From Tubulanus polymorphus (lineage: Eukaryota; Animalia; Nemertea): a DNA stretch of 64,000 bases. Below the pieces are notes generated by a model that saw nothing but the letters and a program-made list of their open reading frames with translations, was not told where the DNA came from and searched no databases. This document shows positions 1 through 64,000 of this stretch, piece after piece (positions within the stretch are counted from its first letter, which is position 1; every line of letters begins with the position of its first letter). Where the stretch lies: the NCBI RefSeq assembly GCF_964204645.1, contig NC_134029.1, forward strand, positions 12,736,850-12,800,849. Reading direction: 5' to 3'. A program made the translations under genes and the position numbers.

Positions 1-119
1 TACACCACTTCATGTAATACAGAGAGCATGGAATGCATTTATGAGGTAAATAATATTCAATATTTGAAATTATTCCATCTCATGTTTTATGAATTGATAA
101 ATATATTCATATATTGTAG

Positions 120-263
120 ATTACTTGATATCCAATGGAGGGAGGATTTCTGGTGTCCAATCTGCAGAGAAAATCCTGATGTGCTGGTTTGTGATGGAAT
201 AGACTTGGGATTTCGTAAAGATTTGGGAAATATGGCAAGAGTTCAAGAACAAGATTCTGCAGT
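120..263 (+). pseudogene. 5' part of a host (or transposon) exon interrupted by element A; CxxC..DG..LGFRK protein, possibly KDZ/HMGXB3-like
   Basis: AG at 118-119, then LDIQWREDFWCPICRENPDVLVCDGIDLGFRKDL...QDSAV. Reads in frame into 30116+ (VKKSGSKQKSQLAYMSPD...) once element A and one TSD are removed. Family call is from motif memory only. Confidence 0.5.
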
Positions 264-457
264 AGTAATAGGGGTTTAGTTGTTTCATACCAAAGGTCGA
301 GAGGTCGAGAAATTTTCCAAATGTGAAAATAACAATAATTTCTACTTGAATTAGTCGCGTACACTCCTAATTCAAGTAGAAATTATTGTTATTTTCACAT
401 TTGGAAAATTTATCAACCTCTCAACCTTTGATATGAAACAACTAAACCCCTATTACT
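264..457. repeat. 194-bp imperfect palindrome (fold-back) at the terminus of element A
   Basis: AGTAATAGGGGTTTAGTTGTTTCATA...CTACTTGAATTAG / CTAATTCAAGTAG...TATGAAACAACTAAACCCCTATTACT, apex at ~353-368; mirrored at ~29920..30109. Confidence 0.95.
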
Positions 458-554
458 CTATCTAATCACAAGTCTCATAATTTACAAGCCTCAACACGTT
501 GAGTATTGCATATTACATGTTGATTCTAGAACCATCCATCTAGAAAACTACATT

Positions 555-770
555 AGCCAATCACAGTTGAGTATTACTCTAGCCAATCACAGTTGAGTAT
601 TTCCAGCCAATCACAGTTGAATATTCCCTATTACTCTATCCAATCACAGTTGAGTATTTCCAGCCAATCACAGTTGAGTATTTTACTATTAATCTATCCA
701 ATCACAGTTGAGTATTACTCTATCCAATCACAGTTGAGTATTCCCTTACACTTGCCAATCACAAGCCTCA
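555..770 (+). repeat. Tandem array of 8 CCAATCAC(AGTTGAGTATT) units
   Basis: CCAATCACAG repeated with ~23-34 bp spacing; mirrored at ~29635..29822 and 12312-12320. Confidence 0.92.
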
Positions 771-883
771 TAATTTACAAGTCTCAACACGCAGCTGGGT
801 TTTCCCCACTGTTGAGTAGTATAAATAGGCGGGACTCACACGTGGTTGGACTCACAGGTGGCGGGACGCGTTGAGAGGTAAGT
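555..883 (+). promoter_or_regulatory. Putative RNA Pol II promoter and leader exon inside the A TIR
   Basis: CCAAT array, TATAAATA 820-827, GGCGGG 828-833 and 860-865, CACGTG 839-844, consensus 5' splice site GAG|GTAAGT 878-883. Confidence 0.55.
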
Positions 884-919
884 GTTATGTTCAATTTTAA
901 TAAAAAATTTGATATTAAA

Positions 920-3900
920 ATGGAAGCAAATAAGTACTACTGTTCAACATGTAATATCAATATAGATAAATCCCAAAAAGCAAGACACAATAGAACTAAA
1001 ACACATTTAGAGAATAAATTGAAATTAGAATATGAAGATGATATATTAGAAACTAAATTAGATGAATTAAAGAATGAAAAAGAAACTTATAAATGTGATA
1101 CATGTAATCAATCATTCAGTGATAAAAGATATTATAAAGAACATTTAAAATCTAAAAGTCATTTTAGAAATAAGAATAATGATATTTTAGGTGAAGATTA
1201 TTTTGATGAAGATAATGATAAGAAACAGAAGACAATTAAAAGCATAAAAAATAAATTAAACAATAAAAGACCATACATGGAAGATGTAAGAAATTATATT
1301 AATTCATTAGATAATAAAAAAGATATTGAGATAACCGAAGCATTTAAAAGTGATATTGGCCCAGCAGCTATCGAGTTTAAATTTCATAAAGGAAAAACAT
1401 TAGAAGAAAATAAAAAACATTTAGAAAATATGAAAGAAATAATAAAAATGATTACAGATGTTGAATATCCTAAAATAAGTATATCAGTTAAAGTAAAGTT
1501 TATAAAATCTGAAGATAAACCAATATATAATATAAATTCTCATTCACAACATATTATATCTAAACAACATATAGATGATAAATTAGATAAATGTTATAAT
1601 GAAGTAAAAACTAAAATAGAAGAGAAATATTTTGAAGGATCTGGTTTAATATTTGATGAAATAATATTTATGACTTTACATGTTTATAACACAAAATATA
1701 ATAAGTTAACTAAATCAAAACCAATAGATGAAAATAATGTATCATATTATAAAGAACCAGATATTGAAGCATCGAGTTATATCAAACTACCATTTAAAAC
1801 TAATGCTGTTATAAACGTACAAAATGAAGATAATAAATGTTTTCTATGGGCTATAATAAGTTGTATACATCCAACAGAAGATATTACACATAGTTTTAGA
1901 TTAACTCATTATAAACCATTTGAAAATAATTATAAGATAGATAAGTATCCTGTTATAATTAAAGACATCCCAAAAATAGAAAGAGATAATAATTTAAGAA
2001 TAAATGTATTTGATTTAATTAAATTACCAAATACAAAAGGCAACAACATAAAACATTATACATTATAACCTTTATATCTATCAAAAGATTATGATTCAAA
2101 GGATGTTATAGATATATTATATTATGAGAATCATTATATGTGGATAAAACGTATTGATTTATTTTTCAAATCAGAAAATGATTTTGATAATAAAATATAT
2201 CTATGTAGAAAATGTATAACTAAATTCAGAACTGAAAGTGCATTATTAAATCATAAACAATTATGTGAAAATCATGATTATTGTAAATTAGTTTTACCAA
2301 ATGAAAAAGATAAAATATTAGAATTCAAAAAATATGATTACAAAAATAAAGTACCATTTGTTATATATGGAGATTTTGAATCATTAAATAAAGAACTAAC
2401 TGATCAAGATAGAAAAGAAATATATTATAAAAGAAAGAAATTAAATTTTAATGAAAATGATTTTTCAGATGAACCACCAAAAACAAATACTATTAAATAG
2501 ATTCATCAATCAGCTGCAGCTTTCGGGTTATATATTAAATCTGATTATCCAGAACTAATTGAAAGTGAATATTATGATTATAGAAATGAAAATGTTATCA
2601 ATCATTTTTGTGACTTATTAATTGAATATGAATTAAGATTTAGTAAATTATTAAATACAAATATAGAAATTATAATGACAGAAGAAGATAAAGAAGAATT
2701 TGTGTTTTCAGGTAAATGTTATTATTGTGAAAAGATATTTAATTATAAAGATAAAAAAGTAAGAGACCATGATCATTTGAATGGAAAGTTTAGAGGCGCT
2801 GCACATGAGAATTGTAACTTACAAGCTAAGAAAATTAATTTTGTACCAGTTATATTTCATAATCTATCTGGATATGATGCACATTTATTTATCAAACAGT
2901 TATGTCATAAAATAGAAGAAATTAATAATGAAATAGAAATATTAAATTCAAATAGATCAAAAGATAAAATACCAACTTATAAATTTAGAATGTTAGCTAA
3001 AACATCTGAGAATTATATATCATTCCAATTTGGTTGCCTCAGATTTATAGATTCATATAGATTTTTAAATAGTTCATTAGATAACTTATCAAAATCATTA
3101 GTTGATGATGAATTAAGAATATTAAAGCAACACTACCCAAATAATGATGATTTTCAATTAATGAGATATAAAGGTGCAATTCCATATTCATTTTATAAAT
3201 CACATAATGATTTCAATATAACTGAATTATTGAAAGAGCAATTCTATGATGAATTAAAAAATGAATATGTTAAAGATAAAGTATATAATAGAACATTGAA
3301 TATTTGGAATCATTTCAAAATAGAAAATCATGGGCAATTAGTAGATTTATATTTAAAATCAGATGTATTATTATTAACCGATATATTCGAAAGGTTTAGA
3401 GATGTAAACCTAAAATATTTCAATATTGATCCTTGTCATTGTTATTCATCACCAGGATTAACATGGGATTGTGGATTAAAATTTACAAAAATAAAAATGG
3501 ATTTGTTAACAAATATAGATCAATTACTATTATTTGAAAAATCTATAAGAGGAGGTGTTTCAGGTGTATTAGGTGATAGATATTTCAATGTAAATGATAA
3601 CCCCGGATATAAGTTATTATATATAGATGCAAATAATTTGTATGGTTGGGCAATGATGGAACCACAACCTTATGGAGTATTTGAATTACCTGAAGTTTTA
3701 CAGAATGAAAATAATGTTAAATTTGATTGGAAGAAAAGAATTCTAGATATTGCAGATGATTCAGATACTGGTTACTTCTTTGTTGTAGATTTAGAATATC
3801 CTGAACATATTAAATTTAAATCTAGAAATCTAGCTTACTGCCCCGAACATAAAACTGTAACTCATGAAGAATTATCAAGTTATCAAAAAAGAATTAAACC

Positions 3901-3978
3901 TGAAAATCATATTCATACAGAAAAGTTAATGGTAACTCAAGAAGATAAATATAATTATGTAGTACATTATAGAATGTT
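920..3978 (+). pseudogene. polB: Protein-primed family B DNA polymerase of element A (nonsense stops, 3'-truncated)
   Basis: ORFs 887-2068, 2138-2500 and 2675-4018 are in one frame and nearly identical to the B polymerase; YGDFES, DHDH..G.FRG..H..CN and YIDANNLYGWAM present; breaks off after VHYRML. Confidence 0.95.
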
Positions 3979-5341
3979 ACAGATACAATTGTTAACGAAT
4001 TATTACCAACAGTTGTAATAGATGAAATTGATTCAGAAGGTGTTGTAGAACAAATTTTTAAAGATGACCCATATTTCACGAATAATTTAGAATTTAAAAA
4101 TGATTCATGGTATTATAATGTTAATTTAAATAACAAAATTGTATCAATTCAATTATCTAAAATGGTTCAAGAAAATATTTTTGAACCTGAAATGTTAGCA
4201 AGATCTACAATTGAACGTTCAAAAGGTGGCGCAGAATTTCTCAGAATTATATGGATTGCAGTCGATAGAATAAATGAAGAAGAACCAATTCCTAATATTG
4301 ATATAAACAAATATTCACCATTTAAAAATCCAAATTCAAATCCTACTGATTTTGATCCAGAATTGGAAGAGAATAGAAATCGATTAGATAGATTAAGATC
4401 TTCAACACCCGAAACATCGAGAAGAGACACTCAACAAATTGATAATTATTCAAGTCAATTACAATTAACATTAGAAAAACAAATTGATAGATTAAGTGAT
4501 TCAGAAGAAGAAATGAATAGTACTGGAATAAATCGACTGCGATACTGGAAAAGGATTTCTTAATTTAACTGATGAAGAAATAGAAACATTTCCTGAACAA
4601 ATACGTAGAGAAATTAAAGGTATACAAGTATCATCTGATGAAATTGCTAATATTAAGATGAGATTTTCTAAAATAACCATGTTAGAAAAAGAATTAGTTA
4701 ATGCAGATGAAGAATTAAAACAATTAGAATTAAATAGAGATCATCAAGTAGTTTATGAAGCTGATTATGAAAGCAGAAAGTTAGCTTTAGTAAAAGAAAT
4801 AGATGATTTAGAATATAACATAAAATTACAAAAAGAAGAAAGAGATATATTATTAAAATCATATGATCTTAATCATATTAAAAAATTAAAAGTTATTTTT
4901 AAAGATTTGTTGATAAAACCAGATTCTGAAATATCATTGAAAGATAGAATAAAGTTATTATTTAAATTAGAAGGAATAACAATTCTTTCAATTCTAACAG
5001 CTGTAACTATGTTATTTACAACAATTGGTTTAGCTATATCAAATGCTTTAAAATCTACTCCTACTCCCACTCCTAACAAACCGGATAAACCCCCAGGTAA
5101 TAATTCTATACAAGATAAACTTAAAGATGGTTTAAAGAAATTAGCAAAATATTTATGGGAACTATCAAAGAAATCTGCTGCAGCTTTACCAGGAATTATT
5201 GCATCAATTGTTGGTTTTATATTGAAATCTGCAGGAAACATTATTAACTTTGCTGCTGAACATATTATTTTATTTTTAATTACAGTTGTAAGTGCTATTA
5301 TTTTTGGATTAGTAAACATGATATCAAAAAATATCAAGTAA
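3979..5341 (+). pseudogene. 5'-truncated homolog of B 20732..22448 (acidic/coiled-coil membrane protein)
   Basis: Sequence from ACAGATACAATTGTTAACG matches B from ~21062; ORFs 4162-4563 and 4658-5341, the latter with two hydrophobic regions. Confidence 0.85.
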
Positions 5342-5381
5342 CCATGATCAAAAATAAATAATTAATTTTTTTGTTAAATAA

Positions 5382-6588
5382 ATGAGTGGGAGTTATATCA
5401 ATCCTTCTAAGAATCATAGAATATCTGATGCTATTAAAGCAGAAAGATCACATCGTATAATTACTCATAACCCTTCAAATATTAATCCCGATGAAACTTT
5501 ATACGTTAGAATCCCTCGATTAACACATTATAAAAGTAATCGGTAATAATAATAATTATGTTGTTGATAATGTTGGAAGATATTTGATTAAAAAGTTAAC
5601 AATAAAGATTGGTCCAGAAACAGTTTTCTCATTAGATGATTATAATTTATTTATGCATTATAAAGATTTATGGTTAACTAAAGAAAATAGAAATAATATG
5701 ATATTTCAAGGCATCCAATCAGAAAACCAAAATAAATTAAGATCAGAAGCTAATAGCGCAATATTAACTAATGCTGTAGATAAATTGATAAAAAGTATAT
5801 ATGGAAGCAAATATAAAATTCCATTAGACTTTGAATTGATAAATAATAATGCACCTTTATATAAATACGCAATTCAAGAAGACGTTATATTCGAAATAAC
5901 ATTTGCTCCTGTAAATGAAATTGTATTATCTAGCGTTAATAAAGATATGAGTTATAAATTATCGAATATATGTTTAGAATATGATACAGTAACTGATGAA
6001 AATTTTTCAAGTATAATTCAAACTCAATACAATCAAGGATTTTCATTATTATATGATTATATTGATAAATTTAAAACCGTAACTATTAATGCAAATGATG
6101 AAATAATTAATGAGAATATTAACTTCCCAAGAAGATCTATTAAAGGTATATTAATATTTTTTACCATTGCAACATATACTAATGGCGCAATAAATGTTGA
6201 TAATTATTATAATCCTGAAATAACAAAAGTAGAAATAACTATCGAAGGAATAGCAAATAAAATATTTTGTCAAGGAATGAGAATGATTGATCAATGGCCA
6301 GAAATTAGAAAACATTTTATGAATGAAAAAGTGAAATCATCTGAAAATTGTAACATTAATCAAATTGATTATTATACCGGCAATAAATATGCATTATGGT
6401 TAGATTTTAGAACAACAGAGGATAATTCATTACATGGTTCTGGAAAAAAACTACAGAACACTAAAGATGGAATACAATTATTCATGACAAAGAATAAAGG
6501 AATCAAAAATTTTAAAATGCACATTTATATTATATCTGACGCGCAATTAAATATTGTAAATTCTCAATTAAATAGTGTTATGTATTAA
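5382..6588 (+). pseudogene. Putative double jelly-roll major capsid protein of A (frameshifting deletion at ~5527)
   Basis: TAAATG start at 5382; homologous to B 22494..23741; KYALWLDFRTTEDNSLHGSG; size and position fit a polinton MCP. Confidence 0.75.
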
Positions 6589-6620
6589 AATTTTAACTTT
6601 AATAAAAAATCTTATATTAA

Positions 6621-7784
6621 ATGGAAGGTGGTAAAGTATATAAACATATTCCATACATCGATACACATGAAAATAATGATGGTTTATATTATGTAATACC
6701 TTTTAATATAGCTTTGATATTTGATCCTATTTTCAAAATTTATAAAACTAAACTAATAGAAATCGATAATAATAAAAGTGAAGTTGTTGATAATTTAAGT
6801 AATGTAATTGATAATAATGTAATACCTTCTACATCTAATAATATAATACCTACTACATCTAATAATGATAAGATTGAACCTGATATCAAAACCAAAAAGA
6901 CAAATGAAAAATATTGTGATGTATGTAAGAAATATATATCATATAAAAATTGGGCATCACATAAGAAATCAAATAAACATATAGAAAAAGAAAAGAATAA
7001 TAATGATAATAATATATCTGATAATAATATAATAGATAATATCATAGATAATGTTAATACAATTGAAACAAATGATACCATAGATAATATAACAGATAAT
7101 GTTAATACAATTGAAACAAATGATACCATAGATAATATAACAGATAATGTTGATACAATTGAAACTAATGATAATGAAACAATTGATGATTCTAAAAAAC
7201 ATTGTAACATTTGTAATTTAGATATTTCTAAAAGTAATTTTTCTAAACATAAAAAATCTCAAGCGCATATAGAAAATGAAAAGAAATTAGAAGAAATAGA
7301 AAGAAATAAAATGTGTCAATATTGTAATAAGAAAATTGAACCTGTTGATGAAAATACTCATTATAAATCAAAGTTACATCTAATTAATGTTTATAAAATG
7401 GTGAGTATGATACCATTGTTAAATAACCCAAATAAATATATCAGATATTTTAATCCTAAAACTAACCAATATTATATATTCTATAAGTTGTTATTTGATA
7501 AATTATTAGCTTATGCAGAAGATAATCCTAAACAAATATATAAATTGTTATATTTAAGAAAAATAGATTTAAATTATCTGATAACTAATTTTGGATATCA
7601 TTTTGATTTTGATTATGATGATTTTGATGAATACTTAGAAAAATTAAGAGAAAAAGCTAATTTACCTACTAATAATTATGTTAAGATGGCTCAATTAAAA
7701 TTAATAAATCTACCTAAGACTTTTGGTGAATTAGATATAAACAGAGATGATTTTATAAATATATTAGAAACAAAATTAGAATAA
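6621..7784 (+). CDS. C2H2-type (C-x2-C-x9-H-x5-H) zinc-finger protein with Asn/Asp/Thr repeats
   Basis: CDVC..H..H, CNIC..H..H, CQYC..H..H; 51-bp tandem repeat (DNVNTIETNDTIDNIT); TAAATG start. Confidence 0.85.
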   Translation: MEGGKVYKHIPYIDTHENNDGLYYVIPFNIALIFDPIFKIYKTKLIEIDNNKSEVVDNLSNVIDNNVIPSTSNNIIPTTSNNDKIEPDIKTKKTNEKYCDVCKKYISYKNWASHKKSNKHIEKEKNNNDNNISDNNIIDNIIDNVNTIETNDTIDNITDNVNTIETNDTIDNITDNVDTIETNDNETIDDSKKHCNICNLDISKSNFSKHKKSQAHIENEKKLEEIERNKMCQYCNKKIEPVDENTHYKSKLHLINVYKMVSMIPLLNNPNKYIRYFNPKTNQYYIFYKLLFDKLLAYAEDNPKQIYKLLYLRKIDLNYLITNFGYHFDFDYDDFDEYLEKLREKANLPTNNYVKMAQLKLINLPKTFGELDINRDDFINILETKLE

Positions 7785-8185
7785 TTATTATAAAACTAAT
7801 TTATATAACTTTATACTAGACGTACGTAAGAATTCTTACCAAAATTCTTACTTTCTTACTTTCTTGGCAAGAATCTTACTTTCTTGTACGTCTAGTACAT
7901 AGATATATAATTTAGTTTTCATAAAAATTAAAAACATAAAATTATTAATCTAAGTATAGAAATAGTTATAATATAATCTATTTTTATTTTTATTAAGAGA
8001 AAACATATAATTTATTCATTTTTATAATTTAAATTTAGAATAATTATTATAAAACTAATTTATATATCTATATACTAGACGTACGTAAGAATTCTTACCA
8101 AGATTCTTACTTTCTTGGCAAGAATCTTACTTTCTTACTCGTACGTCTAGTACATAGATATATAAATTAGTTTCTATAATATTCC
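7775..8185. terminator. Two tandem ~140-bp hairpin units between convergent gene blocks (putative 3'-end signal or origin)
   Basis: ACTAGACGTAC...GTACGTCTAGT inverted repeats enclosing CTTACTTT repeats, present twice. Confidence 0.45.
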
Positions 8186-8197
8186 AAATTATAAATT

Positions 8198-8809
8198 TTA
8201 TTTTATAAATTTATATTCATATGGAAATTGTAGTCTCAGTAATAATTTTGAACCTTTATTATTCTTTAATTTATTCATATATTCATCGTGTAATTCAGTA
8301 GGTATAATTTGATTTTCTTCCAATGATTGTTGCATAGATTTTTTATCTTTGTTATAAAATAAAACTAGAAATCTAATGTTTTCTCTAAAGTCTTTAACAA
8401 TTGAATTATATTTTTGATTTAAAACCCAAGTTGTTATCCCAAAATGTTTCCCAGAGAAAGCTAGATAACATAACTCACTTTCTCTAACTTTTGAATCATG
8501 TAAATTTGCGCAATCATCTATAATGAATAATGTATTTGATCCTTTATAAGTATCAATTGCTATTTTTATACAATTATCTAAATTTTCTTTTACTGTTTTA
8601 GGATCTAATATAATAAACTTTTTCATCTTAACTATATCTCTACTATATGTTTTATTCATTTCATAAGTAGGACAGAATAATATTATATTATCAAAATGAT
8701 TCTTATAAATAGTTTCTAACAAGTCTAATATGAAATGTGTTTTACCACAATTGGTTACTCCAGTTATTAACATATTATGCGGTTCAAATATAAATAAATC
8801 TTTATTCAT
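8198..8809 (-). CDS. A32/FtsK-like genome-packaging ATPase (element A)
   Basis: Walker A GVTNCGKT, Walker B FIIDD; GKH here where B and C have GRH, so possibly defective; LNQKY. Confidence 0.92.
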   Translation of the reverse strand: MNKDLFIFEPHNMLITGVTNCGKTHFILDLLETIYKNHFDNIILFCPTYEMNKTYSRDIVKMKKFIILDPKTVKENLDNCIKIAIDTYKGSNTLFIIDDCANLHDSKVRESELCYLAFSGKHFGITTWVLNQKYNSIVKDFRENIRFLVLFYNKDKKSMQQSLEENQIIPTELHDEYMNKLKNNKGSKLLLRLQFPYEYKFIK

Positions 8810-9914
8810 TTATTCTTTTAATTTTACTAGATAAAATCCATTCATTAAATTTATCATCATATCCTTTATATTTCACCAAAGAATACTTTTTTCCTTTAAG
8901 AGTTTTTGTTTTCAATACTTTTTCTATTTTGTATTCTATTTCATCTGGATTTGGTACAAGTGATAATTCTTGTTCATAGAAATAACCTAATATTTCTTCA
9001 TCTTTTAAATCTTCTAATTTATAAACAAAAGGTTTAGTTAATATTATCTTTTTAATCTTGAATATTTCTTCTGTAAAATTTGGGGTATAACCTTTATAAA
9101 AGGTTTTTCTACATTTAGATATTCTTACGTGTTGTCATATTTTAAATCTAGGTTCACCGAAATCATGTGTAACAAACGCACCATATAAATTATTCCAAAC
9201 TATTTCTGAATTATCTTCTTTTCTAGCTTATATAGGTTTCATATTTATAGAACTATGTTTAGAATTATTATAACCTTTCACTAAATCATCTAACACATCG
9301 ATATATTTATATGTTTCATTAGCAGTAAAATATTTCCACATTCTAGTTTTCAATGTTTTATTAAATCTTTCTATAATAGATGCTTTTTTATCTGAGTGTG
9401 TTGAAAAATACTCTACATCGTTATCAGATAATAGTTTTTTAAAATGTTTGTTATAAAATTCCTTACCTTCATCAAATTGTATCTTATCTGGAATAGCTTC
9501 TTTAAATATTGATTTAAAAGCATTTGTAACTTCTATACCAGTTTTATTTTTGATTGGAATTGACCATGCATATCTACTGAATATATCTATAACATTTAAT
9601 ATCCAGAAATATCCTTTGTTGTATTCTTCTAAGTTCTTCATGTCAATTAAATCTGCTTGCCATTGTTGATCGATATATGAAACCATAACTTTTCTTGTTA
9701 AATAAGTTTTATCCATTTTCTTGTGGATTTGATATGTTGGTTGATTTTGTAACCATGATTTTAATTCACTATATTTTATATTGCCATGTGGGTGCCGTAC
9801 GGCACCATTTTCATTATCAGATTTAATTTTATTCCATAATTCTGAAACGTTAGAATATGATACTTCACTTTCTAGGTTATAATATAAATCTCTTAAATAT
9901 TGTTCTTTTTTCAT
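8806..9914 (-). pseudogene. Retroviral-type (rve) integrase with C-terminal chromodomain (element A, internal stops)
   Basis: WQADLID, IQFDEGKEF, IERFNKTLK; continues past stops at ~9228 and ~9135 to YKIEKVL...VKYKGYDDKFNEWI. Confidence 0.93.
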
Positions 9915-9920
9915 CTTATT

Positions 9921-10280
9921 TTAATCCATTAATATTAATCTTGGTTTATTTTCAATGACTTTATCATTTGACTTATTTGGTATGATAGGTTTGTTGTTAT
10001 TGGAATCATTATTGTTATCATCAGATTTGAATTTTGATTTATATATTACACCGGAGAATATAATAATTGTGATTAACCCAATTGTAATATATAAGTAATT
10101 ATTTCTTCCACTATTAGAAGAATCAGATGGATTATTATTTGAATCAATATCAGGTGATTCATTTATATCAGTTAATTTCTTTTTCTTAGCTTTTTTTAAT
10201 TCTGCAGATCTTTTACCTAATTCTCTTGCCCATTTAATTTGTTTCTCGGATCTAGCCTTTTTCTTAACGCTATCACTCAT
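9921..10280 (-). CDS. Small basic single-TM protein
   Basis: Lys/Arg-rich N-terminus plus one hydrophobic helix; homologs in B (27069..27452) and C (33800..34168). Confidence 0.8.
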   Translation of the reverse strand: MSDSVKKKARSEKQIKWARELGKRSAELKKAKKKKLTDINESPDIDSNNNPSDSSNSGRNNYLYITIGLITIIIFSGVIYKSKFKSDDNNNDSNNNKPIIPNKSNDKVIENKPRLILMD

Positions 10281-10875
10281 TTATTTTAGTTAATTTTTGT
10301 TCTGATTCATTTTCTGTTTCGCTGTTTGGTTGTAGTACATCTGTTTCGTTCTTACCTGATTTATATTCCATAGGCTTGATGTTCGAAAATGTTATGACGC
10401 CAGTAGAAATTAATGTCATAACCGATCCTAATTGAAATGAAGCATATCCAACCCATTTTTGTAATTCAGTCATAACTAAGTAGTCATTTTTCAAATCACT
10501 ATATAATTTATTTTCATCATCAATTGGTATTAACTGGTTACATAACTTAGAATAACATTTGACAATACCATTCGAAATAGAATCATTTATTTTAGATAAT
10601 CTTGCCTCTTCATAAATCTTAAAATATTTTATTACTTTATCGGGTTTCATAGCATCTAATTCTTGAAAAGTAATAGTCTTAGTTAAAAACTCTTTAGTTT
10701 TTCCACCGGCAATCAATAGTTCTAGATGATGCTTACAATATAAATAGTATTCATAATCTATATTGTTATTAACTTGAATAGAATTAGAAACAACTGTATC
10801 TTTATTATCACTAATACCTTAATCATCTAATGTTTTTTCAATATCAATACTATTCTTATTAGATTTCTTTGACAT
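10273..10875 (-). pseudogene. Conserved hypothetical protein (homolog of the B 194-aa ORF), internal stop
   Basis: TAAATG start at 10875, TAA at ~10820, remainder is ORF 10273-10716. Confidence 0.8.
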
Positions 10876-11124
10876 TTATATTAGAGAAAAAAAGCAAAAA
10901 AAATATTATAAGTATTCTTCAAATGATACTAGATAGTTAAAGTTAAAGAACTCTAGTATTGACTACTGATACTAGCTATTTGAATTTAAAGAATTTCTAT
11001 TCGGATCTATTCAAAATATAAAGTATTCTCTTTTTGAAAAGAAAATATTAAAAATATAATAGAATTCACTGGTTAGTTGAAGTTGTGTAATTGTTAATAT
11101 TTTTTATTTGAGATATATTAATCT

Positions 11125-11794
11125 TTAACCACTCATTAAAGACTCAACGTATTGTTCATTATTTGGATCATTGTTCCATTGATCAATAAATTTCTTTGCC
11201 TTTGTTAACTGTTCTAAATATAACTGTAAATCTAGTTTATTAGATTTAATTATGTTTTCCTTTCTTTTCTAAAGGTCTTAAATTCTTCCAATTCCAAATA
11301 AGTTTTTTATTGTATTCATCATTCATGTTGAATTTAGATATTGGTAACACGTGATCAATATGGTAATAATCCCCATAATTATCTATATTCATTTTATCAT
11401 CGAATTGATATATTATCCATGATTTGAGAAATTCATCTGAACAACCCAACAAATTAGATAGTGTTTCTGAATGTGTTTCTTTGTTGAATAATTGTGTTAA
11501 TCTAGTCCTTAAGCATTGTTTCAATCTAAAATTAAGATCTGTTTGATATCTTTCTCTCATATATTCTGCCATATAATAATTATAATGTTCTATATTACCT
11601 TCTCGATATTGTTTGGTATATAGTTTAGTACAAGTTTTACAACAATATTGAAAACCATCTTTGCTAATCTTACGCTTACTAAATTCTGTTGAAGCTAATT
11701 TATCTAATTCACATTTAGAACACTTCTTGTAGTATATGTTTATAACACCAGTGTTATTTGTAATATTGATAGTTTGTGGTTGTTCTGGTTCCAT
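11125..11794 (-). pseudogene. HNH endonuclease with N-terminal Cys4 zinc module (element A, frameshift near 3' end)
   Basis: CSKC...CKTC, HIDHVLP, WKNLRPL; homolog of B 28279..28941. Confidence 0.85.
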
Positions 11795-11918
11795 TTATTA
11801 TACGTATTTTTGCACGTTTGTAATAATGAGTCATAAGTCTCGGCGTCATAGTAACAGCTGTAACAGCTGTGAATTTATAGATTTATTCCATAGCTCCGTA
11901 CATTGAATGTATATAGGC

Positions 11919-12155
11919 TCAAATAGAATCATTTTCTAGTATAAACATCGGATCCTCAACGTATTGTTTATTATTTGGATCATTATTCCATAATTCAATA
12001 AATTTCTTTGCTTTTGTTAACTGTTCTGAATATAACTGTAAATATTCTAATTTCAATTTATTCTCTAAATGTGTTTTAGTTCTATTGTGTCTTGCTTTTT
12101 GGGATTTATCTATATTGATATTACATGTTGAACAGTAGTACTTATTTGCTTCCAT
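11919..12155 (-). CDS. Chimeric ORF: first zinc finger of polB (within TIR) fused to a copy of the HNH C-terminal tail
   Basis: MEANKYYCSTC...KLKLEY + LQLYSEQLTKAKKFIELWNNDPNN; same junction in B. Confidence 0.6.
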   Translation of the reverse strand: MEANKYYCSTCNINIDKSQKARHNRTKTHLENKLKLEYLQLYSEQLTKAKKFIELWNNDPNNKQYVEDPMFILENDSI

Positions 12156-12325
12156 TTTAATATCAAATTTTTTATTAAAATTGAACATAACACTTACCTC
12201 TCAACGCGTCCCGCCACCTGTGAGTCCAACCACGTGTGAGTCCCGCCTATTTATACTACTCAACAGTGGGGAAAACCCAGCTGCGTGTTGAGACTTGTAA
12301 ATTATGAGGCTTGTGATTGGCTAGT

Positions 12326-12772
12326 AGTAATAGGGGTAATAGGCTTTCAGATCAAAGGTCGAACGGTCGAGCTCGTAAAAAATGAAAAACATAAAAATAA
12401 TAACAATTTCTACTTGAATTACTCGCGAAACTCATAAAAATGAAAAATAAATTCTCACACGCTCGAATTTATTTTTCATTTTAATGAGTTTCACTCCTAA
12501 TTCAAGTAGAAATTGTTATTATTTTTATGTTTTTCATTTTTTACTCACCCGCCCGTTCAACCTTTAACCCGAAAGCCTATTACCCCTATTACTCTTAAAA
12601 TATTCATTTAAATCATTGAACTTCTAAAATCAATTTTAATAAAAAATATAGTATTAAAATGGAAGCAAATAAGTACTACTGCCCAACATGTAATATCGAT
12701 ATAGATAAATCCCAAAAAGCAAGACACAATAAAACTAGAACACATTTAGAGAATAAATTGAAACTAGAATAT
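12326..12772 (+). repeat. Left TIR of B (~447 bp), with 268-bp terminal fold-back at 12326..12593
   Basis: Inverted copy at 29158..29619; internal palindrome with apex TCACACGCTC. Confidence 0.95.
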
Positions 12773-15700
12773 AAAGATAATATATTAGAAACTAAATTAG
12801 AAGAATTAAAGAATGAAAAAGAAACATACAAATGTGATACATGTAATCAATCATTCAGTGATAAAAGATATTATAAAGAACATTTAAAATCTATAAGTCA
12901 TATTAGAAATAAGAATAATGATATTATAGGTGAAGATTATTTTGATAATGATAACGATAAGAAACAGAAGATAATTAAAAGCATAAAAAATAAATTAAAC
13001 AATAAAAGACCATACATGGAAGATGTAAGAAATTATATTAATTCATTAGATAATAAAAAAGATATAGAGATAACCGAAGCATTTAAAAGTGATATTGGTC
13101 CAGCAGCTATCGAGTTTAAATTTCATAAAAGTAAAACAATAGAAGAAAATAAAAAACATTTAGAAAATATGAAAGAAATAATAAAAATAATTACAAACGT
13201 AGAATATCCAAAAATTAGTATATCAGTTAAAGTAAAGTTTATAAAATCTGAAGATAAACCAATATATAATATAAATTCTCATTCACAACATATTATATCT
13301 AAACAACATATAGAAGATAAATTAAATAAATGTTATAATGAAATAAAAACTAAAATAGAAGAGAAATATTTTGAAGGATCTGGTTTAATATTTGATGAGA
13401 TAATATTTATAACTTTACATGTTTATAACACAAAATATAATAAGTTAACTAAATCAAAACCAATAGATGAAAATAATGTATCATATTATAAAGAACCTGA
13501 TATTGAAGCATCAAGTTATATTAAACTACCATTTAAAACTAATGCTGTAATAAACGTACAAAATGAAGATGATAAATGTTTTATATGGGCTATAATAAGT
13601 TGTTTACATCCTGCAACTTATAATATTTGTAGATTAACTCATTATAAACCATTTGAAAATAATTATAAGATAGATAAGTATCCTGTTAGAATTAAAAACA
13701 TCCCAAAAATAGAAAGAGATAATAATTTAAAGATAAATGTATTTGATTTAATCAAATTACCAAATACAAAAGGTAACAACATAAAACATTATACATTAGA
13801 ACCTTTATACCTATCAAAAGATTATGATTCAAATGATGTTATAGATATACTATATTATGAGAATCATTATATGTGGATTAAACAAATAGATTTATTTTTT
13901 AGAACAGAAAGTGATCACCATAATAAGATATATCTATGTAGAAAATGTTTACATAAATTTAGTAATGAAAGTACATTATTAAATCATAAACAATTATGTG
14001 ATAATCATGATTATTGTAAATTAGTTTTACCAAATGAAAAAGATAAAATATTAGAATTCAAAAAATATGATTACAAAAATAAAGTACCATTTGTAATATA
14101 TGGAGATTTTGAATCATTAAATAAAGAATTAACAGATAAAGATAGAAAAGATATATATTATAAAAGAAAGAAATTAAATTCTAATGAAAATGATTATTCA
14201 GATGAACCATCAATAACAAATACTATTAAAAAGATTCATCAATCAGCTGCTGCTTTCGGGTTATATATTAAATCTAATTATCCAGAACTAATTGAAAGTG
14301 AATATTATAATTACAGAAATGAAAATGTTATCAATCATTTTTGTGACTTATTAATTGAATATGAAATAAGATTTAATGAAAAGTTAAATAAAAACATAGA
14401 AATTATAATGACAGAAGAAGATAAAGAAGCATTTGAGTTTGCAGATAAATGTTATTATTGTGAAAAGATATTTAATTATAAAGATAAAAAAGTAAGAGAC
14501 CATGATCATTTGAATGGAAAGTTTAGAGGCGCTGCACATGAGAATTGTAACTTACAAGCTAAGAAAATTAACTTTGTACCAGTTATATTTCATAACCTAT
14601 CAGGATATGATGCACATTTATTTATCAAACAGTTATGTCATAAAATAGAAGAAATCAATAATGAAATAGAAATATTAAATTCAAATAGATCAAAAGATAA
14701 AATACCAACTTATAGATTTAGAATGTTAGCTAAAACATCTGAGAATTATATATCATTCCAATTTGGTTGTCTAAGATTTATAGATTCATATAGATTTTTA
14801 AATAGTTCATTAGATAACTTATCAAAATCATTAGTTGATGATGAATTAAAGATATTAAAAGAATATTACCCAAATAATGATGATTTTAAATTAATGAGAT
14901 ATAAAGGAGCAATTCCATATTCTTTCTATAAAAATCATAATGATTTTAAAATAACTGAATTATTGAAAGAACAATTTTATGATGAATTAAAAAATGAATA
15001 TGTTAAAGATGAAGTCTATAATAGAACATTGAATATTTGGAATCATTTCAAAATAGAAAATCACGGGCAATTAGTAGATTTATATTTAAAATCAGATGTA
15101 TTATTATTAACCGATATATTCGAAAGGTTTAGAGATGTAAACCTAAAATATTTCAATATTGATCCTTGTCATTGTTATTCATCACCAGGATTAACATGGG
15201 ATTGTGGATTAAAATTTACAGATATAAAAATGGATTTGTTAACAAATATAGATCAATTACTATTATTTGAAAAATCTATAAGAGGAGGTGTTTCAGGTGT
15301 ATTGGGTGATAGATATTTCAATGTAAATGATAATCCTGGATATAAATTATTATACATAGATGCAAATAATCTTTATGGTTGGGCAATGATGGAACCACAA
15401 CCTTATGGGATGTTTGAAATAACTGAAGTTTTACAAATTGATAAATTTGATTGGAAGAAAAGAATCCTAGATATTGCAGATGATTCAGATATTGGTTACT
15501 TCTTCGTTGTAGATTTAGAATACCCTGAAAATATTAAATTCAAATCTAGAAATCTAGCATATTGTCCCGAACATAAAACTGTTAAACATGAAGAATTATC
15601 AAATTATCAAAAAAGAATTAAACCCGATAATCATATTCATACTGAAAAGTTAATGGTAACTCAAGAAGATAAATATAATTACGTTGTGCATTATAGAATG

Positions 15701-16684
15701 TTGAAGTTTTATTTGAGACAAGGAATGATATTAAAAAAAGTACATAGATATATTTCATTCAGTCAATCTAAATGGTTAGAAAAATATATAGATTTTAATA
15801 CTACACAGAGAACTAAATCTAAAACTGATTTTGAAAAAGATTTTTTTAAGTTAATGAATAATGCGTTCTATGGAAAAACTTGTGAAAACATAAGAAATAG
15901 AAATGATATTGAGTTAGTTAGTAATGGTAAAAGGATAAGGCATTTACAATCATATCCTAAGTTTATAGGTAACAGAATATTTGATGAAAATTTAGCAGCA
16001 GTTAAAATGAGAAGAACTTCAATGAAGTTCGATAAACCTATTTATGTTGGTGCATCAGTTCTAGAAATTTCAAAATTATTAATGTATCAATTTTACTATA
16101 ACATATTACAACCTAATTTTGGAGAAAAGAATATAGAAATTCTATACTTTGATACAGATTCTTACATATTAAAGATAAAAACTGATAACATAACTGATGA
16201 TTTAAAAACATTAAAACACCATTTTGATTTTAGTAATTATCCAAAAAATCATGAATTGTTTACCAATGATAATAAAAAAGTTCCTGGGAAGTTTAAAGAT
16301 GAATTAGGTGGTGAAGAAATGATAGAGTTCATTGGTATTAGATCTAAAATGTATTCATATAAAACTAAAGAACATGAAGCTAAAAAGTTAAAAGGAATTA
16401 CCAAAAGTGTAGTAGAAAAGAATATTCATTTCAAAGATTACATCAATTGTATATTTAATGAAGAAGTTAGAAAACATAAGATGAAATGTTTAAGACCTGA
16501 AGATCATGAAATGTATATTGAAGAGATAGAGAAGATAAGTCTAAACCCATTTGATGATAAAAGATATATTTTAGATGATGGAATCCACACAGTCGCCTAT
16601 GGTTGCAATTTAGATGAATATATAAAATTCAAAAGAGAAGAAACAAAAGAAAATGAGATTATGAAAAGGATTCTAACGTGTTAA
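12659..16684 (+). CDS. polB: Protein-primed family B DNA polymerase with N-terminal zinc fingers, putative terminal protein/OTU-like region and EndoVII-like insert
   Basis: Intact 1341 aa; exonuclease YGDFES and FHNLSGYD, YIDANNLYGWAM, KLMNNAFYGK, YFDTDS, KMY; CYYC..DHDH..G..RG..H..CN; DDKCFIWA...NHY. Confidence 0.97.
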   Translation: MEANKYYCPTCNIDIDKSQKARHNKTRTHLENKLKLEYKDNILETKLEELKNEKETYKCDTCNQSFSDKRYYKEHLKSISHIRNKNNDIIGEDYFDNDNDKKQKIIKSIKNKLNNKRPYMEDVRNYINSLDNKKDIEITEAFKSDIGPAAIEFKFHKSKTIEENKKHLENMKEIIKIITNVEYPKISISVKVKFIKSEDKPIYNINSHSQHIISKQHIEDKLNKCYNEIKTKIEEKYFEGSGLIFDEIIFITLHVYNTKYNKLTKSKPIDENNVSYYKEPDIEASSYIKLPFKTNAVINVQNEDDKCFIWAIISCLHPATYNICRLTHYKPFENNYKIDKYPVRIKNIPKIERDNNLKINVFDLIKLPNTKGNNIKHYTLEPLYLSKDYDSNDVIDILYYENHYMWIKQIDLFFRTESDHHNKIYLCRKCLHKFSNESTLLNHKQLCDNHDYCKLVLPNEKDKILEFKKYDYKNKVPFVIYGDFESLNKELTDKDRKDIYYKRKKLNSNENDYSDEPSITNTIKKIHQSAAAFGLYIKSNYPELIESEYYNYRNENVINHFCDLLIEYEIRFNEKLNKNIEIIMTEEDKEAFEFADKCYYCEKIFNYKDKKVRDHDHLNGKFRGAAHENCNLQAKKINFVPVIFHNLSGYDAHLFIKQLCHKIEEINNEIEILNSNRSKDKIPTYRFRMLAKTSENYISFQFGCLRFIDSYRFLNSSLDNLSKSLVDDELKILKEYYPNNDDFKLMRYKGAIPYSFYKNHNDFKITELLKEQFYDELKNEYVKDEVYNRTLNIWNHFKIENHGQLVDLYLKSDVLLLTDIFERFRDVNLKYFNIDPCHCYSSPGLTWDCGLKFTDIKMDLLTNIDQLLLFEKSIRGGVSGVLGDRYFNVNDNPGYKLLYIDANNLYGWAMMEPQPYGMFEITEVLQIDKFDWKKRILDIADDSDIGYFFVVDLEYPENIKFKSRNLAYCPEHKTVKHEELSNYQKRIKPDNHIHTEKLMVTQEDKYNYVVHYRMLKFYLRQGMILKKVHRYISFSQSKWLEKYIDFNTTQRTKSKTDFEKDFFKLMNNAFYGKTCENIRNRNDIELVSNGKRIRHLQSYPKFIGNRIFDENLAAVKMRRTSMKFDKPIYVGASVLEISKLLMYQFYYNILQPNFGEKNIEILYFDTDSYILKIKTDNITDDLKTLKHHFDFSNYPKNHELFTNDNKKVPGKFKDELGGEEMIEFIGIRSKMYSYKTKEHEAKKLKGITKSVVEKNIHFKDYINCIFNEEVRKHKMKCLRPEDHEMYIEEIEKISLNPFDDKRYILDDGIHTVAYGCNLDEYIKFKREETKENEIMKRILTC

Positions 16685-16712
16685 TCAATTTCAATAAAAA
16701 TTTGTATAATAA

Positions 16713-17054
16713 ATGGAGAGTAAACAAGTACACTGTGAATTCTTAGATAGAATTAAAGATACTTCAAGCGTCAAATCTGTAGATTATAAATTTAAAAAAC
16801 TAACTGAGTTAACAATTCACAAGAAATATTTAATTACTAACATTGAAACAATTACTAATAAATATGGAGATAAATTAGTAATTCATTTAGAATATGAAGG
16901 ATTAAAAGGAAATACATATAAATTCAGAACATATTTACCAGATAGATTTCATAGATTATCAAGTGAAGATCAAGAAGAATTATGTTCTGGAGATTTCTAT
17001 TTCGTATACAAAGGTAAGAATGAAAAAGGGCACCACGATATTGATTTTGAATGA
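16713..17054 (+). CDS. Small conserved beta-rich protein, possibly an OB-fold ssDNA-binding protein
   Basis: TAAATG start; homolog in C 33312..33638 (KKL..., T.YG, LPD, Y.GKNE.GHHD). Fold is inferred. Confidence 0.7.
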   Translation: MESKQVHCEFLDRIKDTSSVKSVDYKFKKLTELTIHKKYLITNIETITNKYGDKLVIHLEYEGLKGNTYKFRTYLPDRFHRLSSEDQEELCSGDFYFVYKGKNEKGHHDIDFE

Positions 17055-17069
17055 AAATATGTAAAATAA

Positions 17070-17825
17070 ATGGTAGAATTAAAAGAATACAGAATATTTG
17101 TTGATTCTAGAAAACTTACAAATTATAAATCTCATAATTTACTAGTACAATTAGATAGAGAATTCAAGAATTGTGTAGATTTAAAATTAGTAAATATAAG
17201 TTTATGTAATTCTTTTCATAATATATCAAATAAAAGTCTTGATCATTTAGCTTTTAAAATTCATGTTAGAAATTTGAATAAATGGTTTCATCTTTATCTA
17301 AAACCAGGATTATATAATTTAGAAACATTAGCGCAAGAAATTAATAGAAGAGCTCGTTTAAAAATGGGTGCAGCTGCTAGATTTGAAATTAAATTTATCA
17401 AAAATGATAGTTCGAATAAAATAAGAATAAAGTTAACTAATGAACAACATAGATTTCTAGTAAGAAAACCTTTAGCTAAACTGTTTGGAATTCTCCCGGA
17501 TAGAGATTATTCAAGTATCGAAACTTATACAAATTTAATGACTTTTACACATTTTTATATTTATTGCAATTTAATCGATCCTACAAAAACATTCGAAGCA
17601 ACTAAAGATATAACTTGTAATTCTAGTATATTAAACATTTTACCATTGAAGAATGTTAAACAATTTGGAACGCAAATAAATTACAATTTAGCTGAATGTG
17701 ATTTTAAACCTTGTATTCCTCAATTTAATAATTTTAAATTAGAAATAAGAAATCATAATGGATACTTAATTGATTTGAATAACTTTCCTGTAATTTATGA
17801 ATTAGTTATAAGATGTAAAGAGTAA
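17070..17825 (+). CDS. Putative minor capsid (penton, single jelly-roll) protein
   Basis: N-terminal IFVDSR, LKPGLY, YIYCNLI, C-terminal LEIRNHNGYLIDLNN pattern typical of polinton pentons; 251 aa. Confidence 0.8.
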   Translation: MVELKEYRIFVDSRKLTNYKSHNLLVQLDREFKNCVDLKLVNISLCNSFHNISNKSLDHLAFKIHVRNLNKWFHLYLKPGLYNLETLAQEINRRARLKMGAAARFEIKFIKNDSSNKIRIKLTNEQHRFLVRKPLAKLFGILPDRDYSSIETYTNLMTFTHFYIYCNLIDPTKTFEATKDITCNSSILNILPLKNVKQFGTQINYNLAECDFKPCIPQFNNFKLEIRNHNGYLIDLNNFPVIYELVIRCKE

Positions 17826-17841
17826 TTTTTTCACTATATAA

Positions 17842-18186
17842 ATGAATATAACTGTTGGACCGAGTATATGTTTTGGGTTTGATTTTAAACGTGAGAAAGA
17901 AATGAAATTTAAAATTAATGATGTAATTACACATATCAAAAATATTGCATTTTCTAATGAAACAACATTTGAGTATGAAACAACAATTGATAAAGAAACT
18001 TTTAATGTAGAAAAGATTACCGAGTCTTTAAGATTTTATGAATTAGATGAAGATTTTATAATCGATGATATTAAAAAAATAATAATTGAAATATATACCA
18101 ATGAAACTAGTAATAAAATAAATGTTGAATTAATCATAAATAAGTTAACTAAATATTTTGAAGATAGTAATTTTTTTGATAAATAA
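17842..18186 (+). CDS. Hypothetical protein
   Basis: TAAATG start; homolog in C at 43175..43520. Confidence 0.75.
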   Translation: MNITVGPSICFGFDFKREKEMKFKINDVITHIKNIAFSNETTFEYETTIDKETFNVEKITESLRFYELDEDFIIDDIKKIIIEIYTNETSNKINVELIINKLTKYFEDSNFFDK

Positions 18187-18408
18187 ATGAGTGATAATAA
18201 GTGGATAATAACTGGATTATATAATGGCGCATTACTATCAGTTGGAACTGTTGGTTATTCAATGGTATTAAAAAAAGTATTCAAAATGGGAAGTGTTAAT
18301 GTTGATAGATTTTATATAAATGATATTTTAAAGTTAACATTAGCAGTTACTTTATCTAATTTAACTATTGATTATTTGGAAAAACAAAAATATATTCCTC
18401 CCATATAA
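18187..18408 (+). CDS. Small hydrophobic protein (putative virion membrane protein)
   Basis: 73 aa, nearly identical in C 42950..43171. Confidence 0.8.
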   Translation: MSDNKWIITGLYNGALLSVGTVGYSMVLKKVFKMGSVNVDRFYINDILKLTLAVTLSNLTIDYLEKQKYIPPI

Positions 18409-18432
18409 ATGCATAATTTTTTTGCTAAATAA

Positions 18433-18855
18433 ATGGCTTCTGCAATTATAACTATTATAAGATCGGCAATTGTTAACGCTTTAGCATTTACTGGTGGTGG
18501 TTATTTATTTAAACATATTGATAAAAATAGTTCATTAGGAGAACAAAGAAGACATAACTTAGCGTTAGAGAAATACAATAAAGCTGCAGAAGAATATAGA
18601 GAAAAGAGGCAAAACTATATGGATTACATCAATAAAGAATTATATGATCAGAAGATTTCACATAGAGATTTTCAATCAGTTGATGATGCAATGAGTTTAT
18701 ATAACGCGGTAACAAATAAAGAAAAATTACATCTATACAAACCTAAATTATCAGATTATTATACCCCAAGTAAAGAACAACAGAAATATGAAATAATATG
18801 GATTTTAGGTGGAACAGTTATTGTTATATTTGTTGCTTATAAATTTACTAATTAG
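18433..18855 (+). CDS. Protein with hydrophobic N- and C-termini and central coiled coil
   Basis: 140 aa; VNALAFTGG, RHNLALE; homolog C 42503..42925. Confidence 0.82.
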   Translation: MASAIITIIRSAIVNALAFTGGGYLFKHIDKNSSLGEQRRHNLALEKYNKAAEEYREKRQNYMDYINKELYDQKISHRDFQSVDDAMSLYNAVTNKEKLHLYKPKLSDYYTPSKEQQKYEIIWILGGTVIVIFVAYKFTN

Positions 18856-18874
18856 TAAGTTTTATTCTAAATAA

Positions 18875-19309
18875 ATGGAAGATAAAGTTGATAGTATTGA
18901 TATTATTCCTCATGATATAAATAAAACTAAATTAAAAACATATTTAGAAAAACAAATATTAGAATTTGAAAGTGACTTAAAGATAAAAAAGAAAAAATAT
19001 TTAAAAAGTAAAATTATATATTATCTTATTATAAGTGGTTCGGTTACAATTAGTTCTGTAATAACATTTCTAGCAATATTCAGTCCATTAACACCTTTAG
19101 CTATATCAATTGGTGTATTAGGATTAAGTTCAAGTGTTTTAACTGGTATAAGTTCAAAATTAAATATAAAAAGTAATAAAGAAAAAATTAAAACTAATAT
19201 AAAAGAAATAAATAAATTAAAGAACACACTAGATTATATAATAAGTTTAAATGGTCATATAACAGTTGAAGAACAAGATAAATTATTAAAAGAATTAATA
19301 AATTATTAA
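18875..19309 (+). CDS. Two-TM coiled-coil protein
   Basis: 144 aa with central hydrophobic hairpin; interrupted homolog in C. Confidence 0.8.
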   Translation: MEDKVDSIDIIPHDINKTKLKTYLEKQILEFESDLKIKKKKYLKSKIIYYLIISGSVTISSVITFLAIFSPLTPLAISIGVLGLSSSVLTGISSKLNIKSNKEKIKTNIKEINKLKNTLDYIISLNGHITVEEQDKLLKELINY

Positions 19310-19326
19310 TTTTTTTAATTATATAA

Positions 19327-20715
19327 ATGGTAGATAGTTTTCCAAAAGCTTTCCAATATAATAAATCAATTAAATATAATATTCCAGCAATAGATTTTAA
19401 TAAAGATATTACATATAGAAATGAAGTTTTAAATTCATTAACTAATTTAGAAATTTATGTTACTGAAACTAATAATTTTAATGCAAAGATGGAAAATATA
19501 TTTCATGTATATTTAATTAATTTTAAAAAATTGAAAGATGAAAAACAATGGTTATTAAAATCTAATATGAAGTATTGGCAGAACCAATTAAATTTTGCTG
19601 TTTATTGTGCAACAACAGGATGTGGAATAAGTTGGAATGATCATTTAAATAATTCTAAATATAAATTAATTCAAAGTTTATTTAGATTTCATACATACTT
19701 TCAAATCAGAATAATATTAAATGAATTAGAGTGCGCTTTACCAGGATCTAGGTATTTCAAAGAATTAGATAATAATATTAATTTATCAAAGTTTTATAAA
19801 ATTTGTAATGAATTTAATATAGATATAAATAATTCTGATTTTAGAACAAAAATTGGAACAATAAGATCACTTCCTTGCCCTAAAAAGATTGCAGAATATT
19901 GTGCACTTCCCATACCATCTAATAGTTTTTATAATATCTATAATAATAAATTAGGTTATGGTAAAATAGAAACAAAGGATTTAGAAACATTAAATTTCAA
20001 TAAATTACCAAAATTTTATGATAATTTAAAACAAGAAAACAATAATGGTTGGGTATATTTTATTTTAGAAAATAGTGAAGGTTTTACTAAATCAGGTATA
20101 GAAAGAATAAATCAATCTATTAGAACTTATTTGATATGTATTTTAGGTGCGCAAGTTGAAACAAGATCCCCAATAATTGGAAATTTAAATACATCATTCG
20201 ATACACAAAAACAATTCAAAGTATTATTTGAAGATTCCATACATAATGATAAAAATAGATCGATTCCAGAAAACATTATAAGATATCAAAATTATTTAGA
20301 TAAATCTCATGTAAGACTTAATTATTGTATAGGCCCTAATCTATTAATTATTTCTAATGATTTAGTATTAAAGATGGGAAATATAATTGGTTATAATAAT
20401 CTAATTAAAACTGCAACAATAAATAATTCATTTGGATTGAATGATATAAATAAAAAGATTATTACTGCTCCAAAATTAATGGAAGGTGAAAAAAATAAAA
20501 AACATATTCAATCAACTGAAACTAAAACTAAGAATATTAAATTGGATAATGATTCTAAAATAAAAGATTACAATACATCAGAAAATAATAGAACTGATAA
20601 AATTCAACATGATATAATTAAACTAAATGATGATAATAAATCCCATGAAAATACTAAATTAGCTATAACTTGTATAGGAATTGTAATCGGAGGAATATTA
20701 TATTTTAAATTTTAA
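19327..20715 (+). CDS. Conserved polinton protein of unknown function with C-terminal TM anchor
   Basis: 462 aa; WQNQLNFAVYCATTGCGIS, INQSIRTY..CILGAQ; homolog C 39485..40884. Confidence 0.85.
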   Translation: MVDSFPKAFQYNKSIKYNIPAIDFNKDITYRNEVLNSLTNLEIYVTETNNFNAKMENIFHVYLINFKKLKDEKQWLLKSNMKYWQNQLNFAVYCATTGCGISWNDHLNNSKYKLIQSLFRFHTYFQIRIILNELECALPGSRYFKELDNNINLSKFYKICNEFNIDINNSDFRTKIGTIRSLPCPKKIAEYCALPIPSNSFYNIYNNKLGYGKIETKDLETLNFNKLPKFYDNLKQENNNGWVYFILENSEGFTKSGIERINQSIRTYLICILGAQVETRSPIIGNLNTSFDTQKQFKVLFEDSIHNDKNRSIPENIIRYQNYLDKSHVRLNYCIGPNLLIISNDLVLKMGNIIGYNNLIKTATINNSFGLNDINKKIITAPKLMEGEKNKKHIQSTETKTKNIKLDNDSKIKDYNTSENNRTDKIQHDIIKLNDDNKSHENTKLAITCIGIVIGGILYFKF

Positions 20716-20731
20716 TTTTTTTATTATGTAA

Positions 20732-21670
20732 ATGGAAATAGAAGGTGGAGAAGATATTCCATTGGGAGAAATGGGAAATAATAATGAAGGATATATTGAT
20801 AATGATTATAATGATGCAGAAACTAATATTGATGATGATGATGAATCAGCATATAATACTAATTTAGGTGAAGATGATGATTATGATGATGATGATGATG
20901 ATTCCGAATTACGTGAAAAATTATATAAATATTTAAAAGCTCCTGAAAGTGGTAGAATTTCAACTAGAACAGAAAGAAAAGAATTTATGAAACTATTAGT
21001 AGAACAACAAGAAAAATATCCTGATAAACCTATGGAATTATATAAAATGAAATCTAGAGTAACAGATACAATTGTTAACGAACTATTACCAAAAGTTGTA
21101 ATAGATGAAATTGATACTGAAGGTGTTGTAGAACAAATTTTTAAAGATGACCCATATTTCACAAATAATTTAGAATTTAAAAATGATGCATGGTATTATA
21201 ATCTTGAATTAAATAGGAATACCGTATCAATTCAATTATCTAGAATGGGTCAAGAAAATATTTTTGAACCTGGAATGCGAGCAAGATCTACAATTGAACG
21301 TTCAAAAGGTGGCACAGAATTTCTCAGAATTATATGGAATGCAATCGATAGAATAAATGAAGAAGAACCAATTCCGAATATTGATATAAACAAATATTCA
21401 CCATTTAAAAATCCAAATCCAAATCCTACTGATTTTGATCCAGAAATGGAAGAGAATAGAAATCGATTAGATAGATTGAGATCTTCAACACCCGAAACAT
21501 CGAGAAGAGATATTCAACAAATTGATAATGATTCAAATCAATTAAATTATGGTAAAATAATTGATACAATGAATTCATTTGAAGAAGATATGATTAGTAT
21601 TTTAGATACGCCCGGTACTGAAACTAGAATAAATCGAATACAATCTTTACTAGAAAAAAGGATTACTTGA
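20732..21670 (+). CDS. Acidic N-terminal part of a large virion/membrane-type protein (continues in +1 frame)
   Basis: TAAATG start, Asp-rich; the +1 frame continues GLLDLTDDELE into ORF 21729..22448. Confidence 0.75.
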   Translation: MEIEGGEDIPLGEMGNNNEGYIDNDYNDAETNIDDDDESAYNTNLGEDDDYDDDDDDSELREKLYKYLKAPESGRISTRTERKEFMKLLVEQQEKYPDKPMELYKMKSRVTDTIVNELLPKVVIDEIDTEGVVEQIFKDDPYFTNNLEFKNDAWYYNLELNRNTVSIQLSRMGQENIFEPGMRARSTIERSKGGTEFLRIIWNAIDRINEEEPIPNIDINKYSPFKNPNPNPTDFDPEMEENRNRLDRLRSSTPETSRRDIQQIDNDSNQLNYGKIIDTMNSFEEDMISILDTPGTETRINRIQSLLEKRIT

Positions 21671-21728
21671 TTTAACTGATGATGAATTAGAAGCATTTCC
21701 TGAACAAGCACGTAGAGAAATTAAAGGT

Positions 21729-22448
21729 ATGCAAGAATCAGCTGGTGAAATTGCTAATATTAAGATGAGATTTTCTAAAATAACCATATTAGAAAAAGAA
21801 TTAGTTAATGTAGATGAAGAATTAAAACAATTAGAATTAAATAGAGATCATCAAGTAGTTTATGAAGCTTATTTTGAAAGCAAAAAGTTAGTTTTAGTAA
21901 AAGAAATAGATGATTTAGAATATAACATAAAATTACAAAAAGAAGAAAGAGATATATTATTAAAATCATATGATCTTAATCATATTAAAAAATTAAAAGT
22001 TATTTTTAAAGATTTGTTGATTAAACCAGATTCTGAAATATCATTAAAAGACAGAATAAGATTATTACTTAAATTAGAAGGAATAACAATTCTTTCAATT
22101 CTAACAAATGTAACTATGTTATTTACAACAATTGGTTTAGCAATATCAAATGCTTTAAAATCTACTCCTACTCCTACTCCAAATAAACCAGATAAACCTC
22201 CAGGTAATAATTCTATACAAGATAAAGTTAAAGATGGTTTAAAAAAATTAGCAAAATATTTATGGGAACTATCAAAGAAATCTGCTGCAGCATTGCCAGG
22301 AGTTATTGCATCAATTGTTGGTTTTATATTGAAATCTGCAGGAAACATTATTAACTTTGCTGCTGAACATATTATTTTATTTTTAATTACAGTTGTAAGT
22401 GCTATTATTTTTGGGTTAGTAAACCTGATATCAAAAAATATCAAGTAA
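21729..22448 (+). CDS. Coiled-coil plus multi-TM protein (C-terminal part of the above)
   Basis: GITILSILT..., KKSAAALPG.IASIV..IL, C-terminal TM; homologs in A and C. Confidence 0.8.
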   Translation: MQESAGEIANIKMRFSKITILEKELVNVDEELKQLELNRDHQVVYEAYFESKKLVLVKEIDDLEYNIKLQKEERDILLKSYDLNHIKKLKVIFKDLLIKPDSEISLKDRIRLLLKLEGITILSILTNVTMLFTTIGLAISNALKSTPTPTPNKPDKPPGNNSIQDKVKDGLKKLAKYLWELSKKSAAALPGVIASIVGFILKSAGNIINFAAEHIILFLITVVSAIIFGLVNLISKNIK

Positions 22449-22493
22449 ACCATGATATCAAAAAATAAATAATTAATTTTTTTTGTTAAATAA

Positions 22494-23741
22494 ATGAGTG
22501 GGAGTTATATAAGTCCTTCGAAGAATCATAGAATATCTAATGCTATTAAAGCAGAAAGATCACATCATATAATTACTCATAACCCTTCAAATATTAATCC
22601 CGATGAAACTTTATACGTTAGAATTCCTCGATTAACACAAAATACTTTTTATGTTCCAAACAGTATTTATTTATCAGCCGATATAAAAGTAACCGGTAAT
22701 AATAATAATTATGTCGTTGATAATGTTGGAAGATATTTGATTAAAAAGTTAACAATAAAGATTGGTCCGGAAACAGTTTTTTCATTAGATGATTATAATT
22801 TATTTATGCATTATAAAGATTAATGGTTAACTAAAGAAAATAGAAATAATATGATATTTCAAGGAATTCAATCAGAAAACCAAAATAAATTAAGATCAGA
22901 AGCTAATAGCGCAATATTAACTAATGATGTAGATAAATTGATAAAAAGTATATATGGAAACAAATATAAAATTCCATTAGATTTTGAATTGATAAATAAT
23001 AATGCACCTTTATATAAATACGCAATTCAAGAAGATATTATATTTGAGATAACATTTGCTCCTGTAAATGAAATTGTATTATTTAGCGTTAATAAAGATA
23101 TGAGTTATAAATTATCGAATATATGTTTCGAATATGATACAGTAACTGATGAAAATATTTCAAGTATAATTCAAACTAAATATAATCAAGGGTTTTCATT
23201 ATTATATGATTATATTGATAAATTTAAAACTGTAACTATTAATGCAAATGATGAAATAATTAATGAGAATATTAACTTCCCTAGAAGATCTATTAAAGGT
23301 ATATTAATATTTTTTACCATTGGAACGTATACTAATGGCGCAATAAATGTTGATAATTATTATAATCCTGAAATAACAAAAGTAGAAATAACTATCGAAG
23401 GAATAGCGAATGAAATATTTTGTCAAGGAATGAGAATGATTGATCAATGGGTAGAAATTAAAAAACATTTTATGAATGAAAAAGTAAAATCATCTGAAAA
23501 TTGTAATATTAATCAAATTGATTATTATACCGGTAATAAATATGCATTATGGTTAGATTTTAGAACAACTGAAGATAATTCATTACATGGTTCTGGGAAA
23601 AAACTACAAAACACTAAAGATGGAATACAATTATTCATGACAAAGAATAAAGGAATCAAAAATTTTAAAATGCACATTTATATTATATCTGACGCGCAAT
23701 TAAATATTGTAAATTCACAATTAGATAGTGTTATGTATTAA
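22494..23741 (+). pseudogene. Putative double jelly-roll major capsid protein of B (415 codons, single TTA>TAA stop at 22821)
   Basis: ORFs 22494-22823 and 22851-23741 share a frame; A and C have TTA TGG at this site. Confidence 0.8.
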
Positions 23742-23773
23742 AATTTTAACTTTAATAAAAATATATATATTAA

Positions 23774-24931
23774 ATGGAAGGTGGAATATATGAAATACAA
23801 TCTCCAAGTGAAATGATATCAGATATATATCATATATTACCTTATGATGAATACAGTAAGTATTTTGGAGATTACTTTAATCAATTCAAATATAGAATAA
23901 GTAAAATAGATAAGAATATTGAAACAAAAAAAGAAAATAATATTGAACCTAAAATAGAAGATAATATTGAATATAAAATAGAAGATAATATTGAAACTAA
24001 AATAGAAGATAGTAATAATATTGAAACTAAAATAGAAGATGTAACAGCATCTACATCTTATAATATACCCTCTACATATGATATTGAATCAAAAAAAGAT
24101 TATAATCAAAAATATTGTGATGTATGTAAGAAATATATATCATATAAAAATTGGGCATCACATAAGAAATCAAAGAAACATATAGAAAAAGAAAAGAATA
24201 ATAATGATAATAATATATCAGTTAGTAATATAAAAGATAATGTTAATACAATTGAAACAAATGATACCATAGATAATATAACAGATAATGTAATAAATAA
24301 TGTTAACCCAATTGAAACTAATGATAATGATATAACAGATAATGAAATAATTGATGATTCTAAAAAACATTGTAACATTTGTAATTTAGATATTTCTAAA
24401 AGTAATTTTTCTAAACATAAAAAAACTAGGGGGCACATAGAAAATGAAAAAGAATTAATATGTGATTATTGTAATAAAGAAATTGAACCTGTTGATAAAA
24501 TTACTCATTATAAATCAAAATTACATCTAATTAATGTTTATAAAAAAGTGGGTATGTTACCATTGTTAAATAACCCTTTAGAATATATAAAATATTTTGA
24601 TTATAATATTAACCAATATGATATATTCTATAATTTGTTATTACATAAATTTTTAGATTATGCAAACGATAATCTTGAACAAATGTATAAATTATTATAT
24701 TTGAGAAGAAAAGATTCAACTTATTTGATAATTAATTTTGGATATGATATTGATTTTTATTATTATGATTTTGATGAAAACTTTGAAAAAATAAAAGAAA
24801 AAATTAATATGCCTACTGATTATAGATTAATGATGGATCGACTAAACTCAATAAATATACCAAAGACTTATGGAGAATTTGATATAAACGAAGATGATTT
24901 TATAAATGTATTAGAAACAAAATTAGAATAA
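23774..24931 (+). CDS. Triple C2H2-type zinc-finger protein
   Basis: Homolog of A 6621..7784; (KIEDNIE)n repeats; three zinc fingers. Confidence 0.85.
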   Translation: MEGGIYEIQSPSEMISDIYHILPYDEYSKYFGDYFNQFKYRISKIDKNIETKKENNIEPKIEDNIEYKIEDNIETKIEDSNNIETKIEDVTASTSYNIPSTYDIESKKDYNQKYCDVCKKYISYKNWASHKKSKKHIEKEKNNNDNNISVSNIKDNVNTIETNDTIDNITDNVINNVNPIETNDNDITDNEIIDDSKKHCNICNLDISKSNFSKHKKTRGHIENEKELICDYCNKEIEPVDKITHYKSKLHLINVYKKVGMLPLLNNPLEYIKYFDYNINQYDIFYNLLLHKFLDYANDNLEQMYKLLYLRRKDSTYLIINFGYDIDFYYYDFDENFEKIKEKINMPTDYRLMMDRLNSINIPKTYGEFDINEDDFINVLETKLE

Positions 24932-25345
24932 TTATTATAAAACTATTTATATATCTATAAAACTATTTATATATCTATAAAACTATTTATATATCTATGC
25001 ACTAGACGTACGAGTAAGAAAGTAAGAATCCAAGAATCCTTGCCAAGAAATATAAATTATAAACATAGATTATAAACATAAATTATAAACATAAATTATA
25101 AATATAAATTATAAATATGAATTATAAACATAAATTATAAATATAAATTATAAACATAAATTATAAACATAGTTTTAATATATGATTTATTCATTATTAT
25201 ATATTTCATTTAATAATTCATATTTTTATAGACTAGACGTACGTAAGAATCCAAGATTCTTGCCAAGAAAGTAAAAAGGTAAGAATCTTACTTTCTTACT
25301 CGTACGTCTAGTACATAGATATATAAATTAGTTTCTATAATATTC
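24930..25345. repeat. Palindromic/repeat spacer between convergent gene blocks of B
   Basis: 21-bp direct repeats, ACTAGACGTACGAGTAAGAAAGTAAGA and its inverted copy, 14-bp (TAAATTATAAACA)n array. Confidence 0.85.
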
Positions 25346-25357
25346 CAAATTAGGATT

Positions 25358-25972
25358 TTATTTTATAAATTTATATTCATATGGAAATTGTAATCTCATT
25401 AATAATTTTGAACCTTTATTATTCTTTAATTTATTCATATATTCATCATGTAATTCAGGAGGTATAATTTGATTTTCTTCCAATGATTGTTGCATAGATT
25501 TTCTATCTTTGTTGTAGAATAAAACTAGAAATCTTATATTCTCTCTAAAATCTTTCACAATTGAATTATATTTCTGATTTAAAACCCATGTTGTTATCCC
25601 AAAATGTCTACCAGAGAAAGCTAAATAACATAACTCACTTTCTCTAATTTTAGAATCATGTAAATTTGCGCAATCATCAATAATAAATAATGTATTTGAT
25701 CCTTTATAAATATCTAATGCAATTTTTATACAATTATCTAAATTATCTTTCACTGTTTTAGAATTTAATATAATAAACTTTTTATCTTTAAAAACTATAT
25801 CTCTATTATACGTTTCATTCATTTCATAAGTTGGGCAGAATAATATTATATTATCAAAATGATTCTTATAAATAGTTTCTAATAAATATAATATGAAGTG
25901 TGTTTTACCACAATTTGTAACTCCAGTAACTAACATATTATGAGGTTCAAATATAAATAAATCTTAATTCAT
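25358..25972 (-). pseudogene. A32-like packaging ATPase of B (stop at codon 3 from the TAAATG start; ORF 25358..25936 otherwise open)
   Basis: GVTNCGKT, FIIDD, GRH; ATG AAT TAA here versus ATG AAT AAA in A. Confidence 0.9.
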
Positions 25973-27065
25973 TTATTCTTTTAATTTTACTAGATAAAAT
26001 CCATTCATTAAATTTATCATCATATCCTTTATATTTCACCAGAGAATATTTCTTACCGCGTAATGTTTTAGTTTTTAATACCTTTTCTATTTTGTATTCT
26101 ATTTCATCTGGATTTGGTACTAATGATAATTCTTATTCATAAAAATAACCTAATATTTCTTCATCTTTTAAATCAAACAATTTATAAACAAATGGTTTAG
26201 TTAATATTATCTTTTTAATTTTAAATATTTCTTCTGTAAAATTAGGGGTATAACCTTTATAAAATGTTTTTCGATATTTAGAAATTCTAACATGTTGTCC
26301 TATTTTAAATTTAGGTTCTCCAAAATCATGTGTAACAAATGCACCATATAAATTATTCCAAACTATTTCTGAATTTTCTTCTTTTCTAGCTTGTATAGGT
26401 TTCATATTTATAGAATTATGTTTAGAATTATTATAACCTTTAACTAAATCATCTAATGTATTTATAGACTCATCGATATATTTGTATGTTTCATTAGCGG
26501 TGAAATATTTCCACATTCTAGTTTTCAATGTTTTATTAAATCTTTCTATAACAGATGCTTTTTTATCTGAATGTGTTGAAAAATATTCTACATCGTTATC
26601 AGTTAATAGTTTTTTAAAATGTTTGTTATAAAATTCTTTACCTTCATCAAATTGTATTTTATCTGGGATAGCTTCTTTAAATATTAATTTGAAAGAATTT
26701 GTAACTTCTATACCAGTTTTATTTTTGATTGGAATTGACCATGCGTATCTACTGAATATATCTATAACATTTAGTATCCAAAAATATCCTTTGTTATATT
26801 CTTCTAAGTTTTTCATATCAATTAAATCAGCTTGCCATTGTTGATCGATATATGAAACCATTACTTTTCTTGTTAAATATTTTTTATCCATCTTTTTATG
26901 AATTTGATATGTGGGTTGATTTTGTAACCATGATTTTAATTCACTATATTTTATTTTTTCTTTATCAGATTTAATTTTATCCCATAATTCTGAAACACTT
27001 GAATATGATACTTCACTTTCTGGGTTATAATATAAATCTCTCAAATATTGTTCTTTTTTCATCAT
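25969..27065 (-). pseudogene. rve integrase plus chromodomain of B (premature stop at 26133 before the chromodomain)
   Basis: D-D-E motifs WQADLID/FDEGKEF/IERFN; after GAA TAA the frame continues ELSLVPNPDEIEYKIEKVL...KFNEWI. Confidence 0.93.
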
Positions 27066-27068
27066 ATT

Positions 27069-27452
27069 TTAATCCATTAATAATATTTTAGATTTATTTT
27101 CATTTGATTTATTTTCTGGTATAATAGGTTTATCATCATTGGAATCATCTTTATCATCAGATTTGAATTTTGATTTATATATTACACCGGATAATATAAT
27201 AACTGTTACTAATCCAATTGTAATATATAATTTATAATTACTTCCAGCATTAGAAGAATTAGATGGATTATTATTTGAATCAATACTACCGTGTGGGTGC
27301 TGTACGGCACCATCAGATAATTTCTGTGAATCATTTATATCAGTTAATTTCTTTTTCTTAGCTTTTTTTAATTCTGATGATCTTTTACCTAATTCTCTTG
27401 CCCATTTAATTTGTTTCTCGGATCTAGCCTTTTTCTTAACGCTATCACTCAT
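27069..27452 (-). CDS. Small basic single-TM protein
   Basis: Homolog of A 9921..10280; TAAATG start. Confidence 0.8.
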   Translation of the reverse strand: MSDSVKKKARSEKQIKWARELGKRSSELKKAKKKKLTDINDSQKLSDGAVQHPHGSIDSNNNPSNSSNAGSNYKLYITIGLVTVIILSGVIYKSKFKSDDKDDSNDDKPIIPENKSNENKSKILLMD

Positions 27453-28029
27453 TTATTTTAGTTAATTTTTGTTCTGATTCATTTTCTGTTTCACTGTTTG
27501 GTTGTAGTACATCTGTTTCGTTCTTACCTGATTTATATTCCATAGGTTTGATATTCGAAAATGTTATAACTCCAGTAGAAATTAATGTCATAACCGATCC
27601 TAATTGAAATGAAGCATATCCAACCCATTTTTGTAATTCAGTCATAACTAAGTAGTCATTTTTCAAATCATTATATAATTTATTTTCATCATCAATTGGT
27701 ATTAACTGGTTACATAATTTTGAATAACATTTGACAATACCATTCGAAATAGAATCATTTATTTTAGATAATCTTGCCTCTTCATAAATCTTAAAATATT
27801 TTATTACTTTTTCTTTATTCATATTATCTAATTCTTGAAAAGTTATTGTTTTACCAATAAACTCTTTAGTTTTTCCACTCGCAATCAATAGTTCTAGATG
27901 ATGCTTACAATATAAATAGTATTCATAATCTATAGAATTAGAAACAACTGTATCTTTTTTATCACTAATACCCAAATCATCTAATGTTTTTTCAATATCA
28001 ATACTATTCTTATTAGATTTCTTTGACAT
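27445..28029 (-). CDS. Conserved hypothetical protein
   Basis: 194 aa; homologs in A and C; TAAATG start. Confidence 0.82.
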   Translation of the reverse strand: MSKKSNKNSIDIEKTLDDLGISDKKDTVVSNSIDYEYYLYCKHHLELLIASGKTKEFIGKTITFQELDNMNKEKVIKYFKIYEEARLSKINDSISNGIVKCYSKLCNQLIPIDDENKLYNDLKNDYLVMTELQKWVGYASFQLGSVMTLISTGVITFSNIKPMEYKSGKNETDVLQPNSETENESEQKLTKINE

Positions 28030-28278
28030 TTATATTAGAGAAATTTAATAAGAATAGTATTATAAATATTCTTCAAATGATACTAGATAGTTAAAGCTAA
28101 AGAATTCTAGTATTGACTACTGATACTAGCTATTTGAATTTAAAGAATTTCTATTCGGATCTATTCAAAATATAAAGTATTCTCTTTTTGAAAAGAAAAT
28201 ATTAAAAATATAATAGAATTCGCTAGCTAGTTGAAGTTATTGTTTTTTAAATACTTTTTATTTAAAATCTATTATTCT

Positions 28279-28941
28279 TTAACCACTCATTAAAGACTCA
28301 ACGTATTGTTCATTATGTGTTGAATTCCATAATTCAATAAATTTTTTTACTTTTTCCAGTTGATTCAAATATAACTGTAAATCTATTTTATTAGATTTGA
28401 TTTGATTTTCTTTCTTTTCTAAAGGTCTTAAATTTTTCCAATTCCAAATAAGTTTTTTATTGTATTCATCATTCATGTTAAATTTAGATATTGGTAACAC
28501 GTGATCAATATGGTAATAATCCCCATAATTATCTATATTCATTTTATCATCGAATTGATATATAATCCATGATTTGAGAAATTCATCTGAACAACCCAAT
28601 AAATTAGATAATGTTTCTGAATGTGTTTCTTTGTTGAATAATTGTGTTAATCTAGACCGTAAACATTGTTTCAATCTAAAATTAAGATCTGTTTGATATC
28701 TTTCTCTCATATATTTTGTCATATAATAATTATAATGTTCTATATTATCTTCTCGATATTGTTTGGTATATAGTTTAATGCAAGTTTTACAGTAATATTG
28801 AAAACCATCTTTGCTAGTCTTACGCTTACTAAATTCTGTTAATGATTTATCTAATTCACATTTAGAACACTTTTTGTAATATATGTTTATAACACCAGTG
28901 TTATTTGTAATATTGATAATTTGTGGTTGTTCTGGTTCCAT
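28279..28941 (-). CDS. HNH endonuclease (large DNA virus type) with N-terminal Cys4 module
   Basis: CSKC...CKTC, LGCS, NYG..YHIDHVLP, WKNLRPL...N..KS. Confidence 0.88.
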   Translation of the reverse strand: MEPEQPQIINITNNTGVINIYYKKCSKCELDKSLTEFSKRKTSKDGFQYYCKTCIKLYTKQYREDNIEHYNYYMTKYMRERYQTDLNFRLKQCLRSRLTQLFNKETHSETLSNLLGCSDEFLKSWIIYQFDDKMNIDNYGDYYHIDHVLPISKFNMNDEYNKKLIWNWKNLRPLEKKENQIKSNKIDLQLYLNQLEKVKKFIELWNSTHNEQYVESLMSG

Positions 28942-29019
28942 TTATTATACGTATTTTTTTACTAAATTGGTTAATAATTTATAATCCTCTTCCATTTCTT
29001 CGACCAACGTTATCCTTTT

Positions 29020-29271
29020 TCATTCCTCGCTGCTTTTGATAAGTTGTTTCGATTCCTTGATATCAAATTCCTCAACGTATTGTTCATTATTTGGATCATT
29101 ATTCCATAATTCAATAAATTTCTTTCCCTTTGTTAACTGTTCTGAATATAACTGTAAATATTCTAGTTTCAATTTATTCTCTAAATGTGTTCTAGTTTTA
29201 TTGTGTCTTGCGTTTTGGGATTTATCTATATCGATATTACATGTTGGGCAGTAGTACTTATTTGTTTCCAT
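29020..29271 (-). CDS. Chimeric polB zinc finger / HNH-tail ORF starting in the right TIR of B
   Basis: METNKYYCPTC...KLKLEY|LQLYSEQLTKGKKFIELWNN. Confidence 0.6.
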   Translation of the reverse strand: METNKYYCPTCNIDIDKSQNARHNKTRTHLENKLKLEYLQLYSEQLTKGKKFIELWNNDPNNEQYVEEFDIKESKQLIKSSEE

Positions 29272-29619
29272 TTTAATACTATATTTTTTATTAAAATTGA
29301 TTTTAGAAGTTCAATGATTTAAATGTTATTCATATATATGAATATTTTAAGAGTAATAGGGGTAATAGGCTTTCGGGTTAAAGGTTGAACGGGCGGGTGA
29401 GTAAAAAATGAAAAACATAAAAATAATAACAATTTCTACTTGAATTAGGAGTGAAACTCATAAAAATGAAAAATAAATTCGAGCGTGTGAGAATTTATTT
29501 TTCATTTTTATGAGTTTCGCGAGTAATTCAAGTAGAAATTGTTATTATTTTTATGTTTTTCATTTTTTACGAGCTCGACCGTTCGACCTTTGATCTGAAA
29601 GCCTATTACCCCTATTACT
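29158..29619 (-). repeat. Right TIR of B
   Basis: Reverse complement of 12326..12772 with a ~15-bp indel. Confidence 0.95.
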
Positions 29620-29625
29620 GCTAGT

Positions 29626-30109
29626 GTAATAGGGAATACTCAACTGTGATTGGATAGAGTAATACTCAACTGTGATTGGATAGATTAATAGTAAAATACT
29701 CAACTGTGATTGGCTGGAAATACTCAACTGTGATTGGATAGAGTAATAGGGAATATTCAACTGTGATTGGCTGGAGATACTCAACTGTGATTGGCTAGAG
29801 TAATACTCAACTGTGATTGGCTAATGTAGTTTTCTAGATGGATGGTTCTAGAATCAACATGTAATACGCAATACTCAACGTGTTGAGGCTTGTAAATTAT
29901 GAGACTTGTGATTAGATAGAGTAATAGGGGTTTAGTTGTTTCATATCAAAGGTTGAGAGGTTGATAAATTTTCCAAATGTGAAAATAACAATAATTTCTA
30001 CTTGAATTAGGATTGTACGCGACTAATTCAAGTAGAAATTATTGTTATTTTCACATTTGGAAAATTTCTCGACCTCTCTTTGGTATGAAACAACTAAACC
30101 CCTATTACT
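29626..30109 (-). repeat. Outer part of the right TIR of A (CCAAT array plus terminal fold-back)
   Basis: Reverse complement of 264..~750. Confidence 0.93.
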
Positions 30110-30115
30110 TGCAGT

Positions 30116-30263
30116 GGTGAAAAAAAGTGGAAGTAAACAAAAATCTCAGCTTGCCTACATGAGCCCGGACAATTTCATGAGAACGATTGCTCTATCCTTA
30201 ACATTAAAAAATAAAGACAAACGCAGAAAGTTAAGTGTAGTATCTGTATTGGAAAATCAGTGA
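30116..30263 (+). pseudogene. 3' part of the exon interrupted by element A
   Basis: In frame with 120..263 across the TSD. Confidence 0.45.
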
Positions 30264-30566
30264 ACAGAACAGTGAACAACAGTATATAAAAAATGGCAAA
30301 TTGTTCTTCAATTTTTTTTTGTAGTAACACAATACAATTTTGATAGTAGTTTTCTTATTTCAGTCAGTAGTAGGCAAAATCAAACATTCTAGTGATAGTA
30401 GCAAATCATTGATTCTCAGTAGCAGCCGAAACGACCAGATAATACCAAGAAAAACACGAAATAATGATAAAATTCTGTTCGTATTTATTAAAAAATTGAT
30501 TGTTAAACTCTCCTTCACAAAGAAATATACACACATTAGATTTACGCATTATTGCTATCATTGCTA

Positions 30567-31439
30567 TCAAAAAATACCTACATTTTTTAACATCTTTTTA
30601 AAGAGTCGTGTAGCATGATCTGATACTGCAAAAGCTATGTTGTGTTCGACCAAAAAATTAATAAACATCACCTCCGCCCTTAGGGTTACCAATTCGTCTG
30701 CTGTTGGAGTATTTGATGTGAAATAGCGAGTGATTTTAGACGCTTTTGCCTTAGCTTCGTTACTTTTGCTTTCTTCACAATGTTTCCCGACATCTGTCAA
30801 CCCACCGTGTGTCACAAGAAAATCAAGGTTACAGACAGTACACAGTGCATATTTGATATTTGAGATGGAACAATGCACGGATACTTGGACGTATATTCTG
30901 CTCTGAATTTTTGATTGGCGACACGGGTTTTTTTTCTGTTGTTCGTTACTAGTCCCTTGTTTGGATTTTCTTCCTCGCAGTTACTTCACCTTCTTCCGAT
31001 TCGCTTTCATCATCATCGGAATTCGATTCGTTTGCCGAAAAATCCAAATCAGACAACGATGCTGCCATGTTAACAGGTGAACACTAAATCCAACCGCCGA
31101 CTATCACATTTCATGATCGCTTATTGATAACTGCGCATGCGGACAAACCAAAGACTACCGTTCTGTGGATAGGATTTAACAATGACAAAATTGATGTGAG
31201 CGTATTCAATTGGCATTCTAACGGAACCCCGGAGTGAAATAAATTTGAGCGTATTCGATTGGCATTCTAACGGAACACCGGAGTGAAATTGATTATGGGC
31301 GTATTCGATTGACTCTTCGGCGGAGTACCGGAGTGAGACCGACGCTCGAGCGTAGTTTTTTCACCACTCCCGTAGCACCGGAGTTCTACTGGTTTTATCG
31401 TAGCAAACTCCGCCGAAATCGGAGACATTGGCAGCCCTG
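30567..31439 (-). mobile_element. hAT-like DNA transposon 5' remnant
   Basis: Minus-strand end CAGGGCTGCCAA at 31439; ~50-bp subterminal repeats at 31197-31340; BED-like CTVC..F...HGG..D..KH and FLVEHNI ORF fragment. Confidence 0.7.
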
Positions 31440-31717
31440 TATAATCCCTCTTTTTTAATCCGTTCCATGTTTATTTGTTTGGCAGTAGCTATAATAAGAA
31501 AATATACACTGAATGCATAAAATCATCAAAAATGTAAATTAGATGTCTGATCATTTCACTGTAATGTAGACGTTTATTGTAGATGCTGCTGGAATCTTAT
31601 AACTATTATTATTAATCTAAATTGCAATTGACAATAAATAATCAAAACTTTATTATTAACATCAAATTAGATATCATTATCACAAATTGTTTTGAAGGGT
31701 TAAACTGATAACTGTAC

Positions 31718-31816
31718 CTGTCACTGCATGTAAAAGACCAGCTTTTTGTTCCTGTCCATCATCCACCACCTTGATCATTGACCTCAGGCTAACATTGGCA
31801 ATGAAGCTGTCAGACA
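31718..31816 (-). CDS. Candidate host exon (phase 1-1)
   Basis: ctcttttatag|TGTCTGAC...GTGACAG|gtacag; open frame VSDSFIANVSLRSMIKVVDDGQEQKAGLLHAVT. Confidence 0.45.
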
Positions 31817-32004
31817 CTATAAAAGAGATAAATTTACATTTATAAATAAGTGAATGCAAAGACAGAAATAAATGCTTGATTAACTATCTACTAGTGTCTC
31901 AAATGGAAAAAGATTAGTTGGGATACAGTGATTTACAATTCTTTTGGAAGTAAAAGATCGACACTTTCCGGCCCCGAAACGCATCTCCGGCGATTGGTTC
32001 TTAC

Positions 32005-32109
32005 CAGAAAAAGTCGGTGTAATATCTGGTGGTGCTGCGTCGCCAAACTCAACAGGAGGTGGGAATATATCGCCATCATTGCTCTCTACTGCTTGAGGAA
32101 CATTGTCAC
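32005..32109 (-). CDS. Candidate 105-bp host exon, duplicated copy
   Basis: tttcag|GTGACAAT...TTTTCTG|gtaag; DNVPQAVESNDGDIFPPPVEFGDAAPPDITPTFS. Confidence 0.55.
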
Positions 32110-32465
32110 CTGAAATTGGAAAAAATGAATGGACTTATAGATGAAGCTGTCAGACACTATAAAGGAGATAAATTTACATTTACAAATAAGTGCATGCCAA
32201 GACAGAAATAAATGCTCAATTAACTATCTACTAGTGTTTCAAATGGAAAAAATTAGTTGGGATACAGCGATTTACAATTCTTTTGGAAGTAAAAGATCGA
32301 CACTTTTCGTCTATATATTATGGGTTCGAATCCATGTGTCATTAGTTGATCTCTCTGATAACCTTACCTCTGATAAAATTAAGTAACGATTTCAGCTTAT
32401 GATGCCCAGAGATATAATAGTGGGATAAGAGATTTTGGGAGTTTATAGCTGTTTATGGTACTTAC

Positions 32466-32570
32466 CAGAAAAAGTTGGTGAAATATCTGGTGGTGCTGCG
32501 TCGCCAAACTCAACAGGAGGTGGGAATATATCGCCATCATTGCTCTCTACTGCTTGAGGAACATTGTCAC
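32466..32570 (-). CDS. Candidate 105-bp host exon
   Basis: Near-identical to 32005..32109 with canonical AG/GTAAGT boundaries. Confidence 0.55.
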
Positions 32571-33311
32571 CTGAAATGGGAAAAAATAAATTGACTTACA
32601 GATTAGCTTTAATCAAAAAGCATACAAAATGGCAATAAAAATAATGGACTTTTTCTAACATTAAAACGATATTTATTAACATATAGAATTCCCCTCCCCG
32701 GTAAGTTTTAACCCAAATTGTTAAGTAGTTGGTAAAAAATCCTCCAGAAAACTTATTAAATTTTTGATTGAGCGTAGACCTAGTTTATTATGAGATATGG
32801 GTAAACGATTCAAAGTGACACTGATCAAGTAGTTAGTTAGAGACATAATGTAGTTATAAAATCTATTATATAAAAAACTACATTTTTCATGATACAATAC
32901 AAGAAATAATGGGTATACTAACGACTTGCGAGTATACGTCCCCTGTGGTCACTGAACCGAAATTAATTAAACAAAAATTAAACTGAACTGAATTCAATTT
33001 ACATGTAAGTCATAGTTAAATTGTTAAACAACAGGGGATGTATACTCGCAAGTAATTATGCACTGATACATCGTTGTGGGCTTCGTCTCGTAAAAACATG
33101 GGGGCGTATACGGTTATAGATAAAAGCCCCTGGGTAAAATCCCCAAATATTCCAAGTAGGTAAAAGTCCCCACTTAGTGATTTTCAAGAACATTGAAGCA
33201 CGATGTTTCTCTAATTTTATTCATTTGATTAATTGGAAAAGTAGGCTTTCAGATCAGAGGTCGAAGGTCGAGACACCACTCATCACCACATGTAATTTTT
33301 TCCCCTAATAA

Positions 33312-33638
33312 ATGGGAGATAGAAAAGCATTCTTAGCAACAATAAATAACAGAATAAAACCAGCAAAAAAACAATTTGAAATAAAAAAGTTAGCTGATGT
33401 TACAAAAGAAATTGAACATAAAATATTGAAATTAGAAAAGATAAAAACTGAATATGGAGAGAACGTATCAGCTAATTTAAGCTACTGTAATGTTAGTACA
33501 TCGCGAGAATTTAAAGTATTTTTACCTGATAAATGGGTTTCATTGATTACAGAGGAATTAAAAGATTTAGAAGGATTTAAAATAATCTATCATGGAAAAA
33601 ATGAAGATGGCCATCATGATTTAGAAATTGTTGATTGA
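33312..33638 (+). CDS. Homolog of the B 113-aa protein (possible SSB)
   Basis: Start codon lies at the inner edge of the TIR (TAAATG); shared motifs. Confidence 0.75.
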   Translation: MGDRKAFLATINNRIKPAKKQFEIKKLADVTKEIEHKILKLEKIKTEYGENVSANLSYCNVSTSREFKVFLPDKWVSLITEELKDLEGFKIIYHGKNEDGHHDLEIVD

Positions 33639-33799
33639 ATTTGAAAAAAATAAATTAATAAAAATAATGAATATCTAGAATCTGAAATGACTTATCTGGA
33701 CAATTTAATTGCTCCGCATAGATAGACAAAGGTTGTGAGATATTCAATTAATATTCAATTAATTAAACAAATTATTTTTTTTGCTTTTTTTCTAAAATT

Positions 33800-34168
33800 T
33801 TAATCCATTTTTTTTATTGTCAATTTTGGAATTTCAGAAGTATTTTCATTTTTGATAGCAGTTGTTTCAGAATTATAAATATCATGAATTTTATTTGATT
33901 TCTTATACCAATTACACCCAATCAAAATGAATACAATTACAAATCCAACTGTAAAATATAGACATTTATCAAATATTCTATCATTAGAAGGAGTAGAAAT
34001 AACAATATTTTCACTATTTTTATTAACATTTTTATTACTTATTTTTTCTTTTACAGCTTTTTTATATTCTTGTGATTTAATTCCTAATTGCCGAGACCAT
34101 TCAATTTGTTTCTGTGATCTCGGTTTTTTCTTCACAGTTAATTCCTTCACTTCATCCACCTCGCTCAT
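33800..34168 (-). CDS. Small basic single-TM protein (C)
   Basis: KKPRSQKQIEWSRQLG resembles A/B KKARSEKQIKWARELG. Confidence 0.78.
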   Translation of the reverse strand: MSEVDEVKELTVKKKPRSQKQIEWSRQLGIKSQEYKKAVKEKISNKNVNKNSENIVISTPSNDRIFDKCLYFTVGFVIVFILIGCNWYKKSNKIHDIYNSETTAIKNENTSEIPKLTIKKMD

Positions 34169-34697
34169 TTATTATAGAAATATTTTTACTTTCAATATTT
34201 GAAAATGTTATAACCCCAGTTGATAATAATGTCATAAATTGAAATGATAAATATCCAATCCATTTATTTAATTCAGTCATAACTAAATAATCATTTTTTA
34301 AATCGGAATATAATCTATTTTCATCTTCAATTGGTAGTATATAATTACATAATTTACTATAACCTTTTACTACATTTTCTGATGTCGCGTCATTAATTCT
34401 AGCTGTTCTCGCGGCTTCATAAATCTTAAATAATCTAATAATTTCATCTGATTTCATTGTATCTAATTCATTATAAGTTAAATTTTTACCGACAAAATTT
34501 TTACATTTTCCAGATGCTATTTATATTTCCAATTGATGTTTACAATAAAGATAATATTCATAATTATTATTTGTTGTAACATTATTTAAAGCACCATCAT
34601 CTGGAATTAATTTGTTTTCTGTTATTCCTAAATCATCTAAAGTTTTTTCAATTGGAACATCACCATTTTTAGATTTTATTTTCTTTTCACCTACCAT
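34152..34697 (-). pseudogene. Homolog of the B 194-aa protein, internal stop
   Basis: TAAATG at 34697; YLYCKHQLE, LKNDYLVMTEL. Confidence 0.78.
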
Positions 34698-34711
34698 TTA
34701 TATAACAAATA

Positions 34712-35001
34712 AATTAGTTGTGTTGTTACAACTAGAATTCAACTAGAACGTAACTAGAATTCAACTAGATTAACAAGCTAGTTGAAATATTGTTGTTTTT
34801 GTTTATTTCTAGTTAAATCTAGTTGATTTTGGTTTCAACTACTAACAACTAGAATTCAACTAGAATGTAACTAGAATTAAACTAGATTAACAAGCTAGTT
34901 AAAATATTGTTAAATCTAGTTGATTTTTGTTCCAACTACTAACAACTAGAATTCAACTAGAATGTAACTAGAATTCAACTAGATTAACAAGCTAGTTGAA
35001 T
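34712..35001. repeat. Three copies of an (AACTAGAATT)-based unit
   Basis: ACAACTAGAATTCAACTAGAA[C/T]GTAACTAGAATTCAACTAGATTAACAAGCTAGTT x3 at ~115-120-bp period. Confidence 0.9.
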
Positions 35002-35610
35002 TTAAATAAATTCATATTTAAATGGGTGTTGTAATCTAAATAGTAATTTTGATCTTTTAATATTTTTCAACCTATCCATATATTCATTATGTAAATCATG
35101 CGGAATAATATCATTTTCCTCAAGCGCATTTTTCATAGATTTTCTATCTTTATTGTAGAATAAAACTAAAAATCTAATGTTTTCTCTAAAATCTTTAACA
35201 ATTGAATTATATTTTTGATTTAAAACCCATGTTGTTATCCCGAAATGTCTACCAGAAAAAGCTAAATAACATAACTCACTTTCTCTAACTTTTGAATCAT
35301 GTAGATTAGCACAATCATCTATAATGAATAATGTATTTGATCCTTTATAAATATCAATTGCTATTTTAATACAATTATCTAAATTTTCTTTTACTGTTTT
35401 AGGATCTAATATAATAAATTTATTATTCCTAGTAATATTTCTATCATAAGTTTGATTAAATTCATATGTTGGACAAAATAATACTATATTATCAAAATAG
35501 TTTTCATAAACAGTTTCTAATAAATTTAATATAAAATAAGTTTTTCCACAATTTGTTACACCAGAAATTAACATATTATGAGGCTCAAATATGAATAATT
35601 CCTTATTAAT
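35002..35610 (-). pseudogene. A32-like packaging ATPase (C; presumed start mutated TAAATG>TAAATT)
   Basis: GVTNCGKT, FIIDD, GRH. Confidence 0.9.
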
Positions 35611-35614
35611 TTAT

Positions 35615-36738
35615 ATATTTTTAATTTTACTTGATAATATCCATTCATTGAATTTATCTGGCCTTCCAACCCATTTTACTAAAGAATATTTTTTTCTTTT
35701 AATAGTTTTTTTTAAAATACTTTTTCGATTTTATATTCTTGTTCTAGATTTTCAGTAGTTAAACTTAATTCTTCTTCGTAAAAGTAGCCATCAACTTCTT
35801 CACCATCTAAATCTTCTAATTTATAAACATATGGTTTTGTTGTTATTACCTTTTTTATTTTATATATTTCCCTAGTAAAATTTCGATCGTATCCTTTGTC
35901 AAATATCTTTTTATACTTAGAAATTCTAACATTTTGACCAACTTTAAATTTAGGTTCACCAAAATCATCTACAAGAAATGCTCCATATAAATTATTCCAA
36001 ACAATTTCAGCATTTTCAGGTTTTCTAGCATCAATAGGTTTCATTCCAATAGAAGAATGATAAGAATTATTATATCCTTCTATCAATTTTGGTAAAACAT
36101 CAATCCATTTAAAAGTATTATTTGCTGTAAAATATTTCCACATTCTTGTTCTTAATGTTCTATTAAATCGTTCAACAACTGCTGCTTTTTTATCTGATTT
36201 TGTTGAAAAATATTAAATATTATGATTGTCTAAGAGTTCATGAACAAGTGAATTATCAAATTCTTTTCCATCATCAAATTGTATTTTTTCTGGTTTTAGT
36301 TTATCATCCGAAAGAAATTTTCTTAAAACATTTGATGTTTGTACAGCATCTTTTCTTTAAAGTGGGAAACTCCATATATAACGACTACAAATATCAATTA
36401 TATTCAATAACCACCAATAATCATCATTATCTTTCTTAACATTTTTCATATCAATTAAATCTCCTTGCCACTGTTGATCTACATAACTTACCATAGTTTT
36501 ACGTAGTTTTATATTTTCTAACAATTTTTTTATGTGTTGTGTATGTTGGTTGTTCTAACATAAATTCATTTATATCTTTATATTTAACTAAATTGTGTGG
36601 GATTATCTTATCTAATTTATCTTGTTTTACTTTACGCCATATATTTTTGGTAGAAGAATAAGCAACCGAACTCTCAGGGTTGTAATATAAATTTCTTAAA
36701 TATTTTTCTTTAGTATTAGGAGTTTTTTTACCTCCCAT
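35615..36738 (-). pseudogene. rve integrase plus chromodomain (C, frameshifted)
   Basis: YLRNLYYNPES, QQWQGDLID, VERFNRTL, KFKVGQNVRISK, KFNEWI fragments. Confidence 0.9.
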
Positions 36739-36768
36739 TTATATATCGTTAATTTTAACTTTATATTT

Positions 36769-38016
36769 CTAATATTGAATACTATCTAACTGTGAATTTA
36801 CAATATTTAATTGTGCATCAGATATAATATAAATGTGCATTTTAAAATTTTTGTCTCCTCTTTTCTTTTTCATGAATAATTGTATTCCATCTTTAGTATT
36901 CTGTAGTTTTTTCCCAGAACCATGTAATGAATTATCCTCTGTTGTTCTAAAATCTAACCATAATGCGTATTTATTGCCGGTATAATAATCAATTTGATTA
37001 ATATTACAATTTTCAAATGATTTTACTTTTTCATTCATAAAATGTTTTCTAATTTCTGGCCATTGATCAATCATTCTCATTCCTTGACAAAATATTTTAT
37101 TTGCTATTCCTTCGATAGTTATTTCTACTTTTGTTATTTCAGGATTATAATAATTATCTACCTTTATTGCGCCATTACAATATGTTGCAATGGTGAAAAA
37201 TATTAATATACCTTTAATAGATCTTCTTGGGAAGTTAATATTCTCATTAATTATTTCATCATTTGCATTAATAGTTACAGTTTTAAATTTATCAATATAA
37301 TCATATAATAATGAAAATCCTTGATTGTATTGAGTTTGAATTGTGCTAGCAATATTTTCATTAGTTACTGTGTCATATTCTAAACATATATTTGATAATT
37401 TATAACCCATATCTTTAACAACGCTAGATAATACAATTTCATTTACAGGAGCAAATGTTATCTCAAATATAATATCTTCTTGAATTACATATTTATATAA
37501 AGGTGCATTATTATTTATCAATTCAAAGTCTTATGGAATTTTATATTTGCTTCCATAAATCTTTTTTATCAAATTATCTGTGGCACGAGTTACTATTGCG
37601 TCATTAGCTCCTGATCTTAATTTATTATGGTTTTCTGATTGGATGCCTTGAAATATCATATTATTTCTATTTTATTTAGTTAACCATAAATCTTTATAAT
37701 GCATAAATAAATTATAATCATCTAATGAGAAAACTGTTTCTGGACCAATCTTTATAGTTAATTTTTTAATCAAAAATCTCCCAACATTATCAACAACATA
37801 ATTATTATCATGACCAATTACTTTTATATCAGCTGATAAATAAATACTATTTGGAACATAAAAAGTATTTTGTGTTAATCGAGGAATTCTAACATATAAA
37901 GTTTCATCGGGATCAATATTTGAAGGATTATGAGTAATTATATGATGTGATCTTTCTGCTTTAATAGCATTAGATATTCTAGAAATCTTAGAAGGACTTA
38001 TATAACTCCCACTCAT
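36769..38016 (-). pseudogene. Putative major capsid protein (C)
   Basis: ORFs 37672-38016 and 36769-37521 are nearly identical to the A/B MCP. Confidence 0.8.
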
Positions 38017-38044
38017 TTATTTAACAAAAAAATTAATTATTTAT

Positions 38045-39462
38045 TTTTAATCATATTCACTAACCCAAAAATAATAGCACTTACAACTGTAATTAAAAAT
38101 AAAATAATATGTTCAGCAGCAAAGTTAAGAATATTCCCAGCAGATTTCAATATAAAACCAACAATTGATGCAATAATTCCTGGTAAAGTTGCAGCAGATT
38201 TTTCAGATAGTTCCCATAAATATTTTGCTAATTTCTTTAAACCATCTTTAACTTTATCTTGTATAGAATTATTACCTGGGGGTTTATCCGGTTTATTTGG
38301 AGTAGGAGTAGATTTTAAAGCATTTGATATTGCTAAACCAATTGTTTAAATAACATAGTTACAGCTGTTAGAATTGAAAGAATTGTTATTCCTTCTAATT
38401 TAAATAATAACTTTATTCTATCTTTCAATGATATTTCAGAATTTGGTTTTATCAATAAATCTTTAAAAATAACTTTTAATCTATTGATATTATAATCATA
38501 TGATTTTAATAATAATTTAATTTCTTCTTTTTGTAATTCTATGTTATATTCTAAATCATCAATTTCTTTTTCTAAATATGCATTTCTTTTTTTAAATTCA
38601 ATTTCTTCAATAACTTTATTATCTCTATCTAATTTTAGTTGTTCCGATTCTTTTCTTGATTTAAATAATTCATCTTCTAAAGTTCTAATTTTTAAATCTC
38701 TTATACTTTTATCATGCGCAATTTTATCAGATGCAAGCCTTATACTTTTAATTTCTCTAATTGCTTCAACAGAAAATATATTATTCAAATCTTCTAATTG
38801 TTGATCTGTTGCATCAATTAATCCATTCGGTAAAAGTTTTTCAATTGAAACTTTATTTGATTTAAGTTTACTAGTTTTGGAAGTTATATTCTGTTCAGAA
38901 GTTTTTTCTGTTTCTGATTTCGTTTTGATTATTTCAAATAATTCATTAATTCTTTGTTTAAATACGTCTATATCATTATCAGTTAATTCTTGTTTTATAA
39001 CATCAGTTATTACATTACTATTACTTATTCTTTTAATTCTATCTGGATCTAATTTTCTCAAAGTTAATTTTGTTATTATTTTTTTTTATAAGTGATATCA
39101 ATATAATAATCATCTTTCAAACGATAATAACATTTACCATTATCTAAAAATTTTAATTGATCTGCTAAAAGTCCAACGTCTTCATCATTTATGTTAAGTT
39201 TAGATTTTTCAATTAAATCTTCTAATTTAGGTATTTTGTTTAAATTATCTAAATCTTGTTTTACTAAATCTGGGTCTAAATTTTCAGGATTTAATTGTGA
39301 TTCTGCATTTTTAATATAATCAGGCATATTTAAATTATTATTATATTCTGGCTCATTACCATCATCAAAACTTGTTTCACTAAAATCAGGTTGTTGTTCA
39401 TCAGTTATACCAGGTTCATCAAAAGGATCCATTCCAATATCTTCTCCACCTTCTACATCCAT
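38045..39462 (-). pseudogene. Acidic/coiled-coil/multi-TM protein (C)
   Basis: MDVEGGEDI start; divergent middle; C-terminus matches A/B. Confidence 0.8.
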
Positions 39463-39484
39463 TTATATAATAAAAAAATTAAAA

Positions 39485-40884
39485 TTAAAAATAAAATATT
39501 CCTCCTATAACAATTCCTATACAAGTTAAAGCTAATTTAGTATTTTCATGTAATTTATTATCATTATCAGTTTTAATTATATCATGTTGAATATTATCAG
39601 TTTTAATATTTTCTGTAGTATTGTAATCTTTTATTTTGGAGTCATTATCCAATTTAATATTCTTAGTTTTAGTTTCTGTTGATTGAATATGTTTTTTATT
39701 TTTTTCACCTTCCATTAATTTTGGAGCAGTGATAATCTTTTTATTTATATCATTTAATCCAAATGAATTATTTATTGTTGCAGTTTTAATTAGATTATTA
39801 TAACCAATTATATTTCCCATCTTTAATACTAAATCATTAGAAATAATAAATAGATTAGGGCCTATACAATAATTTAATCTAATATGTGATTTATCTAAAT
39901 AATTTTGATATCTTACAATGTTTTCTGGAATCGATCTATTTTTATCATTATGAATGGAATCTTCAAATAATCCTTTAAATTGTTTCTGCGTCAAATCAAA
40001 TGAAATGTATCAAATGACGTATTTAAATTTCCAATTATTGGGGATCTTGTTTCAACTTGCGCACCTAAAATATATATCAAATAAGTTCTAATAGATTGAT
40101 TTATTCTTTGTATACCTGATTTTGTAAAACCTTCATTATTTTCTAAAATGAAATAAACCCAACCATTATTGTTTTCTTGTTTTAAATTATCATAAAATGT
40201 CGGTAATTTATTGAAATTTAATGTTTCTAAATCCTTTGCTTCTATTTTACCATTACCTAATTTATTACTATAGATATTATAAAAACTATTAGATGGTATG
40301 GGAAGTGCACAATATTCTGCAATCTTTTTAGGGCAAGGAAGTGATCTTATTGTTCCAATTTTTGTTCTAAAATCAGAATTATTTATATCTATATTAAATT
40401 CATTACAAATTTTATAAAACTTTGATAAATTAATATTATTATCTAATTCTTTAAAATACCTAGATCCTGGTAAAGCGCACTCTAATTCATTTAATATTAT
40501 TCTGATTTGAAAGTATGTATGAAATCTAAATAAACTTTGAATTAATTTATATTTAGAATTATTCAAATGATCATTCCAACTAATTCCACAACCTGTTGTT
40601 GCACAATAAACAGCAAAATTTAATTGTTTCTGCCAATACTTCATATTAGATTTTAATAACCATTGTTTTTCATCTTTCAATTTTTTAAAATTAATTAAAT
40701 ATACATGAAATATATTTTCCATCTTTGCATTAAAATTATTAGTTTCAGTAACATAAATTTCTAAATTAGTTAATGAATCTAAAACTTCATTTCTATATGT
40801 AATATCTTTATTAAAATCTATTGCTGGAATATTATATTTAATTGATTTATTATATAGGAAAGCTTTTGGAAAACTATCTACCAT
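39485..40884 (-). pseudogene. Homolog of the B 462-aa protein (small frameshifting insertion at ~40000)
   Basis: Near-identical amino-acid sequence across two ORFs. Confidence 0.88.
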
Positions 40885-40900
40885 TTATATAATTAAAAAA

Positions 40901-42483
40901 TTAATAATTTATTAATTCTTTTAATAATTTATCTTGTTCTTCAACTGTTATATGACCATTTAAACTTATGATATAATCTAGTGTGTTCTTTAATTTATTA
41001 ATTTCTTTTATATTAGTTTTAATTTTTTCTTTATTACTTTTTTGACGCCTTATAAAACGTTACCATAATGAAACCTAAACAATGCTAACCATTCAGCGTC
41101 ATTTTACAAACGACAACCGTAAATCGATGTGCAAAACGTCACAGGTTTATGTGTACACATACAAGCCATTTGGCAAAATATTATTGATAAAGATGTAGAA
41201 TGGCTCCCTGTGATTATATAATGACCTATATTTGAACGTCGAAATGTTATATTGCATTGAATATCATGAGAAGACGTATTGTAATAGTAAAGGATGTATG
41301 ATTATATCAGGAGCGTCAGGCATAAATAGAAATGATAAGTAAATCGGATTTTTCGGTTCAATGGCGGATGTATACACGATTTGGAAGTCTGATATAAAAG
41401 TCAGACCCTGACATGGGGATGCTAGTGGAATGACGAAGCTATCTACGATCTGAGTAGGGCCGGCGTGAATTTCATCGGCGGCTACAAGCGGTCTATATAA
41501 AATCGTGTAAACATATAATTTCAATATTCAAATGTTTTAGAAAATATGTTCGATATTAGAGGTATGCAGGGTTCATGAGATTAGCAATTTATAATAGCAT
41601 AACTGTCATATACGGCTCCGCGTCCACTGATGGCATGTGTATAAGGTGACAATTCAATTCAATACTTTATTGATCCTAATTTCATTGAAATTCCGGGATA
41701 AAATTCCCAAATTCAATAAAGTTACAAATTTTAAACTAAGAAAATACAAAATACAAGACACACGGGTAATTCATACAGAATAACATGAATAAGTTATTTA
41801 AATGACAATGTCTACTTCAACCCAGACTCAAGTCTAGGATATCGAGTGACAGTCAAACCGGGATCCCGCCGGTCGACCGGGCCGGCTGGCTACACGATAT
41901 GCTCGAAGTCATGATGAAGCAGACATCAGAAGAGCTCTTTCTTCAACCATGGAGGCAATGAAGTTGCAGACCAGCTTAGAGGCAAAATTGAATCGAAATC
42001 GGTCACAAGTTGACAATTTTTTTTTTAATTAGACCAGTCGAAGATTGTATCATCTACCCAATCGCCAAATCTCATAATTCCCCAAATTTCTTAAAACTTC
42101 GATTTCAAATTTGCAATTCCACATTAGCTTATCCCAGAAATTCTACATTTTTTCGCAGGCGTCAAATAATTTATTAAAGTTAATTTTCTTAATTTTCTTA
42201 TATTTAATTTTGAACTTATACCAGTTAAAACACTTGAACTTAATCCTAACACACCAATTGATATAGCTAAAGGTGTTAATGGACTGAATATTGCTAGAAA
42301 TGTTATTACAGAACTAATTGTAACCGAACCACTTACAATCAAATAATATATAATTTTACTTTTTAGATATTTTTTCTTTTTAACTTTTAAGTCACTTTCA
42401 AATTCTAATATTTGTTTTTCTAAATATATTTTTAATTTAGTTTTATTTATATCATGAGGAATAATATCAATATTATCTTCCAT
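40901..42483 (-). pseudogene. Homolog of the B 144-aa two-TM protein, split by an insertion
   Basis: ...SSKLNI | KSNKEKIKTNI... on either side of 41041..42199. Confidence 0.85.
41041..42199 (+). mobile_element. Non-autonomous Helentron/HINE-like insertion
   Basis: Inserted in a T-run with no obvious TSD; TTGACGCCT at the 5' end and subterminal AGGCGTCAA at ~42157; higher GC than the flanks. Confidence 0.65.
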
Positions 42484-42502
42484 TTATTTAGAAAAATAAT
42501 TA

Positions 42503-42925
42503 CTAATTAGTAAATTTATATGCTACATATATAACAATAACAGTTCCACCTAAAATCCATATTATTTCATATTTCTCTTGTTCTTTACTTGGGGTATAAT
42601 AATCTGATAATTTAGGTTTGTATAGATGTAATTTTTCTTTATTGGTTACCGCGTTATATAAACTCATTGCATCATCAACTGATTGAAAATCTCTATGTGA
42701 AATCTTCCGATCATATAATTCCTTGTTAATATAATCCATATAGTTTTGCCTCTTTTCTCTATATTCTTCTGCAGCTTTATTGTATTTCTCTAATGCTAAG
42801 TTATGTCTTCTTTGTTCTCCTAATGAACTATTTTTATCAATATGTTTAGATAAATATCCACCACCAGTAAATGCCAAAGTGTTAACAATTGCCGATCCTA
42901 TAATAGTTATAATTGCAGAAGCCAT
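42503..42925 (-). CDS. Homolog of the B 140-aa protein
   Basis: Near-identical translation. Confidence 0.85.
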   Translation of the reverse strand: MASAIITIIGSAIVNTLAFTGGGYLSKHIDKNSSLGEQRRHNLALEKYNKAAEEYREKRQNYMDYINKELYDRKISHRDFQSVDDAMSLYNAVTNKEKLHLYKPKLSDYYTPSKEQEKYEIIWILGGTVIVIYVAYKFTN

Positions 42926-42949
42926 TTATTTAGTAAAATAATTACGCAT

Positions 42950-43171
42950 TTATATGGGAGGAATATATTTTTGTTTTTCCAAATAATCAATAGTTAAATT
43001 AGATAAAGTAATTGCTAATGTTAATTTTAAAATATCATTTATATCAAATCTATCAACATTAACACTTCCCATTTTGAATACTTTTTTTAATACCATTGAA
43101 TAACCAACAGTTCCAACTGATAGTAATGCTCCATTATATAATCCAGTTATTATCCACTTATTATCACTCAT
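42950..43171 (-). CDS. Homolog of the B 73-aa hydrophobic protein
   Basis: Near-identical translation. Confidence 0.85.
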   Translation of the reverse strand: MSDNKWIITGLYNGALLSVGTVGYSMVLKKVFKMGSVNVDRFDINDILKLTLAITLSNLTIDYLEKQKYIPPI

Positions 43172-43174
43172 TTA

Positions 43175-43520
43175 TTAATCAAAAAAATTACTATCTTCAA
43201 AATATTTAGTTATCTTAGTGATGATTAATTCAACATTTATTTCATTACTACTTTTATGATTATCATATATTTCGGTTAATATATTTTTAATATCATCTAT
43301 GATAAAATCTTCATCTAATTCATAAAATCTTAAAGATTCTCTAATTAAATTAGTAATCTTTTCTACATTTAAAGTTTCTTTATCTATTGTTAAATGTTGT
43401 TTCATTAGAAAATGCAATATTTTTGATATGTGTAATTACATCATTAATGTTAAATTTCATTTCTTTCTCACGTTTAAAATCAAATCCAAAACTTATACTC
43501 GGTCCAACAGTTATATTCAT
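43175..43520 (-). pseudogene. Homolog of the B 114-aa protein (frameshift)
   Basis: TAAATG at 43520; ESLRFYELDEDFIIDDIK. Confidence 0.78.
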
Positions 43521-43536
43521 TTATATAGTGAAAAAA

Positions 43537-44307
43537 TTACTCTTTACATCTTATAACTAATTCATAAATTACAGGAAAGTTATTCAAATCAATTAAATAA
43601 CCATTATGATTTCTTATTTCTAATTTAAAATTATTGAAATGTGGAATACAAGGTTTAAAATCACATTCAGCTAAATTATAATTTACTTGCGTTCCAAATT
43701 CTTTAACATTCTTCAATGGTAAAATGTTTAGTAAACCAGAATTACAAATTGTATCTTTAGTTGCTTCAAATGTTTTTGTTGGGTCAATTAAATTGCAATA
43801 AATATAAAAATGTGTAAAAGGTATTAAGTTTGATTTACCTTCTGCGTATGCTGTAACAATATCTGGGTTAATTCCTAACAGTTTACCTAAAGGTTTTCTT
43901 ACTGTAAATTTAAATTGTTCATTGTTAAATTGGTCATTAGCTAACCTAATCTTTATTTTATTAGAACTAGCACTTTTTAAAATTCTAATACTAAATCCGG
44001 AATCACTTCCTAATTTAACTCGAGCTTTTCTATTAATTTCTTGTGCTAATGTATCTAAATTATATAATCCTGGTTTTAAATATATACAAAACCATTTTTT
44101 CCTTTTTTTGTAAAAGATTGGAAAAATTAAATGTTCTAGACTTTTATCCGATATATTGTAAAATGAGTTACATAAACTTATATTTACTAATTTCAAATCT
44201 ACACAATTCTTAAATTCTATATCTAATTGTATTAATAAATTATGAGATTTATAATTTGTAAGTCTTCTAGAATCAACAAATATTCTGTATTCTTTTAATT
44301 CTGCCAT
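43537..44307 (-). CDS. Putative minor capsid (penton) protein (C)
   Basis: Termini nearly identical to B 17070..17825, variable centre. Confidence 0.8.
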   Translation of the reverse strand: MAELKEYRIFVDSRRLTNYKSHNLLIQLDIEFKNCVDLKLVNISLCNSFYNISDKSLEHLIFPIFYKKRKKWFCIYLKPGLYNLDTLAQEINRKARVKLGSDSGFSIRILKSASSNKIKIRLANDQFNNEQFKFTVRKPLGKLLGINPDIVTAYAEGKSNLIPFTHFYIYCNLIDPTKTFEATKDTICNSGLLNILPLKNVKEFGTQVNYNLAECDFKPCIPHFNNFKLEIRNHNGYLIDLNNFPVIYELVIRCKE

Positions 44308-44374
44308 TATTTATAACATAAAAAAATTACACTCATCACTAAAAATTAATTTTAATAAAATTTTTCCTAAATAA

Positions 44375-47300
44375 ATGGATGAGAAGATAGCATGCGAAAT
44401 TTGTGGTGAACTTCTAAGAAAAAGTAATATGGCTCGACATATGAAAAAACATGATGAAAATTATAAACCCCCTAAACTAAACTGCCCAAAATATAATAAA
44501 TTATTCTCAAGAAATTATGTTAAAAAACATTCAGAGAAGTGTAAAATTAATGGCGCAACGGCTAATGTTGATAGTAATGAAAGTAATAGTAATTCTGTTG
44601 AAGTTGAACCTGAAGGTATTTGGAAAAGACCTTTCTTATTCTATGATAAGGATGATATAAAAGATCATTTCTGTGAGCCTTGTCAAGTAAAATATAGACC
44701 TGAATATATAGAAGATAGGGAGAATCATCAATTTCGTAAAGCACATATAGATAAAATTTCTAATAAATTTGAAACTGAATTCAATGAAAGAAAAAATAAT
44801 TTATTAGAAAAAATAAAATATGAGAAAACGTTACCAGATAATAAAGAAACAGTTGAAAAGTTAGAAAAACAATATAATGAATTAACAAGAAAAACATATT
44901 ATTGTAAATATTGTAAATTGATTATTACAACAAGTAATTCAAATCTACATAATAGAACAATAAAACATAAAGAAAACGTAAGAAAATACCAATGAGCTTA
45001 ATGAAGATCTGTTACCAATAAATTATAAACGAAAATGTCCACAATGTAGTTATGCGACCTTAAGACAAGAAGGTACTGTGTTATTTTGTAATGAATGTGG
45101 ATGGCAAAAGAATTTATGGAGTGAAGAAAAAACTAGAAATTTTCTCATAGATCCAAAATTAAATTATCTAGATGAAATTTTTAAAATATTTTCTATAGAA
45201 GATCATACACCAGAATATATGCAATGGCTTGAAAAAATGAAAATAATAGAAAATAACAAGAGCTCCAAGGGGCACAATGGCCAGCCTGTCAGATTTGCTT
45301 TTTATAAATGATGTATTCTGTTTGTTATATTTATCAATATACACTCCCTGCTCAATATCATTTACATAGTAAAATCGTGTGTTAACACAGACAGCAGGAA
45401 CGAATGTAATATAGAAATACGAAGTTATTGTATTGTTCAACGCCCCCTGGTGGCCATATACAAAAACCAATGAGCTTGAAACTCACCAAGATCATAGACC
45501 ATGTCATGAGCTACAACTTTCCAATTGATTGTGGTAGCAAAATATGCATAGGTACGAATGTAATATAGAAATACTAAGTTATTGTATTGTTCAACGCCCC
45601 CTGGTGGCCATAAACAAAAACCAATGAGCTTGAAACTCACCTCGATCATAGGACGTCATGAGCTACAACTTTCCAATTGATTATAGTAGCAAAATATGCT
45701 TAAGTATCAATTATGATGTGGAAAAACTTTTTTCCACCTACGAATGAGTACTGATGACTCCAAGATGGCCGCCAAGTGCGTCGTAATTGCCTGGTCAAAA
45801 ATACCCTCTCGGATATAAAAGATCCCTTTCCAAAGAATACCCATTACAAATTGCAATGAAACATGGCACACCATTAGAAAGCTACAGTACTCAGAATTCA
45901 GGCCAAAATTGACATTTTTGGGAACAAAAAAGGTCACAGTACAGCCATCTTGAGTCCGATCGACCCAATTTTTCTCATGCCGATGGGCCCTTGGGGGATA
46001 CAAATATATAGGAATGATCAAGGTTATTGATAAAAGTGTCTTCAAAATTTCCCTCGAAAACTTCAAAAATGTGTAAAAATTGCTGATTTTGGCGAACAAC
46101 AATGGCTGCCAGTCGGCCATCTTGTATCTGACAGGGCCAGTTTTTGGCCTGAAGATGTGTCTAGGGTAGATACACGTATAAACCAAATATCAAGACATTA
46201 CCTTGAAGCCTCTTCAAAACTTTGGAACTCTCACGAACTATCTAGATGGTTATCTCTCGACCTCAATAGCTTCAAGACCCATCTCAAAACAACTTTGTTC
46301 CATGCAGCATACCATTAACTCTCGGAAAGCGAATTGTATTTAACATTTTTTTGGCAGAATAAAATTTGATTGAATTTGCAATATGGGCACATGGCTAATT
46401 AGCATATCAAGGTCATACACCCGATTTGGTAAAACCATTTTTTTCGCGAACCTTGCGCAATTGTCAAGGATGAATTTTCTGTAGAGCAAATAAAAATTCC
46501 TCCCAAACACCAAATCAACTAAAGATTTCATAGAAATCGATCTTGAAATACAATTTTAAATCTTAAAATAAAACCCGGAAGTAAAACAGTAGACGATACC
46601 GCGGGTTCACGTGAACACCTGATTTCTGTAAACGAAATGTTGGTTGTGACAAAATTGTTCAGACGGTTTTAGGTGGTAATAAGTACGGAAACGTAACGAC
46701 CATGGTCGACTTATTCGATGAAATCAGGCCTATGTGATATCCAAATTTTGACTTTTTTATTCTCCAGACCTCCCTGATATAGAAATAAAAAATTTTGGTG
46801 GTACGAAAGTGCAATCACAGCGCCGACGGGGACAGAGCCGTGTCAGAGATCGGCGGAATGAAAATTGAGGTGGACGAACACGAAGAAGTAGGCTATTGCG
46901 CTACTTGAATCACGAAAACTCCTGGCGCGGCCCCGACGCTTTTCGTGGATTAAGTAATACAAATATCATGCAATGGGTTTTCACAATCTACCGCTGCCGT
47001 ATTTACCGGATTTCAATATCACTCCAAAATTCAAAGAAACCTCGAAATATCGAACCGGAACACTTCCGGTAGATATCCGCGGCTGCCCAACCGGGAAACT
47101 TATTTGTTTCAACAGATGTTGATAGGATCCATCATCTTCACGCGTCAAGGGATTCGAACCCACTAAGCTAAAGCCAGAATCGGGTCGGGCCAATCACAGC
47201 GCTTGTAACAAACCACATTAGGCTTCTGTGGAATTTCCCAGTAAATGGGCCAATCAGCGAACACGTAGCGAACGCGGAAGTATTGTCGCGAGTTGATACA

Positions 47301-48077
47301 TGACGTCATGCGCAAAAGCGCCAGTAATGAAATCGCGATAATTCACGTGAACAGCTGCTGATATTTTCAGATAAACCAATCACAGGGAAGGCACAACTTC
47401 CTGATTGGCTGATAAAAATTGAAATTTTCCCGATTTAACTTTCGTGAAAAATGCAGAAAACATTTTTATGAGACCCTATTTCAAAATTCTGCTCGCTACG
47501 ATTCCGAGAATGTATTACGCTTAAATACGTGATTTGTTCGAATATGCCCTCACTTGGCAAGCAAAAGAGCCTTTTGTGTGGAAACCATGTCATTTAAATT
47601 CGCTCCATTTGTATAGTAATAGGCTCAGCCTACGGTTGGCCTAAAAATGGTGAAATAACTAAAAAAGATATTATAAAAACAATTATTCCGTCAACATTTA
47701 ACACAAAACAAAAGAAAATGTATTTATATTTATTATTTAACGATTATTATGAAAAACCTAAATTAACAAAAGAAGATATGAAAAATATAAAAAAAATATT
47801 CAAACAAATATTAATGTATCATTTGGAAAATAGAATAACAGATTCAATAAATTATGAATTCTTTTTAAATAAGATTGTAAATTATTTAAACCTAGATATT
47901 ATAATTCCATTTGATGAATTAACAAACAAAAAGAAACAAAGAGAGCGAGATGAAATGTGGAACAAGATAGAACTTTATTTAAATAAGAAAAATGAAATGG
48001 AAGAACCTAAACAATTAAATGAAAATGAAGAAGCCAATAGTGATTTCGAGTATGATGATATTGATTTTATGTTTTAA
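44375..48077 (+). pseudogene. Zinc-finger region followed by a poxvirus A2L/VLTF3-like late transcription factor, split by a frame break (~44990) and a HINE insertion
   Basis: CPQC-x13-CNEC ribbon, KTRNFLIDPKLNYLDEIF; after the insertion [46 protein letters not shown]. Collinear with my recollection of vaccinia A2 ([54 protein letters not shown]). Confidence 0.8.
45255..47645 (-). mobile_element. Helentron/HINE-like insertion (~2.4 kb, possibly composite)
   Basis: Minus-strand 5' TTTTTAGGCCAACCGTAGGCTGAGCCT and 3' ...GCCCCTTGGAGCTCTTGTT; inserted in an A/T run; internal ~162-bp tandem repeat at 45400-45700. Confidence 0.7.
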
Positions 48078-48529
48078 TAACCATAAGGTAATGTTTTTAT
48101 ACCATCATCTGAAATATGTCTTTTATCATCAAATGGATTTAAACTAGTTTTTTCAACTTCATTAATGTACATTTCATGATCTTCTGATCTTAAACAATTC
48201 ATTTTGTGTTTCATTACAATTGAGTTATATAAACACTTTATATAATCTTTAAATTCTATATGTTTATCAACCACATGTTTTGTTATTCCTTTTAACTTTT
48301 TAGCTTCATGATCTTTTGTTCTATAACTATACATTTTACTTCTTATCCCAACAAATTCAATCATTTCATCACCCCCTAATTCATCTTTAAATTTACCAGG
48401 AATCTTTTTATTATCATTGCTAAATAGTTCATGATCTTTGGGATAATTGCTAAAATCAAAATGATGTTTTAATGTTTTTAAGTCTTTTGTTATGTCATTT
48501 GTCTTGATTTTTAGTATGTAACTGTCAGT

Positions 48530-49592
48530 ATTTTTGGCAATTAATGGAAATCCACAGTTAAATGTACTATCTTCAGTTGATAAATCATAAACATAATCTG
48601 ATGGGTTATATATTTCAAATAAATCTTTAACTTCTTCTGTTAATTCTTTTTCTACATGCCTTAAATTAAAACAATTTTAGATTTAATTAATTCTATATTC
48701 ATATTAAATCCTAATGAACTGCATAATATATGTAATCCTGATATAGCAACTTTTCCTTTCTGTGCAAAGGTTATCTTTTTATCCTTTGTAAATTTTTTAG
48801 TGCCATCTGCGTCATAGAATCCAATGAAGAACCACTTTCTTAAATTATTATTTGCATTTAATACATAATCTGGAACTATCTTTTCTTTTGTTGAAGTATT
48901 ACTTTTCACTATTGCATGAATATAGAATTCATCATTATATTTTATAGCAAAATCTTTAGGATTATTTATAAGTATTCTATAAACTGCTGATGATTTCATA
49001 ACATCCATGATCCTAAATGTTTTATGTGAATAAACTTCTTCAAAGAATTTCTTAATTCTTTCTAATAATTTTAAGTCTTGATTGCATAAATACCAACAAT
49101 ATTTATTATCCCAAACATAATTATACACACCTGCTGAACCATCACCCATGAAAAATCCTTTGATAAAATATTCTTTTTCTTCTAATGTTTCGGGTTCTAT
49201 ATTATAAATATTATCAATTATTTCATCAAATGACATATGATTCATTCTTTGGAAAAATCTTTTATGTAATAATTCATCTCCAATTTTTATATCAGTTGGT
49301 TTTATTTCATCGCCATTTCGTTTAATTAAACTATGATCTTCTGTAACATCTACAAATCCTAATTTAGTTCTAACTCTATATAGATTTTCTTATTTGTTTT
49401 ATGCCTAATAATATTCTTTAATTTTTTCCATCCATTTCTTGTCCAAACATCCATTAAACCATTTATTTGTATTAATTCTTTTTCACCATATGAAATATAA
49501 CATTCATTTTGTTTTGGAATTATTTCTGAAATTCTTCTTATCAATATTTTATTATTACATTTTAATAATATTGGGGTGTCAGCTGTAACAGA
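48530..49592 (-). other. Intein (~354 codons, frameshifted) with LAGLIDADG homing endonuclease in the PolB active-site motif YFD|TDS
   Basis: Block A SVTADTPILL, block B VDVTEDHSL, YFIKGFFMGDGS and WFFIGFYDADGT, blocks F/G YVYDLSTED..FNCG..LIAKN|TDS. Confidence 0.93.
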
Positions 49593-52460
49593 ATCAAAAT
49601 ATAATATTTCAATATGCTTTTCCCCAAAAAGTGGTTGTAAAACATTATAATAAAAATCATACATTAATAATTTAGTGATACTTCTAAAACAGTTGAACCA
49701 ATGAATATAGGTTTATTAAATTTCATTGACGTTCTTTTTAATTTAACTGCTGTTAAATAATCTTCAAATCTTTTATTTCCTAAATATCTAGGACTTGATT
49801 GTAAATGTCTTAATCTTTCAGAATTATTTACTAATTCAATATCATTTCTATTTCTAATATTTTCACATGTTTTACCATAAAAACTATTGTTCATTAATTT
49901 GAAGAAATCTTTTTCAAAATCTGTTTTTGATATGGTTCTCTGTTGAGTATTGAAATCTATATATTTTTCTAACCACTTCGATTGATTAAATTCAATATAT
50001 CTATGTACTTTCTTTAATTTCATTCCTTGTTTTAGATAAAATTTTAACATTCTATAATGAACAATATAATTATATTTATTATTTTGAGTAAGTATTAATT
50101 TTTCTGTAAAAACATGATCTTTCGGTTTTATTTTCTTCTGGTATTCACTTAAATAACTATCATCTACAGTTAAATGTTCTGGGCAATAAGGTAGGTTTTA
50201 AACTTTATATTTTCAGGATATTCTAAATCAACTACAAAGAAATAACCAATTGGTGCTTCATCTTTTAAACTCGCAATTGCGCTTTCCCAATCAGTTTTAT
50301 CATCATTTTCAACTTCTGTTAATATAAAATTTTTATATGGTTGAGGTTGCATCATTGCCCAACCATATAAATTATTGGCGTCAATACATAATAATTTATA
50401 TTCATCATTTGCTTTAAAATACCTCTCCCATAACACCACTAATTCCACCTCTAATTGATTTTTCAAATAATAAAACCATATCTGGTTCTTTTAATAAATC
50501 TAATTCTACATTTGTATATTTTAAACCACATTGCCAGGTTAAACCAGGACTAGAGTAGCAATAACAAGGATCATCATTAAAATGATTCAAATTAACTTCT
50601 CTAAATTTTTCAAATATGTCAGCCAATATCATAACATCTGATTTTAAATATAAATCAACTAATTCACCATGATTTTTCATCTTAAAATGGTGCCAAATAT
50701 TTAATGTTCTATTAAACACTTCATCTTTCACATACTCCTCTTTTAATTGATCATAAAATTGATCTTTTAATAATTCTGTTACATTAAAATCATTGTGTGT
50801 TTTATAAAATGAATAAGGAATTGCACCTTTATATCTCAATAATTTAAAATCTTGTTCATTTGGATAATAATATCGAGTTATAACAAAATCATTATCAACT
50901 AAACTTTTTGATAAATTATCTAATGAACTTGCTAGAAATCTATAAGAATCTAAAAATCTAATGCAACCAAATTGAAATGAAATATAATTTTCAGATGTTT
51001 TAGCTAATAGTTTAAAATCATATTTTCTTACATTTACACCATTCATAGCATTATATTCTTCTATTTCTTGATTAATTGTGCCCAATTTCTTTGATAATTG
51101 TTTTATAAATAGATGGGTATCATAGCCTGATAAATTATGAAATAACATTGGTACGAAATTAACTTTCTTAGCTTGTAAATTGCAACCTTCATGAGCAGCT
51201 CCACGATATTTTGAATTTAAATGATCATGATCTCTAACTTTTTTATCAAATGAATAAAAACGTTTTTCACAATAACAACAATGAGTTGCATAATTAAAAT
51301 CAATTTCATCTTCTTTTGTCATAACTATTCTTTTATGTTTGTTTAATAATTTTGCAAAATCACTTTCTAATTCAATCATTTTATCACAAAAATCATTAAC
51401 TACATTTTCACCTCTAAAAGAAATATATTGACTTTCATATAATTCAGGATAATTTGATTTTATATAAATTCCATAAGCAGCAGCTCTTTGATGAACTTTT
51501 TTAATTGTATTTATAATTGGTGGGTCTTGTATTGTGTCTTCATTTAATTCATTTCCTTTATCCATTGATTTTAATAATTGCTTTTTGTTATATATTTCTT
51601 TTCTATCTTGATCAGTTAATTCTTTATTCAACGATTCAAAATCCCCATAAATTACAAATGGAACAATATTTTTAAATTTATGATTAGTAAATTTCAATTT
51701 ATAATCTTTTTCTGTTGGCATTATTAATTTACAAAAATTATTATTATCACATAATTCTTTATGTTTTAATAATGTATTCTCAGTCATAAATTTAGATAAA
51801 CATTTTCTACATAGATAAATTTTATTATGGTGATCACTTTCTGTTCTAAAGAATAAATCAATTTGTTTTAACCACATATAATGTTCATTTTCATCTTTTT
51901 TGTAATATAACAAATCTATAGCATTTTCATCATCATAATATTCTGTTAAATATAAAGCTTCCAATGTATAATCTTTAATATTTTCACCTTTTGTCTTTGG
52001 TAATTGCATTAATTCAAATACATTTATTTTTAAATTATTAACTTTTTCTATTTTAGGAATCATTTTTATAGTTACTGGATATTGATCAATTTTATATAAT
52101 GTTTCATATTTCCGGTAATTTGTTATTCTACAAACATTTTCCTGTGTTGGATGTAAGCAACTTATAATTGACCATAGAAAACATTTATTATCTTCATTTT
52201 GAATATTTATTACTGCTTTTGTTGTAAATGGTAATTTAATATAAGATGATGCTTTAATATCCTTTTCTATTGTAAAGTTTGAATCATTTTTAAACATTTT
52301 ATTACTTTTTGATGTTTTATTTCTTTTTGTATTGTAAACATTTAAATCGAAATATATAATTTCATTCAATGTTAAGCCAGAACCCTCAAAATATCTTTCT
52401 TCAATATGACGTTTAAATTCATTAAATATTTTTTCTAACTTCTCTTTTATTTGTGTTTTT

Positions 52461-53650
52461 GATGGGTTTCGTCGTCAGACGAACCCATCTATGGCATCGT
52501 CGTCATGTCTGTCTGTCTGTGGATGTTTCTTTATGACACGTGTGGACCGACACTGTAATTTCACACAGGTATTCTCTACTTGATGTAGATGGTGCAGCTT
52601 GGTTTATATTTGATTCCGATGGTAATAAGTGCTCTAATTTGGTTAAAAGATAATTAACGTTACTCGCTAGTTCGAGCCGCTGTATAGCGCGTTGCTACGA
52701 CGACGCTCGATCAACATATTGGTACTCGCTGTGTAATACTGAACACGTATATACCTGTAGATATTGATCGTACTAGCACCGGTTTTAGATAGTGCGCGCG
52801 CTGATCGGTCTTAACACTTCTCGGAACTGCTGTGCTAAATGCTGAGAGGCCGAATCTATGCGCAATCATTTATTGGGCTCGTCACATTTGATAGTGAATG
52901 GATAAATAACCGGTGTCAATGACGGTCGCTACTCCCCATCAGTATAACTCATCAGTATAAGAAATAATTCTTTGAGTTTTTTTTTTCAATCCCCGAAGTT
53001 TTTGTTACTATGTTGACCTCGCCGTTTTATAAGCTTACCGATGATTCTTCTAGTATTTTCAGGGTCACAAGACATGACGAAGTTTTGTACAAATTTCACG
53101 AAACAAACAATTATTTAGGCGGCACCTGATCTATTGATTAATTATGATAAATAATGTTTATTTCATTAAAAATTTGTTTTTTTCAAACACTACTTTCATC
53201 GCACACAGCGTGATCGGCCCTACTATTCTACGGCAGGCCATGGACTCTTTCATGTGGTAGACCTATTACAAATGATACAACCCGCGCGTCCGTGAATAAG
53301 TGACACGTGGTGGGGCGGGTTGTGAGGAGCATCGAAACTAATCCGTCACAAATAATAGATAGAAAACAATACCTTAAGAGGTTAACTTTTATTAACATCA
53401 TTACCAAATCAAAACCTGCACATCCTATCATAAATAGAAATTCTAAGAATTTATTTCAAAGAATAATAAATTACGTCTAAATATTGGGATTCGAACTCGT
53501 AGCATCGATTCAGGTGCCTTTCCCAAAGCGGGTATCCCGCGGGGAAAACCCATTACTATTTATATCGAGAATCGCCTTTTTGACAGCGAGTTCGGTGAAT
53601 GAAACAGAAACAATTACACAGAAACCCATCATGGAAAGTTTCTTTCTGGT
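52461..53650 (+). mobile_element. DINE-1/HINE-like non-autonomous Helentron inside C polB
   Basis: T-run target; 5' hairpin GATGGGTTTCGTC-gtca-GACGAACCCATC; (GTCT)n; subterminal GAAACCCATC at ~53621; interrupts EEIIS|KTQIKEKL. Confidence 0.8.
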
Positions 53651-54553
53651 TGAAATTATTTCTTCAGAGTGTGTTTGAATATTATAATTCATTTTTTCTT
53701 CTGACTTTATAAAACTTACTTTCCCAGAGATACTAATTTTTGGATATTCAACATCTGTTATCAAATCTAGTATTTTTTCTATTATTTCATAAAATGTACT
53801 ATAATCTTCTATTGTTGTACCTTTAAAAAATCTAAATATAATAGCTGCAGGACCAATTTTACTATGTAATGTTTCTAAAATTTCAATTGTATCTTTTATT
53901 TCTAGTGAATCAATATAATTTCTAACATTTTCCATGTAAGGTTTATTTGAAATGGATTTAGTTTTTGAAGTTGTTTTTTTTACTTTTTGAGGTTTATCAT
54001 CAAAATAATCTTTTCCTAAAACATTATTACTCAAATTTTGATGGTGTTTTTCTGTTTCGAGATGTCTATTATAATTCCTTTTTGTTATAAATTCATCACA
54101 AACTTCACATTTTATTTCATCCACATTCATATTTTCTAATCTTTCTTTTCTTTCATTGGAATTTTCTGGAGTTTTAAAATCTATTACATTTTTTATATGA
54201 TTTGCAGTTTTTTCATGTCGTGATTTTTGGGATTTATCGATGTATTTTTTACAATATTGGCAAAATTATTGATTTTTATTAACATTATTGTTTTCTGGCT
54301 GTTGTTCATTTTCCCCCATTTATTAGGGAAAAAAATTACTTGTGGTGATGAGTGGTGTCTGGACCTTCGACCTCTGATCTGAAAGCCTACTTTTCCAATT
54401 ACTCATTTGCAATGAGACCGAAATATGTTTGAACTGCGCAATGAAATCTTTCGTTGCGATAAATTCTTAAGTAAACTCCTTGAATGAAATAAATTGTTGG
54501 AATTAACAATAATAAGGGCAGGCAGGAATTAATACTAATATAACGTTACTTAC

Positions 54554-55106
54554 GGTGCCAATCGTATGCTGACTGACAAATTCCGCGGACGACTTCGGAC
54601 CACGTACACCCTGCCTTGTTCGGTCTAAAATCCGATCGAGGGTTCTTGAATGGCAGGTCTGCAGGCCACCATGGCACTCTTTTGGATTCATCGCCCCAGC
54701 TCGGACAGTTTTTTTCGATGCCTCTAATCATATTTGAATGAAATATCAGCATGGCACAGAGCGATCTAACTTCGTTACTATTCAGATCACGGATCTCCAT
54801 GTTTTCTTTTCGTGTAAATAACTCACTCACTTTCGGCAAATCTCTGTTAGTTTCCTTTGATGCCGCCGTACGTACCGCTGGTGCCGAAAGCGCGTGCTCC
54901 ACAAATTTCTGCCGAATGTCATTCGTTGCACCTTCTGTAACCTTTGTGGAAAATGTGAGGCATTCCAGTTTGTTTTTGTTATGTTGGTTCTTCCCTTCCA
55001 CTAATCCGCAAAGAATAACCGCATATCCCGACTTCTTGGCATACTTCCTTGCCATATGCCACGCGTGTCGTAAGTCTGCAGTTATTTTGTTTGAGTCCGT
55101 ATCCAT
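54554..55106 (-). CDS. First coding exon of a divergent NRF1/Erect-wing DNA-binding-domain gene
   Basis: PSWGDESKRVPWWPADLPFKNPRSDFR...WSEVVRGICQSAY resembles NRF1 PGWGKESCKPIWWPEDIPWANVRSDVR...WTQALR (from memory); ends at C|GTAAGT; TATAAAA at ~55229. Confidence 0.78.
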
Positions 55107-56259
55107 GTCGTTAATCGTTGGTCATTGAGCGTTGGTCGTTTCCGTTGTAAATGATGTTGTAAGTGATGTTAAGTGTTAAAAGAATCAAAGAATACTGTTT
55201 AATGTGCTGAGAAATTGCAGATTTTTATACGGTTTTTCTATCATTGTCTTCAGAATTTCTAGACCAAATAGTTTACATAGGTCTTCTAGACACGATAATT
55301 ATGAAGAAATTAGGGAGACTGGTACGATTGGCAAACATTGTGCTGGTGTTTTAAAATAAATGGGCGAATGGTATTACTAATTATGCACATGCCAAAATTC
55401 CTGCTTCGTTTTACATTTTGGCTACTTATTGTAAGAAAATTACTCCCATTTGAATCTATTTCTAAAGAATTAGGTACCGATTATAATGATTTCATTGTTC
55501 GTTACCTCAGGGGCCAACACTGGACCGGTACTTCAGAGTTTAAAAATGCATTTACATAGTAGTTTATACTAGACTTTAAATTAGTTAACGGCAGAAATTC
55601 ATAATAAATGTCTTTATTCATAGTAATCAAGTTATAGCCAGTCAGGCGTATTCCATCCGACGGCGCCAGGTGCCTTCAGGAAATAACTTTTTAATTGACC
55701 AAAAAGAAAATCTTAATAATTGACTAATGCAAATGATAAATTTCAAATATTTTCATATATATATAATGCAGGAAGGAGAACGAATTTATGGCAAAAAATT
55801 AGGGCTTCCATCTCATGCCGGGTAATTAAGTAAATTCCAAATGGAAATGCTGGCCAACTCATTTTCTTAGCTGTCGGGTCTAAAAATTACTTGTTTGTAG
55901 AATTATTTGAATACTTTATAAATGGGTGGCCGGCTATGTGTAAAATTAACTTGGGGAAAAATGAGAAGGTATCATTTTTGTCTTATATCCCGCAATAAAT
56001 GAACCCAAAAACTAAAAAATGCTAACTACAGACAGCGAAAAGAGATCTATTTCTCTTCAATCTGTGGGTGTTTAACGTTAACGTTCAACGTCTTATGGTA
56101 ATATGGTGTATGATTTCATAAGTAATGAACAGAATTGTTATATAATACTCGTCTTTTCTCTCCATCAGGATATGTGTATTTAATGTTCTCTGCTAAACTG
56201 TCGTTTTTCTCGGAAAATCCTTTGAAAAAAGTATCACTTGAAACCCCGCCCGAAAAATC

Positions 56260-56410
56260 ATCGGGTCTAATAACCTCGCACAACTGATCATTACTGTCAG
56301 CTGCGCGAAGTACCGGGTCTAATTACCTCGCGCAACTGATCATGAAAATATCCTAGCTGCGCGAAGTAACAACTCGCGCAACTGATCATTACGCGATCGC
56401 GTAACTGGTT
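56260..56410. repeat. Short tandem repeats (CTCGCGCAACTGATCAT) near a HINE-like 3' end
   Basis: Three degenerate copies of ~45-55 bp. Confidence 0.6.
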
Positions 56411-56952
56411 CGTGCAGACCGTCAGTTTCTGACCTTTATATACCTGGAATAGTACCTAAATATACATTATTGTTATTATGAAAACTTCTAAAATCCGTTT
56501 TTCTTTTGTAATTCAATCATTTTGTTATAGAAATCATTAAACCTGGTGTGAGTACATCAAAATATGTATAGTACACTAACCAGTGAAATTAGTTCATACA
56601 ACAGCCACTAGGGAATGGAAAAAACGCAGCGTCTTCATCATTCTCCATGTTATTTTGCCTAAACATGGTACATTAGTACTTTGCACATGTGGGTCAACAT
56701 ATCCACGATATGAGCTGACCCCTATGTGACGCTCTTTCAAAATAGCAGAACGTTATGAACTGATTTTGGTGAAATTTTTCCACGTATCCTTGTACAATAT
56801 TTTACTCAGCAAGGCAGAAACCTTTTATCGCTGCTTCGCAGCTATATTCATATTGTTTTTTTGATGGTATTATTCTGTTATTTATTGATGTCAAGAATGT
56901 TTTTTCTATTTCCTTCCATTATATAGAAAAAAAATCATGAAATTGAAAAGTG

Positions 56953-56988
56953 CGACCTCTGATCTGAAAGCCTACTTTTCCTATTACT
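56953..56988 (-). mobile_element. Orphan 36-bp tip of a C-family Polinton TIR
   Basis: CGACCTCTGATCTGAAAGCCTACTTTTCCTATTACT matches 54368..54403 with one mismatch. Confidence 0.85.
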
Positions 56989-58610
56989 GAAGATTCTGTA
57001 CCTCTCAAGCCAAGCAAGTCAGAATTCTATGTCTGAAATGTTACCCTCTGGACGACTGTCGGATTAATGAAAGACAGATGCCGTGAAATAATTTCATGGC
57101 TTAACCTTTTCAGTGCGTCTACACCGAAAGGGTAAAAGAATGCAAATATAGGTTTGAAATACATACGATTAAGTATAGGATCGTGATATTTTGTCATTGA
57201 TTTTAGGGTGACCCGAATTTTGAGTCATATTAGTAGCTAACAAATTAACATACTACTTAGGAAGCATCTCTATAATTTCATACAGTTTTACAATGATAAT
57301 AACTTTTATCCCTTGTTCCACTTCAGATTCTTTCCTCATTATGGATTCAACAATATCGAATATCAAAATTAATTTGACAACAAGATACATGCATTTATTA
57401 TTAACTATATGAGAAAATAAATACAAGAAATAATTAACATACAACGGATGGCAAAATTTAGCAGGTGAATGATTCTTATGTACATGCATGTCTATGAAAA
57501 AGTTTGAGCTCGTTTCAAAGCTAGCAGAAAATTCACTATTTATTGAACTCAGAGGTTGATCACATGTATGAATATACAGACAGCTGTCATATGAAAACAG
57601 ATGATAAGACTTAATGCGGCATATTAGATATTCTGTAATATACGGTTTTCAATCATTCTCTCACTACGCTCTTCAAGCTGATGTTGAATCTTCTTGGAAA
57701 AATTTGACTTCGTGAAATGTGCTGAAAGATAAAATAAGAAACACGAAATTCACAAGAGTGTTAAGTGTTAAGCACAAAAAGACTAGGATATAGCAGAACC
57801 TGTAAACATGTTTGAATGAACTGGGGAAAAAGTTTTGTTGTATCCACTGGTTGATATCCATTTTAAATGGGAAAATTTGTAAACTTCACCTAAACCAGCT
57901 ATCAATGGTGACCCCTGACCCCCACCTTATGATAGACACTCCTTAAATTAAAAAACCTGACGATTCCTGAACAAATAGTTTAAAAAAAGACCAATGGTCT
58001 TGTAGCTCAAATGACCATTAACTTATAGGCCTACACAGTTAGACTTGTGGTCATACTGGGTTTATGGATTAGACAGGGCAGGTGGTTAGTCAGCAAGAGG
58101 GAGATCCATATAGCCTAGCCATTGCCTTTCAATCCTTCAAAGGAGCAATCAAAATCAAATGGCAACACTGCTTCAATATAGTCATATTCATTTTATTAGA
58201 AAATAATATTTATATGGAAGATACGATGGTAGGCTTGACCTATTTATATTAGATTGACAGTTAAGTATGTTTTTTTTTACGATATATAAATTGAAATGTA
58301 TTTTTTGAAATTTGATAATTTTCTGCTTTGATGAATCGAGGCGATCGTTGTTAGATCTTATTCTATTCTCGGCGATAAGGTAAAACAATGTTTAAGATCA
58401 ATACAGTGAAAATTGCGTTGCATTGGTAAATCACATTGTAGTTTGGTATCCTATTGTACGTCCTGCGCTAACATCTCACTCTGGTCAATATATTTGGATC
58501 TTTTTGTCTAATGTCAACCATATTCATAGAAAATCTTTTTTCAATGATTTTCATGAAAATGCATCAAGAGTTATAGAATTCAAACTAGAAATTCAAGATC
58601 GCTGCCCTGG

Positions 58611-58721
<111 letters not shown>

Positions 58722-59701
58722 TTTCTATCGATTTGTTGAATGTGCGAGGACAGTGGGTCCAGACAACAGCGATGTTATGCAATGATGTTGTAAACAGATT
58801 TCAGAGATCAGGTCACCAGTTTTATAAGACACTTTTATGGTCTGTTCTTCAAGTGTGCAACAATCTAAACTCGCAAGATGCAAGAGCTAAGAATTTTCCC
58901 ACCAAAAACAGTTTTTAGAGAAATTTTAATGAATTTGACCAATCATCTACAGAGGTTTGACATGTCTTCAATCGCATCAATTATACATCGTTTAGGCTGA
59001 GAACCAATGAAACAAGAGCTCACATTTAAAAAAAACGTACCGTGATTTTACAATTGGTTCAATGCTAACTACACTATCGCTAACAAAGGTACACTATCGC
59101 TAACAAAGGTAAACCAATAACAAGAGGTCCATGGACCTTCATGGGACTTCATCAAAATAATCGGAAGTTCCAGTTTGGGAAAAGGGAGAAGTCCCGCCTA
59201 GCTGGGCAGGCTTGATCAATGTATCTAAACATATCAATTACAATTACATGTATAACAAATATAAATGTCACCACTTGTGCTGAAGTGTAATTTAGAATTC
59301 AATACTGTCTTGATTTAAAAATTTATGCTTGTTTTCTGGGTTTATTTTCTTAAAGATCGGCATGTGCTGAAACTTTTCGCAGGTAATTCCTTTTGAGGTT
59401 TATGTTTGATGCTCTATCCAACTATTCCAGTTTCAAACTGCACATCACTGAATACCTCTTAAAAGCAGATGAATAACAGCCACAGCAAAAACTTCACGGA
59501 GAAGGCAAAAAATGGTTGTCAAATTTAATCCAACTTGATTGAAAATATTTTCAAAAATACTGCCATATAAAATCTCTCAATGAAAAATAAACATTACATA
59601 AAGGCCTGATTACAATTTATTATTTGTCATTAAAAACAGTTATTAATGTAACGATATATATATATATATAAAAAATTTTACTTAAAGACCTGTTTATAAG
59701 T

Positions 59702-60412
59702 TACAAGAGGCCCATTGGCCTTGAAGCATTAGTAGCTTATACTATTAGGGCGATTACGAGCAAAGCGATACAGAATATACAAACTTTTCGAAGAATTAAT
59801 TGCTTCAGGGGCAGGCAGAGAATGAGTACGATGCATTTTTCAAACTCAATTTTGCGAAGAAAATAGAATTTGAAAACAGGTGGTATTCGGTACCATTACC
59901 GTGGTGACCAGACCACCTGCCGTTGAAAGATAACATTGCCCCATGTCAGTCGAGATTGAAGCAGGTCATGCATCGTTTGTGTAAATTAAATTCAACAGGA
60001 CAGTACCGAGCGGTAATGAAAGACAAGGAGCCTATCGGCTAATATAGCTCTGCTGTGTGATTTGAAGAAATAGAAGCTGATACCTAGGGGTGCCCCCTTG
60101 TGGCCAAATCCAAAAAGGGCTCTGTACTTTGTAGGTATTGGTCCATATTGGAACATTCATACCACATTTGGACTTGATCTGATTTAAACTGTAGGACTAG
60201 TAGCGACTTGAAGAAATAGAAACTCCACACCCAAGGGCGGCCCTGGGGGACGAATAAAAAAAATGGCTCTTTAACTTGATAGGCCTAGGTCCCTAGAACA
60301 CTCATACTAAATTGATCTGAAACTGTAGGACTAGTAGCGAATTGAAGCAAAAAATGACGGACGGACGGACAGACGACGACGGATAATCCCCATAACCCTT
60401 CGGGGGTAAAAA
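59702..60412 (-). mobile_element. HINE-like element
   Basis: Minus-strand 5' TTTTTACCCCGAAGGGTTATGGGG then (GTCY)n; internal ~135-bp repeats; candidate 3' end GGCCAATGGGCCTCTTGT. Confidence 0.55.
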
Positions 60413-62686
60413 CATCAAGAAACAATACGTGTCCGAAACTGGAAGCAGTTTCGAGGAGAGCAGATGCGACAGCTATTTCATTCCACACTTTCCGGTATTG
60501 CGTGACAGCGGAAACGACCTCGGTCCAAATCATTTTCGACGCGAGCTGTGTCGAGCCATTTCTCAACGGGTGCCTTTACGAAGGTCCTAATTTAACTACA
60601 GACTTAACCGATTTACTGCATAGGTTCAGAAGAAATTGGCCTAATTGCGGACATTGAGCGGGCGTTCCTCTTGATATGGTTGTTGAACGAATATGTTCAA
60701 TTCCTATGGTACAAAGACAACGATCTGAAAAAACCAATCGTACCCTACCGATGCAATAAGGTCATTTTTGGAAATGTCAGCAGCCCCTTCGCGCTGAGAA
60801 TAACCCTGCAGACTCACTTACAATCATACGCTGGCTGTGCGATAGCGAGAGACCTTGCTGAAAAACTGTATGTGGACAATTTACTGACATGCGTAGAAAA
60901 TGAACAAGAAGTGGCGAATTACTAAAACCAATCAAAACGATTGATGGCCGACGGGGGCCTTTACAATACGCCAACAATGGGCCAGTAACTCGAAATCGAT
61001 GGCCGAGGCCATACAGCAAGATGGATGCCTGACACGATCGAAAACATTTCATTTTAGGTTTGAAATGGGATACGCAGGCGGATCGCATCGCATTAGCGCA
61101 GAAACCGAGAGGGCTAGGGTCTGATTGAAGCAAACCGGGCACCTTTGTGGTTTTCTGCGACGCATGCCAAAAAGTTGCGATAAGGTGTATCCTGTACGCA
61201 GTACAGGACGGTATCGTGCGATTACAAAAACAAAATCATCTCTTAAAAACAGCTCAACCATCACACGGTGCGGAGACTCGGACTCCAAGCGATGGTTCTG
61301 GGTGCCACGTATGGGAGCGCGCTAGCAGAAACTTATACGGATGTTTTCGAAACAACGAACAGCAACGAGCAAGTGCTCTAGTGTGCATTGCATTTAAGAA
61401 ACGTTACGCGCAGGACGTAGTCACAGCTGCTGACCTAAAAGCAGCTGAAGTGCTCTAGATTCAAGATGCACAAAATAAACATTGCAGCGACGCACTGCAA
61501 TACCTTCGCCGAAAGCGCACGTCGGCACCTGCGATTGTGGGTCAGCTCCGTCTGTTTTTAGACGTCAGACGCCTCATACGGGGCGCCGGGAGGCTCTAGA
61601 AGGCTAATGTAAACGGGGACCAGAGAAGGCCACTGCTGATCCCAAACCACAGTCGTTTAGCCGAGCACGTCATTTTGCATTGACACCGCAAAGTTTTCCA
61701 TTACAGAATAGGTTTGACAATGAATAAAATTCGAATGAGATACTGGATTACTACACTAAGATCGAGAATAAAAAAGTTATTGCGCGGGTGCGTCACGTGC
61801 AAAAAACTGCATGGTAGAAACTACCAGCCGCCTATAACGCCCCCGTTTCCAGATTTCAGGCTGAACTACCACACACCGTTTTCGGCGACAGCCATGGATT
61901 TTACCGGCCAATTACACATTATAAACAGATAGAAAGTTGTAAAACGATACATTTGCCAATTCACGTGTTGTACGACACGTGCAATACACCTTGAACTGAT
62001 AACTGATATGACCGTGGAGAGCCTTCAGACTCTTCTGTTCGGCACAATCGGCTCCTAAATTGTTTTACTCAGATAATGCCAAGACCTTCACAAGCGGAGA
62101 AGTCGAAATCAAACGCTTGCACAGAATGGCCACGCATGATGCAATGTTAAAACTATACACCGAGAAACGCATCAATTTTAGGTACCCGCCAGCACAGGCA
62201 CCCTGGATTTCTGGCATCCACAAAAGATGCATCGGCATCATAACATCGGCGATAAAGAAAGTGCGCGGAAAAAGTATGGTCCAGCAAGAATAAGAAACTT
62301 TACTGAAGGAAATTCAAAGTGAAGTGAACAATAGACCGATCACGTACATAAATACCAACATAAATGAGCTGGAGCCACTGTCACCGAATAAGATAATTTA
62401 CTGCCGAGATATTGAGATCGTTCCGGACAGAGGTTCGGACAGTGACGACCAATGGCATGCTGCTGAAGCCACATCGACAGGCTCCGCAACCTCGCACGGC
62501 ACTGCACTCAAATTTTAGCAAATTTCCGAAATCAGTTCAAAAGTGAATACCTTGTGATGTTGTGTCAAATACATGCGTCACAACAAAAAAGGAAGAATGT
62601 CAACCCGAGCGAGGTAAAAATCGGTGATGTGGTTCTAATCCACGACAACATCAATCTGCGATGCAAATGGAAGATGGGTGTAGTAA
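60413..62686 (+). mobile_element. Degenerate BEL/Pao LTR-retrotransposon pol (RT, RNase H, integrase)
   Basis: IFDAS..LN.CL..GPNL, ADIERAF, FGNVSSPF, YVDN, FCDA, RYWI...CVTC, DFTG, FTCCTTRAIHLE, SDNAKTF, NNRPI, GDVVLI...WKMG. Confidence 0.9.
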
Positions 62687-62800
62687 CAGAGCTGCCAACC
62701 CCTGGAAATTGTTTTGAGGGACAGTGATCCCCATTTTATGGGACAGCCATCAATTTTCAGGGACATCTAAAAATTTCAGCATTTCAGCTTTTTAACTTAA
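62687..62800 (+). mobile_element. Start of a hAT-like element truncating the BEL remnant
   Basis: CAGAGCTGCCAACC end resembling that at 31439; GGGACA subterminal repeats; the other end was not located. Confidence 0.45.
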
Positions 62801-63196
62801 AATCAAGCACTTATCTTGTACCCAGGTGTAGAGAACTGCATCATGAATGAATGTTGAATGAAATTCAGACAGGAAATCTAACTCAATGCATGGAGAAATT
62901 AAGTACTGACTGCTAGCAACACAGTGTTCACTTGCCATATTCAATCATTCCTGAGTACCCTCTGCTAGTGCCACATCGTTCACTTGCCATATTATATCAT
63001 GCCTAGCGTACTGACTGCTAGCGCCATAGTGAACACTTGCCTTATCATATTCACTTGCGGCGTATATCGATTACACTGCTAGCGAAAATAAATTGCCCAT
63101 GGGCAATGTGTGGTTTACCTTGAAAGCTAGAGGTTGTTTGGGGTAAGGGCATTGCTTGAAAAATTAATCTTGTACATATTGATGGTGACAAATAAA

Positions 63197-63223
63197 CTAC
63201 TATACTATACTATACTATACTAT
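63197..63223. repeat. (CTATA)n microsatellite
   Basis: Five ACTAT units. Confidence 0.85.
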
Positions 63224-64000
63224 TTTGTAGTCAAATAAGACCAAAAATATACCATTGTTTACGGTCCACGTCCAAAATTTCGTAGGGTACAGGTAGGCGC
63301 GGGAAACTATTTTATATTTTCAAAGAAATATTCAAAAAATATGAAAAAATATTCAAATAAAATTCATATGATGTCACATCACATATCAGAGGGTGGCTGA
63401 ATATTTAGTCTTGGAAACCTCTTCCAATGTATGGCCGCGGAATCTAAACTGGCTAAGTAAGAAATCGGCGTTTCAGATCGTTTTGAATCCTTGAATTTAC
63501 TACTACAATATTCAGACCTCGACCTATAGCTATAGTTTGCTGCTTAGTATTTTCAGGTCACAAGAAATTACAATTTATTATAAATTATATCAAACAGAAA
63601 ACACAGCGCTCATCTTCTGCTGATGAAATGTCAAACGCGCCAGCAAGCAAGCAGCGTTACAGTATCACTATAGTAGTGTATAACTGTACGACTGAGCGTG
63701 TGTTTGTGTGTGCAACAGACTATAGCACTCCGCGCGCACGTGGAGGCCTCGTGTAAGTGAATGTTTTCGATGTCAATCAAAACAATCACCGGGTATTAAA
63801 ATGAAACAATACCTATGGCGGATAATAATTACATTCTCACCAGCAATGAGCATTTGCAATTCGCAAGTATACGGCATCTAACATGCCTAGTCCAATGAAA
63901 CGTTTGCCATTCTATGGCTTTCCCATTATTTTAGTAGCGCTGGAATTCCCCGTATATCCCAAAAACAGCCAATCACATTCGCTCATAGAGACGACGCCCC

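Follow-up and report, generated by a model that had tools for sequence, protein, structure and literature searches.

Three polintons, one nested in another

The window, by which we mean the whole 64-kb stretch of DNA analysed, contains three integrated polintons, designated A, B and C:

264..30109: polinton A, decayed and with an internal deletion; B is nested in its right terminal repeat
12326..29619: polinton B, with a near-complete gene set in which several genes are broken
33228..54403: polinton C, with short terminal repeats, each of which closes with a TAAATG start

All three possess terminal inverted repeats (TIRs) and exact 6-bp target-site duplications: TGCAGT for A (258-263 and 30110-30115), GCTAGT for B and CATTTG for C. 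The arms of the TIRs are identical at 479/489 and 278/283 positions in A, 444/462 in B and 91/103 in C. They begin with AGT, as in Polintons/Mavericks; the exact AG start has been lost at one end of C. C also carries three later insertions, at about 41043-42183, 45261-47639 and 52456-53619. The original prediction of three integrated polintons was therefore correct, except that B lies inside the right repeat of A and that all three copies are damaged. A version of A's repeat free of B is represented by 109 reads of run X7, which join 12319 to 29620. The extreme AT-richness ascribed to the elements was also found, their G+C content being about 20-26% as against about 30-48% in the flanks. In contigs of two runs from the same species, one of them presumed to be RNA, the region 11500-30500 was almost uncovered, which has no bearing on expression.

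Gene content

The genes of the three elements, including a protein-primed family B polymerase (pPolB) in each, are:

887..3978, plus strand: pPolB of A, in several frames and shortened by an internal deletion
5382..11794: genes of A for major capsid protein (broken), zinc-finger protein, A32 ATPase, rve integrase (broken), two small proteins and an HNH-like protein
12659..16684, plus strand: pPolB of B, a 1341-aa open frame that includes zinc fingers and an endonuclease VII domain, starting at TAAAATG
16713..22448, plus strand: eight tightly packed genes of B with gaps of 0-24 nt, all starting at TAAATG
17070-17825, plus strand: putative minor capsid gene of B, within the eight-gene run
22494..23741, plus strand: major capsid gene of B, double jelly-roll, interrupted by one stop
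23774..28941: remaining genes of B, for a zinc-finger protein (plus strand) and for A32 ATPase, rve integrase, two small proteins and an HNH-like protein (minus strand)
48074..54319, minus strand: pPolB of C, in pieces

The pPolB of A matched DNA_pol_B_2 (E 3e-12) and is 94% alike to that of B. Of 25 related pPolBs, 24 are 33-44% identical to B's and one is 25% identical; the pPolB of C is 71% identical to B's over 298 columns. A family scan of 54 ORFs of the window gave Pox_A32 at E 1e-10 to 1e-11 and rve at E 6e-10 and 7e-9 (1e-10 and 7e-9, respectively, in B). The eight-gene run of B includes a weakly SLATT-like gene, and the start codon of the ATPase gene of C is not intact. With pPolB, rve integrase and 6-bp duplication, TIRs, double jelly-roll capsid and A32 ATPase, the elements show the broad Polinton/Maverick gene set. 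Among the same 54 ORFs no RNA polymerase family was detected, as had been claimed, and no protease family, although a very divergent protease is still possible; when six-frame translations of the window and of the related locus L001 were searched with two protease queries from related loci, there was likewise no match. HNH genes had been predicted in two elements. HNH-like genes are present in A and B; A's matched HNH_4 below the cut-off (E 0.0086), B's gave no match and a relative's copy matched HNH at E 0.0055, again below the cut-off.

The capsid protein of B is 74% identical to an intact relative, P0002, whose structural model (pLDDT 87.5) matched the PBCV-1 capsid with Z 27.3 and an rmsd of 3.2 over 346 residues. 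Sputnik (Z 18.6) and mavirus (Z 17.4) both ranked under nucleocytovirus capsids. P0002 matched no Pfam family and no virophage capsid family; the virophage locus L041 matches Sputnik_MCP. The capsid matched neither PF21738 nor the Maverick-like capsid of L046. Scans of viral and genome contig collections with capsid and ATPase recovered no relative, and sequence searches with the capsid, the A2-like protein and the intein described below matched no solved structure.

Terminal palindromes and a Pol II-like cassette

The long terminal fold-backs proposed for two elements are borne out by strongly folding imperfect palindromes (194 nt in A and 268 nt in B), and A has a further feature in its terminal repeat:

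264..457: imperfect palindrome at the end of A, mirrored at 29920-30109, with a DNA fold of -85.3 kcal/mol (z -24.4)
12326..12593: corresponding imperfect palindrome of B, mirrored at 29352-29619, with a fold of -99.6 kcal/mol (z -25)
555..886, plus strand: Pol II-like cassette, putative function judged from motifs

The window has nine matches to AAAANTGAAAA (3.5 expected; 2/100 shuffles), seven of them within the two palindromes of B, an enrichment that is weak because the two copies are mirror images. The cassette contains eight CCAAT boxes, TATAAATAG at 820, two GGCGGG motifs and, near 878, a splice-donor-like AGGTAAGT upstream of an ATG in frame with pPolB. RNCCAATCA occurs 25 times versus 5.7 expected, and 15 of the 25 matches are inside A's repeats. 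The description of the elements as intron-less is thus uncertain for A, given the promoter-like and splice-donor-like sites of its terminal repeat.

The TAAATG start signal

TAAATG was found at 33/38 gene starts in the window as opposed to 96/1748 non-start ATGs (4/215 in AT-rich context), which agrees with the claim that nearly all genes start in this way. The 38 starts belong to three related copies and leave out the ATPase of C; those of broken genes were positioned by homology after the list of TAAATG sites was known. The same signal occurs at 47/55 starts in 13 divergent but related loci (G+C content 20-44%, capsid identity down to 52%). It occurs at only 13/241 starts in 24 other polinton or virophage loci with pPolB, and at 9/107 when just the starts with at least 85% AT upstream are counted. 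A sister clade has it at 0/9 starts, with a different, TATAG-rich upstream pattern; giant-virus loci have it at 5/88 and two entomopoxvirus-type stretches at 13/35. Starts of classical Maverick-like loci are mostly AAAATG. These cross-locus counts derive from mechanical, uncurated ORF calling; five decayed loci (L019-L023, 0/5 starts) were excluded from the comparison, as were the near-duplicates L002 and L012 from the counts, the upstream profile given below and the capsid tree. In the capsid tree, made by a quick method, the TAAATG loci form one side of a branch with SH-aLRT 99. The signal is a property of the whole capsid clade and is rare in other polintons of similar composition.

The pPolB tree, also made by a quick method, left 12/21 inner branches open. 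It neither placed L043 with the window elements nor excluded it. This apparently unrelated polinton has TAAATG at 7/7 starts; three further loci recovered with its ATPase have TAAATG at 2/26 starts. The pPolB genes of A and B start at TAAAATG preceded by an A-run. By eye, these two near-identical copies hint at a possible split into late-like and intermediate-like promoters.

It might be objected that TAAATG is a mere by-product of AT richness, Kozak-like context, stop-start coupling or overlap with an upstream AATAAA. The DNA of the elements is 75-80% AT, and AATAAATG is present at 22/51 starts. However, TATAAATG is present at 20/51, the AT-matched starts of other polintons seldom carry the motif, and TAAATG is kept at 44% G+C in L006 and at 38% in L043. 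At divergent starts, which have no upstream gene on the same strand, it is retained in 20/22 cases, and only once does the stop codon of an upstream gene coincide with the TAA of the motif. A purine at -3 is found at 8/55 starts in the TAAATG relatives versus 175/241 in other polintons; the motif abolishes the -3 purine preferred by host translation. Together with the fixed upstream T described below, these counts make a by-product scarcely credible: the signal is not accounted for by Kozak context, stop-start coupling or polyadenylation. We found no earlier description of it in the literature searched.

Likeness to the vaccinia late promoter

A T is found nine bases before TAAAT at 62/66 starts, compared with 31% of 74 non-start TAAATG sites, and at 22/23 starts when distant subclades are taken alone. 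In the entomopoxvirus control it is present at just 9/15 TAAATG starts. In vaccinia late promoters, according to a review (PMC11980589), TAAAT(G) overlaps the start codon and a T 'at the 10th nucleotide upstream' is conserved. The fixed T lies nine bases ahead of the first T of the motif, so the tenth position of the review is matched only when counting from the first A. With this proviso the layout T-N8-TAAATG appears close to the published vaccinia late promoter. In the account given in PMC5294985, TAAAT(G/A) over the start codon belongs to poxviruses, the late motifs of asfarvirus, mimivirus and CroV differ, and TAAAT in ranaviruses is reported solely for the DNA polymerase promoter.

A poxvirus A2-like gene and a giant-virus-type intein in C

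Two features of C bear on the nature of a possible helper:

44375..48077, plus strand: zinc-finger/zinc-ribbon/VLTF3 (poxvirus A2-like) fusion gene, disrupted both near 44992 and by a 2.4-kb insertion
48530..49592, minus strand: LAGLIDADG intein in polymerase motif YFD/TDS of the pPolB, in three frames

The A2L/VLTF3-like factor that had been predicted matched its profile above the cut-off (Pfam PF04947, Pox_VLTF3, at 47598-48074; E 3e-6, score 27.5 bits, cut-off 25), but the match is only the tail of a broken zinc-finger fusion gene. The gene is co-linear with residues 10-521 of the intact relative P0162. Its breakage consists of a frame change and the insertion; in relatives it is whole and has extra fingers of a DNA-binding type. 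The VLTF3 piece is 38% identical over 74 aa to VLTF-3 of Betaentomopoxvirus amoorei. Among 1.84 billion proteins it had four matches: P0162, which starts as the final ORF of polinton locus L001; two more proteins that are, like P0162, led by zinc fingers; and a single non-polinton protein, P0165, itself 60-63% identical to named entomopoxvirus VLTF-3. None was from a non-pox nucleocytovirus at E up to 0.001. A word-based search for longer relatives found none. In a fold search with a model of the piece, whose underlying alignment contained entomopoxvirus rows, the two best named matches were late factors of a bat poxvirus and an entomopoxvirus (best E 0.0097, weak), followed by mimivirus and other VLTF3 at E 0.3-1.2; no solved structure was matched. 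ORFs from 41 kb of entomopoxvirus-type DNA, compared with the window and 19 related loci, gave VLTF-3 as the sole match. AT-driven composition in common may bias VLTF3 matches towards entomopoxviruses. Among the proteins matched, then, the piece appears closest to poxvirus A2. VLTF3 in polintons and polinton-like viruses (PLVs) has been published before without a poxvirus link (PMC11131425; 10.64898/2026.06.19.733378). The gene is absent from A and B in their present state.

The intein matched LAGLIDADG_3 (E 3e-7), begins with Ser and ends with Asn, as do the Pol-c inteins of nucleocytovirus PolB, and is 33-35% identical to inteins at YGD/TDS of giant-virus PolB. The claim that it is of the large-DNA-virus type is well founded. 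Of the relatives found, the nearest belong to giant viruses other than poxviruses, where they occupy PolB and topoisomerase genes, so by its likeness it points to nucleocytoviruses generally, not to poxviruses. This intein and a deoxynucleoside kinase encoded in L001 show apparent gene traffic with large DNA viruses.

The intein is one reason to consider a non-pox helper, i.e. an undescribed relative of poxviruses and asfarviruses, or another nucleocytovirus, that is cytoplasmic and has TAAATG late promoters. We found no description of egovirus promoters in the literature consulted, and the TATAG-rich pattern of the sister clade looks as though helpers had been switched. The published assignment of TAAAT(G/A) starts to poxviruses, the rarity of TAAATG in giant-virus loci and the matches of the VLTF3 piece argue against such a helper, which we consider unlikely.

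The fusion gene raises another alternative: the elements may be autonomous nuclear viruses whose own zinc-finger/VLTF3 protein directs host RNA polymerase II to TAAATG. Small viruses with VLTF3 and without a polymerase are believed to do likewise. Mriyaviruses and some PLV clusters have VLTF3 in small genomes (10.64898/2026.06.19.733378). The gene being whole in relatives, with its additional fingers, and the Pol II-like signals of A would fit, and nuclear transcription would avoid any transport problem. Yet B has a near-complete gene set without VLTF3, and its narrow intergenic gaps offer scant space for Pol II promoters and poly(A) signals. Moreover, no base at -3 suits a scanning ribosome less than T, unless an A leader is added. 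We know of no such step for Pol II. Addition of A leaders is described for the polymerases of poxviruses and yeast VLEs (PMC6211774). Autonomy therefore strikes us as rather improbable.

The yeast elements suggest a helper of a different kind, a cytoplasmic linear element like pGKL2 with a poxvirus-related RNA polymerase. A TAAAN initiator with slippage is reported for 12 pGKL genes (PMC6211774), and pPolB and terminal repeats are common to both systems. However, pGKL promoters use an upstream element resembling the poxvirus early core and not the late-type T, and the VLTF3 of the elements looks like a late factor of the true poxvirus type. To our knowledge no pGKL2-like element occurs in animals, and we regard this origin of the signal as very unlikely.

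Comparison with known systems

The elements share with mavirus and the EMALEs of Cafeteria pPolB, rve integrase, terminal repeats, integration into a host genome and late promoters of a helper type, which in EMALEs precede genes according to 10.1101/2025.10.09.676808. They differ in a capsid outside the virophage families, in TAAATG in place of the TCTA of CroV, in a likely animal host and in that no protease was found; reactivation of the window elements is conjectural. Of the hallmarks of a virophage way of life, they display helper-type late promoters (as a likeness of sequence) and, among the 54 ORFs, no RNA polymerase of their own.

The entomopoxvirus-associated AHEV_PLV1/2, CBEV_PLV1 and Ca_PLV1 also have small AT-rich polinton-like genomes, divergent capsids, a proposed poxvirus helper and gene exchange with poxviruses. 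Their gene set includes a cysteine protease and a mu-like core protein but no rve integrase (PMC11296320, Barth et al. 2024); in the window elements rve is present and a protease was not found. The link to the helper is co-purification in occlusion bodies for the former and promoter layout plus an A2-like gene for the latter. The main text of PMC11296320 makes no mention of promoters, TAAAT or VLTF.

Maverick groups 1 and 2 (adintoviruses; PMC8502044; 10.64898/2026.06.19.733378) have pPolB with endonuclease VII, rve, A32 ATPase, double jelly-roll capsid, TIRs and 6-bp duplications in common with the window elements. In contrast, the window capsid has no match to Pfam DJR-like_dom, which the Maverick-like L046 matches at E 7e-56, and the adenain-type cysteine protease was not found. 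With the late promoters and A2 (VLTF-3) of vaccinia, the shared characters are TAAAT(G) on the start codon, the fixed upstream T, a T-rich run, and a zinc ribbon plus VLTF3 domain, but the putative factor of the window type sits behind C2H2-type fingers, in a parasite without a polymerase.

A proposed model of helper-dependent transcription

TAAATG stands at nearly every gene of A, B and C and of the wider clade, and the transcription machinery is therefore likely to be borrowed from a virus of the poxvirus type. We conclude that these partly decayed polintons with T-N8-TAAATG starts probably depend, in the manner of virophages, on a co-infecting helper of the poxvirus type for RNA polymerase and late factors. 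The original prediction of a pox-like helper is favoured by the clade-wide signal, the upstream T and the VLTF3 apparently closest to A2, and weakened by the intein with its wider nucleocytovirus affinity.

Under such helper dependence, a free copy, from an incoming virion or released from the chromosome, would enter the cytoplasmic factory of the helper. The helper polymerase would initiate in the AAA of TAAAT, and slippage as in vaccinia would add a 5' poly(A) leader, placing A at -3 ahead of the start codon. The linear genome would be copied from its ends by pPolB and packed into the element's own capsid, and new germ-line copies would arise through the integrase. Late transcription is probably drawn to the element's own promoters by the zinc-finger/A2 fusion. 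Through the Pol II-like cassette of A, pPolB might be made by the host nucleus without a helper, a possible exit route from the chromosome. By analogy with mavirus, the host might be protected. It is hard to see how a provirus in the nucleus would meet a polymerase in the cytoplasm; this, like the host Pol II-like signals in A's terminal repeat, speaks against the model.

A bolder version can be put forward only tentatively: that animal polintons include an ancient clade of integrating virophages whose helpers are true poxviruses, and that its members have poxvirus late promoters and a captured A2, mark undiscovered invertebrate poxviruses and constitute a heritable antiviral defence woken by infection. 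On this view the TAAATG starts of L043 would suggest that the wiring arose or spread more than once, and start-codon context could reveal the helper virus of any endogenous polinton.

Significance

How animal polintons are expressed, and whether they need a helper, is an open question in the field. VLTF3 in polintons and poxvirus-associated PLVs were already known; the sole link to poxviruses that we found in the literature rests on co-purification with insect poxviruses. The 15-base signal is readily testable, as reporters based on vaccinia late transcription are standard and 5' poly(A) leaders can be read out clearly. If true, helper dependence would mean that virophage-like parasitism also occurs in animals and with poxviruses, predict poxvirus-type viruses in hosts where none are known and provide a simple genomic marker for the type of helper.

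Element anatomy and decay

The three AT-rich polintons proposed for this stretch are indeed integrated. Self-comparison and reading of the ends showed inverted repeats at the borders of each, flanked by a perfect 6-bp duplication, and the G+C content of the element DNA is 20-26%.

Integrated polintons of the window
264-30109: polinton A, inverted repeats, duplication TGCAGT
12326-29619: polinton B, inverted repeats, duplication GCTAGT
33228-54403: polinton C, inverted repeats, duplication CATTTG

The insertion site of B lies within the right terminal repeat of A, and the B-free form of this repeat was present in 109 reads of the DNA run X7. Pfam searches matched pPolB, an rve integrase and an A32 ATPase in the elements. 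All three copies are damaged: A lacks the pPolB end and seven neighbouring genes, the capsid, ATPase and integrase genes of B each have breaks, and C shows many frame breaks and three insertions. The latter (41043-42183, 45261-47639 and 52456-53619) have a higher G+C content and are of host type. The element family is multi-copy, because X7 (1.9 Gb read) covered the right part of A and B at a depth of 280-880 in most bins and its reads revealed many unlike flanks at the ends of B.

The terminal fold-backs reported for A and B are real palindromes, in which the element end sequence is repeated in inverted form (264-457 and 12326-12593). AGGTCGA repeats occur in the outer arm and in the short repeat of C. 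At both ends the inner arm has changed versions of them, and the mismatches therefore seem to predate the insertion. In the host flank (54546-55106 and 60300-62300) one ORF has an Nrf1 DNA-binding domain (E 6e-12), and an LTR retrotransposon, which we take to be BEL/Pao-like, has left remains with Integrase_H2C2. On these features the host is likely an animal.

Capsid and lineage

Judged by structure prediction, a 415-aa product of the elements is a double jelly-roll capsid protein. The model of P0002, an intact relative 74% identical to the window capsid, had a pLDDT of 87.5 and matched the PBCV-1 capsid over 346 residues (Z 27.3, rmsd 3.2). A classical Maverick-like locus matched PF21738, the capsid family of Mavericks; the element capsid gave no match to it. 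Adenain protease was found neither by Pfam families on the window ORFs nor by protease queries in six frames. The elements appear to form a polinton lineage distinct from the classical Mavericks, and they do not belong to the virophage class.

A related capsid group (P0058-P0119, 37-42% identity) was located mostly on contigs of 0.1-4 Mb, with many members per cluster; that is, these are capsid genes integrated in some other large genome. Relatives with 55% identity (P0009 and its cluster) are annotated as "hypothetical proteins" in several assemblies of Bartonella, where their contigs are shorter than 2 kb; they are likely eukaryotic or viral carry-over.

A clade-wide start signal

According to the original prediction nearly all genes start at TAAATG, and the counts bear this out: the motif marked 33 of the 38 window gene starts, versus 96 of 1748 other ATGs. 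Since the window starts were neither independent nor blind, a mechanical recount of ORFs of at least 100 codons was made on relatives, drawn from 23 metagenomic loci retrieved by capsid profile. In 13 non-redundant clade loci TAAATG preceded 47 of 55 ORFs, five decayed loci (0/5) being left out of the comparison. The corresponding figures were 13/241 for 24 further polinton and virophage loci with pPolB (9/107 in their AT-rich-upstream subset), 5/88 for 16 giant-virus loci, 13/35 for two entomopoxvirus-type stretches and 0/9 for three loci of a sister clade (L015, L016 and L018). When a capsid tree was built by a quick method, a single branch (SH-aLRT 99) set all 12 TAAATG rows apart, and two sister rows fell outside. 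The clade locus L006 keeps the signal at 44% G+C.

The sister loci are TATAG-rich upstream, and use of a different helper or of the host polymerase is possible there. A distant polinton (L043:1-9034; pPolB 35% identical, a protease-like/integrase/chromodomain fusion, G+C content 38%) had TAAATG at 7/7 gene starts and T at -9 in 4/7; the same wiring may thus exist in a second lineage.

A T nine bases before TAAAT was found at 62 of 66 starts, compared with 31% of 74 non-start TAAATG motifs, and at 22 of 23 starts when distant subclades were taken alone. According to the accessible part of a review, the vaccinia late promoter consists of TAAAT, in most cases completed by the start-codon G, and of a conserved T that stands amid further T residues as the 10th nucleotide upstream (PMC11980589). 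The T of the elements is 9th before the first T of the motif and 10th before its first A, so the two layouts agree only if the review counts from the first A. An entomopoxvirus control of mixed promoter classes had the upstream T in only 9/15.

It might be thought that TAAATG is a by-product of start context, a poly(A) signal or stop-start overlap. A purine at -3 occurred at only 8 of 55 clade starts, whereas other polintons had one at 175 of 241; the motif is thus contrary to the start context that eukaryotes usually have. Poxvirus polymerase is described as starting in AAA and slipping, which gives an mRNA with A at -3 (PMC6211774, as far as accessible). TAAATG also stood at 20 of 22 starts of divergent genes, which have no gene upstream that would require a poly(A) signal; TATAAATG, not AATAAATG, stood at 20 of 51 starts; and TAA served as the stop codon of the previous gene in one case only. 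On these sequence counts the ordinary explanations fail, and we regard them as scarcely credible. The start signal is real and shared across the clade, and as a putative promoter it fits poxvirus late transcription.

The VLTF3 fusion gene and the intein of C

The VLTF3-like domain claimed for C, a poxvirus A2-type late factor domain, survived profile search (Pfam E 3e-6, above the cut-off). It is the tail of a single gene (44375-48077), a broken zinc-finger fusion co-linear with the intact 697-aa protein P0162. The first part of P0162 forms the final ORF of the polinton locus L001. This close relative also has a deoxynucleoside kinase gene starting at TAAATG (L001:10340-10981; Pfam dNK E 2e-31).

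When 1.84 billion representatives were scanned in full with the VLTF3 piece, four matched: P0162, P0163, P0164 and P0165. The contig of P0164 is the same size (12,994 bases) as one bearing a capsid relative, which suggests that P0164 may belong to a polinton. With its zinc ribbon and VLTF3 domain P0165 is a typical A2, and it is 60-63% identical to named entomopoxvirus VLTF-3. The window piece was 38% identical to a Betaentomopoxvirus amoorei protein over 74 residues. In a fold search the top match was a late factor of a bat poxvirus (E 0.0097) and the third came from an entomopoxvirus, while the remaining VLTF3 matches started at E 0.3. This is weak evidence, and the alignment behind the model included entomopoxvirus rows. 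Earlier publications have recorded VLTF3 in some polintons (PMC11131425; 10.64898/2026.06.19.733378; both seen in part).

The entomopoxvirus-type VLTF-3 proteins P0165 and P0169, whose contigs measure 9.4 and 38.9 kb, share 60-76% identity with one another or with named VLTF-3 and possibly derive from undescribed poxviruses.

The pPolB of C carries an intein.

About 48530-49592: intein, between YFD and TDS of pPolB of C

Among 16 related intein loci, 14 were at YGD|TDS of RNA-primed PolB (one VGD) and two in a topoisomerase-like gene. These inteins, at best 35% identical, are on giant-virus-type contigs. The assignment to a large-DNA-virus type holds for the nearest loci found and shows contact with large DNA viruses, not with poxviruses in particular.

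Transcription and way of life

The likeliest mechanism, which we consider probable, is a cycle like that of virophages, run with the aid of a poxvirus-type helper. A copy of the element would leave the nucleus and use the polymerase of the putative helper, its mRNAs would gain A leaders, and the zinc-finger/VLTF3 fusion protein may take part. A limited test detected no poxvirus RNA polymerase subunit in the elements; among the ORFs of 41 kb of entomopoxvirus-type DNA, VLTF-3 alone matched the window or 19 related loci. A cytoplasmic helper other than a poxvirus is unlikely, and one resembling pGKL2 is very doubtful.

The terminal repeat of A contains eight CCAAT boxes and two GC boxes, together with a TATA box at 820 and, near 878, a site resembling a splice donor; downstream is an ATG in frame with pPolB. 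By sequence reading and motif list, B and C lack this cassette. We read it as a putative promoter for host Pol II that A-type elements have acquired and from which pPolB could be produced in the nucleus. As such it would count against a pure helper model. An autonomous cycle, in which host Pol II is used with the elements' own VLTF3, is rather improbable.

By analogy with EMALEs the elements might have a defence role; the accessible part of one report states that only EMALEs with helper-like late promoters wake (10.1101/2025.10.09.676808). PLVs have been described in entomopoxvirus occlusion bodies (Barth et al. 2024, PMC11296320, seen in part). They possess protease and mu-like genes but no rve, whereas the window elements have rve and no adenain was found; the main text, as far as accessible, does not mention promoters. 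Literature searches, which did not reach most subscription papers, turned up no title or abstract opening that reports polintons with late promoters of poxvirus type. Other literature on the subject, likewise seen in part, comprises PMC5294985, PMC11071308, 10.64898/2026.10.13.758929, PMC8502044 and 10.1101/2024.03.23.586382. The poxvirus-helper reading of these polintons is directly testable and, if it holds, would extend the virophage way of life to animals and poxviruses.

Follow-up and report, generated by a model that had tools for sequence, protein, structure and literature searches.

Background

The closest described relatives of the elements studied here are the Mavericks, also known as Polintons (Polintoviricetes; adintoviruses), especially those with a nuclease-containing protein-primed DNA polymerase (pPolB). 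According to the accessible parts of PMC10748475 and PMC8502044, they share with our elements a pPolB, an rve integrase, an A32-like ATPase and a double jelly-roll (DJR) capsid protein, as well as terminal inverted repeats (TIRs) starting with AGT, a 6-bp target site duplication (TSD) and the presence of multiple copies in an animal genome. The question of whether the Mavericks of animals live as autonomous nuclear viruses, as simple transposons or as virophages that depend on a helper has long stood open, and there are almost no experimental handles on it. Mavirus-type virophages possess an integrase and a pPolB together with a virophage capsid, and occur in protists, with a helper of the mimivirus type and a TCTA-type motif; the elements described in this paper, on the other hand, have a polinton-type capsid, an animal host and a motif of the poxviral kind. 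Endogenous virophages of Cafeteria and Halocafeteria, in the available portion of 10.64898/2026.07.28.741278, are host-genome elements that carry the late promoter motif of their helper.

Small capsid-encoding DNA elements, namely AHEV_PLV1/2, CBEV_PLV1 and Ca_PLV1, have been proposed to be parasites of animal poxviruses (Barth et al. 2024, PMC11296320), a likeness to the elements reported here. As far as the accessible text of that article describes them, they differ in being about 12 kb long, with no rve integrase detected in the two that bear PolB and with primase-helicases and tyrosine recombinases in the other two, and what links them to entomopoxviruses is that they were sequenced together with occlusion bodies. 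The main text of the article contains none of the words promoter, transcription, TAAAT and motif, and the word promoter is likewise absent from the main texts of PMC8502044, PMC10748475, PMC11131425 and PMC11161782. We found no prior account of poxvirus-type late promoters on polintons or Mavericks in the titles and openly accessible main texts that the search covered.

Elements and genes in the window

The window, a stretch of 64,000 nucleotides from the nemertean Tubulanus polymorphus (contig NC_134029.1, positions 12,736,850 to 12,800,849), contains three Maverick/Polinton elements, A, B and C, of which B is nested in A and C is decayed (Table 1). All three have TIRs and a 6-bp TSD, and all three copies are damaged. 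As regards a flip-flop of the terminal palindromes, the left and right ends lie in the same orientation within A, and likewise within B, where the left palindrome has a predicted DNA folding energy of -99.1 kcal/mol (z -24). Reads show the empty site of the B insertion (joint 12319-29620) as well as many distinct flanks on either side of the element, and by these flanks the family has a high copy number and many insertion sites. The base composition of B is 77% AT.

Element B is a Maverick/Polinton, as it encodes a pPolB, an rve integrase, a DJR capsid and a packaging ATPase between TIRs with a TSD. Its PolB, which gives an Endonuclease_7 match below cutoff and no direct match to Pfam DNA_pol_B_2, shares 59% identity over 560 aa with P0176, a protein that itself contains PF03175. 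P0002, a relative with 73% identity to the B capsid, was folded with a pLDDT of 84, and the model matches capsids of both NCLDVs and virophages (best E 4e-18). Neither P0002 nor the B proteins match Sputnik_MCP, for which L023 scores E 3e-41; B thus falls outside the virophages (Maveriviricetes), although it may work like one. No Pfam or NCBIfam match to a minor capsid protein or a cysteine protease was found among the B proteins, and no RNA polymerase is recognisable in the element. The counterpart of the gene that is split into two ORFs in B is a single ORF of 485 aa in L001 and of 453 aa in L009, and position 25972 was called the ATPase start by orthology with element A (8809).

Table 1. 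Coordinates of the elements, their repeats and their genes (positions in the window)
Feature	Position	Strand	Remarks
Element A	264..30109		Internally deleted, interrupted by B; TAAATG at 6/9 starts
Pol II-type module	557..883	+	A terminal repeat only, upstream of polB
Element B	12326..29619		17.3-kb Maverick/Polinton, 6-bp TSD; inside right terminal repeat of A
Left terminal imperfect palindrome of B	12326..12593	+	Inverted repeat; right copy 29352-29619
PolB, protein-primed type, 1341 aa	12659..16684	+	Endonuclease VII-like insert; start TAAAATG, A-rich core before it
113-aa ORF	16713..17054	+	TAAATG, A-run upstream, T at -12
251-aa ORF, candidate minor capsid protein	17070..17825	+	TAAATG, A-run upstream; no Pfam match
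114-aa ORF	17842..18186	+	T-run and TAAATG
73-aa ORF	18187..18408	+	T-run and TAAATG; TAA doubles as stop of upstream gene (sole such start)
140-aa ORF	18433..18855	+	T-run and TAAATG
144-aa SLATT-like two-helix membrane protein	18875..19309	+	TAAATG; weak SLATT matches below cutoff
462-aa ORF	19327..20715	+	T-run and TAAATG
Single gene, two ORFs (312 + 239 aa) in B copy	20732..22448	+	T-run and TAAATG at 20732
DJR major capsid gene	22494..23741	+	T-run and TAAATG; stop at 22821-22823 splits B copy
385-aa zinc-finger ORF	23774..24931	+	A-run core and TAAATG
A32-like packaging ATPase	25358..25972	-	TAAATG at 25972; Pox_A32 E 1e-10; third codon is a stop in B copy
Retroviral-type integrase, C-terminally shortened	26133..27065	-	rve E 7e-9, above cutoff, and alignment; start AATATG
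127-aa ORF	27069..27452	-	TAAATG
194-aa ORF	27445..28029	-	TAAATG
220-aa HNH-like ORF	28279..28941	-	A-run and TAAATG; weak HNH_4 match
polB-derived TIR ORF	29271 (start)		TAAAATG
Element C	33228..54403		Decayed, host insertions inside; TAAATG at 13/14 starts including polB
Zinc-finger/VLTF3-like late transcription factor gene of C	44375..48077	+	Broken, split by 2.4-kb insertion (45260-47660); TAAATG at 44375

TAAATG at the gene starts

The initial annotation held that 14 of the 17 genes of B start with TAAATG, together with at least 13 starts in C and most of those in A. Each of the 14 positions listed for B indeed has this hexamer, the A of its ATG lying on the coordinate given, and 13 of them open an ORF of at least 70 aa; the counts in C and A (Table 1) bear out the rest. 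The three other starts of B belong to polB and the TIR ORF, both with TAAAATG, and to the integrase. TAAATG is strongly enriched at the B starts, being found in only 39 of 596 other ATGs (6.5%; Fisher p=1.3e-13), which comprise those of both strands of B after 81 internal in-frame ATGs were dropped; the latter are invalid as a null, since an upstream TAA would be a stop there. Relative to the local upstream composition (P=0.09), the enrichment has a p of about 1e-12. A blind ORF rule applied to B gave TAAATG at 13 of 19 starts, and the first ATGs after a stop in the six frames of B, true starts included, gave 53/491.

Several details of the initial annotation need to be modified. The T at -3, described as invariant, is seen in 14/17 B starts. 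T-runs do exist upstream, but those of T5 or longer are found at only 6/14 B starts (T4 or longer at 7/14); when B and C are pooled, a T-run precedes 17/27 starts and ends 5-8 nt before TAAAT, with a spacer of 6 nt in 10 of the 17. A second fixed base had been missed, namely a T at -12, which is present at 67/70 TAAATG starts vs 47/124 non-start TAAATG (p=3e-17). TAAAATG at polB had been likened to the intermediate-class initiator and read as a hint of temporal classes, an argument that does not hold, as the polB genes of C and L025 use TAAATG and that of L024 uses TAGATG, so that TAAAATG is no conserved class marker; it does equal the end of the vaccinia G8R intermediate promoter. An A-run class does occur in B (polB, the 113-, 251-, 385- and 220-aa ORFs and the ATPase) and is partly conserved with the T at -12 kept, though orthologues switch between the T-run and A-run classes, so that conservation of class is not strict. 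polB and the integrase retain TAAATG in 6/13 cases vs 57/58 for the other genes, by a hand tally over A, B, C, L001, L003-L005, L024 and L025 that left out the TIR ORF.

Intergenic gaps under 40 bp, which had been considered too short for Pol II promoters, are real in B (11/16), but are as common in the canonical Maverick L029 (10/11), and were discarded as promoter evidence for this lack of discrimination. Two other candidate explanations of the starts were also rejected: stop-start coupling is seen at only 1/14 B starts, and a splice acceptor (YAG) at 0/14.

Relatives and control sets

In a clade of 15 related contigs (GC 20-44%), where L002/L003, L009/L010 and L011/L012 are near-pairs and the loci are therefore not independent, TAAATG is found at 57/67 starts against a background of 84/1926. 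It is also found at all seven starts (7/7) of L025. The motif is kept through gene shuffling, including at genes that are rearranged or specific to a lineage, a deoxynucleoside kinase among them, and seven divergent gene pairs have TAAATG on both strands with 19-34 nt shared between them. The triplet before the ATG is TAA at 57/67 clade starts, and TAG or TGA at 1/67.

In the sister lineage L015/L016, placed by a tree, TAAATG occurs at 0/8 starts at a GC of 29-30%, and a different, TATAG/TATAA-like pattern lies upstream. The initial annotation had named the canonical Mavericks as a comparison, and the prevalence there is not equal: TAAATG is present at 6/91 starts, a slight excess over 2.2% (p=0.02), and 68/91 have a purine at -3, in a control set made up mostly of fragments and more GC-rich (36-44%) than the clade. 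In contrast to the sampled canonical Mavericks, whose genes are co-directional and without the motif, the elements studied here have a poxvirus-type start motif per gene and genes on both strands that are shuffled among relatives, and an adenain-like protease was not recognised in them. A virophage with a related PolB has TAAATG at 0/14 starts, and AT-rich giant viruses (six contigs related to the intein-bearing polymerases described below) at 7/68. A motif scan of viral contigs returned 20 matches, none of them TAAATG-rich (0-2 starts each), as expected by chance; capsid and VLTF3 searches of viral contigs and a capsid search of genome contigs gave no match. The full motif, i.e. a T at -12, a T- or A-run, a spacer of 5-8 nt and TAAAT over the ATG, is restricted to one clade and L025.

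Comparison with poxvirus promoters

TAAAT(G) over the start codon is given for poxvirus late genes in the accessible part of PMC5294985, where the late motifs of asfarvirus, mimivirus and CroV differ. Among vaccinia late promoters, a T some 10 nt before TAAAT is conserved (available text of PMC11980589), the spacer between the T-run and TAAAT measures 5-7 or 6 bp (available parts of PMC5294985 and PMC7117657), and the T-run of the P11 promoter ends exactly at -12 (PMC7117657 Table 1). Counted from the T of TAAAT, the T at -12 found here lies nine bases upstream, or at -10 from the start site, where the review gives the 10th base; judged by these partly available sources, the difference from vaccinia is at most one base, a matter of how positions are counted, and for P11 the agreement is exact. 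Transcription from poxvirus late promoters begins inside TAAAT, yields a 5' poly(A) leader and requires the viral RNA polymerase together with late factors. Poxvirus intermediate promoters have a TAAA initiator and, 15-19 nt upstream of it, an A/T-rich core. The elements resemble vaccinia late and intermediate promoters in TAAAT over the ATG, in the upstream T lying in a T-rich tract and in a T-run with a spacer of about 6 nt, and their A-rich subclass resembles the vaccinia intermediate logo. They differ from vaccinia in that the element carrying these promoters has no RNA polymerase that can be recognised and that the T-run or A-run class is not strictly kept.

The interpretation given in the initial annotation is partly supported. 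Its core, a poxvirus post-replicative promoter architecture, is supported and gains strength from the T that is fixed at -12, the spacer of 6 nt, the conservation within the clade, the promoters lying back to back, the four control sets with negative outcome and the VLTF3-like gene.

VLTF3-like gene, intein and Pol II-type module

The VLTF3-like gene is present in C and in relatives, and absent from A and B. In C it matches Pox_VLTF3 above cutoff and has a CxxC-x13-CxxC pattern in its 5' piece, and P0163 and P0164 are unbroken zinc-finger/VLTF3-like fusions. In the Atlas the domain matches Nucleocytoviricota only and is not assignable to poxviruses specifically; a PDB search and a longer-protein search were without matches, and a single-sequence structure model of P0166 had a pLDDT of 36. 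A VLTF3-like domain was already known in some polintons (PMC11131425). The polB of C contains an intein, whose closest relatives outside the polintons are not in poxvirus enzymes but in Pol delta-like polymerases, of which two are related to giant-virus contigs.

The Pol II-type module of A contains eight CCAAT boxes, TATAAAT at 820, two GGCGGG, a CACGTG and, at 876, a splice donor of consensus type; these motifs are absent from the stretches between the repeat and the first gene in B and C. With a full Pol II promoter and a splice donor, nuclear transcription is plausible in subfamily A, at least for polB.

Discussion

We propose that the TAAATG starts are probably post-replicative (late or intermediate) promoters for the polymerase of a poxvirus-type helper, and that the elements form a provirophage-like clade of animals. 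In such a system, integrase-bearing Mavericks would be virophage-like parasites that lie dormant in the genome of the animal and are activated upon infection by the helper, i.e. a co-infecting poxvirus or a close poxvirus-like virus. Element DNA would reach the cytoplasmic factory of the helper through a co-infecting virion or chromosomal release, and the helper polymerase would initiate within TAAAT, with slippage adding a 5' poly(A) leader; position -3 in the mRNA would then be A, not T, which would remove the conflict with the Kozak context. The element would supply its own capsid and PolB and compete for late transcription, possibly through the VLTF3-like protein, while polB and the integrase, being needed at a low level or in the nucleus, would have relaxed promoters, and subfamily A would use a host Pol II promoter before polB. 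Judging by the promoters, the replication of the element would depend, as in virophages, on a co-infecting large DNA virus. There are precedents, within the accessible parts of the sources, in virophage promoters that resemble the late motif of the helper (10.64898/2026.07.28.741278) and in polinton-like viruses in entomopoxvirus occlusion bodies (PMC11296320). In weighing this proposal we counted against it the non-independence of the loci, the GC-richer controls, the non-poxviral intein link, a VLTF3-like domain not assignable to poxviruses, the Pol II promoter of A and the 6/13 of polB and integrase.

The helper might instead be another large DNA virus with the same initiator, for instance an undescribed member of the Pokkesviricetes or other Nucleocytoviricota. 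The intein ties the family to non-pox polymerases, VLTF3 is common to Nucleocytoviricota, the TATAG/TATAA-like pattern of the sister lineage hints at helper switching, and egoviruses are, in the available part of 10.1101/2024.03.23.586382, where the word promoter does not appear, a sister order of poxviruses; yet the six giant-virus contigs of the control set mostly do not have TAAATG at their starts and the other late motifs compared in PMC5294985 differ, and we regard such a helper as unlikely. That no helper is involved, and that the motif reflects the translation or nuclear-transcription context of an AT-rich lineage, either as an in-frame stop insulator or as a host Pol II initiator, seems to us quite improbable. 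TAA is in fact a stop in frame with the ATG, B is AT-rich, a Pol II promoter and a splice donor lie in the repeat of A, and the high copy number and many insertion sites indicate efficient spread within the genome. However, TAG and TGA are not used, a stop insulator leaves the fixed T at -12 and the spacer unexplained, only one B start abuts the stop of the upstream gene, and the motif persists at a GC of 40-44%, while canonical Mavericks prefer a purine at -3 and AT-rich giant viruses are mostly without TAAATG; furthermore, the back-to-back pairs leave only 19-34 nt for two promoters.

It is also conceivable, though with very little probability, that the promoters are remnants from a time when the elements depended on poxviruses and that present copies move only as nuclear transposons, a view that would fit the damage in all three copies, the lack of the VLTF3-like gene in A and B and the fact that the two transposition genes, polB and integrase, have the most decayed motifs. 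Against it, the motif is retained at 57/58 of the other starts across capsids of 50-80% identity, also after rearrangement, which requires selection to have continued until recently.

Promoters specific to a helper, when present on every gene, identify what type of helper it is and are testable by plasmid reporters in vaccinia or entomopoxvirus systems, and their signature can be scored over thousands of genomes, so that Mavericks could be sorted by lifestyle. If the helper-read promoters proposed here are real, the provirophage model of the mavirus type would no longer concern protists alone but also animals and poxviruses, and the promoters would point to unknown poxvirus hosts. More tentatively, with some doubt on our side, a widespread integrase-bearing clade of animal Polintons might be endogenous poxvirus parasites that are wired gene by gene to late transcription, divert its machinery with a late factor of their own, switch helpers by rewriting all their promoters and serve invertebrates as an inducible defence against poxviruses, with the T(-12)/TAAATG signature marking animal hosts of undiscovered poxviruses.

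The early terminator TTTTTNT is found 10 times in sense vs 62 times in antisense orientation, a bias that follows from the A-rich coding strand.

Organisation of the three elements

The DNA of the window is AT-rich and eukaryotic, and contains three Maverick/Polinton elements, A, B and C, all three copies of which carry breaks. The ends of element B were confirmed by same-species reads, which also show the B-less site and B-less A-type repeats; as these reads give many different flanks for the B family, it is multi-copy. Among the products of element B are a 1341-aa PolB, an rve integrase, an A32-like ATPase and a capsid protein, a close relative of which is predicted to fold as a double jelly roll. 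Its PolB belongs to the protein-primed family because it is 59% identical to P0176, which bears PF03175, and no RNA polymerase was recognised among the element B proteins. The terminal imperfect palindromes of A (194 bp) and B (268 bp; z -24) are hairpin-like, with mismatches clustering at a GGTCGA-repeat motif, while C has the outer arm only; the TAAATG facing the B palindromes on either side recalls poxvirus resolution sites. The flanking features are consistent with an animal genome.

Features of the window (window coordinates)
Feature	Position	Strand	Remarks
Element A	264-30109		bounds from target-site duplications
Element B	12326-29619		inside right terminal repeat of A; bounds from target-site duplications
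Element C	33228-54403		bounds from target-site duplications
B insertion point	12320-12325, 29620-29625		in A terminal repeat
A and B terminal palindromes	264-457, 12326-12593, 29352-29619, about 29916-30109
TAAATG facing B palindromes	12607	-
TAAATG facing B palindromes	29323	+
Likely Pol II promoter module, A terminal repeat	557-883	+	8 CCAAT boxes, TATA box, GC boxes, E-box, perfect splice donor, ahead of polB
Mirrored module	12042-12319, 29626-29830
Decayed intein with LAGLIDADG endonuclease, C polB	48530-49590	-	at polymerase motif-C site
Stand-alone Nrf1/erect-wing-type DNA-binding ORF, flank	54546-55106	-
Long TA microsatellite, flank	58611-58718
LTR-retrotransposon integrase remnant, flank	61720-61932	+

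TAAATG at gene starts of the elements and their relatives

The initial annotation had read the gene starts of B as a poxvirus late-promoter architecture; its 14 TAAATG positions are all correct, giving TAAATG at 14 of the 17 starts, and its extension to C and most of A is borne out (13/14 and 6/9 starts, respectively). The comparison with internal ATGs that it proposed is biased, since TAA cannot stand before an internal in-frame ATG, but the enrichment holds once the null is mended: with 81 such ATGs dropped, TAAATG occurs at 39 of the other 596 non-start ATGs of B (p=1.3e-13). Local composition predicts 9% in B (p about 1e-12), and a blind ORF rule yielded TAAATG at 13/19 starts.

Among 22 loci related to B by capsid protein, five degraded distant matches were excluded and two (L015/L016) formed a sister set, leaving a clade of 15 metagenome contigs (GC 20-44%) whose capsid proteins share about 50% identity or more. 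TAAATG is found at 57 of 67 clade starts versus 84/1926 in the background, the independent number of loci being below 15 because some are near-duplicates. These contigs differ in gene order and orientation, lineage-specific genes have TAAATG as well, and in seven divergent gene pairs, 19-34 nt apart, it lies on both strands. A more distant Polinton, L025 (PolB 35%, integrase 44%), has it at 7/7 starts; the L025 integrase carries an additional N-terminal domain of about 130 aa, which looks protease-like (unscored). The sister set (GC 29-30%), placed by a quick tree of capsids that gives the clade an SH-aLRT of 99 and carries a long-branch warning, has TAAATG at 0/8 starts; a virophage with a related PolB has it at 0/14. 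Near several starts of L015/L016, within about 10 nt, stands TATAG or TATAA, in loose resemblance to the late element of asfarviruses, which may reflect a switch of helper. Capsid proteins related at 55% identity (P0009 cluster) are deposited in Bartonella assemblies as hypothetical proteins, on contigs of 0.5-1.6 kb; these are probably contamination from an animal host.

Resemblance to vaccinia late promoters

The motif extends upstream. With the A of ATG as +1, position -12 is T in 16/17 B starts, and in 67/70 TAAATG starts of B and relatives versus 47/124 non-start TAAATG (p=3e-17); in L025 it is weaker (4/7). In B and C, 17 of 27 starts are preceded by T-runs of at least four, which stop 5-8 nt short of TAAAT, ten of them at 6 nt. 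Vaccinia late promoters are likewise described as placing TAAAT over the start codon; the tenth base upstream is a conserved T amid weaker Ts (PMC11980589), and a core containing T lies 5-7 or 6 bp away from TAAAT (PMC5294985; PMC7117657). The last T of the P11 promoter run is at -12 (PMC7117657), and under the numbering of PMC12917281, in which TAAA is -1 to +3, our -12 becomes -10 from the start site.

Proposed helper polymerase and rival explanations

Most simply, an element that lacks an RNA polymerase would carry a complete post-replicative poxvirus promoter ahead of each gene and be transcribed by a helper polymerase in a cytoplasmic factory. Entomopoxviruses use TAAATG too. Like those of mavirus, integrated copies would stay silent until an infection occurs. 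Slippage on AAA, established in vaccinia (PMC12722222), would add a poly(A) leader to element mRNA, placing A at -3 and so explaining the anti-Kozak T at the starts.

We consider it probable that a poxvirus-type helper reads these promoters. Another large virus in that role seems unlikely; six giant-virus contigs (25-38% GC) have TAAATG at 7/68 starts. Still less likely is an origin in host context only. Canonical Mavericks, the comparison the initial annotation had called for, have TAAATG at 6/91 starts in 15 loci, slightly above the 2.2% background (p=0.02), and a purine at -3 in 68/91; for fragments the canonical-type label was assigned here, L029 showing DNA_pol_B_2 and a weak adenain match. 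TAG or TGA precedes only 1/67 clade starts, so TAAATG is not a generic stop insulator, and the splice-acceptor YAG occurs at 0/14 B starts. That the promoters are a relic appears very improbable. The short gaps once adduced prove nothing: 11/16 in B are below 40 bp, but so are 10/11 in L029.

Element B, a true Polinton by membership and not of the virophage class, probably acts in the manner of a poxvirus provirophage. Protist virophages with helper-matched promoters are already known, virophage promoters being described as resembling the helper's (10.64898/2026.07.28.741278). Poxvirus-associated polinton-like viruses are known from occlusion bodies, in a report whose main text has no promoter analysis (PMC11296320). 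In the literature searched, which comprised open-access main texts, polinton papers included, Mavericks are nowhere described as carrying poxvirus promoters.

Possible promoter classes and individual genes

In B, polB, the ATPase and the zinc-finger and nuclease ORFs have A-runs, and the capsid gene and its neighbours T-runs, much like the vaccinia intermediate and late logos, which prefer A and T respectively (PMC11980589). Several orthologues change class, and temporal classes are a lead. The TAAAATG at polB, taken earlier as intermediate-like, is indeed how the intermediate promoter of vaccinia G8R ends, but polB of C and L025 has TAAATG, and the class is not conserved. TAAATG is retained at 6/13 polB and integrase starts versus 57/58 of other genes. 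Ahead of its polB, A has a splice donor and a likely host promoter of Pol II type, which suggest a second, nuclear mode; B and C have no such module.

Element C has a broken zinc-finger/VLTF3-like gene (3' piece above the Pfam cutoff, 5' piece with CxxC-x13-CxxC), whose fusions are unbroken in relatives. The late factor VLTF3, encoded in vaccinia by A2L (by a title in the references of PMC11980589), is already reported from some polintons (PMC11131425; PMC8502044); the gene is a supporting one, and a pox-type origin could not be shown. In one relative a deoxynucleoside kinase gene (L001:10340-10981, -), whose start has a T-run and TAAATG, lies back to back with the zinc-finger/VLTF3-like gene.

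The intein of C polB also occurs in L024 and P0176. Related inteins lie in a further pPolB (57%) and in three PolBs of Pol delta-like type (39-40%). Two of these three PolBs are in turn related to the giant-virus contigs, which do not use TAAATG. By sequence similarity the intein points to Pol delta-like, not poxviral, polymerases, and suggests that inteins have moved between Mavericks and large DNA viruses.
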